Assembly: GCA_964369795.1 (NCBI GenBank) | Contig: CAYJGX010000006.1 | Span: 1,499 to 53,884, forward strand | DNA: 52,386 bases | Direction: 5' to 3' | From: an uncultured Spirochaetaceae bacterium | GTDB lineage: Bacteria; Spirochaetota; Spirochaetia; JAFGXN01 | In this document: one piece after another, positions 1 through 52,386 of the stretch | Position numbering within the stretch: the first letter of the stretch is position 1 | How the letters are laid out: each line of letters opens with the position of its first letter | Program-made: the position numbers and the translations under genes | Notes under the pieces: generated by a model | What the model was told of the DNA's origin: nothing | The model's input: only the letters and a program-made list of their open reading frames with translations | The model's database searches: none

Positions 1-164
1 GCTTAGCGGTAGTAGCAGTGCCGAAGGGCATCCTTGCCCAAGGCAGCCCAAACGAAGTGCGGGCCAGGCTGCGAATGACGCGACCCAGAACGAAGCGAAG
101 CGAGTGGAGGGTAAGCCCCAAGACAAAAGAATCAAAAAAAATCGGGAAAATTGCTAGAGCATTC

Positions 165-193
165 TTGAAGTTGGAAAAAAATCTTTGTATATT
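165..193 (+). promoter_or_regulatory. Candidate sigma70-type promoter of htpG (TTGAAG - 17 nt - TATATT)
   Basis: TTGAAG lies at 165-170, followed by a 17-nt spacer and TATATT at 188-193. AGGAG (201-205) and ATG 212 follow. This is a pattern match only. Confidence 0.4.
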
Positions 194-211
194 ACAAAAA
201 AGGAGATGACG

Positions 212-2086
212 ATGTCACAATTTCAATTTAAAACCGAAGTTTCTCAATTAATGGAACTGATTATTCACTCTTTGTATTCGCACAAAGAAATTTTCTTACG
301 GGAGTTGGTTTCAAATGCCTCCGATGCGCTAGATAAACTCAAATATTTGACGCTTACAGATGAAAAGTTAAAAAGTTTGGATTTTTCGCCTCGGATCGAT
401 ATCAATTTTGAGGAAGAAAAGGGGATTTTGACGATTACCGATAACGGAATCGGGATGAATGAGGAAGAACTCATCAATAATTTGGGAACGATTGCCAACA
501 GCGGAACTAAGAATTTTCTTAAGAACTTAACGGGCGATGCGAAAAAGGACTCGAATTTGATTGGGCAATTTGGGGTTGGATTTTATGCTTGCTACATGGT
601 TGCCGATAAGGTCCAAGTGAAGTCAAAAAAGGCTGGCGAAGACAAAGGCTATGTCTGGGTGAGCGATGGAAAGAGCGAATTTACCATAGAAGAGATGGCG
701 AAAGAGGGTCAAGGTACCGAAATTAAGCTTTTCTTAAATGAAGAAGGCAAGGAATATGCTTCTAGGTGGCAAATCGAGACTTTGATTAAGAAATATTCGG
801 ATCATATTGCCGTTCCTATTTTCTTGACTTACGAAGATAGCTCCTACGAGCCAGCAAAAGAGGGCGAAGAAGCGGTTAAAAAAACCGAAATGAAGACCGA
901 ACAAATTAACAAGGCTTCGGCTCTTTGGCAAGTTTCTAAATCCGAACTAAAAGAAGAAGATTACAACGGCTTTTACAAGCAAATTTCCCACGATATGGAA
1001 GACCCTCTTATGACGATGCATACAAAGGCAGAGGGGACATTAGAGTATACGACTTTGTTTTACGTTCCATCAAAGGCGCCTATGGATATGAACTATGCCG
1101 ATTACAAGTCGGGTGTTAAGCTCTATGTTAAACGAGTTTTTATTACCGACGACAACAAAGAATTGCTTCCAACCTATTTGCGATTTGTTCGAGGGATAAT
1201 CGATAGCGAAGACCTTCCATTGAATGTGAGCCGAGAGATTTTGCAACAAAATCGCATTATGTCTTCTATTAAGAATGCATCGGTTAAAAAGATTTTAGGC
1301 GAAATTAAAAAATTATCAGAAAACAATGCAGAGCGTTTTGAAACCTTTATTAAGGAATTTAATCGCCCAATGAAAGAGGGGATTTTAAACGACTATGCAA
1401 ACAAAGATGCGCTTTTAGAAATCGTGCGTTTCAAGTCGACCGAGGTGGAAGGATTTACCAGTTTAGCTTCGTATAAAGAGCGAATGAAAGAGGATCAAAA
1501 AGCGATTTTCTTTATTTCTGGAGCAAAAGAAGATGCACTACGAAACAGTCCGCTGTTAAACGGTTATAAGGCAAAAGGAATTGAAGTTCTTATTTGTGAT
1601 GAAGATATTGATGATTTCGTGATGCCTTCGATTGGGAAGTATGGCGATTTAGATTTGAAAGCGGTTAATCGAAGTGATGCGGCGGAAGAATTTAAGTCTG
1701 AAGAAGATAAGCAAAAAGAAAGTGATTTTGCCCCTGTTATCGAAAAAATTAAGGCTGCACTTGAAGGACGAGTAAAAGATGTTAAAACTTCTTCGGCTCT
1801 TGGCGATTCTCCATCTGCTGTTATTGCAGACGAAAACGATCCAAATGCTCAAATGCAAATGATGTTTAAAATGATGGGGCAAGGCGACATGGGAGAAATT
1901 CTTCCTATCTTGCAAGTGAATCCAGACCATGCGTTGCTAAAAGCGATTGAAAGTGATGATAAATTAATAGAAGATATTTCTGCTGTGCTTCTTGATCAAG
2001 CGATTTTAATCGAGGGTGGGGAACTTAAAAAGCCTGCCGATTTCGTTGCAAAAATCAATAAGTTAATGGTTAAAGGAATTTACTGA
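212..2086 (+). CDS. htpG: Molecular chaperone HtpG (Hsp90 family)
   Basis: The product carries Hsp90 N-terminal ATPase motifs (RELVSNASDALDKLKY, DNGIGM, GQFGVGFYA) and has typical HtpG length. ATG 212 sits 6 nt after AGGAG. The track ORF begins at TTG 185, and ATG 206 is also possible. Confidence 0.95.
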   Translation: MSQFQFKTEVSQLMELIIHSLYSHKEIFLRELVSNASDALDKLKYLTLTDEKLKSLDFSPRIDINFEEEKGILTITDNGIGMNEEELINNLGTIANSGTKNFLKNLTGDAKKDSNLIGQFGVGFYACYMVADKVQVKSKKAGEDKGYVWVSDGKSEFTIEEMAKEGQGTEIKLFLNEEGKEYASRWQIETLIKKYSDHIAVPIFLTYEDSSYEPAKEGEEAVKKTEMKTEQINKASALWQVSKSELKEEDYNGFYKQISHDMEDPLMTMHTKAEGTLEYTTLFYVPSKAPMDMNYADYKSGVKLYVKRVFITDDNKELLPTYLRFVRGIIDSEDLPLNVSREILQQNRIMSSIKNASVKKILGEIKKLSENNAERFETFIKEFNRPMKEGILNDYANKDALLEIVRFKSTEVEGFTSLASYKERMKEDQKAIFFISGAKEDALRNSPLLNGYKAKGIEVLICDEDIDDFVMPSIGKYGDLDLKAVNRSDAAEEFKSEEDKQKESDFAPVIEKIKAALEGRVKDVKTSSALGDSPSAVIADENDPNAQMQMMFKMMGQGDMGEILPILQVNPDHALLKAIESDDKLIEDISAVLLDQAILIEGGELKKPADFVAKINKLMVKGIY

Positions 2087-2093
2087 AAACTCC

Positions 2094-2179
2094 AGAAGAG
2101 ATAAAATTCTTTTCCGTTTTTCGTTAAAGCCGATTCCTTTAGGCTTTAAATAAAACGAAAAACTAATTTTATCTCTTCT
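2094..2179. repeat. Long imperfect inverted repeat (about 31 bp paired in three segments) in the htpG 3' flank
   Basis: Positions 2094-2108 (agaagagataaaatt) pair perfectly with 2165-2179. Positions 2116-2123 pair with 2156-2163, and 2124-2131 pair with 2142-2149. The loop is 10 nt, and no U-tract follows on the + strand. Confidence 0.7.
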
Positions 2180-2302
2180 AAAAATGTTCCCTAACTTCCA
2201 TTCTAAATGGGTCAAGGAACCTTTTCGCTTGATTTGAGTTTTGCAAGCGAAAAGTTGGGTTTTGTTAAAGAATATTTATTAAAACTTCAAAAAGGGAAAA
2301 CA

Positions 2303-2560
2303 ATGAAATACGATTATACACCTAGAGGAGTTTGCACAAGAGGCATCTACTTTGATATTGAAGCTGGAAAGGTTACTAATATCGAATTTGATGGTGGATG
2401 TGATGGCAACTTGAAAGCAATCGCTACCCTTGTTGATGGGATGAGCGCACAAGAAATTTCAAAAAAGCTTGCGGGAAATACCTGTGGTCATCGCTCGACT
2501 TCTTGCGCCGATCAACTTGCAAAGGCGGTATTAGAGGCAGAGGCTAAGGCTAATTCATAA
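2303..2560 (+). CDS. TIGR03905-type four-cysteine TSCPD domain protein
   Basis: The 85-aa product has GVCTRGIYFDIE...FDGGCDGNL...CGHRSTSCADQLAKA, which matches the small TSCPD family. ATG 2303 follows AAAGGGAAAA. The 32 upstream codons of the track ORF (2207) are probably not translated. Confidence 0.8.
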   Translation: MKYDYTPRGVCTRGIYFDIEAGKVTNIEFDGGCDGNLKAIATLVDGMSAQEISKKLAGNTCGHRSTSCADQLAKAVLEAEAKANS

Positions 2561-2596
2561 TTGCTTTTATGATAATAACAATGATTTAATTTAGAG

Positions 2597-2636
2597 CTCC
2601 TACTTTGTCGTTTTGGCAGAGTAGGAGATTTTTTTC
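2597..2636 (+). terminator. Rho-independent terminator after the TSCPD gene
   Basis: The stem pairs ctcctact(ttg) with (cag)agtaggag and is followed by a T-run at 2629-2635. Confidence 0.75.
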
Positions 2637-2729
2637 TGTAATTATTAGGAATTTATTGAAAAAGAGAGAAAAGTTGTCTATTTTTGCCTTTTAATTCTAC
2701 ATAGTCGGAGACTTCGGTATATTATTATA

Positions 2730-2758
2730 TTGACAGTTAAAATGAACGGGCTTATAAT
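2730..2758 (+). promoter_or_regulatory. Consensus sigma70 promoter (TTGACA - 17 nt - TATAAT) of the giant lipoprotein gene
   Basis: TTGACA is at 2730-2735 and TATAAT at 2753-2758 with an exact 17-nt spacer. AAGGAGAG and ATG 2781 lie downstream. The TTG start of the track ORF is the -35 box itself. Confidence 0.7.
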
Positions 2759-2780
2759 TAAGGATAGAAGGAGAGATGAT

Positions 2781-5700
2781 ATGAAACGGATTTTATTAGC
2801 AATCAGTATCTTTTTAGTTTTTACTTGGGGATCCTGTCGAAGTACCACTTTCACACTTAATTTTGATGGAAATGGAGCAACGGGTGGCGTGATGGCTTCT
2901 GTGCTGTTCGAAGAGGGAAAGGAAGAGAACCTCCCTAGCAATGTATTTACGAAAGCTGATCATTCTTTTGTCGCATGGAACACCGTTGCAGATGCATCGG
3001 GGACTAGTTATCCAGATGGTGCCTCTATTTCGTTAACAAGTAGTTTAACACTATATGCAATTTGGCAAGAAGATTCCACGAATCCAGATCCTCCAGTTGA
3101 AACCTTTCGCGTTAGTTATAACACAAACGGGGGCGTAGAAATTCCTCCTGTCGATGTAGAAAAGGACAGCAAAGTAGAAAGACCAGAAGGTCCAATAAAT
3201 GATAAAGCAAGCGAATTTCTTGGTTGGTTTAAAGATGCAAATTTTGCAACTCCTTGGGTTTTTGATGTAGATCTCGTAACAGAAGATCTTACCTTGTATG
3301 CAAATTGGAAATATACTATTACGTTTAATGGGAATGGCGGAAGTTTGCCATTGGCAGAACAAACATATCAACAAATTTTTACTCATAATGAATTTCCATT
3401 CCTAGATGCAAATCTTTTCACCAATACAGAAAAAGGTTTTATTGGTTGGAGTGAAGTTGAGGGAGGTTCTCTTACCTACACCGACCGAGCAAAAATAGCA
3501 TTTAACGAGAATATGATACTATATGCGAGTTGGTCCGCTAGTTCTTATACTATTACTTATAGGGGAAATAATGGCAGTGTCCCAAACTCGGGAGATCCTC
3601 TTTTAACAGAATATACGCAAAATGTACCAGAAGGCAGTACGGTTCGTTTAATTATCAACAATTTTACTAATGGCGAGCAAGGTTTTGCTGGTTGGAATAC
3701 AAAGGAAATTCCAACAGAACATGAACCTGGTGAGAGCTTTCTCAATGGCGCAGAAATCACACCTGCAGGAGATATGACTTTATATGCACAATGGGCAGAT
3801 TCCGCGGTCATTGTATTCTTTAAAAATGATGGTGGGGAAGAGAGTAAAACTCAAACCATTGCCAAAGAGACAGAAACCCAACTAGATGCAAACACATTCG
3901 AATGGGATTCTCATCGTTTTGAAGGTTGGGCAGAAAGTGAAACAGGCGATGTTCTCTATGTAGATAAAGGATTGGTTACATTAGCAGGCAGTATCAACCT
4001 CTACGCAAAATGGACTCAATTTCATACTATTACTTTTAACGGAAATAACCCTACAACAGGCGAAATGGAATCTATCACTATCGATAATGGAGTTGTGACT
4101 AACTTGCCTGCAAACCTCTTTTCAAAAGATGGCCATAATTTTGCGGGTTGGACAATCACTCGAAATGCAGACGAAGTTGCATACGCTAACGAAGCAGAGA
4201 TCACAGGAACTGCTTCCTTTGAACTCTTTGCAAAATGGGAGCCAATTGTTTATACGATTACCTACAATGGAAGTGATGCAGCAGAAGCAAACTATACACA
4301 AAAATTTGAACACGATGCACGCGTTAGTTTAATTCCAAATGCTTTTACCAAGGCAGATCATACTTTTATTGGTTGGTCAGAAACAGAAGGTGGAACAACG
4401 GTCAATTATAACGAGGGTGCCGCTGTCGATTTTAATGAAGATAAGCCATTATATGCCATTTGGGAATCTACTGCTAATACATGGACCATTACTTTTATGG
4501 GTAGTGGAGGTAGTGTGCCTAATACCCTCCCTCCAATGGAAAGCTATACTCAAGCGGTTGTAAAAAACAGCAGTGCAAACCTTGTTATCAATAACTTTGT
4601 CTTTGGAGAGAGTGCTTTCTCTGGTTGGACAGTAACTGAAAATGGAACAACGGCCGAATATGCTAATGGGGACAGCATTACCCCAGCCGATAATATTACC
4701 TTGTACGCGGTATGGGCAGACGCTGCATTGGTTACCTTTTATGCAAATTATGAGGGTGATAATGGGATAAGTCTGACTCAAATTATGCTAAAAAATAAAT
4801 CGACCCCGCTAGATCGAAACAAATTCTCAAGACATCAATACTATTTTGAAGGATGGAACATAAATCCTACAGGTGGTGGAGATTTTTATGCTGATGAAGA
4901 GTTTGTTGAGTTAGCAGATGATATTGATCTATATGCACAATGGGTGCAAGCTCCTTATAGTGACAGTAATGGAAAATTCATCTACTCAAATGGACAAAAC
5001 CTCAAGTTAACTAAAGGTGCGACAGGTTCGACGGTTACATGGATTGAAAAAAATATCACTCTAGCAGAAATTAGTAGTGCTTATATTGCGGATGATAGTG
5101 ATTTAAGTGAATATGTAATTGTGGGAGCAGGTAACCACTTGCTAGAGGGTGGTGCCATTAAAGGCATTAAAGAGATGTCTAGTGTTACTATTAGCGGTGA
5201 ACTTGCAATTGGTAGCGAGGCAATTACACTCACCTCAGGTAGCCAACTTCAAGTTGGCGAACTTACTGGAGCCGATGATAGTATTCGTATAAAAACCTAT
5301 AACAACTTTGATGGAACAAAGATTGCAACTCTTGTTTCTGGCACCGCTTTTGATACAGTGAAAGAAAAACTCTATCTACTTAACAAAGAGGGGAATCTTA
5401 ACCTACAAATAAAAGCAGTAGAAGATGATATTCAAATTAATGGCTCGCTAGGATTAAGCCCCGATGACCAAGTTGAATGGAGAGACGATAATTCCTTTAA
5501 AGTTCCAACTGTAGTACTTGGAAAGCCAGGAACTATTTTTTCATTGTCTGTTGAGGATGGCTATTTTATGTTACCTGAAAGCAACTCGATTGGATATGCA
5601 GACTTTAATATGGCTATTCCTGTGGTCGATGACGGTTCTGGGCTTAAACCAAGCGGATATGTAGAAGCTTCAGAAGGCCTTAAAACGGATGGAAAATATT

Positions 5701-6545
5701 CCTATGTACAATTCTTTCCTTCTACTATTACCGATTCATTTCCAGCTGCAAACGCAGAAAACTTTGTGAAACAAGCCGTATTTTATCCGTTTGATGTAAC
5801 AAAAGGAATGAGCGTAAAAATTAACCTTGAAACTTTAGCGTTGACAGAGGGGGGATCAGAACCCATTATCAATACTTCGGGAACAGATTTTACTAAACCA
5901 ACCTACTTTAACGGAAGCTTTTATAAGGTAGTGTCGCAAGAGGGGGGTGTTACAATTCAATGGAATAATGCTTATGATGAAGCTAAAACTCAATCTTTTA
6001 ATGGTCTTAAAGGCTATCTAATGACGATAACTTCTAGTTCCGAAAATGATTTTATCTATGATAAAGCGGGGGGTGTAGGTAAAAATTCATGGATTGGCTC
6101 TACTCGTTTGCCAAGTGAAAATGGTTATGACAGTGACTTATGGGGTACTGTAAACACATCAAATTTGGTTACTAAGTGGAACTGGGTTTGTGGTCCAGAG
6201 GCGGGCAAAAGTTTTTTCCCAGTTGCTGAACATCCAGGGAAGGATTATATTATGCCAGATGGTGAGGTTGATTTTAGTTATAATAATTGGGGACTATTTG
6301 GTTGGGGGAACGAGCCTAATGCAGATTCTTATTCGCCAGGTGGAATTACATTTGTTGAAACTTGTGCACATTATTTTAGCTCAGGTGGACACGAAAAGAA
6401 GTGGAATGACGTTCCGCATCTTCCACAAGAAGATACTATAGTAGCAAACTACTTTTTAGAGTTTACACCTTATGAAGGTGGCTACAAAGAGGGGGAAGTT
6501 CATGCGAAACCTCTTAATGTAAAACAAATTTATAAGAAGCCATAA
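2781..6545 (+). CDS. Large surface lipoprotein with 9 InlB-type (Listeria-Bacteroides) B-repeats, an unassigned central region and a C-terminal C-type-lectin-like domain
   Basis: The signal peptide and lipobox read MKRILLAISIFLVFTWGSC. Nine repeats have the form F.GW...Y......LYA.W. The C-terminus contains WIGSTRL, WNWVCGPE, GNEPN and KKWNDVP, which are CTLD-like motifs. Confidence 0.85.
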   Translation: MKRILLAISIFLVFTWGSCRSTTFTLNFDGNGATGGVMASVLFEEGKEENLPSNVFTKADHSFVAWNTVADASGTSYPDGASISLTSSLTLYAIWQEDSTNPDPPVETFRVSYNTNGGVEIPPVDVEKDSKVERPEGPINDKASEFLGWFKDANFATPWVFDVDLVTEDLTLYANWKYTITFNGNGGSLPLAEQTYQQIFTHNEFPFLDANLFTNTEKGFIGWSEVEGGSLTYTDRAKIAFNENMILYASWSASSYTITYRGNNGSVPNSGDPLLTEYTQNVPEGSTVRLIINNFTNGEQGFAGWNTKEIPTEHEPGESFLNGAEITPAGDMTLYAQWADSAVIVFFKNDGGEESKTQTIAKETETQLDANTFEWDSHRFEGWAESETGDVLYVDKGLVTLAGSINLYAKWTQFHTITFNGNNPTTGEMESITIDNGVVTNLPANLFSKDGHNFAGWTITRNADEVAYANEAEITGTASFELFAKWEPIVYTITYNGSDAAEANYTQKFEHDARVSLIPNAFTKADHTFIGWSETEGGTTVNYNEGAAVDFNEDKPLYAIWESTANTWTITFMGSGGSVPNTLPPMESYTQAVVKNSSANLVINNFVFGESAFSGWTVTENGTTAEYANGDSITPADNITLYAVWADAALVTFYANYEGDNGISLTQIMLKNKSTPLDRNKFSRHQYYFEGWNINPTGGGDFYADEEFVELADDIDLYAQWVQAPYSDSNGKFIYSNGQNLKLTKGATGSTVTWIEKNITLAEISSAYIADDSDLSEYVIVGAGNHLLEGGAIKGIKEMSSVTISGELAIGSEAITLTSGSQLQVGELTGADDSIRIKTYNNFDGTKIATLVSGTAFDTVKEKLYLLNKEGNLNLQIKAVEDDIQINGSLGLSPDDQVEWRDDNSFKVPTVVLGKPGTIFSLSVEDGYFMLPESNSIGYADFNMAIPVVDDGSGLKPSGYVEASEGLKTDGKYSYVQFFPSTITDSFPAANAENFVKQAVFYPFDVTKGMSVKINLETLALTEGGSEPIINTSGTDFTKPTYFNGSFYKVVSQEGGVTIQWNNAYDEAKTQSFNGLKGYLMTITSSSENDFIYDKAGGVGKNSWIGSTRLPSENGYDSDLWGTVNTSNLVTKWNWVCGPEAGKSFFPVAEHPGKDYIMPDGEVDFSYNNWGLFGWGNEPNADSYSPGGITFVETCAHYFSSGGHEKKWNDVPHLPQEDTIVANYFLEFTPYEGGYKEGEVHAKPLNVKQIYKKP

Positions 6546-6565
6546 TCGGTATTAACGAGAGGCTA

Positions 6566-6608
6566 AAACTCCTGCTTCGTCAGTTTGACGGGGTGGGAGT
6601 TTTTTTTG
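6566..6608 (+). terminator. Rho-independent terminator of the lipoprotein gene
   Basis: A GC-containing hairpin (aaaactcctgcttcgtc...gacggggtgggagtt) is followed by T7 at 6601-6607. Confidence 0.75.
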
Positions 6609-6631
6609 TTAAAAATTGGAAAAGCTAAAGT

Positions 6632-6665
6632 AAAAAAGTGTCATACATATGTATGACACTTTTTT
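6632..6665. terminator. Palindromic hairpin flanked by A- and T-runs (candidate bidirectional terminator)
   Basis: The sequence aaaaaagtgtcatacatatgtatgacactttttt is a perfect palindrome. It lies between the convergent lipoprotein and binding-protein genes. Confidence 0.65.
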
Positions 6666-6719
6666 AAGGACGTTCAATTAATAAACAAAACAGTAGAGGA
6701 AAAGTTACTAAGCTAGAAA

Positions 6720-8666
6720 TTATTTTAAGTAAACGTATCGGATGTCTGTTCCCATGTCGTGGCCACCAAGTAGGTCGAAGGTAATGTTGCCAAAACGGTT
6801 TTTGTAGGCGGCGAAAGAGTAGGGGTAGGGAAGGTAGATGAGCGGGACTTGTTCTAGAATGAGGTGTTGGTAGCGGTCCCAAGAGTTTTTGGCATCTTCG
6901 GGGGTTTTGGCAAAACGGCCTTGGTTGTAGAGGGCGTCGACTTCAGCTTCCCAGGGAGTGACGGGGGAGGTTTGGTTGGGATGCCATAGGTGGAAATTGC
7001 CCGAAGATTGCCAGACGTTAGAACCGCCTGTGGGCCAATAGTTTCCCCCAAGAGCGACTGAGGTCATTTCCCAGTCGTAGGTTTTTAGGATGGAGTTGAC
7101 GAGTTTTTGAAAATCGGTAGGTTTTAAGTTTACTTTCATGCCGAGAGATTGGAGATTGTGAGCTATGATAGAAGCCATTTTTGCCATGAGGTCGTTGTCC
7201 CCTCCAAAGGAAAAATCAAATTCGATGAGGTTTCCTTTGGAGTCGGTTAAAGAGCCATTTGCGCCGGGAGTGATTCCAATTGAGGCGAGTAGGGAGAGGG
7301 CACGTTCTGGATCGTAGGTGTACTCTAGGGAAATTTCGGGATTGTACATTGAGTTTGCTTTGTTAAAAAATTCGTTGTTAGGTTCGGCTAGGCCAAGGTA
7401 GATTTGTGAGATGAGTTCTTGGCGGTTGATGGCACAACTGATGGCTTGTCGAAATTCTTTTTGGATGAACCATGATTGGACGACAGGATCGATGACGGCC
7501 GGATTTTGGTTTAGACAGATAAAACTTGAAGAGAGGCTAGCTCCGCCGAAGTAGATTCGAAAATCTTTTGATTCTTGTTCGGTGATAAGGCGTTCAAGTT
7601 TGTTATGGGGGACACCTGTAAAATCGGTTGTGCCGTTTAAGAATTCGAGAATAGCACTTTCGTCGTCTCGGATGATGTGATAGATAAGGCCATCGAGGTA
7701 GGGGAGGCGGTTGCCGGCGGCATCCCTTAAGAAGTAATGGGGATTGCGTTTTAGGGTGAGTTTGATGCCAGGTTGATAGCTATCGATGTAGAAAGGACCA
7801 CAGGTGGGGAGTTCTTTTGGATCTGTGTCGATGGCAAAGAGGTTATTGACGGCAGCGGCGGCTTTGCCTGATGCAATATTTTTAGCTTCGTCGGGGGTGC
7901 TAGTTTTGATGGCTTGGGAGTAGGCGTCATTGTAGGCGGACTCTTTTGCGGGTTGGAAAATAAAGTAGGGGCCAAAGTCGCCTGCGATTTCTAAAATGGG
8001 GTCGGAAGAGATTCGGGGGAAGGTGTAGAAATAGTTTTTATCGTCTATCGCCTCTATGGTGATTGATTTTTCGCTGCCGTCGGCCATTTTAACAAAGTGG
8101 TTTGCATAGGCGGGGTGTTGGATTGCAGGGTCGCCTTCGATTTCGTTAAACCAAAAGACGATGTCGCGGGAGGTAATTGGTACGGTTTTGTCGTCGTTTG
8201 GAAGGTACCAAACGGCAGAATCGTTTATTGTACAGTAAATTCGTTGAATGTCGTTTTGAATGTCGTTTTCGATGCGAAATGAAACGAGGCCAGGGGACCA
8301 TTGTCGCGTGAATGGATCGTATTGAACGGTAGAGGAAGAGGTCCAATCGATAGCGGTTCTTGAGTCGGTGTCGCGCGCGGTTAGGGTGTTAAAGGTCATG
8401 GGGTCGGCGGCAATTCGGCCATTCCAGTATCCGCCATAGGTGCCTATTTCGCGTTCTTCGCCGCGTTTTACTAAACATTCTGAGATAATGGCTTGTTTGT
8501 GGCTGTTGCCAGATTTTAGGCTAAGCGCTGTGGCTCTATCGACTTCGGGTAGTTTTGTGCAACCTGTAAAGGTAAAGACAAAGGTGAAAGTTAACATTTG
8601 TATTAACATCAATGTTAATTTTGAATCAATAAATCTGGTGCCAATTGTAAAACGGTTCATATACAC
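6720..8666 (-). CDS. ABC transporter substrate-binding lipoprotein, family 5 (OppA/DppA-like), orphan
   Basis: The 648-aa product has a signal peptide with lipobox FTFTGC. Its length and conserved segments fit peptide/nickel-type SBPs. No permease or ATPase genes are adjacent. Confidence 0.8.
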   Translation of the reverse strand: MYMNRFTIGTRFIDSKLTLMLIQMLTFTFVFTFTGCTKLPEVDRATALSLKSGNSHKQAIISECLVKRGEEREIGTYGGYWNGRIAADPMTFNTLTARDTDSRTAIDWTSSSTVQYDPFTRQWSPGLVSFRIENDIQNDIQRIYCTINDSAVWYLPNDDKTVPITSRDIVFWFNEIEGDPAIQHPAYANHFVKMADGSEKSITIEAIDDKNYFYTFPRISSDPILEIAGDFGPYFIFQPAKESAYNDAYSQAIKTSTPDEAKNIASGKAAAAVNNLFAIDTDPKELPTCGPFYIDSYQPGIKLTLKRNPHYFLRDAAGNRLPYLDGLIYHIIRDDESAILEFLNGTTDFTGVPHNKLERLITEQESKDFRIYFGGASLSSSFICLNQNPAVIDPVVQSWFIQKEFRQAISCAINRQELISQIYLGLAEPNNEFFNKANSMYNPEISLEYTYDPERALSLLASIGITPGANGSLTDSKGNLIEFDFSFGGDNDLMAKMASIIAHNLQSLGMKVNLKPTDFQKLVNSILKTYDWEMTSVALGGNYWPTGGSNVWQSSGNFHLWHPNQTSPVTPWEAEVDALYNQGRFAKTPEDAKNSWDRYQHLILEQVPLIYLPYPYSFAAYKNRFGNITFDLLGGHDMGTDIRYVYLK

Positions 8667-8726
8667 TTCCTTTTTATAAAATATAGCGAAAAGGGTAATC
8701 TGTCAACTTAGTTCACTTGACCGACG

Positions 8727-10016
8727 ATGAAAAAGGGGGTAAATTTAATTATGATTAGAAGATGGAGCTCTTTTTTTATTTTACTCTCTTTGCTTTTTTT
8801 GTCTCAAGGCTTGGTGGCTCAATTTAGCCCGATTGAATATCCTATGCTAGAGGTGTCGGGTTATAATTGGAAATTAAGTAGGACAGAAGTGGCTTTGGCA
8901 GAGGCTGATTTTTCTTTTTTGGAGATGCCTACTCTTGATGATTTACTTGAGGCAGATTGGAAAAGGGATGCTAAACTTTATACGAGTGTGATGGCTTTTT
9001 TTACTGGAGATGGAATTCCAGATCCAGGGGTTTTAGACTTAGAGAGTGGGATTGTGGTGGAATGTCACAAGAAGCGCGGTGTCGTTTTGTTTTCCTCGGG
9101 TGAAGGGCTGAGGGGAAAACAGATCTTGCTTTTAGCTGATGGTTCTAAGAACCTTCTTGAGGGGGGGAAGGTGAGCGATTTTTATTTGCCTGGGAATTTT
9201 GTTTTTCGGGGAATGGATGGGAAAAATCCTCGATTGGAGGTAACCCCCTCTTGGCCGGAGAACTACAGTGAAATTAAAATCGGAGATTTTTCCCTTCTCT
9301 TCCAAGGAAAAGATCGGCGGCACGCCGAATCTTTTTTATCGTATGCAGAGCCTGCATTAGGGCAGTTAAGAGGGAAATTAAACGAATTATTCGGGTTTGA
9401 AACCGACTCTTCGGTGCCAATTATTATTCCCCCGAATTTAGAGTCTTATGCGAAACTTTTTCGCGAAAACTCCAACCAGCCGATGTCCTGGTGGCCATTA
9501 GCCTTCCATAATTGCGGTTATGTCGCCTTATGGCCCCTCTCGCTGCCGCGTTACAACGACCCCGAGGGGCATGGCGAAAAATACTTCCGCGAAAAAGATC
9601 TCCTTCGGCTTGTCTACCACGAAGTGGCTCACCTTGCGGCACTCGAAGAGGCGGGTTGCTTGACCCAGATACCCGTCTGGCTAGACGAGGGAATTGCCGT
9701 TTACTTTTCCGCGGAAATTCAAACACAAATCAAAACCAGTTATCCTCGCTTGTTAAAAGAAAAGAAAGGCCTTCTCCCATGGGACTCCCTCGTGGAAGAA
9801 GGATTTACCGAATTTGCAGAGGCACAGTCACATCTAATGTACTTGCAAAGTTACGCTATGGTTGCCTATCTTTTAGAGGAATATGGCAAAGAGAAGCTAC
9901 GAGCTTACGTACAAAGTTTTCAAAATGGAAAAGAATGGAAAAATCAATTTGAAACTATTTATGGAGAAAGCTGGGAATCAAATCATAATAAATTTGAAAA
10001 AAGCCTTTTTGATTGA
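8727..10016 (+). CDS. Secreted zinc metallopeptidase-like protein (Peptidase_MA_2-like, HExxH)
   Basis: An N-terminal signal peptide is present. HEVAH (9618-9632) is followed by WLDEGIAVYFS. ATG 8751 (MIRRWSS...) is an alternative start. Confidence 0.55.
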   Translation: MKKGVNLIMIRRWSSFFILLSLLFLSQGLVAQFSPIEYPMLEVSGYNWKLSRTEVALAEADFSFLEMPTLDDLLEADWKRDAKLYTSVMAFFTGDGIPDPGVLDLESGIVVECHKKRGVVLFSSGEGLRGKQILLLADGSKNLLEGGKVSDFYLPGNFVFRGMDGKNPRLEVTPSWPENYSEIKIGDFSLLFQGKDRRHAESFLSYAEPALGQLRGKLNELFGFETDSSVPIIIPPNLESYAKLFRENSNQPMSWWPLAFHNCGYVALWPLSLPRYNDPEGHGEKYFREKDLLRLVYHEVAHLAALEEAGCLTQIPVWLDEGIAVYFSAEIQTQIKTSYPRLLKEKKGLLPWDSLVEEGFTEFAEAQSHLMYLQSYAMVAYLLEEYGKEKLRAYVQSFQNGKEWKNQFETIYGESWESNHNKFEKSLFD

Positions 10017-10063
10017 TACTTAATACAAAAATTATGCTATAATTATTTTATAATGAGGATTTT

Positions 10064-11512
10064 ATGAAACGAACACTTTTATTTACCCTTTTCATTTTCA
10101 TCACGATAAACTCTTTAGTCGCTCAAGAGAGTGGCATAAAAAGCAGAATACGGACACTAAACCCAGGAAAGCCCGTTTATTCATTACTAGAGCTTTCATC
10201 CGAAATACGAGAAAAAGAATTTTCTATCGAAATTCCTAGAAATGCATCTGGGTTTAAAATATCTTTAACCGAGGCAAGTGGTGATTTATCCTTACAATTT
10301 ATACACGGAGAGATCGAGTTAGAATCTGCTACAAGTGAATGGAATGAAACTCTCACATGGAATACCCCTACCGAGGGTAACTTACCCCAAGGCACAGCTA
10401 AAGTAACTGTTTCTGCCGATATTTTTTACCTATCAACTTTAACAGAGCCTTATAGCGATTTATCTTTTATTCTATTGCTAGAATGGACAGAACCCCCTCG
10501 AGCAAAAAATGCCAATCTCAATCAAAATAACCGTTTCCTATTACAAGATGAAACTCAAAACATCAGCATACATCAGCTAGGATTATCAACTGCTATCAAC
10601 CCCCTTCTATTTAATTGGAAAACATCGCAAGGGAGCGCAAAGGTTTTTATCAAATTCGGGAAAATTGCTTGGAAAGAATCGGAGGCCGATTACTCCTTCG
10701 ACATCGGAATGATCGAGAGCGATTTTATCTTAGACAGTGACTCCGCAACCCCCCTAAAACGAGGAAACTGGTATCTTACCTTTATTAACACCGACGATGA
10801 ATCCTCGGCAGGGGAATTTTCTGCAAAATGGATTCAAACAACATCAACCCGGCTTTCTGTATTAACAGGGGTTCCAATTATGGGTGGCAACGAAATTGAA
10901 GCAGCAATGTCTGCGGTTGTTGCTGTAAAAACCTCTTACCGCACAGTGGCAGGTGCTTTTATCTCGTCTAAAGGAGATGTTTTGACAAGTTATTCCGGAA
11001 TTGCTAGTCCTTCGGGAGAAACGGCTTCAGAAATAGTGGTTGCGGTTTCCCCTTCTATTCACGAGAATCCCGTTTTCGCCTTTACGGCACAATTAATCTC
11101 TTATAACAAAAAGATGGATTTAGCCTTGCTAAAACTCAAAGAGGCGGCTTACGGAAAAACGGTGCCTGCAAATTGGTCTTTTCCTTATTTAAAAGTGGCA
11201 AACTCCCTCGAAATATCGACGGGACAGCCTATTAATATTCTCGATTTCCCATTTGACCGCATTACAGGCAAGGCAGACACCATTGTCTCCTCCCGCGAAA
11301 CCATTGGAGGATTCGAAAAACAAGGCAATCAGCGCTGGTTTAAGGTCAACACAATGCTAGGCGGTGCAGGCGGAATTGCAATTAATGTCTATCACGAGAT
11401 TGTTGGAATCAATGCAGTTATGCCTCGGCGGACAAAAGATTCGAGCGTCGTCTATTTTACACCTGTCGAAGACTTTCCAACACAGTGGCAATCCATCATT
11501 CGGGACAACTAG
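10064..11512 (+). CDS. Secreted trypsin-fold (S1/Trypsin_2-like) protein with a degenerate catalytic triad
   Basis: A signal peptide is present. The C-terminal domain has DLALLKLK (Asp box). It has LTSYSGI where LTNAHV is expected, and GGAGG (11360-11374) where GDSGG or GNSGG is expected. Confidence 0.55.
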   Translation: MKRTLLFTLFIFITINSLVAQESGIKSRIRTLNPGKPVYSLLELSSEIREKEFSIEIPRNASGFKISLTEASGDLSLQFIHGEIELESATSEWNETLTWNTPTEGNLPQGTAKVTVSADIFYLSTLTEPYSDLSFILLLEWTEPPRAKNANLNQNNRFLLQDETQNISIHQLGLSTAINPLLFNWKTSQGSAKVFIKFGKIAWKESEADYSFDIGMIESDFILDSDSATPLKRGNWYLTFINTDDESSAGEFSAKWIQTTSTRLSVLTGVPIMGGNEIEAAMSAVVAVKTSYRTVAGAFISSKGDVLTSYSGIASPSGETASEIVVAVSPSIHENPVFAFTAQLISYNKKMDLALLKLKEAAYGKTVPANWSFPYLKVANSLEISTGQPINILDFPFDRITGKADTIVSSRETIGGFEKQGNQRWFKVNTMLGGAGGIAINVYHEIVGINAVMPRRTKDSSVVYFTPVEDFPTQWQSIIRDN

Positions 11513-11521
11513 TAGGTAAAT

Positions 11522-12880
11522 ATGGCTTGCTATTCTACCGAAGATTTATCTAAGACAAGAGAAATCATTGTCCCCCTTTTGCAAAAACTCATACAAAACC
11601 GTTGCATCAATTGCTCCGACCGTTCGGGCGGGAATGAAACGGTCAATGCCAAAGCACTCCAAGATTTCTTTGCTCAAGCGAACATTCCCTCCATATTAAA
11701 AGGCGTTGTCGAAAATAGAGACTCTCTTGTCGCCGTGGTGCCGGGCTCCTTAGAAAATCCAACCATCTATTCTCTTATGGGTCACATTGATGTTGTTGGA
11801 GCCGATTCTTCTAAGTGGTCGTTTGATCCTTTCTCTGGCCAATTTGATGGTGCATGGGTGTATGGACGCGGAACGGTGGCCATGTTAGGACAAATTGCAA
11901 TCATGGCGGCGGCAATGCGGGAGGTCATTCAAGAAAATGGAACCCCTTTACAAACGATTAAATATTTTGCGTTTGCAGATGAAGAAGCCGATGGTGTATT
12001 AGGAGCGGGGGCACTGCTTGATAGCGAGGCGGAGCTTTTTCGATGTGATAAAATGTTGACCGAGCTTGGTGGCTATTTTATTGATGATAATCATATTTCA
12101 ATTGCCTCTTGCGAAAAAGGGGTTTTGAGAATTCAGCTGGTGGCGCATGGTTGCTCTGGACATGGGAGCATGCCGTATAAGGCGGAAAATGCCGCCCTTC
12201 TTTTAAACAAGGCCATCGCTAAAATATCAGAAATCGAAATAAAGCCGCTTTACACTCAGGAAGCCCGCTATATGATACAAGCAATGCCATTTCCTGCGGA
12301 ATTAAAAGAGGCTCTCTTAAATCCTGCGACACTCGAGGAAGCTTTAAGCGATTTATATAAATGCTCTCCTTGTTTGGCAAAACTCGTTCATTCATCGCTC
12401 TTTTTGACAATGAGCTTAGGATTAGTCAATGCGGGGATTGCAGTCAATGTCATTCCCTATTGTGCAGAGGCGCATTATGATATTCGTATCCAACCTGGGC
12501 AAACAAAAGAGATGATCATAAAACTATTTAATGAAGCACTATCAGGACTCAATATCGACATCTATGAACGAGAATATTGCGAACCTAATGCCTCTGCCAT
12601 CAACACTCATTTCACGAAAACATTAGAAGAGACGGTTAAGTCTTTCTACCCCGATGCGAAACTTGTGCCAGTTGTTCCAGCTGGGGTGACAGATGGCAGG
12701 TATTTTAGAAAAAAAGGAACAGATGTATATGGCTTTTCACTCTTTTCACGAAAGTATAGCTATGATTTCTTTGCAAAAAGGCTTCATGGGGTCGATGAAA
12801 AGATTGATTTAGAGAGTTTGGCGATTGGTTTTTCTTTTTATAAGAGATTATTAAAAGAAATTTTGTATGTGGAAAATTAA
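11522..12880 (+). CDS. M20 family metallopeptidase/deacylase homologue (ArgE/DapE/CPG2 fold)
   Basis: The motifs GHIDVVG, ADEEADG and a GHGS block are present. The GRGxxDMKG box reads GRGTVAMLG (11864-11890). There is no signal peptide. Confidence 0.7.
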   Translation: MACYSTEDLSKTREIIVPLLQKLIQNRCINCSDRSGGNETVNAKALQDFFAQANIPSILKGVVENRDSLVAVVPGSLENPTIYSLMGHIDVVGADSSKWSFDPFSGQFDGAWVYGRGTVAMLGQIAIMAAAMREVIQENGTPLQTIKYFAFADEEADGVLGAGALLDSEAELFRCDKMLTELGGYFIDDNHISIASCEKGVLRIQLVAHGCSGHGSMPYKAENAALLLNKAIAKISEIEIKPLYTQEARYMIQAMPFPAELKEALLNPATLEEALSDLYKCSPCLAKLVHSSLFLTMSLGLVNAGIAVNVIPYCAEAHYDIRIQPGQTKEMIIKLFNEALSGLNIDIYEREYCEPNASAINTHFTKTLEETVKSFYPDAKLVPVVPAGVTDGRYFRKKGTDVYGFSLFSRKYSYDFFAKRLHGVDEKIDLESLAIGFSFYKRLLKEILYVEN

Positions 12881-12953
12881 AAATAGATTAAAAAAAGATA
12901 AAAAACGCAAAAATTAGGCAATTTAGTCTATCTTTTTTTCTATTTATAGATTA

Positions 12954-14648
12954 ATGTTATTGAACATGAGAAGATATTTACTTGGTTTTATCTTAATTTT
13001 TATTTTTCTCTCTCTTTATATATCATGCGAAAAGAAGCAATCGGGCGAATCTTCTGTTATTAGCGAAGTAAATGTAGATCCTATACGGGTTCAACCTTCC
13101 ATCGAATTAGTCGAACCAGAGGCAAAACCTATTATAATAGAGCCCACAATAGTAAAAGCGGCTCCCCGAAAAGTGGAAAAGATCAATCCCACGACTCCCT
13201 TTCAAATAGAAATTAATGCGAGTGAGGGGGGAAGGGCTTTTTTTAAAGAAGAACGAGTCCTAACTGGAAATCCATTTATTGCAATTGCGCAAGCTAACGA
13301 AGGTTACTACTTTGATCATTGGGAAATTCAATCGGGAACGACTCAAGATCCTGTTACGCTTGAACAAATTTCAATTAAAGAGGCAGAAAACGGTATTTCG
13401 GTAAAGGCTATATTCAACAAAGCCTTAAACACTCTCTTTGTTAATAATCGGGCAACATCAGTTGGTAACGGAACCCACGATACGCCCTATAAATCTTTAT
13501 CAAGTGCAACACGCGAGGCAGTTTCTCGAATAAAAAAAGTAAATGCGCTTAAAATAGAAATTCGTGTCGCGTCGGGGAACTACCAACTAGCACGGCAAGA
13601 AATGCTAGAATTGGTTTCTGGGATTTCAATTATTGGTGGCTTCAATCCAAATTCATGGGAGCAAGAAGGAAAGGGAGCTCCCCCCACATTAATACGAGCG
13701 GCTAGCTCTTTTATAGCAGAATCTCTTATCTCTATTTCATCAATAGAAGGAGATCATTTTTCAAAAAACAACACGGGAGAGGTTAGCTTATCTTCTTTAG
13801 TCATAGATGGGGCAAGCAATAGAGCTAGGCTTATTTCGGCAGAAAATATCCACCTTAAGTTAGCGGAAATTCGCTTAGAAGGGTATGGAGACTCTCTTGT
13901 GACTGCTTTTAATGCAGGACTTACCCTTGTCGATTCTACACTTCTTTCGTTAGGTCGTCGAACGACGGTCATCAATGTAGGGCCAGCCTCAGATCCTGGA
14001 GTCTATATTGCCAATAATGAAATTTTGCTTGGTAAAGAAACTAGAAAAGCTCAACAAGCTGTGGGAATTCAAATTTATAGCCCAGAATCTCTTTCTTATA
14101 ACAGCATACAGGTTATTGGAAACCAAATTTTAGCCCATGTGAACGAAAGCTTCACCGGGATTAAAATTGACAATGGCTCCATGATTTGTAACAACAATCG
14201 CATCGAATCCTTTAATCCAGCGACAAGCAGTAGTTTTGGAATGGAATTGCAAGGTGAGGCGGTAGTCAATAAAAACTGGATTTCGATTGGGTCGGAAAAC
14301 GGTTATGGTTTAAGCCTTCGAAGCAATAAATCATCGGGGCGAATATTAAATAATACAATTATTACTCGTTCGATTAGCGATAATGGCAAGCTCACTGCTT
14401 GTGGTCCTATTTCTGGCGACGACTTAATGATCTCTTACAATATTTTTGTTAACCCCGCACAAAGCAGCGAAGCAGTCTTGGGCGTCAATCTTCTTACAGA
14501 AGGACATACCGTCTCTAATAACCGACTTATTTCTAATAATGTGGAAGAAAAACAATTTCTAATTGGCCTCAATGGAAATATGGATGTGCTTCCAGACGAA
14601 CTCAAGTCAATCGCAGAAACGGCTCAAGAGGTCGAAATCTTATACTAA
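12954..14648 (+). CDS. Lipoprotein with one divergent InlB B-repeat and a right-handed beta-helix (DUF1565/pectate-lyase-like) region
   Basis: The lipobox is FLSLYISC. A B-repeat reads YYFDHWEI...VKAIF. GTHDTPYKSLSSA is followed by repetitive N/G/I-rich segments. ATG 12966 is an alternative start. Confidence 0.6.
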   Translation: MLLNMRRYLLGFILIFIFLSLYISCEKKQSGESSVISEVNVDPIRVQPSIELVEPEAKPIIIEPTIVKAAPRKVEKINPTTPFQIEINASEGGRAFFKEERVLTGNPFIAIAQANEGYYFDHWEIQSGTTQDPVTLEQISIKEAENGISVKAIFNKALNTLFVNNRATSVGNGTHDTPYKSLSSATREAVSRIKKVNALKIEIRVASGNYQLARQEMLELVSGISIIGGFNPNSWEQEGKGAPPTLIRAASSFIAESLISISSIEGDHFSKNNTGEVSLSSLVIDGASNRARLISAENIHLKLAEIRLEGYGDSLVTAFNAGLTLVDSTLLSLGRRTTVINVGPASDPGVYIANNEILLGKETRKAQQAVGIQIYSPESLSYNSIQVIGNQILAHVNESFTGIKIDNGSMICNNNRIESFNPATSSSFGMELQGEAVVNKNWISIGSENGYGLSLRSNKSSGRILNNTIITRSISDNGKLTACGPISGDDLMISYNIFVNPAQSSEAVLGVNLLTEGHTVSNNRLISNNVEEKQFLIGLNGNMDVLPDELKSIAETAQEVEILY

Positions 14649-14655
14649 TTTAATA

Positions 14656-15798
14656 TTAGTTGCTTAAAATTCCGTATACTGTAAACTGATAACTCTTTGA
14701 TCGTGTCGAATAGATGGGTCTAACTTGGATATAGTGGCGAGCATTGGTCAAATCGGTTGCAATATAGATTACTTTGTCCTCTTCTATAGGAGAATAGAGA
14801 CTAATTTGTTTGGTATATTGGCCATCTATTTGAGTTTCGATAATTCCTTCGTTCGGCCCTACTTTAACCCAATAAGCAATTGTATTCCCGTGGACAAACC
14901 CCGTAAAGCCAGCACTCTTGCTTGTTGCACGAAAACATTTATCTGGCGCCTTTCCATTAAAATAACGAAGGGCATTTTGATTTTCTTCTGGGGTTAGCGA
15001 ATCGCGGTTGATTTCCCAATGGCTTCTCATTTGGTCTGCATCATGAACATCGGCATTGTCGATTGCGCCTGTAAAAATTTTTGGGGGCTCTTCTAGTCGG
15101 TCGGATTCTAGGCTTAGTGGATTGGGGTCGTTTGTGACCTTGGAAAAATAATTGGCAATCGCGTCGTGTGTGATTTCGATGGCCGCTTTTGAATCGGAGG
15201 TTGCGAAATCGGCAAGCTTGTATTCTCCTTGTTGAATTTTATCTGCTACGATTTTTGATAAGTTGATGTAGGAGATGGGATATGCAGAGACGATTTCGTC
15301 TGAGAGGTGGGCGAGGGTTGGGATTTCGCCGTTTAAATAGGATTCGATAAAATGGATGTTGATACTATACAAAAATAAAATTTGGGTAGTCTTTTCCTGG
15401 TCGATAGAGCGTCTAATCCCACCTTCGAGGGCTAGATTGTATTCTTTACCCTCCGTTTTATAGATCTCATCTTCCATTAGAGAATTGATAATGAGAAAAT
15501 GGGGCTCTTCTTCATCAACAACCTCTTCTACGGTAAAGGGGAAGGCAAGCGTTCCCGAGTTGATGGTGGGCATATGTAATATTTGGAGACTCTTAAAAAG
15601 GCTTTCACTACTAATTTTGGATTGGAGTTGCGAATTATATTGAGCCTGTGTGTCGGGCTGATAAAGGGCTACTAGTAGGGGTTCTTTTTCTTTGGTAAAT
15701 TCTTCTATATCGAAGTTGTAATAATACTTTTGGGTTGCGGACAAAAATGACAAGCTAAAAGTTGTGATAAGAAGATATGCTATTAAATGTTTTTTCAT
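14656..15798 (-). CDS. Hypothetical secreted protein
   Basis: This is a 380-aa ORF with an N-terminal signal peptide (MKKHLIAYLLITTFSLSFLSA). I recognise no family motif. Confidence 0.6.
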   Translation of the reverse strand: MKKHLIAYLLITTFSLSFLSATQKYYYNFDIEEFTKEKEPLLVALYQPDTQAQYNSQLQSKISSESLFKSLQILHMPTINSGTLAFPFTVEEVVDEEEPHFLIINSLMEDEIYKTEGKEYNLALEGGIRRSIDQEKTTQILFLYSINIHFIESYLNGEIPTLAHLSDEIVSAYPISYINLSKIVADKIQQGEYKLADFATSDSKAAIEITHDAIANYFSKVTNDPNPLSLESDRLEEPPKIFTGAIDNADVHDADQMRSHWEINRDSLTPEENQNALRYFNGKAPDKCFRATSKSAGFTGFVHGNTIAYWVKVGPNEGIIETQIDGQYTKQISLYSPIEEDKVIYIATDLTNARHYIQVRPIYSTRSKSYQFTVYGILSN

Positions 15799-15851
15799 TG
15801 TAAACCTCGGTAGAATTATAATCTAACAATTTTGCTAAGGCAAGCGGAATA

Positions 15852-17054
15852 TTACCTAAATATGAAAAAGGCGCATTTAATGGAACCGTTAAAAAAGACT
15901 ATTTTTTGGTGTGTAATTCCATTGGTGTTGCTTAGCAAAGCCTTTTCTTCTTCTTTTCCTGGGGTGATGAGGGCGACACGAGCGGGCGAAAAAGATGTTG
16001 CAATCATCGTTCCAAGTTGGCTGAATTGTTGAGTGTTTGTTGAAATTCGTTTTCCGTAGGGCGGATTTAGAAGAATTAGAGAATCCGCATCGAGCTTTTG
16101 GTTTTTCCAATAGTTAGGATCAAAACAATCTTGGATTGTTGGGGTTGGGGAGCTAAGGCTGATGGTGGAGGGCATTTTATTTTGAAGTTCTTTTAGGTTG
16201 ATGGCTGTTGCGTTGACCGCTTTGGGGTCGAGGTCGCTTGGATAGAATTCCTGTGCCATGGAGGGAACTTTTGGTGTGCATTTTTTAGCGAGATAGTCAA
16301 AGGTGCTTTTTCTAAAGGAGGGCCACTCGTGGAAAGGAAAAGTGCGAGCGATGCCAGGAGCGAGCTCTAAGGCGTTTGCAATGGCTTCTAGAGTAAAAGT
16401 TCCACTGCCGCACATGGGGTCAAATATGCGCCTGTATGAGGCTACAGAGGCGGATTTTAGCATGAGTGCGGCAGTGGTTTCTCGTATTGGGGCATGATTA
16501 ATGGCTTTCCGATAACCGTGTTTATAGAAATTGCTGCCACTGCAATCGATGCTTATCTGATATTGATTGTTTTCACCTCGGATATAGAGTTTTTGGATTT
16601 GCTCGTGGGTCATTGTTTGACTGTTTGTTTTAGTTGCAAGAGTTTTAATTATTTCGCGGTTTAATATATTTTCGAGTAAAAGCGCCTCTGGAATTCGGCA
16701 GTTACTTAGTTTTGAATCGACTACAAGAAAAGAGGTGGGCAAAGAGTGGGGTAAATAGAGTTCCCATGGGATTTCTTTAATTTTAGAAGAAAATTCGCCG
16801 ATAGTTCCCGCCCGAATTTTCTTTATTCGCAAACGGACAGAAGTTAAAGTTCTGGATTTAAGATGTAGTAGCCATACCGATTCTAGTTTGGCAAAAAACT
16901 CTACGCCTCCTTCGCAAAGAGAGGTTTCTGTGTTAGGAAGAATTTCTAAAATTTCATTTTGGGCTATGGATTCAAATCCAGGGCGTACAACAGCAAAAAA
17001 AGGAAGAAGGGGAGCTTTTAGATATTTTTTAATTTTACGCTCAAAAGCAGTCAT
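15852..17054 (-). CDS. THUMP-domain class I SAM-dependent RNA methyltransferase (RlmL/UPF0020-like)
   Basis: SAM motif I is DPMCGSGTFTLEA and the catalytic motif is LLNPPYGKR. The N-terminal region is THUMP-like. Confidence 0.8.
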   Translation of the reverse strand: MTAFERKIKKYLKAPLLPFFAVVRPGFESIAQNEILEILPNTETSLCEGGVEFFAKLESVWLLHLKSRTLTSVRLRIKKIRAGTIGEFSSKIKEIPWELYLPHSLPTSFLVVDSKLSNCRIPEALLLENILNREIIKTLATKTNSQTMTHEQIQKLYIRGENNQYQISIDCSGSNFYKHGYRKAINHAPIRETTAALMLKSASVASYRRIFDPMCGSGTFTLEAIANALELAPGIARTFPFHEWPSFRKSTFDYLAKKCTPKVPSMAQEFYPSDLDPKAVNATAINLKELQNKMPSTISLSSPTPTIQDCFDPNYWKNQKLDADSLILLNPPYGKRISTNTQQFSQLGTMIATSFSPARVALITPGKEEEKALLSNTNGITHQKIVFFNGSIKCAFFIFR

Positions 17055-17109
17055 TATTTATTCTAGCATATTGTCGTTAAAAATTATATACTGTTAACAG
17101 AGGAAAAAA

Positions 17110-17691
17110 ATGACAAATTCTGAAGAAAATTTACTTTGGCACGAACTTTCTCGTGAAAAGGTCAAAGATTGTGTCATCTTTGACTATTGGAAGGTCAATA
17201 GAAAAAACATAGCAGGAAACGAAGCTTCGTTCGCTTTAATCGATGCCCCAAACTGGGTGACCATTGTCGCGCCCATTAGTAATAATGGACAACCCTCTTT
17301 TCTAATGGTAAAACAATTTCGCCATGGGAGTGCCTCGCTAACAATGGAATTTCCTGCGGGCACCGTCGATCGGGGGGAAGAGCCTCTTAGTGCAGCTAAG
17401 CGCGAACTTATGGAAGAAACGGGCTATGAAGCGAAAGAGTGGGTAGAACTAGGAGCCATCAATCCAAATCCTGCATTTATGGCAAATACAAGTTACACCT
17501 ACTTAGCCCTTGGACTCAAAAAAGTTGGAGAATTAAATTTAGACCCGCTAGAGTCGCTTGACCCTTACATCGTCCCAGAAGAAGAGGTTCAATCCCAAAT
17601 GGGAAGCGGACTTTATGATAATGGGATTATGGTTACTGCCTTAGCCTTGTACAATCGGTATAAAAGCGAGCAAAATTTCTCGATTGACTAA
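17110..17691 (+). CDS. NUDIX hydrolase (ADP-ribose pyrophosphatase-like)
   Basis: GTVDRGEEPLSAAKRELMEETGY fits the Nudix box GX5EX7REUXEEXGU. Confidence 0.85.
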   Translation: MTNSEENLLWHELSREKVKDCVIFDYWKVNRKNIAGNEASFALIDAPNWVTIVAPISNNGQPSFLMVKQFRHGSASLTMEFPAGTVDRGEEPLSAAKRELMEETGYEAKEWVELGAINPNPAFMANTSYTYLALGLKKVGELNLDPLESLDPYIVPEEEVQSQMGSGLYDNGIMVTALALYNRYKSEQNFSID

Positions 17692-17698
17692 TTTGTGA

Positions 17699-17727
17699 TT
17701 GATTTATATGCCTTTTAATCGTATAAT
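17699..17727 (+). promoter_or_regulatory. Candidate sigma70 promoter (TTGATT - 17 nt - TATAAT) of the ferredoxin gene
   Basis: TTGATT is at 17699-17704 and TATAAT at 17722-17727. AAAGGAG and ATG 17758 lie downstream. Confidence 0.55.
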
Positions 17728-17757
17728 AAGCTATCGTTAAGAAAAAGGAGAAAAACT

Positions 17758-17925
17758 ATGGCAAGAGTTATTTCATCAGATTGTATTGCTTGCGGTTCAT
17801 GTGTACCTGCATGTCCTGTAGACGCAATTGCGGAAGGCGATATCTATGTAATCGAAGCAGATGCATGTATCGATTGTGCGGCTTGTGAGGGTGAATGCCC
17901 AACAAGTGCTATCTCAGAGGCGTAA
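17758..17925 (+). CDS. 2x[4Fe-4S] ferredoxin (55 aa, below the ORF-track length cutoff)
   Basis: My own translation is MARVISSDCIACGSCVPACPVDAIAEGDIYVIEADACIDCAACEGECPTSAISEA, which contains two CxxCxxCxxxCP clusters. An AAAGGAG ribosome-binding site is present, and the gene has its own promoter and terminator. Confidence 0.85.
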   Translation: MARVISSDCIACGSCVPACPVDAIAEGDIYVIEADACIDCAACEGECPTSAISEA

Positions 17926-17946
17926 GTTTAAACGTCTTTTAGTGGA

Positions 17947-17993
17947 AAGGACTGTCTTAAACGTTGTTTACAACGAAAGGCAGTCCTTTTTTT
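17947..17993. terminator. Hairpin plus T-run terminator shared by the ferredoxin gene and the convergent minus-strand gene
   Basis: The stem pairs aaggactg with cagtcctt and is followed by T7. The hairpin abuts the stop codon of the 17992..18678 minus-strand ORF. Confidence 0.65.
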
Positions 17994-18678
17994 ATGGGTA
18001 ATAGGGGGCAATCTCGGCTGTTTGTAGTCGGATTTTAACTTTTGCAACCCATTCCCCGCTTACGATTCCTAATAGCGGGGCTTCTACTAAGATAAAAGAT
18101 CCTTCAATCATTCTTGGCTTTCCAATTAAATCTTTTTTATAGAGCCCAATAATAGCATCCTTAATAGCAAGATCAATTGCCACTTGTTGAATATCTTTTC
18201 CCTCTCTCATGGAAATAGTTGCTTTGCCATGGGAGTCCCATGCCTTTGCTTTCCTCCAAAATTCTCGCTTGCTTTTTTCGTATGGATTAGGAGAATAATG
18301 AATAACCGACAGGGTCAACTCAGGATTTTTAGTTTGTGTTTGGATTTTAATCTGTTGGGGGTCGATTCTACCTTTGTGGGTGTATGAAAATTCTTGCTCC
18401 ACCTGATTCAAATAGCTATTAGGCACAAAAACAAAATCGCAGCCAAAGATCATTGAAGAGAGAGAATCGGAGGCAAGTTTTATTAGATTTTCTTTATTTT
18501 CCTCGTCTGAGTAGGGCGGCGAAAAGAGAAATTCATCGATATGGTAATTGGGAATTTGAAATTCACAGATGTAAGTCGATGGATTGAACTCGCTTAGATA
18601 ACTATATGAAAATAGGTAATTAGGTAAAAGCAAAAAAATGAGGAGTATAATCATAATCCATGTAGGCTTAGACTTCAT
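17992..18678 (-). CDS. Hypothetical secreted protein, co-oriented 14 nt downstream of the rhomboid gene
   Basis: This is a 228-aa ORF with an N-terminal hydrophobic signal (WIMIILLIFLLLPNYLFS). I recognise no family. Confidence 0.6.
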   Translation of the reverse strand: MKSKPTWIMIILLIFLLLPNYLFSYSYLSEFNPSTYICEFQIPNYHIDEFLFSPPYSDEENKENLIKLASDSLSSMIFGCDFVFVPNSYLNQVEQEFSYTHKGRIDPQQIKIQTQTKNPELTLSVIHYSPNPYEKSKREFWRKAKAWDSHGKATISMREGKDIQQVAIDLAIKDAIIGLYKKDLIGKPRMIEGSFILVEAPLLGIVSGEWVAKVKIRLQTAEIAPYYP

Positions 18679-18691
18679 GTTATATTATCGA

Positions 18692-19444
18692 CTATCTGCG
18701 GTTTGGTATTAAAATTTTAATAACATTGATATTTTTTCTTATTTTAAGATAAGCTGCTCCGGCTAAAAGCCCTCCTAAGTGGGTCAAGTTAGAAACATTA
18801 TTGAGCCCGCCTTGCGAACTTGTTATTAGGTTAAAGATTTCTATTCCACCAAAGAGCAAGATGGCATTACGCGCTTTCATCGGAACAATTCCAAATAGCA
18901 TAATTTGCGATTCGGAATAATAGACTCCAAAAGCCAAAAGCACGGCAAAGACGGCACCCGAGGCCCCAATGAGGGGAATTCCTGAATAAACTAATGCCGT
19001 TTCGTTTCCTGTTCCTGCATAAAAAGCAAATGCTATTGCCTGCAATGCAAAATGCAATAACCCTGCAAGAAAACCCGTTGTTAAATAGTAAGTTAGGAAC
19101 TCCATGCTCCCAATTCGCTTTTCTAAAGTCCGTCCAATCATCCATAAGGAAAGCATATTAAAGAGGATATGCATGAGCCCACTTGGATCGTGGGCAAACA
19201 TGTAGGTAAACAATTGCCATGGGGCGGGAATTCCATTTTGTAGAAATGGACTTTCTCCTATAACTCCTGCAAAAGAAAGGCCAAATAGATGTGAAAAAAT
19301 ATCCCCATTGCTAAAGGAATTAACGATAATAGACAAAAAGTAAATTCCGACATTGATTCCAATTAAAATCTGAATGACATTCCAACTTTTATAGGGAAAG
19401 GGCTTTGTAATACTAAATTTCGTAACGGGTTTAAACTTGTTCAT
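18692..19444 (-). CDS. Rhomboid family intramembrane serine protease
   Basis: The product is a multi-TM protein. The catalytic Ser lies in GASGAVFAVLLAFG and the catalytic His in HLGGLLAGAAY. Confidence 0.85.
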   Translation of the reverse strand: MNKFKPVTKFSITKPFPYKSWNVIQILIGINVGIYFLSIIVNSFSNGDIFSHLFGLSFAGVIGESPFLQNGIPAPWQLFTYMFAHDPSGLMHILFNMLSLWMIGRTLEKRIGSMEFLTYYLTTGFLAGLLHFALQAIAFAFYAGTGNETALVYSGIPLIGASGAVFAVLLAFGVYYSESQIMLFGIVPMKARNAILLFGGIEIFNLITSSQGGLNNVSNLTHLGGLLAGAAYLKIRKNINVIKILIPNRR

Positions 19445-19495
19445 TTATTTAAAATACGAATAAAACAGGCGAAGGTCAAGCACTTTGTTATGAAC

Positions 19496-19525
19496 AAAAA
19501 AAACTCCCTGCCAAAAGGCAAGGAG
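19496..19525 (-). terminator. Rho-independent terminator downstream of the 19548 lipoprotein gene
   Basis: On the minus strand the sequence is ctccttgcc-tttt-ggcagggag followed by T8. Confidence 0.75.
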
Positions 19526-19547
19526 CGAAATTTAAATAAAGATTATA

Positions 19548-20141
19548 TTATTGTAATCCTTGAGTACCGAAATCACTTGCATCTAAATCGAAATCAAATT
19601 TGAAATCTGCATATTCTTCTCCGTTGACTTTGAACGAATTTACAACTTCGCCATCTTCGACAGCAAGGGAAATTTTAAAGAAAACAAGAACAGGTGCCTC
19701 GTCATCTGAAAAAACAGTAATAGGTAGAGGAGTATTAATCACTGTGCGGAAATTTAATTTAAAGTCTTTAAATGTTGCTTCTGACGTAAACTTGATTTTA
19801 CCATTTAGGGTGGATTTTACGCCGTCTTCTTCTGTGGTGACATTTACAAAAGAAATGGTTCCTGTCATGGTAGTTGAGTTGTCTGTGAGTTCTCCCTTTG
19901 ATTCAAAGGAAAGCGTTCCTTTTGCAGTCCCATCGCCAATTTTAGTGTCGATTTTTACTTCTGTATCAAAATCAAGAGCACCTTTAGGAGCCAGTGCGCT
20001 ACCTGCTGACATTGCTTCTCCTAGCACGTTAGCAACAATTTCCATTTGAGCTTCTGCGTCTGCTTGGCTTTCGAATGGAGTTCCACAGCTTGCTAAAGCA
20101 CACATTGCCAAAGCAACCATTAAAATTCTTAATACTTTCAT
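19548..20141 (-). CDS. Lipoprotein, paralogue A of a tandem pair
   Basis: ATG 20141 follows AAGGAGAAG. The lipobox is MKVLRILMVALAMCALASC. It shares NGKI..F and VNGEEY segments with the neighbouring gene. Confidence 0.75.
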   Translation of the reverse strand: MKVLRILMVALAMCALASCGTPFESQADAEAQMEIVANVLGEAMSAGSALAPKGALDFDTEVKIDTKIGDGTAKGTLSFESKGELTDNSTTMTGTISFVNVTTEEDGVKSTLNGKIKFTSEATFKDFKLNFRTVINTPLPITVFSDDEAPVLVFFKISLAVEDGEVVNSFKVNGEEYADFKFDFDLDASDFGTQGLQ

Positions 20142-20241
20142 AATCTTCTCCTTAATTAAAGTATAAATAATTTTAAACAACTTGTTATGTTTTGTCAATA
20201 GTGTATATCTTTAAAACATCAAAATTAAACAGTTTGCAATT

Positions 20242-20967
20242 TTAATCTAATTGTTTGTTATTTACAAATGTAATTAAATCGATAGAGGATTGGTAGTTGT
20301 ACTCCTCGCCATTTATCTCTGTAAAGAGAAGAGGATTTTTACCTTTTTCCCAAACGACTTTACAAGTAAAAACAAGTTGAACTTCCGCATCTTCGCCGTT
20401 ATCGTCATTAAAAACAAAGGTAATGGGTCCGTTGTTCTTAAAAATAAAAGAACCTTCGACTATAGGGTTAACTTCTATATCGCCTAAGTCAATTCCACCG
20501 AAGTCGAGGGATAAATAGTCTTTGGTCGTTGTTTGTTCAAAAGAAGCTGTAATTTTGCCGTTTATGGTATAAGTGGTTTCATTTTCGGAAGAAAGAAGTT
20601 GTTCGATAAATTTAACATCTTCAAAGGCAATATTCGCCTTTCCTTTAGAATATTCTTCAAACCAAATGCTCTCTGATGGGGTGGTTTCATTTATTACTTT
20701 TTCTTCGGCAAAGACAAAAGAAATATTTCCAGTTGCCGTTCCCCCGTCTTCGTAAGTGGTATTTACATCGCGGGTTATATTGGAGGTTGCCAGCCCTTTA
20801 GAGGCTTCTTCGTTCCACGTAGCACTATACATGGCTTTTTTTACCATATCTTCTACAAACCCCATGTAGTATTCTACTTGTTCTTGTTTGTTGCCGGTGA
20901 ATTCTGTACCGCACCCGATTAGTGCTAGTAATGCACATCCGAAAATTGCTAGATTCAATAGTTTCAT
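20242..20967 (-). CDS. Lipoprotein, paralogue B of a tandem pair
   Basis: The lipobox is MKLLNLAIFGCALLALIGC. It shares INGKIT and INGEEY segments with 19548..20141. Confidence 0.75.
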   Translation of the reverse strand: MKLLNLAIFGCALLALIGCGTEFTGNKQEQVEYYMGFVEDMVKKAMYSATWNEEASKGLATSNITRDVNTTYEDGGTATGNISFVFAEEKVINETTPSESIWFEEYSKGKANIAFEDVKFIEQLLSSENETTYTINGKITASFEQTTTKDYLSLDFGGIDLGDIEVNPIVEGSFIFKNNGPITFVFNDDNGEDAEVQLVFTCKVVWEKGKNPLLFTEINGEEYNYQSSIDLITFVNNKQLD

Positions 20968-21081
20968 AAAAAACTCCTTTTCTTTTCTTACTAAAAAGTC
21001 TAAGACTAGAGAGATTTTTTGTCAAGGTCGAAATATGGGCAGTAAACGATTTTGCAAAAAAAAGTATACTTTTTAGGAAAA

Positions 21082-22149
21082 TTAGAAGCTTTCAAACATC
21101 CAAGAAATTAAATTTAATGCGTCAGATGCGGGAAAATTGGTTTTTAGTTGGTTTAAGGAGGTTGAAATGAGCGACTGGGCATAGGATTGCGCCTCAGAAA
21201 GAGCTCCAGATTCCGAGACTAGACGGATGGCTGCTTCTACGGCATCGTTCGCTTTATCGATTCCGTGGGAGTGTGCTTCGTTCATTAGGTTGATGAGTTG
21301 GGTCGTCTCGTTTTTTTGGGCGAAAAGGATGATGGGGAGGCTGCGTTTTCGTTCGACGATGTCGTCGCCGCGTTTTTTGCCAATGTTACCAGTGGTTAGG
21401 TTGATGATGTCGTCGCGTATTTGGAAGGCGAGCCCGAGGGTTTCGGCAATGGATGCGAGGAGTTGTGCTTTTTCGGGCGAGCCTCCCCCGAGTGTGTAGC
21501 CCATTTCTGCTGCCATTCGGGAGAGTGCCCCGGTTTTTAGGCGGCACATGGTTTCGTATTCGGGTTGGGTTGGGAAAAAATCGGGATGGTTGTGCCATTG
21601 GATGTCCATTCCCTGCCCAAAGTGGAGACGGCGCATACATCGGCAATAGATTTCGTAGATTTTCGCCCGTTGGTTTGCATCTAGGGAGGCTGTTTCGATT
21701 AGGGTCGTAGGAAGGAAATAGATGAGGTTTCCCGCATTTATGGAGGCATCTTCGCCGTAAATCATATGGACGGCAGGCTCTCCTCTTCTAAAATCGCTGT
21801 GATCCTCGATGTCGTCAACAATGAGGCTGCCATTGTGGGGAAGTTCTACAAGTGGCGAGAGGGCAAGGGCGGTGGCGGTACAAAGATCGTGTTTGTTTTC
21901 GCAATGCGCCGCTAGTTCTGCAGAGAGGAGCATGAGCATTGGGCGCCACCTCTTCCCACCTCTCGAGATTAGCTGCCACGCAGGTTTGTTAAATTCGGTT
22001 GCAAGGGTTGGGTCTAAATGGATAAGGTCACTGCCAGCGTTTGCTTTGATCCACGTTTGCGTGGCTACATCTGGGATAATTTTATTTATTTCGTTCTCGA
22101 TTGAGTTTAGTCGTTCTTTGTATTCTTTTTCAAGTTGATTTAATTCCAT
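21082..22149 (-). CDS. Polyprenyl diphosphate synthase family protein
   Basis: The first Asp-rich motif is LIVDDIEDHSDFRRG and the second is FQIRDDIINL. Confidence 0.85.
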   Translation of the reverse strand: MELNQLEKEYKERLNSIENEINKIIPDVATQTWIKANAGSDLIHLDPTLATEFNKPAWQLISRGGKRWRPMLMLLSAELAAHCENKHDLCTATALALSPLVELPHNGSLIVDDIEDHSDFRRGEPAVHMIYGEDASINAGNLIYFLPTTLIETASLDANQRAKIYEIYCRCMRRLHFGQGMDIQWHNHPDFFPTQPEYETMCRLKTGALSRMAAEMGYTLGGGSPEKAQLLASIAETLGLAFQIRDDIINLTTGNIGKKRGDDIVERKRSLPIILFAQKNETTQLINLMNEAHSHGIDKANDAVEAAIRLVSESGALSEAQSYAQSLISTSLNQLKTNFPASDALNLISWMFESF

Positions 22150-22210
22150 AATTAATGTTACTTACAACTTCATATATTGTCAATATGGAAAAAAGGGAGT
22201 AAAATTAACT

Positions 22211-22948
22211 ATGCAAAAGAAAAAAGTGGGAGTCATAGGATTAGGTCGATTTGGATCCTATTGGGCTCAATTTTTAAAAGACGAATTTGATGTTAAGGTC
22301 TGGTCTCGGACAAGAAGTCGTGAAGTTCCTACGGGCTGTGAGTGGGTCGAGTGGGATGATTTATTTGATTGTGATGCAATCTTTTTGTGTTGTGCAATCT
22401 CCGCAGTCGAAAAAGTGGCAATCCAACTAGCGCAAAAGATTACGCCTAAAACGGTGGTATTAGATACTTGTAGCGTTAAGGTTTATCCCCTAGAGCAACT
22501 TTGTCGTATTTTACCCCCAGAAATTCAGGTCATTGGCACTCATCCGATGTTTGGGCCCGACTCTGGAAAAAATGGAACGGATGGACTCCCGATTGTTGTT
22601 TCTCCTACTCGGCAAGATCAAGAGCATTTACAATTCTGGCAAGAGGCATTTAAGCGGTTGGGTTTAAAAGTCAGTACGCTTACTCCTCAAGAACACGATA
22701 AAGAGGCCGCTTGGACTCAGGGGTTAGCGCATTTTGTTGGACGGCTTCTAGATCGAATGGAATTAAAGGATTCTGCGATAGCGACTAAGAACTATAAAAT
22801 ATTACTGAATATCCGTGAGGAAGTTGCAAAAGATGAAGAGCAGCTATTTCGAGATTTACAGCGACTAAATCCTTATGGCAGTGATATGAGAAAGTGTTTT
22901 GTAGACGAAGCAGAAAAGCTTTTTCTGGATATAGAAAAACAAGAATAG
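22211..22948 (+). CDS. Prephenate/arogenate dehydrogenase family protein
   Basis: The Rossmann motif is VGVIGLGRFGSYWA, and the GTHPMFGP motif is typical of TyrA. Confidence 0.7.
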   Translation: MQKKKVGVIGLGRFGSYWAQFLKDEFDVKVWSRTRSREVPTGCEWVEWDDLFDCDAIFLCCAISAVEKVAIQLAQKITPKTVVLDTCSVKVYPLEQLCRILPPEIQVIGTHPMFGPDSGKNGTDGLPIVVSPTRQDQEHLQFWQEAFKRLGLKVSTLTPQEHDKEAAWTQGLAHFVGRLLDRMELKDSAIATKNYKILLNIREEVAKDEEQLFRDLQRLNPYGSDMRKCFVDEAEKLFLDIEKQE

Positions 22949-22956
22949 GGATCAAT

Positions 22957-23571
22957 ATGGCAAAAAAGAGTGGTAATAGCAGAGCAAGTGCCGATTTCTG
23001 GACAGAAAAGGCAAAGAAAGAAGGCTACCCTGCACGCAGTGTTTATAAATTAGAAGAAATGGACAAAAAATTTGCTCTTATTAAAAAGGGAATGCGCCTT
23101 TTAGATGTGGGGTGCGCTCCAGGGAGCTGGAGTTTATATGCCTTGCGGAAGATCGGGGCATCGGGGTTTGTTTGCGGTGTCGATTTAAAGGAAGTTTCAT
23201 TAAAAGGGCATGCAAATGCTGCCTTTTTTAAAGGAGATGCCTTTGCCGATGAAAATTTAAAGGCGATCAATGAAAATGGACCTTATAGCGGACTTATTTG
23301 CGATGCAGCTCCATCAACAACGGGAAACCGTCTTGTGGATGCAGGGAATTCATTTGAATTAGTTTGGCAGGTTATTGAGTTATCGCCTAAAGTGGTTAAA
23401 ACAGGAGGCTTTCTTATCGTGAAAATTTTCCAAGGGGGCGACCAGAAAGAGCTTTCCGACAAAATAAAAACATTATATGCCGACTGTAAGGCATTAAAGC
23501 CTCAGGCATGCCGTAAAGATTCCTTCGAATCCTTTCTTATTGGCATTGGCTTGCTAGAAGGGGTCTCTTAA
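22957..23571 (+). CDS. rlmE: 23S rRNA (uridine-2'-O)-methyltransferase RlmE/FtsJ family
   Basis: The product has GYPARSVYKLEEMDKKF and the SAM motif LDVGCAPGSWS. ATG 22957 removes the overlap with the upstream gene. Confidence 0.85.
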   Translation: MAKKSGNSRASADFWTEKAKKEGYPARSVYKLEEMDKKFALIKKGMRLLDVGCAPGSWSLYALRKIGASGFVCGVDLKEVSLKGHANAAFFKGDAFADENLKAINENGPYSGLICDAAPSTTGNRLVDAGNSFELVWQVIELSPKVVKTGGFLIVKIFQGGDQKELSDKIKTLYADCKALKPQACRKDSFESFLIGIGLLEGVS

Positions 23572-23584
23572 TTTAGGAGGGAAT

Positions 23585-24244
23585 ATGCAAAAGAGAAATA
23601 TTATATTATTGATTGCTTCAACACTCTTTTTTTCTTGTGCTACTGTTAGTGGTGCACAAGAGGCATCATCAACATTGAGTACAAAAGAAGAAGCATTGAC
23701 GCAAAAAATTGTAGAGGCGGCAAAAAGCTTTGTTGGGAAAGACTCCCTTCTCGTAAATGGCCGAAAATTTCGTTCGGATTGCACAGGGGTGGTTTCTGCT
23801 GCCTATTTTGCTGCCGATATTGACTTATGGCCGATTATGGAACCTTACAAGGGAAATGGTGTCACGCGGCTCTATTTGGCCTTAAATGATAAAAATTTAA
23901 TGGCAAAGTCGCCTTTCCCGACTCCGGGGGATCTTATTTTCTGGGACAATACCTACGATAAAAATGGAAATGGGAAAAGAGATGATTATTTAACGCATGT
24001 AGGTTTAGTGATTTCTGCCGATAATAATGGTAACATCGAATATTTCCATGACCTTGTTAATAAGGGCTTTGTGATTGAAAAGATGAACCTTATCAATGGG
24101 GTCAATTTTGAAATAGTCGATGGAAAACGGGTGATTGTGAATAACTATATCCGTGCGCCAAGAAATGGGGATCGGGAGAATTGTCTTGCTGCAGATTTGT
24201 GCAGAGGGTTTGGGAGCGCATGGAAGTTTGACTCATTTCGATAG
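23585..24244 (+). CDS. NlpC/P60 (C40) family cell-wall peptidase, paralogue 1
   Basis: A signal peptide is present. The Cys box is RSDCTGVVSAAY and the His box is LTHVGLV. A DKNGNGKRDD insertion lies between them. Confidence 0.75.
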   Translation: MQKRNIILLIASTLFFSCATVSGAQEASSTLSTKEEALTQKIVEAAKSFVGKDSLLVNGRKFRSDCTGVVSAAYFAADIDLWPIMEPYKGNGVTRLYLALNDKNLMAKSPFPTPGDLIFWDNTYDKNGNGKRDDYLTHVGLVISADNNGNIEYFHDLVNKGFVIEKMNLINGVNFEIVDGKRVIVNNYIRAPRNGDRENCLAADLCRGFGSAWKFDSFR

Positions 24245-24253
24245 AGAGGGTTT

Positions 24254-25102
24254 ATGATAAAAAGAATTTTGTTGCTTCTTACTTTTATAGGGATTAATTT
24301 TTCAATTTTGCATGGTTACGATAGCGGTTTAGATGAACGCCATCGGACATGGGATAAAAAAGGGGAAGAGCTAGAAGAAGAAGTCCATCGCCGAATGAAA
24401 GAGCTTTTTGGTGATGAAGTTGACTTCCCCTCCGAACCATCTGCAAAACCGGCGGCTAAGCCGACGGTGAAACCGACGCCTGTGGCGCCTGCACCATCAA
24501 CAAAACCATCAACAAAACCATCAACAAAACCGACGGTCGCGCCAACAACGATCACCACCGCTCAAAGTAAAATTATCGCGACAGCACAAAGTTTAATGGG
24601 GAAAAACTATGTTTGGGTCGGGGGACGCAAATTCCTTTACGATTGCTCTGGGCTGGTGATGGGCTGCTACTATGGCGCGGGAATCGATTTGCTAGCAAAA
24701 ACGCGAGATTACACGGGAAGCGGGGTTCATCGACTCTATAAGCTTGTGCAAAATAATAAATTATTAAAGAAAACGGCTTTTCCTTCTCCGGGGGATTTAG
24801 TTTTTTGGGATAATACATGGGATGCAAATGGAAATGGCTTATGGGATGACCCTCTGACTCATATTGGGGTTGTTTTGTCAGTCGATAAAAATGGAAATAT
24901 TCGATATATACATTATTTCGAGGGGAAAGGATTTCGGATTGAACGGATGAACTTGCTACATCCAAATGTTGCTTCTGTGACCCGAGACGGCAAGAGATAT
25001 ATTATTAATGATTATTTGCGTCCGACTGCAGGAAATTCGAAGGTGAAGTGTCTAACGAGTAACTTATGTCGGGGCTTTGCCTCTGCCTGGACATTAAAGT
25101 AG
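24254..25102 (+). CDS. NlpC/P60 (C40) family cell-wall peptidase, paralogue 2, with a Pro/Thr/Lys-rich linker
   Basis: A signal peptide is present. The linker is KPAAKPTVKPTPVAPAPSTKPSTKPSTKPTVAPT. The catalytic boxes are YDCSGLV and LTHIGVV, with a DANGNGLWDD insertion. Confidence 0.75.
   Translation: MIKRILLLLTFIGINFSILHGYDSGLDERHRTWDKKGEELEEEVHRRMKELFGDEVDFPSEPSAKPAAKPTVKPTPVAPAPSTKPSTKPSTKPTVAPTTITTAQSKIIATAQSLMGKNYVWVGGRKFLYDCSGLVMGCYYGAGIDLLAKTRDYTGSGVHRLYKLVQNNKLLKKTAFPSPGDLVFWDNTWDANGNGLWDDPLTHIGVVLSVDKNGNIRYIHYFEGKGFRIERMNLLHPNVASVTRDGKRYIINDYLRPTAGNSKVKCLTSNLCRGFASAWTLK
24494..24529 (+). repeat. Perfect 3 x 12-nt tandem repeat (ccatcaacaaaa) encoding (PSTK)3 in the NlpC/P60 linker
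   Basis: The three identical units are at 24494-24505, 24506-24517 and 24518-24529, and they are in frame. Confidence 0.9.
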
Positions 25103-25107
25103 TTTTC

Positions 25108-25734
25108 TTAATTATTACCTAAAAGTTTGGAAATCTCTTGCAATTGCATCTTTTGAGCGATTGATAGGGCACTGTGGCCTTTGTCATCGAGCAAAGTTGG
25201 GTCTGCATTATAATTGAGTAAAAGTTTAACGGTCTCTTCGTGGTTAAAGTAGACGGCAAAGGCAAGGGGAGAGGTCCCGTTTTTGTCTTGAATGTTTGGG
25301 TCAAGACCATATCCAAGGGCTTCCTCTAGGAGGTCGAGTTTCTGTTGGAGGACAAGGCGCGAGAGGTAGCCGATGTATGGAGAGGATTGACGGAGAAAGG
25401 CATCGAGTAGGCGAAAGTAAATTGCCTTGTTTGTCGAGAGGGCATATTCGAGGGGAGTAAGGCCGCTTAACGCAGGCAATGCGGGATTTGCGCCTTTTTC
25501 GAGTAGGAGCTCGAGTATAGCGGCATTGTTTCTGATGACTGCCATGGTGAGGGGAGTAATTCCGATGTTGTTAAAGCCATCGATTTCGGCTCCTTGGGAT
25601 AGCAATCTTTCGATTTTACCAATTTCTCCTCGGGAGACAGCGGTGACGAGTTTATTCGTGAGCTCTTTGTTGGTTTCGGAGAAAAGGCTTATTGAGAGTA
25701 GGATGAAGAAAAAACTAAAAAAGATTTTTTTCAT
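25108..25734 (-). CDS. Secreted ankyrin-repeat protein
   Basis: The signal peptide is MKKIFFSFFFILLSISLFS. Several ANK repeats are present (G.TPL..A......LLLEKGANP and GTSPLAFAVYFNHEETVKLLLNYNADP). Confidence 0.8.
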   Translation of the reverse strand: MKKIFFSFFFILLSISLFSETNKELTNKLVTAVSRGEIGKIERLLSQGAEIDGFNNIGITPLTMAVIRNNAAILELLLEKGANPALPALSGLTPLEYALSTNKAIYFRLLDAFLRQSSPYIGYLSRLVLQQKLDLLEEALGYGLDPNIQDKNGTSPLAFAVYFNHEETVKLLLNYNADPTLLDDKGHSALSIAQKMQLQEISKLLGNN

Positions 25735-25735
25735 T

Positions 25736-26380
25736 TTATTTTTCCTGCTTTTTTCGATTGGTTTGGATTTCTAGGATAATCATGGAAATAATAAGAAGGG
25801 AGACTCCGACAACGATCGAGGCATCTGCGACATTCCAAGTGGGCCAGCGACCAGAGGGTGTAAGGTAGGGAATTTTAGGGAATGCCATGTCCATGAAATC
25901 GACAACTCCATTGGCTTTGTCGTTAGGGCCAGATGCGTAGCGGAAAATTCGGTCGATTAAATTTCCAATTCCACCCGCAATAATCATGGTTGATGCCCAA
26001 CGTTGAAATTTTGTCAATTCTTTACTGAAGAAGGTCCAGATTGAAAAAAGAGAAACAAAAGTGAGGGGGAGAACAATCAATAAGATGATTCGCCCAAATC
26101 CAACTAAGTTTTGAAGTCCACTCCATGCGACCCCTTGATTCCGAACATGCGTTAATTTGATCCAGTCGCCGACGACGCTAATGCTTTCGCTTTGGTAGAA
26201 TCCTTCGATAAGAGGCATGTAGGCGACAACGAGAGCCTTTGTGATTTGATCGAGTGCGACTAGGGCGACAAATAGGGTGATGGGCCATAACCGTGATTTA
26301 AGCTCGCCCTGGGGGATGTTTAAGAACTCTTTTGTAATTTGCTTGAATTCTTTTTTTTCTTTTTTTGTTGATGATGACAT
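25736..26380 (-). CDS. lspA: Lipoprotein signal peptidase II
   Basis: The LspA motifs GNLIDR, VVDF and WNVADASIVVG are present. A GGAG ribosome-binding site precedes the ATG. The product has a ~30-aa Lys-rich N-terminal extension. Confidence 0.85.
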   Translation of the reverse strand: MSSSTKKEKKEFKQITKEFLNIPQGELKSRLWPITLFVALVALDQITKALVVAYMPLIEGFYQSESISVVGDWIKLTHVRNQGVAWSGLQNLVGFGRIILLIVLPLTFVSLFSIWTFFSKELTKFQRWASTMIIAGGIGNLIDRIFRYASGPNDKANGVVDFMDMAFPKIPYLTPSGRWPTWNVADASIVVGVSLLIISMIILEIQTNRKKQEK

Positions 26381-26392
26381 GGAATCTCCTAA

Positions 26393-27154
26393 TTATAGTT
26401 GGGTTGGGTTTGATATAAAGATGGTTTTTAGGCCAAGTTCTTTTTCTACTTGCTTTGCTACCGCTTTGACGCCAAAGGTTTCGGTGAAATAATGGCCCGC
26501 TGCTACAAAATTGATTTTGCTCTCTAAGCATTCGTGGTAAATTTGATGGGAGACTTCTCCCGTTATGTAGAGGTCGATCCCGTCGGAGATTGCCTCGCGT
26601 ACATCGTCGGCGGCTCCGCCAGAGACGATAGCAATGGTTTTTATTTCGGCTTTTCCGAGGGGGAGGACGGAGAGGCAATCTTCGCGCTTGGTTCCAAGTT
26701 TAGTAATAATTGTGTTAAGGTCCGCTGGAGTTGCAAGGGAGCCCTTAAATCCGATTTGCTTGCCTTTATACCAGCCAAAGGGTTCGATTTCTTGGAGGTC
26801 AAGTGTTTTTGCTAGGCTGATGTTGTTGCCATAGAGTGGGTGGGCATCTAGGGGAAGATGGCATGCATAAAGTGAAATATTGTTTTCTATTAGCGTTTTA
26901 ACGCGGTTATAGTGGTTATTGGTGATAGCAATGGGACGCCCCCAGAAAAAGCCGTGGTGGACGAATAGGAGGTCTGCACCAGCGTTTTTTGCGCAATCGA
27001 TAGATTGCTGGCAAGCATCGACAGCAAATGCACAAGTTTTAATTTCTTGTTCCGCATCGCCTACTTGGATTGTATTGAGAGAACTATCTGAATTAGAGAA
27101 ATAATCGATATTGAGAAGTTGTTTAAAATAATGGTCTAATTCTTTTAATTTCAT
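26393..27154 (-). CDS. Nif3-like dinuclear metal centre protein (YbgI family)
   Basis: The motifs LLFVHHGFFWG and LYACHLPLDAHP are present, and the ~250-aa length is typical. Confidence 0.85.
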   Translation of the reverse strand: MKLKELDHYFKQLLNIDYFSNSDSSLNTIQVGDAEQEIKTCAFAVDACQQSIDCAKNAGADLLFVHHGFFWGRPIAITNNHYNRVKTLIENNISLYACHLPLDAHPLYGNNISLAKTLDLQEIEPFGWYKGKQIGFKGSLATPADLNTIITKLGTKREDCLSVLPLGKAEIKTIAIVSGGAADDVREAISDGIDLYITGEVSHQIYHECLESKINFVAAGHYFTETFGVKAVAKQVEKELGLKTIFISNPTQL

Positions 27155-27202
27155 TAATGTTTCCTAGTTTTATTATAATCGAATTTTTACTGTTTTGTCC
27201 AT

Positions 27203-27238
27203 AAAAAAAAAGGGTTGTCCGTGGTATTTGGACAACCC
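27203..27238 (-). terminator. Rho-independent terminator after the flgM-like gene
   Basis: The stem pairs gggttgtcc with ggacaaccc. On the minus strand it is followed by T9. Confidence 0.8.
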
Positions 27239-27256
27239 TCACTGAAGAATCGTGTA

Positions 27257-27541
27257 TTAAACAAATAAGTCGTTCAACATTCGTTCTGCGACAATTTTAA
27301 GTTTGTCATCGCTAAAGTAATTTGGATCTTTCATCGCTTCCATTACTTGAGCAATTCGGTGTTCTCGTACATCGGGTGCCGCATTCACTTGTTGTGTAAT
27401 TTCATAAATTTCGTTCATTGCAATTGCATCGTCGGAAATTTGAACAACATCAGAAGTATCTGCTTTTTTTACAGGAGCAGTTTGATTTAGTTTGTTTAGC
27501 CCTTTGATTGGGTTGATTCCTATTAGTTTATCTATCATCAT
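27257..27541 (-). CDS. flgM: Anti-sigma-28 factor FlgM-like protein
   Basis: The 94-aa product has the FlgM-like C-terminal pattern DVREHRIAQVMEAMKDPNY...KIVAERMLN. Confidence 0.6.
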   Translation of the reverse strand: MMIDKLIGINPIKGLNKLNQTAPVKKADTSDVVQISDDAIAMNEIYEITQQVNAAPDVREHRIAQVMEAMKDPNYFSDDKLKIVAERMLNDLFV

Positions 27542-27583
27542 ATTAGATTCCTCACTTCCTTATCGGCACATTCTCTTTATATC

Positions 27584-28264
27584 TTAACTCTTTTTTTGCC
27601 CATTGACAAGCAAAATAAATTCACCTTTGATTGATTCTCTATTAGAAAAGGCAAAAAAGAGCTCTTTCGCTGTCCCTTCAAGCAATTCTTCATGCTTTTT
27701 GGTTAGTTCACGTCCAATGAACAACGTCCTCTCACTATCTATATCGGAAATATCTTTTAAAAGTTTAACGATTCGGAAGGGAGATTCGTAAAAAATTGTC
27801 GACTCTTCACGTGCCATGTATTCCTCGACAGCGCGTTTTCGTTTGCCACTTTTAGGGCTTAAAAAACCTACGAAGGTGAAGCCCTTTCCGCTATGCGACG
27901 CGGCGCTCATTAATGTAGTGACAGCACTCGCGCCGGGGATTGGGACAATTTCAAAGCCCGCTTCGCGCACCGCCCCAGCAAGGCGTGCACCGGGGTCGCT
28001 GATGCCGGGAGTCCCCGCATCGCTAACAAAGGCGGCATCTTCGCCCGATTCTAGGTGGGCGATGATTTTTTCCGCGGCATAAAGTTCATTTTGTGCACGG
28101 CAGCTAATAAGGCGGGTATGAATTCCATAGTGGTTAAACAATCCCATGCTGTGGCGTGTGTCCTCGCACCCGATAAGAGAGACGGATTTGAGCACCTCGA
28201 CGGCTCGGTAGGTCATGTCAGAAAGGTTGCCTATTGGGGTTGCAACCATATAAAGAATTGGCAT
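27584..28264 (-). CDS. rsmI: 16S rRNA (cytidine1402-2'-O)-methyltransferase
   Basis: The N-terminus LYMVATPIGNLSDMTYRAVEVLK...GCEDTRHS is typical of RsmI. Confidence 0.9.
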   Translation of the reverse strand: MPILYMVATPIGNLSDMTYRAVEVLKSVSLIGCEDTRHSMGLFNHYGIHTRLISCRAQNELYAAEKIIAHLESGEDAAFVSDAGTPGISDPGARLAGAVREAGFEIVPIPGASAVTTLMSAASHSGKGFTFVGFLSPKSGKRKRAVEEYMAREESTIFYESPFRIVKLLKDISDIDSERTLFIGRELTKKHEELLEGTAKELFFAFSNRESIKGEFILLVNGQKKS

Positions 28265-28273
28265 AATGCCTCC

Positions 28274-28720
28274 TTATTTTTGATCGAGAGCCATCATTTT
28301 ATCGATTCTAGATTGATGGCGTCCTCCTTGAAATTGTGCACTGATAAAAGCTTCTAGTATTTCGGTAATCGGTTGAGTATATTCAACCCGTCCGCCGAAT
28401 ACAATAAAATTTGCATTGTTGTGTTCTTTTGCCATAGTTGCCGCATAACTGTTTTGTGGCAGAGCCGCTCGAATCCCTGGAACCTTATTTGCTGCCATCG
28501 AAATTCCCATTCCTGTTCCGCAGAGTAAAATTCCAAAATCGTAATTATTTTCGTTTTCTAAAAATTCATTGCAGACATTTTCTGCAATATCGGGATAATC
28601 GATTGATATTTCGCTGTCGACACCTTTGTTCACGACAGTAATTCCTTTTTGTTCTAAGTAATGAACAAGAAGTAGCTTTGATTCGACAGCACCGTGGTCG
28701 TTGCCGATTATAACTTTCAT
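28274..28720 (-). CDS. rpiB: Ribose-5-phosphate isomerase B (RpiB/LacA/LacB family)
   Basis: The motifs IGNDHGAV and LCGTGMGISMAANKVPGIRAA are present. Confidence 0.9.
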   Translation of the reverse strand: MKVIIGNDHGAVESKLLLVHYLEQKGITVVNKGVDSEISIDYPDIAENVCNEFLENENNYDFGILLCGTGMGISMAANKVPGIRAALPQNSYAATMAKEHNNANFIVFGGRVEYTQPITEILEAFISAQFQGGRHQSRIDKMMALDQK

Positions 28721-28852
28721 ATAGTGGACTCCTCATTTTCCTATTTATAATTTAATTATAGCAAATAGAGAGATAAAAGATAAAGTAAAAGCCTCCTTTA
28801 AACTTGATTTTTTGCAAAAATTTGGCTACCTTATTATTAAGAAGAGGTTAGT

Positions 28853-29431
28853 ATGGCAGAATGCAACAAAGAAAAGAAAGAAAAAAATCCCGATCTACTT
28901 AACGAAAAGTTTTTAGAAACTCGTACCGTCTTGCTCACAGGAGAAGTGAACAAAGAATTAGCGGACAAGGTCATTCGCCAGTTGCTACTACTAGAGAGTA
29001 TCTCTTCGGATCCAATCAAAATTTTTATTGACTCCCCAGGTGGCGATGTCGATGCCGGATTTGCCATCTTTGACATGATCCGATTTATAACTCCTAAAGT
29101 CACTCTAGTTGGGATGGGGTTGGTTGCAAGCGCCGCTGCCCTTATTTTATTGGCAGTCCCTAAAAATCAACGAGTTGGCTTACCTAATTCGCGTTATCTG
29201 CTACATCAACCGATGTCGGGAAGAATGCAGGGGGTCGCTACCGATCTTGCTATTCACGCAGAAGAAATTGAAAAAACCCGCGCAAAAATCAATGCAGTCA
29301 TTGCTAAAGCAACAGGGACTGCCCTAGCTAAGGTTGCAGCGGACACCGAGCGCGATTTCTGGCTCGATGCTAACGAATCACTAGATTACGGCTTAATTCA
29401 TAAAGTAGTTTCTACCCGTAAAGAGCTTTAA
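28853..29431 (+). CDS. clpP: ATP-dependent Clp protease proteolytic subunit
   Basis: The motifs IDSPGGDVDAG, GLVASAAALIL (Ser), LLHQP (His) and ERDFWLDA (Asp) are present. Confidence 0.9.
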   Translation: MAECNKEKKEKNPDLLNEKFLETRTVLLTGEVNKELADKVIRQLLLLESISSDPIKIFIDSPGGDVDAGFAIFDMIRFITPKVTLVGMGLVASAAALILLAVPKNQRVGLPNSRYLLHQPMSGRMQGVATDLAIHAEEIEKTRAKINAVIAKATGTALAKVAADTERDFWLDANESLDYGLIHKVVSTRKEL

Positions 29432-30355
29432 ATGAAATCTTCTCGTTTTTTATCAATCTATTTTCCCGCTATATTTGCCTCGCTTCTTTGGGCTATTCCT
29501 TTTGCAGGAATAAAGATTGGATTACAGTATATGACCCCATTTATGTTTGCCGGAGTTCGGTTTATGCTCTCTGGGGTTTTCGTTTTGCTCTATATTGCCG
29601 CTATAAATAAATTCCAACTCCGGCGAGTTTGGGATAAGCGTCCTGCTGTAAAGGATTTGCTTGTTGTCGCACTTTTTCAAACCGTATTCATGTATGTTCT
29701 TTATTACCTTGGGCTCGATTGGGTTCCGGGTGCGGAATCTGCCATTCTAATGGGAGCTTCACCGCTTGTCATCGCTATGCTAGCCCATTTTACAAGTAAT
29801 GGGAGCGACCGGATGCATGCACGAAAGGTTTTTTCGCTACTATTAGGTTTTTCTGGCGTAATATTGATGGCGGTTAACAAACAATTTTCAGAGAGTGCAA
29901 ATTGGACACTGGGTTTAGGGATGGCCTTCTTGTTTGTCTCAATTATTATGGGAGGAATTGGGCAATTGTATATCAAGAAAAAAGATGTTCCAGATATTAT
30001 TTTACTAAATGGGTTGCAATTGTTTTTAGGTGGGATGGTTCTTATTATCTTGTCGAGTCTATTTGAAGGCAATCCTATCCGAATGGAGTCGGGTTTAGAT
30101 CTTCGTTTTTACACAGTGTTGATGCTTTTATCGCTTATTTCAGCTGTTGCCTTTTCTGTTTGGTATAAGCTCATTAATCGAAAAGATGTCAAAGTTTCGG
30201 AAGTCAATCTCGTTAAATTTTTGATACCCGTTTTTGGTTCTATTTTTGCTTGGATTATTCTCCCAAATGAACATTTTAATTTAATTAGTTTTTTTGGCAT
30301 GTTGTTAATAGCTAGCTCAATCCTCTTCTATTTCTCAAGAAATAAAAATAGTTAA
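29432..30355 (+). CDS. DMT superfamily (EamA-like) transporter
   Basis: The product is a ~10-TM protein with two EamA-like halves. Its ATG directly abuts the clpP stop codon. Confidence 0.8.
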   Translation: MKSSRFLSIYFPAIFASLLWAIPFAGIKIGLQYMTPFMFAGVRFMLSGVFVLLYIAAINKFQLRRVWDKRPAVKDLLVVALFQTVFMYVLYYLGLDWVPGAESAILMGASPLVIAMLAHFTSNGSDRMHARKVFSLLLGFSGVILMAVNKQFSESANWTLGLGMAFLFVSIIMGGIGQLYIKKKDVPDIILLNGLQLFLGGMVLIILSSLFEGNPIRMESGLDLRFYTVLMLLSLISAVAFSVWYKLINRKDVKVSEVNLVKFLIPVFGSIFAWIILPNEHFNLISFFGMLLIASSILFYFSRNKNS

Positions 30356-30394
30356 GAGAGCCATCAATTCGTCCGAAAATAATACAAAGGAGGA

Positions 30395-31159
30395 TTGATG
30401 AGAGCTTTTGTCTCTGCCGAGTTAATATCAGCAGTAAAAATTTTATTTGGCGCCGCAAATGAATACAACGATTTTGTCGTTCCAGAGCGTGCATTAATTA
30501 AAGCCGCCTTTAGAAAAAAAGTAAAACTCTTTCATCCCGACCTTGCTGTTCAATCTTCCATGAGCGAGGAGCGATTGCGCTCAATTTTTTTAAAAATCAG
30601 TTCTGCTTACGATATGCTCATCAATTACTGGAATGAAGAGGGTAAAGGCAATACGATTGCATATAATTCTCAATTTTATGGTCGCTATAATCAATATGAA
30701 GTAAAACCCAATATTCCTGTGCCCACTACAGGCTACATGACGCAAGATTATTATTATCGGGGAGAATTGCCGCTACGCAAACTTCGATTTGGAGAATTTT
30801 TATTTTATACAGGTAGAATTAACTGGCGCACTTTTATGGATGCCCTAGTTTATCAATGCCAAACACGCCAAATGCTTGGCAGCGTTTGTGTCGATGCCGG
30901 TTTTATTGATGATAATGATGTACAAAATATTATGGCAAATCGTCGAATTTTAGAGAGTGAAAAATTTGGCGATGCAGCTATCCGCTTAGGTTATCTTTCA
31001 AAACAAGAAATAAGTTATGCTCTACGAAAGCAATATGCTTTTGGACAACCCTTTGGAAAGTATTTCTTAGATAAGAATATTTTTTCTAAGCGACTGTTGC
31101 AACAATTACTAAGCGAGTTTCATAATAGAAATTTTCAATTGTCATTGATGGCAAGCTAA
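30395..31159 (+). CDS. J-domain protein with C-terminal tandem T2SSE_N/MshEN-like 24-residue motifs
   Basis: The J-domain reads AFRKKVKLFHPDLA...ISSAYDMLI. Four consecutive motifs of the form [RK][LF]Gxx..xxGx[IL]....L..AL..Q span 30785-31120. Confidence 0.7.
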   Translation: MMRAFVSAELISAVKILFGAANEYNDFVVPERALIKAAFRKKVKLFHPDLAVQSSMSEERLRSIFLKISSAYDMLINYWNEEGKGNTIAYNSQFYGRYNQYEVKPNIPVPTTGYMTQDYYYRGELPLRKLRFGEFLFYTGRINWRTFMDALVYQCQTRQMLGSVCVDAGFIDDNDVQNIMANRRILESEKFGDAAIRLGYLSKQEISYALRKQYAFGQPFGKYFLDKNIFSKRLLQQLLSEFHNRNFQLSLMAS

Positions 31160-31166
31160 AAGCTCG

Positions 31167-32129
31167 TTAATCTGTTTTTCCGTATCTTTCAAGGACTTTA
31201 TCTAAATCTGGCATAGCGGGGATTCCACCTCGCTTTTCTATGCATAGGCTTGCAACAGCATTTCCAAACCTAGCAAATTCGGCTAATTTATCGAGTGTTA
31301 CCGTAGAAAGAGTCGCTTTTTGTTTAATAAACTCCGATAAAAAACCGCCAAAAAAAGAATCGCCCGCTCCTGTCGTATCGCAGACAGTAGACGGCCTAAA
31401 TCCATCAACTAATATCCCTATCCCCTTTTGCGAAACCCAGACCCCTTTATCTCCTAAAGTGACGCAAACAATATCGACCCCTAGAGAATTAAGCGCTTTC
31501 CCAGCTAAGACGGGGTCTGATTCTCCTGTTAAAAGGTGACTTTCTTCATCCGAAATTTTCATGATATTGACAAAAGGAATAAGTGAACGCATTGCCGTTA
31601 TAGCTGCATTTTCATTGGGCCAGAGAGATGCTCTATAATTTGGATCATAGGAGACAATTACATTATTTAGTTTTGCAATATTTATTGCATGCATTGTGGC
31701 AGATTTTGCGGGTTCGTTTGTTAACGAAAGCGATCCAATATGAAAAATTTTTGATGTTTTTATCAAATCCTCATCGACTTCAGTAGGATCAAGCATAATA
31801 TCGGCACTGTTTTTTCTAGAAAATGAGAAATTTCGTTCACCCGTTTCGGAAATTCCAACAAAAGCTAGGGTTGTGAAGTAATTGTCGGAAACAATAAGAT
31901 TTTTTGTCTCTATTCCAGCATTTCGCATTGTTTGTTTTAAAAACAAACCGTGCATATCATTGCCAACCTTTCCAATAAATGCCGTTTTTAAACCACATTT
32001 GTTAGCGCTTGCAAGTAAATTACAGGGTGCACCACCTGCATTTTGTTCGAATAATTTTTGGCCGTCTTTTGAGAGTCCATTATAAGTAAAATCAATTAAG
32101 GCTTCGCCTAGAGCAACTATATCTGTCAT
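31167..32129 (-). CDS. PfkB-family carbohydrate kinase (fructokinase-like)
   Basis: The motifs GGAPCN and DTTGAGDSFFGGF are present. Confidence 0.85.
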   Translation of the reverse strand: MTDIVALGEALIDFTYNGLSKDGQKLFEQNAGGAPCNLLASANKCGLKTAFIGKVGNDMHGLFLKQTMRNAGIETKNLIVSDNYFTTLAFVGISETGERNFSFSRKNSADIMLDPTEVDEDLIKTSKIFHIGSLSLTNEPAKSATMHAINIAKLNNVIVSYDPNYRASLWPNENAAITAMRSLIPFVNIMKISDEESHLLTGESDPVLAGKALNSLGVDIVCVTLGDKGVWVSQKGIGILVDGFRPSTVCDTTGAGDSFFGGFLSEFIKQKATLSTVTLDKLAEFARFGNAVASLCIEKRGGIPAMPDLDKVLERYGKTD

Positions 32130-32138
32130 ATTATGCGC

Positions 32139-32816
32139 CTACTTTGCAACAGGGTATTCGTTACATAATAGTCGATAAGGTTCTTCGTCTTCAATTATTT
32201 GGGGAAACCGACCCACATTTTCGTGAAAACGATTATCTGTGTTATCATCGTTGCACATAGAAACTTCACCAATTAGGACATCGCCAGTTCCTTCTTTTAC
32301 ATCAAAATCATGATATTGATGAGGCCACAGCGTGATACTTTCGCCTGGAGTCAGTTCAATTCCAGTGCCTGCTTTTACATAGAAAGAGCGACCGTCCATA
32401 TTTACTAAAACATCACTGTCGCAAAGTTCCCCATTGTTGTCATTGTAAATGTGAATAATGAGGGTGCCACCGCCACGGTTGATAATATCTTCGCTTTTCT
32501 TCCAGTGGAAATGCATAGGAGAGTGCTGTCCTTCTTTTAACATCAGTAATTTTTCTGCATATGTTTTTTTATATTTTGGATTGCCTAAATTGCCATTTCG
32601 GATAGTAATTAATGCAAATCCTACCTTGTCAAAATCGCCTTTGCCGTAATCCGTGATGTCCCATCCTAACATGTTATCTCGAATTTCATCGTATTCTGCA
32701 TTTTTGCTTTGCCAATCTTCGGGGGTAAAATGGCAAAATGGAGGGAGAGCAAATTTATATTCATTTATTAAATTTTCCATCTCTTTAATAGCTTTATTGA
32801 TTTCTGATCTTTTCAT
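32139..32816 (-). CDS. D-lyxose/D-mannose family sugar isomerase (cupin)
   Basis: The product is ~225 aa with a HFHWKKSEDIINRGGG cupin core typical of D-lyxose ketol-isomerases. Confidence 0.75.
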   Translation of the reverse strand: MKRSEINKAIKEMENLINEYKFALPPFCHFTPEDWQSKNAEYDEIRDNMLGWDITDYGKGDFDKVGFALITIRNGNLGNPKYKKTYAEKLLMLKEGQHSPMHFHWKKSEDIINRGGGTLIIHIYNDNNGELCDSDVLVNMDGRSFYVKAGTGIELTPGESITLWPHQYHDFDVKEGTGDVLIGEVSMCNDDNTDNRFHENVGRFPQIIEDEEPYRLLCNEYPVAK

Positions 32817-32836
32817 AAAAATACCTCTATATTTTA

Positions 32837-34396
32837 TTATTTTTTGATTAGGAATAGGGCAACACCATGCTTTGGAATTCGAAGTGAAATTGGGGAAGAA
32901 TCATATTTTTCTTGACTCCAAACTTCTAGAACACTAGCAGGCGAGAATCCTGCGATCTTAGAAAAATTAAGATTGATGGTCTTCGAAATTCCCCAATGAT
33001 TAAAGCATGCGACAGCCTTATCGCCATTGTACAGCTCTTTGACCAAAATGGAATGACTTGCTGTTTTTTTGAATGTCGTAGGAGGTAAGCCTAGTGGATC
33101 TTGATTAATGTCGATGAGGTCACTGTTTGTTAAGAGGTCGATAGTGGGTTGATCAAGAACCGTTAGGTCGCAGCTTAGCAAAAGTGGGGCAGAGTTAATC
33201 CCCCAGAAGGAGAGTTGAGTTTTTTGTTCGTCGTAGGTTAGGCGCGTAGGAACAGGTTTTTTGATTAACGTATTAGGTGTTCCAAAGGAGCCTACTTGGA
33301 GCATATCGGGGTCGTTCCAGTGTCCAGGACTCATGAAGGGACGCCATTTGTCCTGAGAGTTCATAATATGAGAGATTGAATACCATGAATCATGGATGTC
33401 ACCGGTCGTTCTCCATAAGTTTGACCATTTAGCAAGACCTTCTGCATCTTCGATAGGTGCTGTGTTAGATAGAGAGAGTATAATATCGCGACCACTCTTT
33501 CGAAGCTCTTCGTAGTAGCGCTTTGTGGTTGGAACATCGTTAGGATTCCAGTCTAGTTTAAGATAATCGAAGCCCCATGTAGCCCATTGTTTAATGTCTA
33601 TGTGGGAGAATGAATATTTTCCAAATCTATCTACTCTCCGAGAATGTAATCCAGGATAGCGCCCATAAATTTGGTTCTCTTGATATCTTAAATTTGGGGC
33701 AAGCGTATTAGGAGAATCGCCTCCATCTTCAAAATCGGAGCTACTCCCTCTAAACCCAGCATAGGTTCCAATCCACGGAGTGGAATAGATACCTGCTTTA
33801 AGTCCGAGTGCGTGTATTTCATCGGTTAAGGCTTTCATATCGGGGAAACGGTCATTTCCCTGGAGAGCACCGTCAATCGTATGGGGTGTAGTTCCTTTTG
33901 CGACACGAGTTCCTTGCCAACAGTCATCGATGTTAATATAAGTCCAACCATAATTGATGAGACCAGAGCTGACCATCGCTTTTGCTGTTTCTATTATTTT
34001 TTCATGGGAAACGGACTCGCTCCAACTATACCAAGAATTCCAACCCATTGGGGGGGTTAAAGAAATTTCTTCGCCGACAACTAAATCCCATTTCCGAGAA
34101 ATTTGTGCCCCAGCGGCGTCTGTAACTTGAACGTCCATTGAGTAAGTCCCAGGAGTCGTAACCGATCCTGAAATAATCCCTGTTGAGGTATCGATAGTTA
34201 CATTATCTGGGAAACCAGCGAGAGAAAAGGTAAGAGGGAGTTCACCGCCAGAGACGGGAACTTTAAACAAAATCGGATGGTCGGGTCGAACACCAAAAAC
34301 GCGTGCACCATTGATTCGCATCTTTTGCTCTTGAGCGAAAAGAGGGACTGCGGTTAACATTAAAAAAAATGTTACCAATTGGGTAATTTTTTTCAT
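32837..34396 (-). CDS. Secreted GH27 alpha-galactosidase with an N-terminal Ig-like domain
   Basis: ATG 34396 follows AAAGGAG and a signal peptide is present. The GH27 motifs are PPMGWNSWYSW, YINIDDCW and DYLKLDW. Confidence 0.85.
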   Translation of the reverse strand: MKKITQLVTFFLMLTAVPLFAQEQKMRINGARVFGVRPDHPILFKVPVSGGELPLTFSLAGFPDNVTIDTSTGIISGSVTTPGTYSMDVQVTDAAGAQISRKWDLVVGEEISLTPPMGWNSWYSWSESVSHEKIIETAKAMVSSGLINYGWTYINIDDCWQGTRVAKGTTPHTIDGALQGNDRFPDMKALTDEIHALGLKAGIYSTPWIGTYAGFRGSSSDFEDGGDSPNTLAPNLRYQENQIYGRYPGLHSRRVDRFGKYSFSHIDIKQWATWGFDYLKLDWNPNDVPTTKRYYEELRKSGRDIILSLSNTAPIEDAEGLAKWSNLWRTTGDIHDSWYSISHIMNSQDKWRPFMSPGHWNDPDMLQVGSFGTPNTLIKKPVPTRLTYDEQKTQLSFWGINSAPLLLSCDLTVLDQPTIDLLTNSDLIDINQDPLGLPPTTFKKTASHSILVKELYNGDKAVACFNHWGISKTINLNFSKIAGFSPASVLEVWSQEKYDSSPISLRIPKHGVALFLIKK

Positions 34397-34503
34397 AAAG
34401 AACTCCTTTTTTAAAAAATATTTTATTTTAACAGGCATTTGTTATATTTTAGTTTATAATAGAATATAGAATTTGTCTAATTAATTTTTTAAAGGAGGAT
34501 ATT

Positions 34504-34728
34504 ATGGCAGAATTCACATTTAAAGTTGAAAAGTCTATTGGGTTTTTGGCAGAAAGAGATAAAAAAGGATTTGCAAAAGAGTTAACTTTCATTAGCTGGA
34601 ATGGGGCAGCACCCAAGTATGATATTCGTGGTTGGGATGAAAATCATGAAAAAATGACAAAAGGAATTACTTTAACAGCAGAAGAGTTAGTGAAATTACG
34701 AGATGTTTTGAACTCCATCGAAGTTTAA
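34504..34728 (+). CDS. PC4/YdbC-like small ssDNA-binding protein
   Basis: The 74-aa product has ISWNGAAPKYDIRGW...KGITLTAEEL, a pattern typical of the YdbC family. Confidence 0.6.
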   Translation: MAEFTFKVEKSIGFLAERDKKGFAKELTFISWNGAAPKYDIRGWDENHEKMTKGITLTAEELVKLRDVLNSIEV

Positions 34729-35681
34729 GAATTCGTAGAAGTAGTCAATTGGGAGTCTAACCATAGAAAGAGATCTTCAAAAAAAAGCTGATTATCTTTT
34801 TCGTTCATTGGCTCATGGCGGGCTCCCGGATATAATGCAACTTTTAAGTTTTTAATTTCGAGTTTTTTGTATTGTTTATATAATTTGACTACCGATTTCC
34901 CGAAATTGCATAGAGCATCGTCTTTGCCAGCGACTAGGAAAATCGGGAGCTCTTTGGGTATTTTCGATCTGTTTGACCGAGAATTATTGCGAGGAAAACT
35001 AGAAACTAAATCTCTGTAAAATGAAATAGAGCCTTCCCATCCACAATAAGGGTCCAAAAGAAACTGTTTTATTCTGTCGGGGTTAGAGCAAATCCAGGCG
35101 TAAACGCTGTCTGTCTCTTTAAAACGCCTCGAGAAATAGCGACAGACTAATTTTTCGATTTTTGGGATAGGGTATCTTGGTCCCGTTTTTTTAATGTAAT
35201 GTTCTAGAAGGCTAACAAGCAGTTTTGGTCCTATAGATGGAAGATAGGTACAACCACAAAGAATAACTCCATTTATGGGGAGAGGGTAGGCGGAGATGCA
35301 TGATTGAGCTATAAATGAGGCCATTGAATGAGCAAGGAGAAAGATGGGGTGATTTGGGTTTTCCCTTGTGATGAAGTTTATTACTTCTGCCATATCTCGT
35401 GTTAAAATTTCCCAGCCATCTTGTTCGGCAATAAACCCACACGCTTCTGGGGCGCCCGCAGTAGCCCCTTCTCCTCTGTGGTCATAGCAGTAGACGGCAA
35501 ATTGTTCCTTCGCCATTCGTAGGGCGTGGGGGAAGTGTGTTCCTTGATGGTCTTGCATGCCATGCACCCAGATTAAGACTGCCTTTGGGTTAGATGGGAT
35601 AAATTTTGTGGCAGCAAGAGGGGTTTTATCAAAAGAGGGGATAAAAAAAGATGTTCTTGAGATGGCTTGCGCTGTTTTCAT
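34725..35681 (-). CDS. Alpha/beta hydrolase, lysophospholipase/monoglyceride-lipase-like
   Basis: The nucleophile elbow is LLAHSMASF, the acid residue lies in VAGKDDAL and the His in PGARHEPMNE. It is the last gene of the minus-strand lipid operon. Confidence 0.7.
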   Translation of the reverse strand: MKTAQAISRTSFFIPSFDKTPLAATKFIPSNPKAVLIWVHGMQDHQGTHFPHALRMAKEQFAVYCYDHRGEGATAGAPEACGFIAEQDGWEILTRDMAEVINFITRENPNHPIFLLAHSMASFIAQSCISAYPLPINGVILCGCTYLPSIGPKLLVSLLEHYIKKTGPRYPIPKIEKLVCRYFSRRFKETDSVYAWICSNPDRIKQFLLDPYCGWEGSISFYRDLVSSFPRNNSRSNRSKIPKELPIFLVAGKDDALCNFGKSVVKLYKQYKKLEIKNLKVALYPGARHEPMNEKDNQLFFEDLFLWLDSQLTTSTNS

Positions 35682-35690
35682 AAATCATAC

Positions 35691-36458
35691 TTAATGTTTT
35701 GTCTTATTTTTGGTAAAACTTCTTCCTATTGGCATTTTTTCCCAAAGCGTAACAGGAAGAAGTTTCCATATTTTAACTAGGCAATGATAGCGCCAGTCAA
35801 TAATAACTTCTCTTTGTTTTTTGTCTATTGCACGAACGATTGCCTTCGCAACTTTTTCAGGAGTCATTTGGAGTGGGTAGTTAGGAAATTCTAGAAAATC
35901 TGTTGAAGTAAAACCAGGTAAAATGCTTGTGAATTTTATTGGATGTTTGTTGACTGTAGAAAGTTGAGAAAGTGAAGAAATATAATAGTCTTGAAAGGCT
36001 TTCGTTGCCGAATAGGCGGCTGAAATTCCGATTCCTTTTGTTCCCGCGATGGAGGTAATAGCTGCAATGTGCCCACCTTGTGGAAGTTGTTTGAAGTAAT
36101 TAAAAATATAAATAATAATACGTAAAAATCCTTCGACATTAGTTTTAGCTACAGCCAGTTCTTCACTCAGTTCTAGGACTGGGTTTACCTTTCCAATTCC
36201 AGAAGCTAAGAAAAAAGTATCTATCCCCCCCATTTCATTTATTAATAGCTGAAGTTTGTCCGTTGCGTCTTCTTGTGTAATGTCGATGGGTTGGTAAAAA
36301 ACTCTATCGGGGGCGAGAGCTTGTAACTCCTCGAGCAACTCGGTTCGCCTCCCTGCGATGCCGACTGTGAGGCCGCGATTGATATACGTTTGTGCAACTC
36401 TTCTGCCTAACCCAGATGTTGCTCCGACAATTAGAATTCTAGAGGGTTTCTTTTGCAT
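35691..36458 (-). CDS. SDR family oxidoreductase
   Basis: The cofactor motif is GATSGLGRR and the YxxxK motif is YSATKAF. Its start overlaps the end of the upstream exporter gene by 20 nt. Confidence 0.85.
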   Translation of the reverse strand: MQKKPSRILIVGATSGLGRRVAQTYINRGLTVGIAGRRTELLEELQALAPDRVFYQPIDITQEDATDKLQLLINEMGGIDTFFLASGIGKVNPVLELSEELAVAKTNVEGFLRIIIYIFNYFKQLPQGGHIAAITSIAGTKGIGISAAYSATKAFQDYYISSLSQLSTVNKHPIKFTSILPGFTSTDFLEFPNYPLQMTPEKVAKAIVRAIDKKQREVIIDWRYHCLVKIWKLLPVTLWEKMPIGRSFTKNKTKH

Positions 36459-38904
36459 TTTTCTTCCTCTTGTTGATGATGTAGTGTTTAATGTTGTGAT
36501 GGAGTGTGAGAGTCATTGGTAGAAAAAATAGGGATCCTAATGTTGCAGAAAATAGGGCTAATGCGATGAGAAAGCCAAAAAAAGTAATAGGCTTGAATGA
36601 GCTAAAAAGCATTGCACTCATTCCAAAGATAATGGCCATACTTGTTAGTAGGATAGGGCGACCTGTTTTTTCTAAGGTTTGGCGAATTGCACAATGAAGC
36701 GCTTCTGCTGGAGGCAATTCCTTTGAAGCTTTACTATAAACATTTTTATAGGTTAATAGGAAATGGATTGCATCATCTACACCAACTCCTATAATGACGC
36801 TTGTTACCATGAGAGTGGTCATATCGAGAGGAATTCTAAAAATTGCCATAATCGTAAAGTTTAAAGTAATTCCTATAATTGTAGGGATTAGAGCATGAAG
36901 ACCATACGAAATTGATTGCATAGAAATAGCAACGGTAATGAAGATTGCGAAGATAGCAAACAATGTAGATAAAGTTAAATCCTTATTCATTTGTCCTCGT
37001 AAATCAAGGATTCCGATTCTGTAGCCATCAAAGTTAAAATTGACATATGGAGGAAGCGCATCTTTTATAATTTTTTTCCAAGTAGGTAAAATTTTGTAAA
37101 AATCTTCTTCTGTTATGCAACCGTGATATATATCAAAATCAGCAATTCTAAAAACGGTAGAAATACGGGTTGCATCTGGGGAGATTAGCTCAAACTGAGC
37201 CATATTTTGCGATTTAAGAAAGCTAAAGATATGGCTCATTTTAATTCTTTGAGCTAATTCTTTTGGTATTTCATAGCTTCCTTCTGAGATTTGATTGGCA
37301 TAACATAGTAAAGTAGGAAAAGAGGTCAAGTAAGGAATAAATTTGTCATTTTTCAATTCTTGTTCTTTGTTTGCAATGAGTGTGAGTAAGTCGTAATTGT
37401 GATAAAAAGAAGACATCTTCTTGAAATCTTTTTCTAGATCCAAATTATTTTCTTTAATATAGGTAGCTAGCTTTTTTTTGTCAATTTCATAATCTATATA
37501 AATTTGATAAACTCCAGAAAATCTCTTGCTAATATCTGCAGTATCACTAACGACTTTGCTATTGCGGGGGAAATATGTAATATAGTCTGAATCATAGACC
37601 ATAAAATGTTGTGAGATAATAGGAGAGAAAACTGTTAGCAAAAAAAAGAGGAGTATAAGATATCTAAATTTAATAAGTTGGCGGGATATGTAATTAAAAG
37701 CCCTAGAGGAAGTTCCTTCCTGCTGTATGGTTCTTTTTTTGGGTAGCGGAAGAGGTAGATACGATAATATACAAGGGATAACGATTAGTGAAATGAGTGC
37801 ACTGTATATAATCCCAACGGAAGTAACAACTGCAAAATCATGGGTCTGAGTAATTTTAGAAACAAACAAACTTGATAATGATAATACGGTTGTAAATGTA
37901 GCAAATGTTATGGTTTTACCAATTTTCGCGGTAGAGAAAAAAACAGGCGAAAGATTTGCAGGGACTTGTGTATAGTCTTGCCGATAATATTGGTTTAATA
38001 AATGAATTGAATAGGAACTCGATAGGGCAAGAACTAACGGAGGACAGACAATTGAAATAACGGATAGTCTTATACCTAGCCATGAAACAGTTCCTAACAT
38101 CCAGATTGAGCTAACAGTTGCTGTTAGAATGGGGAGTATGACTGCACGTAAGGATTGAAAGCTAAAATAAAAAATAATGAGTATTAATAATAGCCCAAAA
38201 CCCATCAACAAAGAGAGGTCGCTTAATAGAAATTCCGCGACAATTTCTTCGAAATATGAAAGGCCTGCTAAATTATATGAAAAAGTATCTGTGTGATTGT
38301 CTAAAATTTCCCGAACTAAACGAGGAATGTTCATCGATAAAGGGTAGCTATGGTGGTCAATCATAAATGCAATTCGGTCTCCACTTTCGCTTACGACGAG
38401 CCTTCGAGCAATCGGATTATTTGTCAAGTCTTCTTTAAATTGATCCGCGGTTTGTTGGTCTGCAAAAAAATAGGGAATTTCGGCATTGTTTGATCGTTTG
38501 AGAATAGGGAGAGTGGCATAGGTAGGCGGTTTTCCCTCGACATGAATAGGTTTAATTTTTAGTTGTTCAAATGGCGATATAGCTATCTGAAAATTTTCGA
38601 TTTTGCTAATTTCTTTAATGGCAAATTGTATCTCGTTTAATACGGTAGGGCTAAATAAGGGTGCTCCACCTTCATTTTGTTTTATTGAAACCACTAAGAA
38701 ATCGGTATCTTCACGATTAGATACAATTGAATTTGTTGCGACTTTCGAAGGAATTAATGATGCTATATTAGGGTCAAAAATAATTCGGGGGTGAATAAGA
38801 ACCGAAAAAGCAAAAAAGAGGGTGAGTAAAAATGTTGCTATGATAATGGGCAGGCGAAATTTCGGAATATTTTGATATATTGTATTGGGATTAAGTTTTC
38901 GCAT
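36439..38904 (-). CDS. RND/MMPL-type (COG1033-like) membrane exporter, paralogue 1
   Basis: The ~820-aa product has two blocks of 6 TM segments, each preceded by a large extracytoplasmic domain. It carries GVGVDDAIHFLLTY in the C-terminal half. ATG 38904 lies 8 nt after the acyltransferase stop and is preceded by AGGAAG. Confidence 0.8.
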   Translation of the reverse strand: MRKLNPNTIYQNIPKFRLPIIIATFLLTLFFAFSVLIHPRIIFDPNIASLIPSKVATNSIVSNREDTDFLVVSIKQNEGGAPLFSPTVLNEIQFAIKEISKIENFQIAISPFEQLKIKPIHVEGKPPTYATLPILKRSNNAEIPYFFADQQTADQFKEDLTNNPIARRLVVSESGDRIAFMIDHHSYPLSMNIPRLVREILDNHTDTFSYNLAGLSYFEEIVAEFLLSDLSLLMGFGLLLILIIFYFSFQSLRAVILPILTATVSSIWMLGTVSWLGIRLSVISIVCPPLVLALSSSYSIHLLNQYYRQDYTQVPANLSPVFFSTAKIGKTITFATFTTVLSLSSLFVSKITQTHDFAVVTSVGIIYSALISLIVIPCILSYLPLPLPKKRTIQQEGTSSRAFNYISRQLIKFRYLILLFFLLTVFSPIISQHFMVYDSDYITYFPRNSKVVSDTADISKRFSGVYQIYIDYEIDKKKLATYIKENNLDLEKDFKKMSSFYHNYDLLTLIANKEQELKNDKFIPYLTSFPTLLCYANQISEGSYEIPKELAQRIKMSHIFSFLKSQNMAQFELISPDATRISTVFRIADFDIYHGCITEEDFYKILPTWKKIIKDALPPYVNFNFDGYRIGILDLRGQMNKDLTLSTLFAIFAIFITVAISMQSISYGLHALIPTIIGITLNFTIMAIFRIPLDMTTLMVTSVIIGVGVDDAIHFLLTYKNVYSKASKELPPAEALHCAIRQTLEKTGRPILLTSMAIIFGMSAMLFSSFKPITFFGFLIALALFSATLGSLFFLPMTLTLHHNIKHYIINKRKKNAKETL

Positions 38905-38911
38905 GATCTTC

Positions 38912-40171
38912 CTATTCGGCTTTAATTTTATGATAGAGGTATTCGATTGCAATTTTTACTTTAGTCGCCTGATTTGGGTTTTCTTTGAAATATAAATAAT
39001 AAGCCGTATCGCCAACTGCTAAATCTAAAGTCATTTCCATTCGGGATACAAAACATCCATCTAGGTGAATTGAATACATCTTTTCGGGTTCACGCGTGAT
39101 AAGAACATTTTCGCCTTCTTGTACAAAGGAAAGTGAAATTCCATTTTCGTCGTGTTTAAAGTTGCCCTCGCCTAGTTTTACAAAGCCGTTTGGATTTACG
39201 AGCCAATCAACCTTTACCGTTTCATCGATAGAATATTTGCCTGATTCGATTTCTGCTTTAACCTCTTCTTTTTGCCATTTGTACCAATCTGGAATATATG
39301 GAAATTCGGTGTCCCCACTTTCTGCATTTAGAATATTTAGAGAGTCTAAATGCCATTTTTTTCCACACGCTTCACAAAATAAATCATTTCCAAGCGAATT
39401 CATTTTAAATTCTGTCTTGCAGGCCGGACATTGATAGAGAATTCTGTGAAGACCCTCCGCGTTTTTAGCATAGTTGATATGCAGGTTGTTTTCTCGTTGA
39501 TAGGCATAGTCATCATGTTCAAGGTGTTGAGTTATTTTAGCATGAATTTCTTCTGTTGAAGCGGCTTGGAGTTCTTCGGGGGTGTAAAGTCCCGTTAGTG
39601 TTCCGCGGACTTTAGCTTTTCTTTCATGGTAGACGTTGTAAAATGGTTTCTTAATATAGTTCCCTTCCATTTTGTAGGTTACTACCGGATAGTTTAGGAG
39701 CTTGAGAATTTTAGCAAAACTTTCTGGGAAACCTTGAAACGTGCCATCGACACAATAGTGGCCTTCTGGAAAAAGAACTAAAATTTGCTTAACCTCATTT
39801 AGGACATGTTTGTAGTTTTTTAATGAGTACATGTTGTCGTTAATAAAACGCCGCTTTGGAAAGCCTCCAATGAGTCGAAGAGATTTCTCCGTTTGAAAGA
39901 AAGCTTCGTATCCTGCACACCAATTGTGTCCTTTAGGAAATACCGCAGAGATAATCATGAAGTAGTCGATAAAGTTAATGTGGTTAGGAAGTAGGACATA
40001 TGGGCCTTTTATTTTCTTCATGTCCACTTTAGTGATAAGTGGCTTCGATCTAAGTAATTGAAGTTTAGAAAGTGTTATTGAAACAAATTTAAAAGGTAAA
40101 AAATTCTTTGTTGGTTTTATAGACCAGTCAAATCTTTTTTTAGGGATTTTGTTGTAGAAATATTTTTTCAT
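38912..40171 (-). CDS. PlsC/LPLAT-family acyltransferase with a C-terminal zinc-ribbon plus beta-rich extension (AT1)
   Basis: The HX4D box is NHINFID, and FPEGH and GGFPKRR are present. The zinc ribbon is CPAC...CEAC (39365-39430), followed by IPDWYKWQ. ATG 40171 follows AAGGAGAGG. Confidence 0.8.
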   Translation of the reverse strand: MKKYFYNKIPKKRFDWSIKPTKNFLPFKFVSITLSKLQLLRSKPLITKVDMKKIKGPYVLLPNHINFIDYFMIISAVFPKGHNWCAGYEAFFQTEKSLRLIGGFPKRRFINDNMYSLKNYKHVLNEVKQILVLFPEGHYCVDGTFQGFPESFAKILKLLNYPVVTYKMEGNYIKKPFYNVYHERKAKVRGTLTGLYTPEELQAASTEEIHAKITQHLEHDDYAYQRENNLHINYAKNAEGLHRILYQCPACKTEFKMNSLGNDLFCEACGKKWHLDSLNILNAESGDTEFPYIPDWYKWQKEEVKAEIESGKYSIDETVKVDWLVNPNGFVKLGEGNFKHDENGISLSFVQEGENVLITREPEKMYSIHLDGCFVSRMEMTLDLAVGDTAYYLYFKENPNQATKVKIAIEYLYHKIKAE

Positions 40172-40292
40172 ATTGTGGCCTCTCCTTAAGTCCATTTATT
40201 AAGAATATAACAAAAAAATTTATAATCTTTAAAACTTATACTATATTTATAAGATTAAGTAAAGTCATGATAAAAAGGTGCCTATCCTCTGT

Positions 40293-41573
40293 TTATAAGG
40301 AGATGCAATTGTATCCCGCAATTGTCTTTGCGTAGAGTAATTCTGTCGCTATACGAATTTTAATGACTTCTCCTACTTTTCTGGGGAAATAACAAAAAAA
40401 GGACCTGTTATGCTCGGTGATATCGACTAATTCGGAGGATTTAAGGTTGTAGACAAGTTCGACGTGTACCGAATAATTTTCATGTGGAAGCTTCTTGATG
40501 TGAACCGCCTCTCCTCTATAGTTGCAAGTAAATTCGAATCCGTTTGAGTCATGAGAGAGAAAACCTTTACCTGCCTCCACGGTTCCTTTTCCAGAAAAAA
40601 AGCATTCAACTTGAACATCGCCACTAATTTTATAGGTTCCTGCATCGATTTCTTTTTGCACTTCTGTAATTTGCCATTTATACCAATCGGGAATATGAGT
40701 AAAAATATCTTTTGAGTTTGATGCCTTTAGTTCGCCAGTAGGCTGCTGAATCCATTGATTATTGCAAATTTTACAAGATAAAGTATTTCCTTCACTTGCC
40801 ATATTGAATTCGCTCTTGCAGCTTGGGCATTTATAAAGAAGTTTTTCGAGCCCTACCGCATTTTTTTTGTATTTGTTGATAATATTGTTTTCTTTTTGAT
40901 AGCGATAGTCGTCGTTAGTGATTTCGGCTAAGATGGCAGCATGAATTTCTTCGTTCGAAGTCGCTTGAAGTTCTTGAGCCGTGAAAAGTCCCTTTAAGGT
41001 GGCTTGTAATGGTAGCTTTCGTGAGATTCGGGGAGAATAGAAAGGCGTGTCAATAAAATTGCCTTGCATCTTTAAAGTGACGATAGGAGCATTGATAATT
41101 TTTAGAATTTTAGGGAGACTTGTTGGGATTTGTCCAGTATAGCCTGCGATAGAATAGTGCCCCTCTGGGAAGAAAACGACAGTTTGCTTTAATTCAGTTA
41201 AACAATATTTCATATTACGAATCATGGAGACGTTGTCGTGAAGGTAACGGCGTTTAGGAAAGCCTCCAATGCGGCGTAGTCCCCAATCTAACTTCATGAA
41301 AGATTCGGCACTAGCAACCCAATTGTATTTTTTAGGGTAAAGAGCTTTGACAACTATAAGAAAGTCAGTAAAACTATAATGGTTACATAAAAGAATGAAA
41401 GGGCCTTTTATTTTGTCCATATCGATTTTTTTGATTTTATGTTTTCTTCCCAAGAGAATAAAGAAAGCACCTGTGTAAGCGACAAAGTTCCAAAAGTGGT
41501 TTTGTCGCCTTGGATTTCTTTTGTAGTCAAAGGGTCGTGGCTCTTTTTTTCCATGGTATGATAAATCCTTCAT
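40293..41573 (-). CDS. PlsC/LPLAT-family acyltransferase with a C-terminal zinc-ribbon plus beta-rich extension (AT2)
   Basis: The HX4D box is NHYSFTD, and FFPEGH and GGFPKRR are present. The zinc ribbon is CPSC...CKIC (40764-40829), followed by IPDWYKWQ. It is a tandem paralogue of AT1. Confidence 0.8.
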   Translation of the reverse strand: MKDLSYHGKKEPRPFDYKRNPRRQNHFWNFVAYTGAFFILLGRKHKIKKIDMDKIKGPFILLCNHYSFTDFLIVVKALYPKKYNWVASAESFMKLDWGLRRIGGFPKRRYLHDNVSMIRNMKYCLTELKQTVVFFPEGHYSIAGYTGQIPTSLPKILKIINAPIVTLKMQGNFIDTPFYSPRISRKLPLQATLKGLFTAQELQATSNEEIHAAILAEITNDDYRYQKENNIINKYKKNAVGLEKLLYKCPSCKSEFNMASEGNTLSCKICNNQWIQQPTGELKASNSKDIFTHIPDWYKWQITEVQKEIDAGTYKISGDVQVECFFSGKGTVEAGKGFLSHDSNGFEFTCNYRGEAVHIKKLPHENYSVHVELVYNLKSSELVDITEHNRSFFCYFPRKVGEVIKIRIATELLYAKTIAGYNCISL

Positions 41574-41712
41574 ATTAGAATCCTCTACTTTCCATTATGA
41601 ATTTAACAACTAAATATGTCAAGTAAAAAGCCTGCATTATTAAAATTTGATTAAATAAAACAAGATTATATTGAAAAAAAAGGCAAAAATAGATACCCTA
41701 TGAGTGAAAATC

Positions 41713-42528
41713 ATGAAACATTCATTATTAATCTTTTTGGGAATGTTAGTCTATCTCTTTGTGTGTGGGAATCTTTATGCAAGTTTACCTTTTCCAGAGC
41801 AATCCCCCATATATAAATTCATCGATCTTGTTTTTTTACAAGACAATGAAGAGAAAGATGTTTTGGATCTTTATCGGAAGGTTAAGCGGGAATTAGAAGA
41901 ACCCATAGAAAGAGCTTACCTAGAATATTATTTGGCTCGCTATTATCAAGCTATACGCGATTTAGAGACAATGAAAAATTACGATACGGCAATGATCAAT
42001 GGAAAGGTCTTTGGTATATATAAAAACTTTGTTCGCCGTGACGCTGCAATAAAAATTTATGACAGGGTTTACGAGACAACGGAGAAAGAATTGAAGGGTG
42101 TAAAAAATCCAGCAAAATCTCCTTGGTATTTATTACAGACGCGAATCATTGCAGAGTTATGTCTTCTTAAAGGCAATATGTATATGATGGGTAATGGTCT
42201 TGAGGTTCCAAAGCGAGCAAAAAATTTATTAAAAGCCAATCCAAACTGTCTACGATCACAACTAATACTAGTTAATCAATGTGTCTTTGCGGGAGAGGCA
42301 TGGGGTGGCGATGGAAACGAGGCCATCCGTCTTTTGCAAAAAATGGATATAACAGCCTGTAGAGACAAAGAATTACTTCTTGATTACTACAACAACTTCG
42401 CTTATGCCTACGGCCGAGTAGATAATTATGAACAAGCGAATAAATATATACAAAAAGCACTAAAAGTCTATCCTTCTAACTTGCAAGCTAACTTTATATG
42501 GAGTAAAATACAATCAAAAGGTTTTTAG
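41713..42528 (+). CDS. Secreted helical (TPR-like) protein, paralogue 1
   Basis: An N-terminal signal peptide is present. It shares blocks with 46180..46968 (YYLARYYQA vs YYMARAYQS, AELCLLKG vs SQLCLLKS, ALKVYPSN vs ALAFYPTN). The track start is GTG 41704. Confidence 0.65.
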   Translation: MKHSLLIFLGMLVYLFVCGNLYASLPFPEQSPIYKFIDLVFLQDNEEKDVLDLYRKVKRELEEPIERAYLEYYLARYYQAIRDLETMKNYDTAMINGKVFGIYKNFVRRDAAIKIYDRVYETTEKELKGVKNPAKSPWYLLQTRIIAELCLLKGNMYMMGNGLEVPKRAKNLLKANPNCLRSQLILVNQCVFAGEAWGGDGNEAIRLLQKMDITACRDKELLLDYYNNFAYAYGRVDNYEQANKYIQKALKVYPSNLQANFIWSKIQSKGF

Positions 42529-42540
42529 CAAGGGGAAAAA

Positions 42541-43668
42541 ATGAAGCAAAAAATTGAAACAATCGTCAGCCATTTTAACATAGAAGGATGCTTTGTCGAT
42601 GCATCTCCGTGGGGGAGTGGGCATATTAATGATACCTATGTGGTTATCATGGAGGATCCTTGCGAGGAAACAGCAACTGCTGTCGAAGTCCATTATACCT
42701 TACAACGAATCAATCATTTCGTTTTCAAAAAACCTATAGAGTTAATGCAAAATGCCATGGCAGTTTCTCGTCATCTTGCGGAAAAAATAAAAGAAGCAGG
42801 CGGAGACCCAAATCGCAATACACTCAATTTTCTTTCAACAATTGAAGGGGAACCGCTGCATATAGACGAAGATGGAAATTATTGGAGAATGTACCGATTT
42901 ATCCATCAGGTTCGAGGCTACGATCGAATCGAGCGCCCCGAAATTGCCTATGAATGTGGCAAGGCATTTGGGCAGTTTCAGTCTAATTTAGCAGATTTCG
43001 ATTCAAAAAAATTGCACTATACCATCGACCACTTTAATGATCCAGTCTATCTACTACAAAAATTTGAAGAAGTTCTAAAGGCCGATTCTCATGAAAGGGC
43101 TAGCCTTGCTAAACGACAAATTGCACTGGTGCGAGAGAGAGCACACGAAATGACGCTTTTGTCTCGCCTTAGAGAAAGTGGCGATTTGCCGTTGCGTGTT
43201 GTCCATAACGACACAAAGGCTAACAATGTCCTCATCGATACCATCACCGATAAAGCCGTTTGTGTCATCGACCTAGATACTATCATGCCAGGAATTGCTT
43301 TAAACGATTTTGGGGATAGCATCCGAACGGTAACGAATATGGGAGAGGAAGATGACCCAGATTTAACATGTGTTGGGGTCGATTTAGTGTTATTTGAGGC
43401 CTATACCCGAGGGTTTTTAAAATATACGAAGTCTTTTCTAACGCCCCTAGAGGTAGCTCATTTAGCTTTTGCCGGAAAACTTTATCCTTTTCTAATTGGC
43501 TTGCGGTTTTTAACCGATTTTTTAGATGGGGATAACTATTTTAAAATATCGCACGAACACCATAATTTGCAACGTTGTAAAGCACAGTTTAAATTACTAA
43601 CCGATATGGAAGAAAATTTTGAAGAAATGCAACTGATTGTTAAGCGAGTTTATCGGGAGACGCCTTAA
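42541..43668 (+). CDS. APH-fold kinase resembling N-acetylhexosamine 1-kinase (NahK family)
   Basis: The motifs PLRVVHNDTKANNVLID, IDLDTIMPGIALNDFGDSIR and FLTDFLDGDNYF...HNLQR closely follow the NahK family pattern as I recall it. Confidence 0.7.
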   Translation: MKQKIETIVSHFNIEGCFVDASPWGSGHINDTYVVIMEDPCEETATAVEVHYTLQRINHFVFKKPIELMQNAMAVSRHLAEKIKEAGGDPNRNTLNFLSTIEGEPLHIDEDGNYWRMYRFIHQVRGYDRIERPEIAYECGKAFGQFQSNLADFDSKKLHYTIDHFNDPVYLLQKFEEVLKADSHERASLAKRQIALVRERAHEMTLLSRLRESGDLPLRVVHNDTKANNVLIDTITDKAVCVIDLDTIMPGIALNDFGDSIRTVTNMGEEDDPDLTCVGVDLVLFEAYTRGFLKYTKSFLTPLEVAHLAFAGKLYPFLIGLRFLTDFLDGDNYFKISHEHHNLQRCKAQFKLLTDMEENFEEMQLIVKRVYRETP

Positions 43669-46081
43669 TTTGCTTTTTAAGATTTTTCTTTTCTTTGGTT
43701 CTATAGCGAATTGCAATCATAGCGGGAAGGAAAACTAGGCAAGCAATTGTTGCAAAGAAGAGGGAGCCTGAAATAAGTGTTCCAAAATAGGCGATAGGTG
43801 CAAATTGCGCATAGACCATCATGCCTAACCCTAAGATAATTGCTACGCTCGTAATGATAATAGGACGCCCTGCTTCGATCATCGTCGTTTCTAGTGCGTC
43901 ACGAAGTTTGTCGCTACTTGTAGATTTTTTATAGGATTTTTTGAATGTAAGAATAAAATGGATAGCATCGTCGACACCAATGCCGATTGCTACACTCGAA
44001 ACCATGATTGTTGTCATATCCATTGGTATTCGTGTGATTACCATAACGACTTGATTTAGGCAGATCCCTACTAACATTGGGACAAGGGCGTAAAGGCCGA
44101 AGAAGGCTGAACGCATTGCTAGAGTAATCGAAATAAAAATTAAAATAGAAGAAAGAATTGTAGAGTAGAAAAGATCTGAATTCATTTGTGCCTGCAAACC
44201 GATGAAATCTGCCTTGTAGCCATCGACCATAAAGTCGACGTAGGGGGGCAATAGTTGCGAAAGTTCTTCATTGATGGAGTCGATAAAATCGCTTAATGCG
44301 TCATCGGAGATATAGCCGTGAGGGTTCGAATTGTCGGCGATTCGAATTGTTGTTGTGATTTTATCTGCCCTTGGATTCATTATTTCGAAGGAAATAGCAT
44401 TTGAATTTCGCATTGTTTTAAAGATGGGATCTAGGCGTAAGCGTTGAATTAGGCTGTGTGGAATTTGATATTGACCTTGCATAAGGTAATTTGCTTCCGA
44501 AAGAATTTTAGGAAACGATATTAAGTAGCGAATAATGTCATTATTTTCTAGATTTTGCTCAAATCCTAAAATTAGGTTGAGAACCTCTTCGTTGTGATAA
44601 AAGGTTTTGAGTTGGTCGATTGCAATATCATTTTCCCTACCCCATTTTCTGAGTTTCGTCTGATCGATTTGGAAGTCGATACACAATTGAGACATTCCAG
44701 CAAAATTAGAGCTAATTTTAGCACCGTCTATTACGGCTGGATTGTCGGCGGGAAAGTAGCTTGCATAGTCGGATTCATAGGAAAGAAAATCTTTCGTGAA
44801 AAAAGGAGAAATTAAAATGAGGAGAAGAAGGGCTAAAATAATGTAGCGTCCCTTGATAATTCCAGGAACTCCCTTTTGTAATATCGTTGCGATAAAATTT
44901 GTAAGGGTTTTTCCTTTCTTCTTATTTTTTGTCGCAGGAAGGCAACTAAGTGCGGCAGGTAGAAAAGTTAGAGCAAAAAAAGCTCCAAAGACGAGACCGA
45001 TGGATGTAGAAATTGCAAAAAGGCGGGTTTGTTCGATTTTAGTGACCAAAAGGCCGAGTAGAGCTAAAACTGTTGTAGCGTTTGCCATAAGGATTGTCGG
45101 AGCGACCTTATAAATTGCTGTAAAAATTTGTACGCTTCGGTTGTCCTCGGATTCCCGAACTAGAAGAGATTGATGGTATTGATTAAATGTATGGATACAA
45201 TAGGAGCTTGTAAGGGCAAGAATAAGAGGTGGCGCGACAATACTGACAACCGAAATTTCGATACCTAATAATGCCATTGAGCCAATCATGCAGATGAGGC
45301 TCATTACAATAACCGATAAAGTAATATATACGGCACGTAAGTGTTTAAAGCTGATAAAGAAGAGGATAAGCGAAAGTAAAATTCCAAGAGTCAGTAATAG
45401 GGCAAGGTCGCTAATTAAAAAGCCTTCGATGTATTTTTCAAATTGAGGCCACCCCGCCATATAAAAATTATATAGATCGCTATCTTGTGATAGAATGCTA
45501 GTTATTCGGTCGGGGAGCTCTTTTAGATTTTTTTCATGGGTGTAATCGATTAAGAAGGCAATCATTGTGCCCTCTTCGTTGATAACTAGCCGTTTTGAGA
45601 TGAAATTATTTAAAAGCTCTTCTTTGAAATGGAGGGCCGCTTCGTCGTCTTCGATACCGAATGGGATGTCGTCTCGGCTAGAGGGGTCGAACTTGAGAAT
45701 TCCAGCAGGTTCGAAGGTTACCGCTTGCCCGTCGACGATGACAGGGGAAAGCTTAATTTGCTTGAACGGAGAAAAAGCGACTTCGAGGGCGGTTGCATCC
45801 ACTATTTCGTGGAGCGCAGAAGAAATAGACTCGAGGACTTTTTTTGAGAAAAGGGAAACTCCTTCTATTTCCTCGAAAGCGATAATAAAGTATTCGCTGT
45901 TTTCTCTTTCTTTGGTAAGCTTCGCTTCTTTGATATCGGCAGGAATAAGTTCTTTTAGATTTGTATTAATTTTAATGCCTGGAAAAACAATAATAAAAAC
46001 TGCAAAGAGAACAGTAATGGCAATAGAGAAGGCGACAATATAACCCTTGTACTTAGCTAAATTTTTGTAAAATTCAAACAT
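43640..46081 (-). CDS. RND/MMPL-type (COG1033-like) membrane exporter, paralogue 2
   Basis: The 813-aa product has the same architecture as paralogue 1. It carries GIGVDDAIHFILTF. ATG 46081 follows GAAGGGG. It is very similar to paralogue 3. Confidence 0.85.
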   Translation of the reverse strand: MFEFYKNLAKYKGYIVAFSIAITVLFAVFIIVFPGIKINTNLKELIPADIKEAKLTKERENSEYFIIAFEEIEGVSLFSKKVLESISSALHEIVDATALEVAFSPFKQIKLSPVIVDGQAVTFEPAGILKFDPSSRDDIPFGIEDDEAALHFKEELLNNFISKRLVINEEGTMIAFLIDYTHEKNLKELPDRITSILSQDSDLYNFYMAGWPQFEKYIEGFLISDLALLLTLGILLSLILFFISFKHLRAVYITLSVIVMSLICMIGSMALLGIEISVVSIVAPPLILALTSSYCIHTFNQYHQSLLVRESEDNRSVQIFTAIYKVAPTILMANATTVLALLGLLVTKIEQTRLFAISTSIGLVFGAFFALTFLPAALSCLPATKNKKKGKTLTNFIATILQKGVPGIIKGRYIILALLLLILISPFFTKDFLSYESDYASYFPADNPAVIDGAKISSNFAGMSQLCIDFQIDQTKLRKWGRENDIAIDQLKTFYHNEEVLNLILGFEQNLENNDIIRYLISFPKILSEANYLMQGQYQIPHSLIQRLRLDPIFKTMRNSNAISFEIMNPRADKITTTIRIADNSNPHGYISDDALSDFIDSINEELSQLLPPYVDFMVDGYKADFIGLQAQMNSDLFYSTILSSILIFISITLAMRSAFFGLYALVPMLVGICLNQVVMVITRIPMDMTTIMVSSVAIGIGVDDAIHFILTFKKSYKKSTSSDKLRDALETTMIEAGRPIIITSVAIILGLGMMVYAQFAPIAYFGTLISGSLFFATIACLVFLPAMIAIRYRTKEKKNLKKQIKASPDKLA

Positions 46082-46144
46082 CAAAAACCCCTTCTAACAT
46101 CTTAATACAATCTTAATAATATGTAAAGTTTAATAAAAAAAGAA

Positions 46145-46174
46145 TTGCACATTTAAAGCGTTTGTGCGTATAAT
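46145..46174 (+). promoter_or_regulatory. Candidate promoter (TTGCAC - 18 nt - TATAAT) placed 6 nt before ATG 46180
   Basis: TTGCAC is at 46145-46150 and TATAAT at 46169-46174. No Shine-Dalgarno sequence lies between the -10 box and the ATG. Confidence 0.4.
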
Positions 46175-46179
46175 TGAAT

Positions 46180-46968
46180 ATGATTAATAAAAAACCTTTA
46201 GTGATTTTTATCCTGCTTTTTCTTTTTTTCCCATTGCTCGTTATAGCAGAATCGGTAGTGGATGTTGCCGCATTTGCAGATGCTGTTTATCTTCAAGAAA
46301 AGAACGATAGCGAACTTCGTGCGGAGTATGATCTTCTCTTACCTACTCTAACAGATCCCTATCAAATAGCACTTGCCCACTATTATATGGCCCGTGCCTA
46401 TCAGTCTTTTGATACAGTCGAAATTTGTATCGAACATAATCGAGATATGCGAGAGGGAAAATTTGTATCCTTGTTTAGTTTTTACAATGAGAGAAAGAAT
46501 GCAATTAAATTTTATGAACGTGCTCTTAAAATCGTAGAGCAACAAGATGAAACGGCGAATTGGCTTGCACTTAAAGCAGATTCTATTAGCCAGCTTTGTT
46601 TACTTAAAAGTGTTGGATACACCATGTTTAATGGACTCAAAGTCGAGAAATTTTCCAAGGAAACGCTTAAACTTGACCCTAAAAATGCGACAGCACAATT
46701 TTTAATAGCATCAGCAAAAATATATCCACCAAAAGTCTATTTTGGAAATCCTCCAAAGGCGCTGGAACTTTTAAATGCCATTCAATTACCAGAGTCTCCA
46801 ACAAAGCCAGTATTATTTGACTTCGCTCTTGGGTATGCTTATACATATGCACGGCTAGGACAAAAAAACGAGGCCCTCCTTAAAATAAAGGAAGCCCTCG
46901 CTTTTTATCCGACAAATTGCTTTGCCAATGCCGTTTCTATCATGATTGAGAACGACGAAATAAAGTAA
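46180..46968 (+). CDS. Secreted helical (TPR-like) protein, paralogue 2
   Basis: The signal peptide is MINKKPLVIFILLFLFFPLLVIA. It is a paralogue of 41713..42528. The track start is TTG 46174. Confidence 0.65.
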   Translation: MINKKPLVIFILLFLFFPLLVIAESVVDVAAFADAVYLQEKNDSELRAEYDLLLPTLTDPYQIALAHYYMARAYQSFDTVEICIEHNRDMREGKFVSLFSFYNERKNAIKFYERALKIVEQQDETANWLALKADSISQLCLLKSVGYTMFNGLKVEKFSKETLKLDPKNATAQFLIASAKIYPPKVYFGNPPKALELLNAIQLPESPTKPVLFDFALGYAYTYARLGQKNEALLKIKEALAFYPTNCFANAVSIMIENDEIK

Positions 46969-46970
46969 TT

Positions 46971-49409
46971 TTACTCGGTTGCCAGACTGCGTTTTAAGGC
47001 TCGCTTGCGCTCGCGTTTCTCTTTTGCACGATACCGAATCGAAATCATTGCAGGCAAGAAAACTAAACATGCAATGGTTGCAAAGAAGAGAGAGCCTGCA
47101 ATGAGCGTTCCAAAGTAGGCAACCGGAGTGAATTGAGCATAAACCATCATGCCTAACCCTAGAATAATTGAGACACTTGTGATAATAATCGGCCTCCCCG
47201 CTTCTTCCATCGTTTCTTCTAAAGCTTCGCGCAGCCGATCCTCGGATTTCGCCTTTTCATAACAATTTCTAAAAGTGAGCAAAAAGTGAATGGCGTCGTC
47301 GACACCAATTCCAATGGCGACACTTGAGACCATGACTGTTGTCATATCCATCGGGATGCCTGTGATTACCATGACCACTTGATTTAAACAAACTCCAACG
47401 AGCATAGGAATGAGCGAATATAGACCACAGTAGGCAGAACGAAGCGCAACGGTTATGGTTAAGAAAATTAAAATAGAAGAAAGAAGAGTGGAATTAAATA
47501 AGTCGGTGTTCATTTGAGTTCGCAAGTCGATAAAGTCAACCCGATAGCCATCAACAACAAAATCGACATAAGAAGGCAAGATTTGCGAAAGCTCATGATT
47601 TAGAGAGTCAAGCATGTCTCCAAGTGTTTCTTCCGCTAAATAGCCATGCGCATTGGTTAAATCGCTGACACGAATGGTTGTTGTAATTTTGTTGGCTTGA
47701 GGATTGATAAATTCAAAAGCCATTGCGTTGGAGCTTCGCATTGTTTTAAAGATAGAATCTAGTCGTAATCGCTGGATAAGATCCGATGGAATTTCTCTCG
47801 TGCCTTCCATAACATAATTGGTTTCGGCAAGCATTTTGGGAAATGAAATTAGGTATCGAATGTATTGAGATTGTTCAATGGTTTGCTCGAATTTATGGAT
47901 TTGGCGTAAAAGTTCTTCGTTGTGATAAAAGGTTCTGAGGTTTTGAGTTGCGGTGTTGTTCTCTTTTCCCCATTCTTTTAGTTTTTGATTGTTGATGCTA
48001 AAGTCGATATACAGCTGAGTGATTCCTGTAAAATTTTTGCTGATGCGAGCCGCTTCTATGACGGCAGGGTTATCTTCTGGGAAGTATGCAACATAGTCAG
48101 ATTCATAGGATAAAAAATGGGTGGTTACGAGGGGGGCAGCAAGAATCAGAATAAGGAATGCAAGGATAATATAACGCCCTCTAATGAGCCCTGGAACTCC
48201 TTTTTTGAGAATGGTAGCAATGAAGTTAGTCGTCCGTCGGCCTTTTGTTTTGACTTTAGGGGCCTTTAGGCAGGCAAGGAGGGCTGGCAAGAAGGTGAGT
48301 GAAAAAAGAGCTCCAAATGCAAGGCCAATAGAAGTAGAAATGGCAAAAAGCCGTGTTTGAGGAATTTTCGTTACAAGGAGGCCAAGTAATGCAATAATAG
48401 TGGTAGCATTGGCCATAAGGATTGTAGGTGCAACCTTGTAAATGGCGACAAAAATTTGCTCTGCACGATTTTCTTCTGTTTTACGGACTAGAAGATGTTG
48501 ATGGTATTGATTGAATGTGTGAATACAATAAGAGCTAGTAAGGGCCAAAATGAGTGGTGGCGCAACAATACTGACAACCGATATTTCGATTCCTATGAGA
48601 GCCATAGCGCCTAACATACATATGATACTCATCAAAATAACTGAAAGAGTGACAAATACGGCTCGGAAGTATTTAAAGCTAATAAAGAAAAGGACTAGAG
48701 AGAGTAGTATTCCTAGCCCTAATAGAAGACCAAGATCGGTAACTAAAAAAGTACCAATGTATTTTTCGAATTGAGGTGTTCCTGCGATAGAAAAGCCAAA
48801 GAGTTTGTTATGAGTCGATAAGATAGATGAAAGTCGATCTGGAAGAGTTTTTAAAGATTTTTCTTTTGAGTAGTCTAGAAGAAGGGCAAGCATTGTTCCC
48901 TCTTCGTTGATGATAAGTCGTCGTGAGATGAAGTTATTTAGAAGATCTTCCTTGAAACGGAGCGCCATCTCGTCATCCTCTATGGCAAAAGGTAGATTGT
49001 CATGGCTGTTAGGATCGAATTTGAGTAGACCTTCGGGTTCAAATGTGACCGTTTTTCCATTGACTATAACAGGGCTGATTTTAACTTGTTGAAAGGGGGA
49101 AAAGGCAACTTCTAGTGCCGTTGTATCGGTTATTTCATAAATAACCATTTCAATTGTTTCTAGAACCTCTTTGGAAAAAAGCGGAACCCCTTCTATTTCT
49201 TCGAATGCGACAACTAGGTATTCGAAGTTATCTCGTTCTTTTGTTAGTTTGTCCTCTTTTGCCGAGGGGGGGATTAAAGAGCGTAAATCGGTATTGATTT
49301 TAATTTGAGGATAAAATGCTAGGAAAAAAGCAAATATACTGGTGAGAAATAGAGCCCCAATGATGATACTGATTTTGTATTTGGCTAATTTTTTATAAAA
49401 TTCGAACAT
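46971..49409 (-). CDS. RND/MMPL-type (COG1033-like) membrane exporter, paralogue 3
   Basis: The 812-aa product carries GIGVDDAIHFLLTF. ATG 49409 follows GGAGCAAAA and lies 17 nt after the stop of the upstream acyltransferase. Confidence 0.85.
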   Translation of the reverse strand: MFEFYKKLAKYKISIIIGALFLTSIFAFFLAFYPQIKINTDLRSLIPPSAKEDKLTKERDNFEYLVVAFEEIEGVPLFSKEVLETIEMVIYEITDTTALEVAFSPFQQVKISPVIVNGKTVTFEPEGLLKFDPNSHDNLPFAIEDDEMALRFKEDLLNNFISRRLIINEEGTMLALLLDYSKEKSLKTLPDRLSSILSTHNKLFGFSIAGTPQFEKYIGTFLVTDLGLLLGLGILLSLVLFFISFKYFRAVFVTLSVILMSIICMLGAMALIGIEISVVSIVAPPLILALTSSYCIHTFNQYHQHLLVRKTEENRAEQIFVAIYKVAPTILMANATTIIALLGLLVTKIPQTRLFAISTSIGLAFGALFSLTFLPALLACLKAPKVKTKGRRTTNFIATILKKGVPGLIRGRYIILAFLILILAAPLVTTHFLSYESDYVAYFPEDNPAVIEAARISKNFTGITQLYIDFSINNQKLKEWGKENNTATQNLRTFYHNEELLRQIHKFEQTIEQSQYIRYLISFPKMLAETNYVMEGTREIPSDLIQRLRLDSIFKTMRSSNAMAFEFINPQANKITTTIRVSDLTNAHGYLAEETLGDMLDSLNHELSQILPSYVDFVVDGYRVDFIDLRTQMNTDLFNSTLLSSILIFLTITVALRSAYCGLYSLIPMLVGVCLNQVVMVITGIPMDMTTVMVSSVAIGIGVDDAIHFLLTFRNCYEKAKSEDRLREALEETMEEAGRPIIITSVSIILGLGMMVYAQFTPVAYFGTLIAGSLFFATIACLVFLPAMISIRYRAKEKRERKRALKRSLATE

Positions 49410-49426
49410 TTTTGCTCCTGTGGGGG

Positions 49427-50620
49427 TTAGAATTGCATGTCTGTCTTTTGAGCGGCCCATATGTAGTTCATGTATTTTAAGGCACTAAGACGAGTATTGT
49501 TTTTAATTCTATAGGTGATTGCAGGGGATAAAGTGGTTATTTGAAAAGCATTTCTACCCTCGAAAGCCATTCCTCGGATTCTGTCAAATGGGATTTCTAT
49601 TTTGTCTAAAAAGTTGTCGTTGACAGGTTCAAGTTCGAGTCTGTTTTTGTATAATTGGCATTTGAAGTCTCCTAATAACTCGTTACGGTAGGAGGTGGTC
49701 TTTCGCAATATTTTCCATGTTCCGTCCTCTAGAAGAACGTCGTTCTCTCCATAGGAGTCGAAGTCAATCGCTTTTACCTGCTCTTTTTGCCATTCATCCC
49801 ATTGATCGGTTTGAGTAAAATGGTTTCCTTCTAAATAGCCGTATTCTGTGTAGGTCCATGTTTCACCACATTGTACGCATTTAATTGAATTATTTTTAGA
49901 GCGCAAAGTAGAGACGTTTTTACATGATGGGCACATATAGAAACAATGTTCAAAACCTTCTGCTAAGAGTTTTCCTTTGTATGGGGTCGGGTTTGCATTT
50001 TGGATTTTATATGAATCTACTGTGAGATTTTCTTCGATTGAAGTTATGAGCTCTTCATTGCTCATCTGTGCGAGTTCTTCTACCGTATAGATTTTTTTGA
50101 TTTTGACATCGATTCTACCGCGGCGTTTTTTGTGAACAGCCCAACGCGGGTTTGCGAAATAGGCTCCTTCGATATTATAGATAACAATAGGAACATTTAA
50201 TCGTTTAGCAAGTTTGCTAATGGTTGGGCTGATGTAGGAATTTTTGCCCGCACAGCTTTTATTTCCTTCGGGAAAAATACAGACATTCCCTTTTCCACTG
50301 ATTGCATCATTGATTCCGCGCAAGGCAGAAGTATCTAATTTAGAGCTTTTTGTAATAGGAATGGGTTCTAAAAGGTATTTTACAATTTTTCCTGCAACAG
50401 GCAAGCTTGAAACATGATCGCTCATTACAAAATAAAAGGGTATTCCTAAACATCGAGCCATAAGGAATGGATCAAAATCTGAGGCATGGTTTGCAAGTAC
50501 CACATAGGGTCGCTTTAGTTTACATTTTTCGTATGAAACAATAAATTTACTTGTAATAATCCGAGCAACGAATAATCCTAAACCCCTAATCCAAAATGAG
50601 TGTCTAGCTCTTACTTTCAT
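49427..50620 (-). CDS. PlsC/LPLAT-family acyltransferase with a C-terminal zinc-ribbon extension (AT3)
   Basis: The HX4D box is NHASDFD and FPEGN is present. The zinc ribbon is CPSC...CVQC (49868-49933), followed by QWDEWQ. ATG 50620 follows GGAGG. Confidence 0.8.
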   Translation of the reverse strand: MKVRARHSFWIRGLGLFVARIITSKFIVSYEKCKLKRPYVVLANHASDFDPFLMARCLGIPFYFVMSDHVSSLPVAGKIVKYLLEPIPITKSSKLDTSALRGINDAISGKGNVCIFPEGNKSCAGKNSYISPTISKLAKRLNVPIVIYNIEGAYFANPRWAVHKKRRGRIDVKIKKIYTVEELAQMSNEELITSIEENLTVDSYKIQNANPTPYKGKLLAEGFEHCFYMCPSCKNVSTLRSKNNSIKCVQCGETWTYTEYGYLEGNHFTQTDQWDEWQKEQVKAIDFDSYGENDVLLEDGTWKILRKTTSYRNELLGDFKCQLYKNRLELEPVNDNFLDKIEIPFDRIRGMAFEGRNAFQITTLSPAITYRIKNNTRLSALKYMNYIWAAQKTDMQF

Positions 50621-50755
50621 AGTAACCTCCAATTATACAATTCTACTTCACTTTTAATGTTTTGTCATATGTTTAAACTAAAGATTAATGATTTTTTTTA
50701 ATAAAAAAAATGCTTACTTTTGCACTTCCTTCTTCTATAGTGATGTTTATAGAGG

Positions 50756-50785
50756 TTGCTAAAGGGTGAGAAATCGTGATAAAAT
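50756..50785 (+). promoter_or_regulatory. Candidate extended -10 promoter (TTGCTA - 18 nt - TGaTAAAAT) 7 nt before ATG 50792
   Basis: TTGCTA is at 50756-50761, TG at 50777-50778 and TAAAAT at 50780-50785. This is a pattern match only. Confidence 0.4.
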
Positions 50786-50791
50786 AGAGAT

Positions 50792-51943
50792 ATGGAAAAT
50801 GTTTTGTTGGGGTATTCGATATTTATTCTAGTTGCTGGGTCCTATTTAGCCTTTGTAACTATAGTAAATATTATTTATTTGATTATTTATTCTCATCAAG
50901 GAAAGAAAGAGTTTACTCTTAAAGAGGGAGAAAAGGCCCCGAAAATCTCTGTTCTAATTCCTGCACGAAACGAGGAAACTCGTATTCGCCCAACGCTTAA
51001 CGCCCTATTAAATCAAAATTATCCAAATTATGAAATTTGCGTTCTAAACGATTCTTCTACCGATTCCACAGGCGATATTTTAGCCGAATACCAAGCGAAG
51101 TCTAGTAAAATAAAAATTTTCAATGGCAAACCTTTAGCCGAAGGATGGAAAGGAAAGCCCCATGCACTTCAGCAGCTTATCGACCAGACAGATGGTGATT
51201 ATGTTATTTGTCTCGATGCAGACTTAACGGTAAGTGAAGATTTTATCAGTTGGTCTATCTTGCGAATGTTAAAAACAGGGGTAGACAGTATGTCGGCTTG
51301 GCCACGACATAACTATCAACAAAAACGAGAATATATCGTTTGTCCTGCCATTTATACTCTTACTTCTTTCTTAATGCCTCTTTGGCTCATTCATACGACA
51401 AAGAATAAATTTTTTGCCTTTGCTATCCAATTTGCCATTTATAAACGAGAGGCGTTGGAAAAAATTGGGGGCTATGCCGCTGCAAAAAATGTAATGAATG
51501 AAGATCTTGGAATGGCGCGAGAAATGAAAGCTGCAGGCTACAAAACTATTTTCTTAGATGCTAAGCGAAAAATTCGTGGCGACATGTATGAAAATTTTTC
51601 GTCGGCAGTTACTGGAATCGAACGCAGTATTGCTTCCGTGTTTGAAAATAAATTATATCCAATTCTTATTTTGTCTATATTCTTGTTTATTGCACTTATT
51701 TTACCGCCTTTTTTTGTCTTAGCAGTGACTCTTTTGCAAGCATCTGGATGGTACTTAGGGATTATCGGCATAAGTCTTTTTTGCGGCTCTTGGATTTTTG
51801 CAATGATTAATAGACGGTTAAACCCTTTGTCGTGGTTTATTTTCCCCGTTACTTATTCTGCAATTATTTTTTTAGCGTGGCGTTCATATTTTAGATCTCG
51901 GACAGGCAAAGGTTTTATCTGGAAGGGGCGAAAGGTTGTCTAA
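50792..51943 (+). CDS. Membrane-anchored family 2 glycosyltransferase (lipid-glycosyltransferase-like topology)
   Basis: The product has an N-terminal TM segment, the GT2 motifs ISVLIPARNEE, LNDSSTD, CLDADL and NEDLGMA, and C-terminal TM segments. Confidence 0.8.
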   Translation: MENVLLGYSIFILVAGSYLAFVTIVNIIYLIIYSHQGKKEFTLKEGEKAPKISVLIPARNEETRIRPTLNALLNQNYPNYEICVLNDSSTDSTGDILAEYQAKSSKIKIFNGKPLAEGWKGKPHALQQLIDQTDGDYVICLDADLTVSEDFISWSILRMLKTGVDSMSAWPRHNYQQKREYIVCPAIYTLTSFLMPLWLIHTTKNKFFAFAIQFAIYKREALEKIGGYAAAKNVMNEDLGMAREMKAAGYKTIFLDAKRKIRGDMYENFSSAVTGIERSIASVFENKLYPILILSIFLFIALILPPFFVLAVTLLQASGWYLGIIGISLFCGSWIFAMINRRLNPLSWFIFPVTYSAIIFLAWRSYFRSRTGKGFIWKGRKVV

Positions 51944-52386
51944 ACCGCAAGCAATTATATCTTTTAATCCAATTTTTCGCTTTTTTGCGCGGTTCACATT
52001 TTTGCTAATCGCTATTCTTGTCACATTTGCATTCCCTATCATGTACAAAATTAAAATTAGGGGTCGGAAAAATTTACACTTGGTAAAAAAAGGAGCCGTA
52101 TCGATTAGTAATCATTGTACCTACTTAGATCCTGGACTTATTGGACTAGCACTTTATAGAAAACGAATACATTTTTCTGGGACAGAAAAGGCTTTTAGGG
52201 TGAAAGGGCTCAATCTTTTTGTGCGTTTGCTTGGAGGTTTTCCTATTCCAGCCGAAAACCCAGGAGCGATTACCCCTTATGTTCGCAAGGCTTTGAAAAA
52301 GGGGGATTGGGTGCATTTTTATGCAGAGGGCGATTTGTATGACTATAATCAAGAGGTCCTTCCTCTTATGGATGGTGCTTTCTTTT
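51936..52386 (+). CDS. PlsC/LPLAT-family acyltransferase (AT4), 3'-truncated by the window end
   Basis: This is my own translation of the frame open from 51876 to the window end. It has an N-terminal TM segment, the HX4D box SNHCTYLD, GGFPIP and FYAEGD. The candidate TTG start at 51936 overlaps the GT2 stop by 8 nt. The ORF is absent from the track because it has no stop codon in the window. Confidence 0.7.
   Translation, partial: MSKPQAIISFNPIFRFFARFTFLLIAILVTFAFPIMYKIKIRGRKNLHLVKKGAVSISNHCTYLDPGLIGLALYRKRIHFSGTEKAFRVKGLNLFVRLLGGFPIPAENPGAITPYVRKALKKGDWVHFYAEGDLYDYNQEVLPLMDGAFF

Follow-up and report, generated by a model that had tools for sequence, protein, structure and literature searches.

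A lineage-specific cluster of acyltransferase, MMPL transporter, glycosyltransferase and TPR protein genes in an uncultured Treponema-like spirochaete

The window, i.e., the whole stretch of 52,386 nucleotides that was analysed, carries thirteen open reading frames at 34725-52386 (Table 1). An ORF check returned the order and strands given by a first-pass annotation, which had described them as consecutive genes, nearly all of lipid type, and all of its gene-family calls proved correct in profile and domain searches and by PDB matches. The locus encodes four PlsC-type acyltransferases (AT1-AT4), three MMPL/RND transporters with 12 transmembrane (TM) helices, two secreted TPR paralogues, a membrane GT2, a NahK homologue, an SDR and a monoglyceride-lipase-like hydrolase. 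Domains of the ACP, KS, DH, Lpx, Wzx, ABC-transporter and squalene/hopene types were absent from the thirteen genes, as annotated, and also from the 34 kb upstream. On the minus strand AT2 is transcribed first, followed by AT1, MMPL1, the SDR and the hydrolase gene. The spacing is operon-like: in the pairs AT1/MMPL1, MMPL1/SDR and AT3/MMPL3 the two genes either overlap or are separated by less than 20 nt, and the SDR gene overlaps the stop region of MMPL1 by 20 nt. A run of thirteen consecutive genes with four of the PF01553 and three of the MMPL family is far above chance; with a handful of each assumed per genome of ~2,500 genes, P is reckoned, rather than computed in a test, at ~1e-8.

Table 1. 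Genes of the cluster, with positions in the window and supporting evidence.
Gene	Position	Strand	Evidence and remarks
Alpha/beta hydrolase (Hydrolase_4; monoglyceride-lipase/lysophospholipase-like)	34725..35681	-	PF12146, 139.6 bits; last gene of AT-AT-MMPL1-SDR-hydrolase operon
SDR	35691..36458	-	PF00106, 93 bits
MMPL1, RND/MMPL transporter, older paralogue	36439..38952	-	PF03176, 107.6 bits; 837 aa
AT1, long PlsC-type acyltransferase, NHINFID	38912..40195	-	PF01553, 33 bits; directly upstream of MMPL1
AT2, long PlsC-type acyltransferase, NHYSFTD	40293..41573	-	PF01553, 37 bits; first gene of operon
TPR1, secreted TPR protein, divergent TPR2 paralogue	41704..42528	+	Signal peptide; family HMM E 5e-69
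NahK (N-acetylhexosamine 1-kinase) homologue	42541..43668	+	PDB 4ocu, 4wh1, 4ocj at E 7e-72
MMPL2, recent MMPL3 duplicate	43640..46084	-	PF03176; 814 aa
TPR2, secreted TPR protein	46174..46968	+	Orthologue of first gene in conserved TPR-GT2-AT operon
MMPL3	46971..49460	-	PF03176, 83 bits; 829 aa
AT3, PlsC-fold acyltransferase, NHASDFD	49427..50632	-	PF01553, 52 bits; directly upstream of MMPL3
Membrane GT2, HpnB/CruG-like, non-processive lipid-acceptor type	50792..51943	+	PF00535, 99 bits; second gene of conserved operon
AT4, small membrane-anchored PlsC-type acyltransferase, NHCTYLD	51936..52386	+	PF01553, 48 bits; third gene of conserved operon; cut by window end

In all four acyltransferases the HX4D box is intact and is followed by an (F/Y)xEG motif. 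AT1 shares 42% identity with AT2 and 28% with AT3. By hydropathy AT1-AT3 have no TM segment and AT4 has one at its N-terminus; AT4 probably starts at the TTG at 51936, with ~104 C-terminal residues beyond the window end. AT1 carries a Zn ribbon, with an invariant CxxC...CxxC motif, and a C-terminal domain. The AF2 model of AT3 (pLDDT 91.6) shows a PlsC fold, a Zn ribbon and, at the C-terminus, a PH-like domain, and in Foldseek it matched both the Thermotoga maritima PlsC 5kym (TMt 0.63) and PH domains. The best NCBIfam matches of AT1-AT4 were Aas-type acyl-ACP-phospholipid O-acyltransferase models, all far below cut-off.

The hydropathy of the three MMPL proteins fits 12 TM helices and two loops of ~190-200 aa, and MMPL1 and MMPL3 probably begin at Met codons inside the ORFs, which gives proteins of ~812-821 aa. 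MMPL1 and MMPL3 reached 151 and 171 bits, respectively, with the HAE3 model TIGR00921, under its cut-off of 351.9. Membership of HpnN was rejected (18-41 bits vs a cut-off of 1100), and a test for BstA membership likewise failed. D721, D722 and H725 are membrane-embedded and invariant in the MMPL clade. In pairwise comparison and in the tree MMPL1 stands apart, with 39% identity to either paralogue, while MMPL2 and MMPL3 share 70% of their amino acids and 69% of their DNA sequence; this similarity is confined to the CDS, and MMPL2 is a simple, recent, CDS-sized duplicate. The closest relatives of these transporters are just 46-49% identical (L005, L008 and L010) and have no adjacent acyltransferase; at L005 and L008 the MMPL homologue has a 31% homologue of the hydrolase 3 kb away.

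TPR1 and TPR2, which had been called secreted helical paralogues, are indeed related (28% identity, E 6e-32), and both carry signal peptides; the family is extracytoplasmic, with type-I signal peptides. The AF2 model of TPR2 (pLDDT 92.6) is all-helical, and both are genuine TPR proteins; TPR1 resembles the relatives' upstream 'A-type' TPR genes more than it does the B-type ones. Four of the eight top Foldseek matches of TPR2 are small TPR-like proteins that bind hydrophobic ligands (the PTPIP51 TPR domain, HusA, a TPAT T-component and BstC). These matches are weak (E 2e-3 to 1e-2, TM 0.40-0.51) and could reflect generic TPR resemblance; sequence profile searches returned generic TPR proteins only.

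Solved NahK structures align with the kinase from end to end (residues 7-372), and the HNDTKANN and IDLDT motifs are kept. Its gene starts 12 nt after TPR1. A conserved linkage to any cluster gene was not found, and NahK is absent beside the TPR-GT2-AT operon in all relatives; in L058 a single kinase homologue is found at a distance of 5 kb from an acyltransferase gene. NahK is probably a neighbouring sugar-salvage gene, and the earlier suggestion that it provides the GT2 with a HexNAc donor is possible yet lacks support; at most it would supply UDP-HexNAc. The SDR gave sub-threshold NCBIfam SDR matches only, and the PDB relatives of the hydrolase include monoglyceride lipases (E 5e-11).

Two parts of the cluster recur in other genomes. 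The first is an operon of TPR, GT2 and small acyltransferase genes, found at at least eight distinct Treponema-type loci (L001, L035, L036, L037 from Treponema sp. HNW, L071, L072/L073, L074 from T. lecithinolyticum ATCC 700332, and L075) with a TPR-GT2 gap of 0-60 nt. In the window a 3.8 kb antisense AT3-MMPL3 cassette sits exactly between TPR2 and GT2 and leaves every ORF intact. The operon is uninterrupted in the relative L035, which is 68-73% identical (TPR2 68%, GT2 73%, AT4 73%); TPR2 is 50% identical to the TPR proteins of L036 and L072. In relatives an MMPL gene was never seen within 10 kb of this operon, and downstream of its acyltransferase gene lie a second TPR gene, FeoAB, CarD or other unrelated genes. 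Its ancestral neighbourhood (Trypsin_2, M20, a 564-aa protein, then ParE/ParC) is found 30 kb away in the window, which marks the region as rearrangement-prone. The first-pass annotation had rightly paired GT2 with AT4, but its division of the locus into three modules was wrong: the conserved unit is TPR2, GT2 and AT4, interrupted by AT3-MMPL3, and neither MMPL2 with divergent TPR2 nor AT3-MMPL3 with divergent GT2-AT4 is conserved.

The GT2 has one N-terminal TM segment and further TM segments at its C-terminus, and it matches the HpnB model (129 bits, missing the cut-off of 379) and the CruG model (E 1e-33) over the full length. The processivity motif Q(Q/R)xRW is absent and is not conserved in seven family members, where G-I/V-x-R/K-S/T/N stands at this position. 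With an extracytoplasmic TPR protein and two membrane enzymes, GT2 and AT4, the operon spans both membrane faces.

The second recurrent part is the pairing of an MMPL/RND transporter with a PlsC-type acyltransferase. The acyltransferase-next-to-MmpL logic proposed at first gained support from comparison: of 24 Spirochaetota loci, 9 have a PF01553 gene at a distance of 0-2 kb from the MMPL homologue, and no further PF01553 gene occurs in 432 kb of flanks. In the tree the nine loci fall into two MMPL clades, eight of them in one, and both clades are separate from that of the window. The acyltransferases at these distant loci are short and not orthologous to AT1-AT3; that of L022 passes the canonical PlsC domain threshold, and its adjacency to the MMPL gene may be due to chance. 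Within the window, the two non-orthologous types represented by AT1 and AT3 each lie upstream of a different MMPL paralogue. Elsewhere these acyltransferases stand alone: an AT3 orthologue (53%) in L001 lies among unrelated genes and a 44% homologue in L002 among housekeeping genes, and 33 AT1/AT2-type homologues showed neither an MMPL neighbour nor a conserved neighbourhood. A tandem pair of the AT2 type is also present in L039. Many AT1-AT3 homologues lie on contigs of clostridial or otherwise monoderm appearance (e.g., an Oscillospiraceae match), so that the basic function of these enzymes needs neither an outer membrane nor an MMPL protein.

The thirteen-gene arrangement was found on this contig only, among everything sampled. 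In the nearest relatives the homologues are scattered and not syntenic, an outcome that the first-pass annotation had itself named as counting against its proposal. As the two sub-units are conserved while the whole locus is not, we regard the window as a lineage-specific fusion, or interleaving, and amplification of two separate lipid modules.

How these modules might work together can be outlined as follows. In the first, GT2 would glycosylate a membrane lipid acceptor at the cytoplasmic face, the small acyltransferase would then O-acylate the glycosylated lipid, and on the far side of the membrane the product would be taken care of by the periplasmic TPR protein. In the second, the long peripheral AT1-AT3, with their PlsC, Zn-ribbon and PH-like parts, would make or remodel an acyl-lipid at the inner leaflet, and the MMPL protein would use the proton-motive force to extract or flip it toward the periplasm and the outer membrane. 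The TPR paralogues might act as soluble acceptors or carriers, and the SDR and hydrolase, co-transcribed after MMPL1, might trim or modify the lipid. We put this scheme forward tentatively, as quite possible though short of probable; the substrates, the transport direction, a role of the TPR proteins as carriers and a product shared by the genes are all inferred. The nearest analogies are BstA/BstC, where BstC works together with BstA, an RND protein, to deliver sterols to the outer membrane (PMC10942540), and two systems that pair RND transporters with acyltransferases for envelope lipids, the aryl-polyene ApeD/J/M module (PMC8253772) and, among mycobacterial MmpL loci, MmpL10/PapA3/Chp2 (PMC4183827).

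Alternatively, the genes may share no pathway, being a chance or loosely selected aggregate that arose by local duplication (MMPL2/3, AT1/2, TPR1/2) and rearrangement, with each gene acting as its stand-alone orthologue does elsewhere. The scattered orthologues, the simple CDS-sized duplication behind MMPL2/MMPL3, the rearrangement-prone surroundings and the interspersion of unrelated functions (NahK and adjacent sugar genes) fit this explanation. However, two acyltransferase types show translational coupling, each to its own MMPL paralogue, the MMPL-acyltransferase adjacency recurs elsewhere in the phylum, AT3-MMPL3 was inserted precisely into a lipid-glycosylation operon without disrupting an ORF, and PF01553 and MMPL genes are far denser than expected. 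We consider such an aggregate somewhat unlikely.

Lipid salvage, remodelling or detoxification, instead of the export of a dedicated product, is unlikely to a slightly greater degree. Here the MMPL proteins would flip or take up lysolipids derived from the host or from phospholipases, or efflux free fatty acids, the PlsC-type enzymes would re-acylate at the cytoplasmic face by analogy with LplT-Aas lysophospholipid repair, lysolipids or monoglycerides would be substrates of the hydrolase, and the TPR proteins would serve as binding partners in the periplasm, as TatT does in uptake transporters. The Aas-type models, although far below cut-off, the lack of TM segments together with a PH-like membrane-binding domain in AT1-AT3, which suits a peripheral cytoplasmic-face enzyme, and the similarity of the hydrolase to monoglyceride lipases all agree with this. 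On the other hand, lipid movement by the characterised MMPL/HAE-type RND proteins (MmpL3, HpnN, BstA) is outward, domain searches of the locus found no acyl-ACP synthetase domain, and lysolipid repair has no role for the GT2. Also in favour of this reading, LplT-Aas is an established transporter-acyltransferase pair (PMC11416262), and treponemes rely on host lipids, with the TPR-like Tp0956 suspected in lipid trafficking (PMC10942540).

It is much less probable that the locus is the tailoring and export part of a hopanoid, carotenoid-glycoside-ester or aryl-polyene/flexirubin-like cluster with its core genes beyond the window end. HpnB and CruG are the best models of the GT2, AT4 is cut by the end of the window, and the contig, of 53,884 nt, runs on for only ~1.5 kb; however, the HpnN and HpnB scores fall below cut-off, a test for membership of the aryl-polyene clusters failed, KS, ACP, DH, squalene/phytoene synthase and cyclase are absent from the window, and no such core genes flank the TPR-GT2-AT operon at any relatives' locus examined. 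Aryl-polyene clusters do hold the same triad of GT2, LPLAT and RND transporter (PMC8253772).

The least credible reading makes the operon, with NahK, a synthase-dependent exopolysaccharide system of the PNAG or cellulose type (TPR scaffold, processive GT2 synthase, O-acyl modifier and UDP-HexNAc supply): TPR proteins accompany the synthases of pga, bcs and alg systems, NahK is nearby and the PgaC/IcaA model matches the GT2 (E 6e-27), but PNAG synthase membership fails at 95 bits vs a PgaC cut-off of 422, the processivity motif is missing here and is not conserved in the seven family members compared, the acyltransferase is of the lipid-acting PlsC type and not a polysaccharide O-acyltransferase, porin and deacetylase genes are absent, and NahK never lies beside the operon in relatives.

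(Glyco)lipid assembly and export, as first proposed, is still the best inferred reading, although the thirteen-gene synteny is lost and the modules had been misdrawn. The locus is a real, lineage-specific membrane-lipid gene cluster of an uncultured Treponema-like spirochaete, which may build and move a candidate envelope glycolipid.

The 13 genes listed by the first-pass annotation were recovered as 13 ORFs in the same order, and each of the gene families it had assigned was borne out by profile searches. The two genes described as secreted helical paralogues, TPR1 and TPR2, are 28% identical, carry signal peptides and are true TPR proteins. The gene pairs AT1/MMPL1, MMPL1/SDR and AT3/MMPL3 overlap or almost abut. 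The SDR is generic and represents the sole KR-like gene in the window, and monoglyceride lipases are found among the solved structures related to the Hydrolase_4 enzyme. The annotation was also right that genes for ACP, KS, DH, Lpx, Wzx, ABC transporters and hopene synthesis are absent, as neither the cluster nor the 34 kb before it, a stretch of housekeeping and sugar genes, yielded any of them. No Rfam families or tRNAs were found across the window, and a window scan for promoter-like sites (59 versus 52 expected) and terminator-like sites (16 versus 14 expected) was uninformative. The sugar-catabolism trio next to the cluster, whose alpha-galactosidase has a signal peptide and an N-terminal He_PIG Ig-like domain, suggests together with the NahK homologue a foraging on host glycans. 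Further genes outside the cluster are included in the table.

Positions of the cluster genes and of further features in the window and in homologous loci from relatives (L numbers)
Feature	Sequence	Position	Description
Cluster	window	34725-52386	13 genes
AT1	window	38912-40195	PlsC-type acyltransferase
AT2	window	40293-41573	PlsC-type acyltransferase
TPR1	window	41704-42528	secreted TPR protein
TPR2	window	46174-46968	secreted TPR protein
AT3	window	49427-50632	PlsC-type acyltransferase
GT2	window	50792-51943	membrane glycosyltransferase
AT4	window	51936->52386	PlsC-type acyltransferase
1271-aa protein	window	2730-6545	eight Listeria-Bacteroides (Flg_new) repeats; probably surface protein
Four-gene block	window	10064-17054	Trypsin_2, M20 peptidase, 564-aa protein, UPF0020 methyltransferase
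564-aa protein	window	12954-14648	divergent InlB B-repeat; probably surface protein
208-aa protein	window	25108-25734	bacterial ankyrin-repeat protein, adjoins lspA
lspA	window	25736-26380	signal peptidase II
Sugar-catabolism trio	window	31167-34438	PfkB kinase, D-lyxose isomerase, alpha-galactosidase; directly upstream of cluster
B-type TPR-like gene	L036	12607-13566	
B-type TPR-like gene	L071	12757-13629	
B-type TPR-like gene	L072	12757-13611	
Glycos_transf_4 gene	L001	1-581	MraY/WecA-type, divergent from operon
Glycos_transf_4 gene	L074	6851-7921	MraY/WecA-type, divergent from operon
MMPL and opposite-strand trio	L005	10001-16595	HAD hydrolase, 850-aa HEAT-repeat protein, Hydrolase_4
MMPL and opposite-strand trio	L008	116-6817	HAD hydrolase, 850-aa HEAT-repeat protein, Hydrolase_4

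The first-pass annotation had read these genes as a candidate system for (glyco)lipid assembly and export. As a conserved 13-gene unit this reading did not hold, for the homologues are scattered and not syntenic, and the 13-gene arrangement is unique to this contig among everything sampled. The interpretation is nevertheless supported in part, and two conserved sub-modules stand out, an operon of TPR, GT2 and acyltransferase (AT) genes and a pair of an MMPL transporter with a PlsC-type acyltransferase. Both are real, and the window interleaves and amplifies them to three MMPLs, four ATs and two TPR proteins.

The TPR-GT2-AT operon is defined in this analysis and corresponds to no named family. 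The order TPR, GT2 (~380 aa), AT (245-265 aa) was found at eight distinct loci (L001, L035, L036, L037, L071, L072/L073, L074 and L075), with 0-60 nt between TPR and GT2 and never with an MMPL within 10 kb. By the definition used, three co-directional genes with a TPR-GT2 gap of at most 60 nt, the window has no intact copy because of the distance between TPR2 and GT2, but all three orthologues are present. The antisense AT3-MMPL3 cassette of 3.8 kb fills exactly the space between TPR2 and GT2, with the MMPL3 stop 2 nt from the TPR2 stop, and therefore the ancestral operon was split by this cassette. In L035 the operon is intact and its products are 68-73% identical to TPR2, GT2 and AT4 of the window. 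In the relatives a second TPR-like gene frequently lies 3' of the AT gene, and such a gene may be located just past the window end, which falls inside AT4. These second genes are divergent and of a different type (B-type, 284-319 aa); TPR1 resembles the A-type genes more closely than these. A divergently transcribed Glycos_transf_4 gene accompanies the operon at two loci. Orthologues of the four-gene block of the window lie at most 8 kb upstream of the relatives' operon, with ParE/ParC between them and the operon in L071, L072 and L073. In the window these genes are ~30 kb from TPR2, and therefore the intervening region was rearranged or inserted in this lineage.

For the MMPL genes the picture is more scattered. 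The closest relatives of the window proteins are only 46-49% identical (L005, L008 and L010), and no acyltransferase was found beside the MMPL in these three loci. A hydrolase homologue lies 3 kb from the MMPL in L005 and L008, which hints at an MMPL-hydrolase link that is independent of acyltransferases. In both loci the MMPL is followed by a conserved opposite-strand trio, whose Hydrolase_4 protein is 31% identical to the hydrolase of the window. The 270-aa protein adjoining the L010 MMPL falls outside the TPR family. In L001 the genes around an AT3 orthologue (53%) are unrelated, and in L002 more distant members of the AT3 family lie between housekeeping genes. A metagenome scan yielded 33 AT1/AT2-type loci, which have neither an MMPL neighbour nor a conserved neighbourhood; one of these loci has a tandem AT pair. 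Pairing is seen in more distant relatives, where HMM rescans and Pfam detected, in 9 of 24 Spirochaetota loci, short PF01553 acyltransferases at 0-2 kb from the MMPL, and no PF01553 genes elsewhere in the 432 kb of flanks; an earlier result based on tblastn only, in which no acyltransferases were seen near the 24 loci, was a sensitivity artefact. Eight of the nine belong to one MMPL clade and the ninth (L022) to another, both distinct from the clade of the window. L022 is a weak case and no MMPL/AT/TPR triad. The 'TPR' there is a cNMP-binding protein from a different TPR family, and the acyltransferase scores above the threshold for canonical PlsC; it looks like such an enzyme and may be adjacent to the MMPL by coincidence.

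MMPL1-3 (837, 814 and 829 aa) belong to the PF03176 superfamily with 107.6, 76.5 and 83.2 bits (gathering threshold 20.5). In a crude Kyte-Doolittle scan all three show the 12-TM layout of 1+5 and 1+5 segments with two large loops (TM1, ~190-aa loop, TM2-6, TM7, ~200-aa loop, TM8-12). D721, D722 and H725 of the GVDDAIHF segment, candidate membrane-embedded residues for proton coupling, are invariant across six members of the clade, and the first half of the protein has SSY in place of the acidic pair. The best-scoring subfamily model is HAE3 (TIGR00921), but with 151, 156 and 171 bits the proteins remain under its curated cut-off of 351.9. Scores for HpnN (NF052374, 18-41 bits versus 1100; TIGR03480, 56-68 bits versus 751.85) and BstA (21-30 bits versus the equivalog cut-off of 1400) likewise exclude membership, and no hopanoid biosynthesis genes (shc, hpn) were found in the 52 kb window or beside the MMPL relatives. 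MMPL2 and MMPL3 share 70% protein and 69% DNA identity, with the similarity limited to the CDS. MMPL1 is an older paralogue (39% identity), which in the tree falls outside the group formed by MMPL2/3 with their closest relatives.

All four acyltransferases are members of the PlsC/LPLAT family (PF01553, 33-52 bits versus a threshold of 23), and their HX4D boxes (NHINFID, NHYSFTD, NHASDFD and NHCTYLD) are followed by an EG motif (FPEG or YAEG). None is a canonical PlsC (TIGR00530), since AT2, AT3 and AT4 score 20-42 bits versus the domain threshold of 102.95 and AT1 has no match. AT1 and AT2 share 42% identity and each is 28% identical to AT3, whereas AT4 is of a different type, short and TM-anchored. 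In the model of AT3 (pLDDT 91.6) the N-terminal part has the PlsC fold and superposes on T. maritima PlsC (5kym, TMt 0.63). Its other parts are a zinc ribbon of four Cys, invariant throughout the family, and a C-terminal PH-like domain. The C-terminal module of the AT1-AT3 family was found in 771 representative clusters, of which 99 match at E<=1e-10, and almost always occupies residues ~210-390 of ~390-410-aa proteins with the same architecture. AT1-AT3 are members of this acyltransferase family of ~400-aa proteins, which is widespread, has a fixed architecture and carries a PH-like C-terminal domain for which there is no Pfam model; many of its members are on clostridial-looking contigs.

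For the membrane GT2 the best curated models are HpnB and then CruG, with 129 and 117 bits versus the curated 379 and 600. The protein spans the whole HpnB model (residues 46-381 versus 40-383 of 386), and the T. lecithinolyticum orthologue reaches 169 bits. It is related to the HpnB/CruG-like lipid-acceptor family without being a member. The cholesterol galactosyltransferase BB0572 of Borrelia is a GT2 enzyme too, but has its catalytic domain at 11-182 and no N-terminal TM segment (PMC8168883).

The NahK homologue aligns over its full length with 4ocu (residues 7-372 to 30-376; 246 bits, E 7e-72) and conserves the HxDxxxxN loop (HNDTKANN) and the DxD metal site (IDLDT), which makes it a member of the family. 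While this identity was upheld, the suggested role in feeding a HexNAc donor is possible but gained no support. The kinase has strong homology to bifidobacterial NahK of the LNB/GNB pathway, but here its gene is surrounded by lipid genes and preceded by a TPR gene, and no pathway neighbours (phosphorylase, GalT, GalE) were found in the window. Its linkage to the cluster genes is not conserved. The best reading is that of a salvage gene which happens to stand after TPR1.

The AF2 model of TPR2 is all-helical (pLDDT 92.6). Four of the top eight Foldseek matches are TPR-like proteins that bind hydrophobic ligands, namely PTPIP51, HusA, the TPAT T-component and BstC. The matches to BstC (7t1s, E 6.5e-3, TM 0.40-0.46) and the T-component (8g52, E 5.7e-3) are weak, and such similarities of a predicted fold may be of generic origin. 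A sequence-level match to BstC or the T-component was not among the best 60 of 115 profile matches at E<=10. No TRAP genes were found in the window or adjoining members of the TPR family at the relatives' loci examined, and the cluster contains no SBP gene (PhnD-like BstB partner).

Ten window proteins, including ClpP and a polyprenyl synthase, are all singletons at 90% identity among ~15 billion sequences. The nearest homologues of the cluster genes share 46-73% identity, and therefore the organism belongs to a poorly sampled lineage. Nearly all MMPL relatives come from Spirochaetota MAGs, and the members of the TPR family from Treponema (T. lecithinolyticum and Treponema sp. HNW) and 'Spirochaetales' MAGs. 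As the GC and GC3 of the cluster genes also equal those of the housekeeping genes, the host is an uncultured Treponema-like spirochaete to which the cluster is native. Horizontal transfer is unlikely on the same grounds, and mobile-element genes are absent.

Taken as a whole, the most likely mechanism, which we hold tentatively and whose function we infer throughout, is as follows. A membrane lipid would be glycosylated by GT2 and acylated by AT4, and acyl-lipids would be made or remodelled at the inner leaflet by the peripheral PlsC/PH-domain acyltransferases. The MMPLs may extract or flip these lipids by proton-motive force, and the secreted TPR proteins would serve as periplasmic acceptors or chaperones of the lipid. 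This TPR role is proposed because the TPR proteins are extracytoplasmic although their operon also encodes two membrane enzymes, because half of the eight top Foldseek matches bind hydrophobic ligands and because BstC works with the RND protein BstA (PMC10942540).

By analogy, the logic of the window resembles the mycobacterial MmpL loci, the ApeD/J/L/M/N module, HpnN/HpnB and BstABC. In carotenoid glycoside-ester pairs a GT2 (CruG/CruC/CrtQ) glycosylates a lipid alcohol and an acyltransferase (CruD/CrtO) esterifies the sugar; the window follows the same GT2-plus-acyltransferase logic but lacks carotenoid genes. As in the window, mycobacterial MMPL/RND genes are clustered with acyltransferase genes, such as MmpL10 with PapA3 and Chp2 (DAT/PAT) or MmpL3 (TMM), and in these loci the synthesis of acylated glycolipids is shared between the two sides of the membrane and tied to their export (PMC4183827). 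The transporters share the Pfam family PF03176 with the window MMPLs but are very distant (MmpL4 PDB match E 1.5e-4), and the spirochaetal locus has PlsC/LPLAT-type instead of PapA- or Chp-type acyltransferases, no PKS, FadD or MmpS, and a secreted TPR accessory. With the sterol transport system BstABC of Methylococcus capsulatus and the T-component TatT (Tp0956) of T. pallidum, the window has in common an RND/MMPL inner-membrane transporter together with a TPR-like, all-helical protein outside the cytoplasm, for which a hydrophobic cavity is described in those systems (PMC10942540). The window has no PhnD-like BstB, TRAP or sterol genes, and the conserved partner of its TPR family is GT2-AT and not a transporter. 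HpnN has the RND topology in common and is among the PDB and NCBIfam matches of the MMPLs, but HpnN/HpnB scores are far under the family cut-offs, and no squalene-hopene cyclase or hpn genes were found in the window or next to the relatives' operon. Memberships in the curated models HAE3, HpnN, BstA, canonical PlsC, HpnB, CruG and PgaC all fail, and the defining partners are absent. A search of the accessible literature found no description of the TPR-GT2-AT operon (Treponema), nor of a spirochaetal MMPL-acyltransferase system or HAE3 lipid exporter.

The genes may also share no common pathway and form a merely rearranged aggregation. The scattered homologues agree with this, the two conserved sub-modules speak for more than chance assembly, and we regard it as improbable, though the strongest competitor. 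Slightly less credit goes to lipid salvage, repair or detoxification in the fashion of LplT-Aas, where the gene of a lipid flippase is linked with that of an acyltransferase from the PlsC family which acts on the cytoplasmic face (PMC11416262). AT1-AT4 have their best NCBIfam matches with Aas-type models, though far below cut-off; LplT, however, is an MFS protein while the window transporter is RND, and the acyl-ACP synthetase domain of Aas is absent here. It is very unlikely that the locus supplies tailoring and export for a specialised-lipid cluster with core genes elsewhere. The attachment and export module of aryl-polyene clusters shares the triad of LPLAT (ApeD), GT2-like enzyme (ApeJ, a glycosyl/acyltransferase) and RND exporter (ApeM) with the window and includes the LolA/LolB-like ApeL/ApeN; for this module lipid anchoring and outer-membrane delivery were proposed (PMC8253772). 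In the window the carrier candidate is a TPR and not a LolA-like protein, relatives do not conserve the components together in a cluster, and membership in the aryl-polyene/flexirubin group was rejected as dedicated KS, ACP, DH, KR and thioesterase genes are missing. A PNAG-like exopolysaccharide system is the least probable, because the acyltransferase is of the PlsC type and the Q(Q/R)xRW motif of processive synthases (PgaC/IcaA, BcsA, NodC) is absent from the GT2, which scores 95 bits versus 422 for PgaC and whose family has GIERS, GIGKN or GITRT, not conserved, at this position.

As in known systems, the cluster thus unites a putative lipid transporter of the RND type and acyltransferases, in this case in a spirochaete and with a TPR partner. 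There is limited understanding of how treponemes assemble and provision their unusual, LPS-poor outer membrane, and their glycolipids are immunologically relevant. That Treponema-type spirochaetes without classical LPS/Lpt own a pathway of their own, with a GT2- and PlsC-made acylated glycolipid, extraction by HAE3-like MMPLs and TPR lipid chaperones, is improbable. If a dedicated pathway exists, the spirochaete-specific secreted TPR family would be a new class of periplasmic lipid chaperones, analogous to LolA, BstC and TatT, and the window would be the one genome that unites all parts and thereby reveals the pathway. The analysis provides two units, the TPR-GT2-acyltransferase operon, which is found in the cultivable oral treponemes T. 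lecithinolyticum ATCC 700332 and Treponema sp. HNW, and the MMPL-acyltransferase pairing, which recurs across Spirochaetota. Should the TPR proteins not bind the GT2/AT product and exchange it with the MMPL, the locus would be a rearranged set of ordinary lipid genes; should they do so, this would be a new route of lipid trafficking, which might also offer a target or an antigen pathway.
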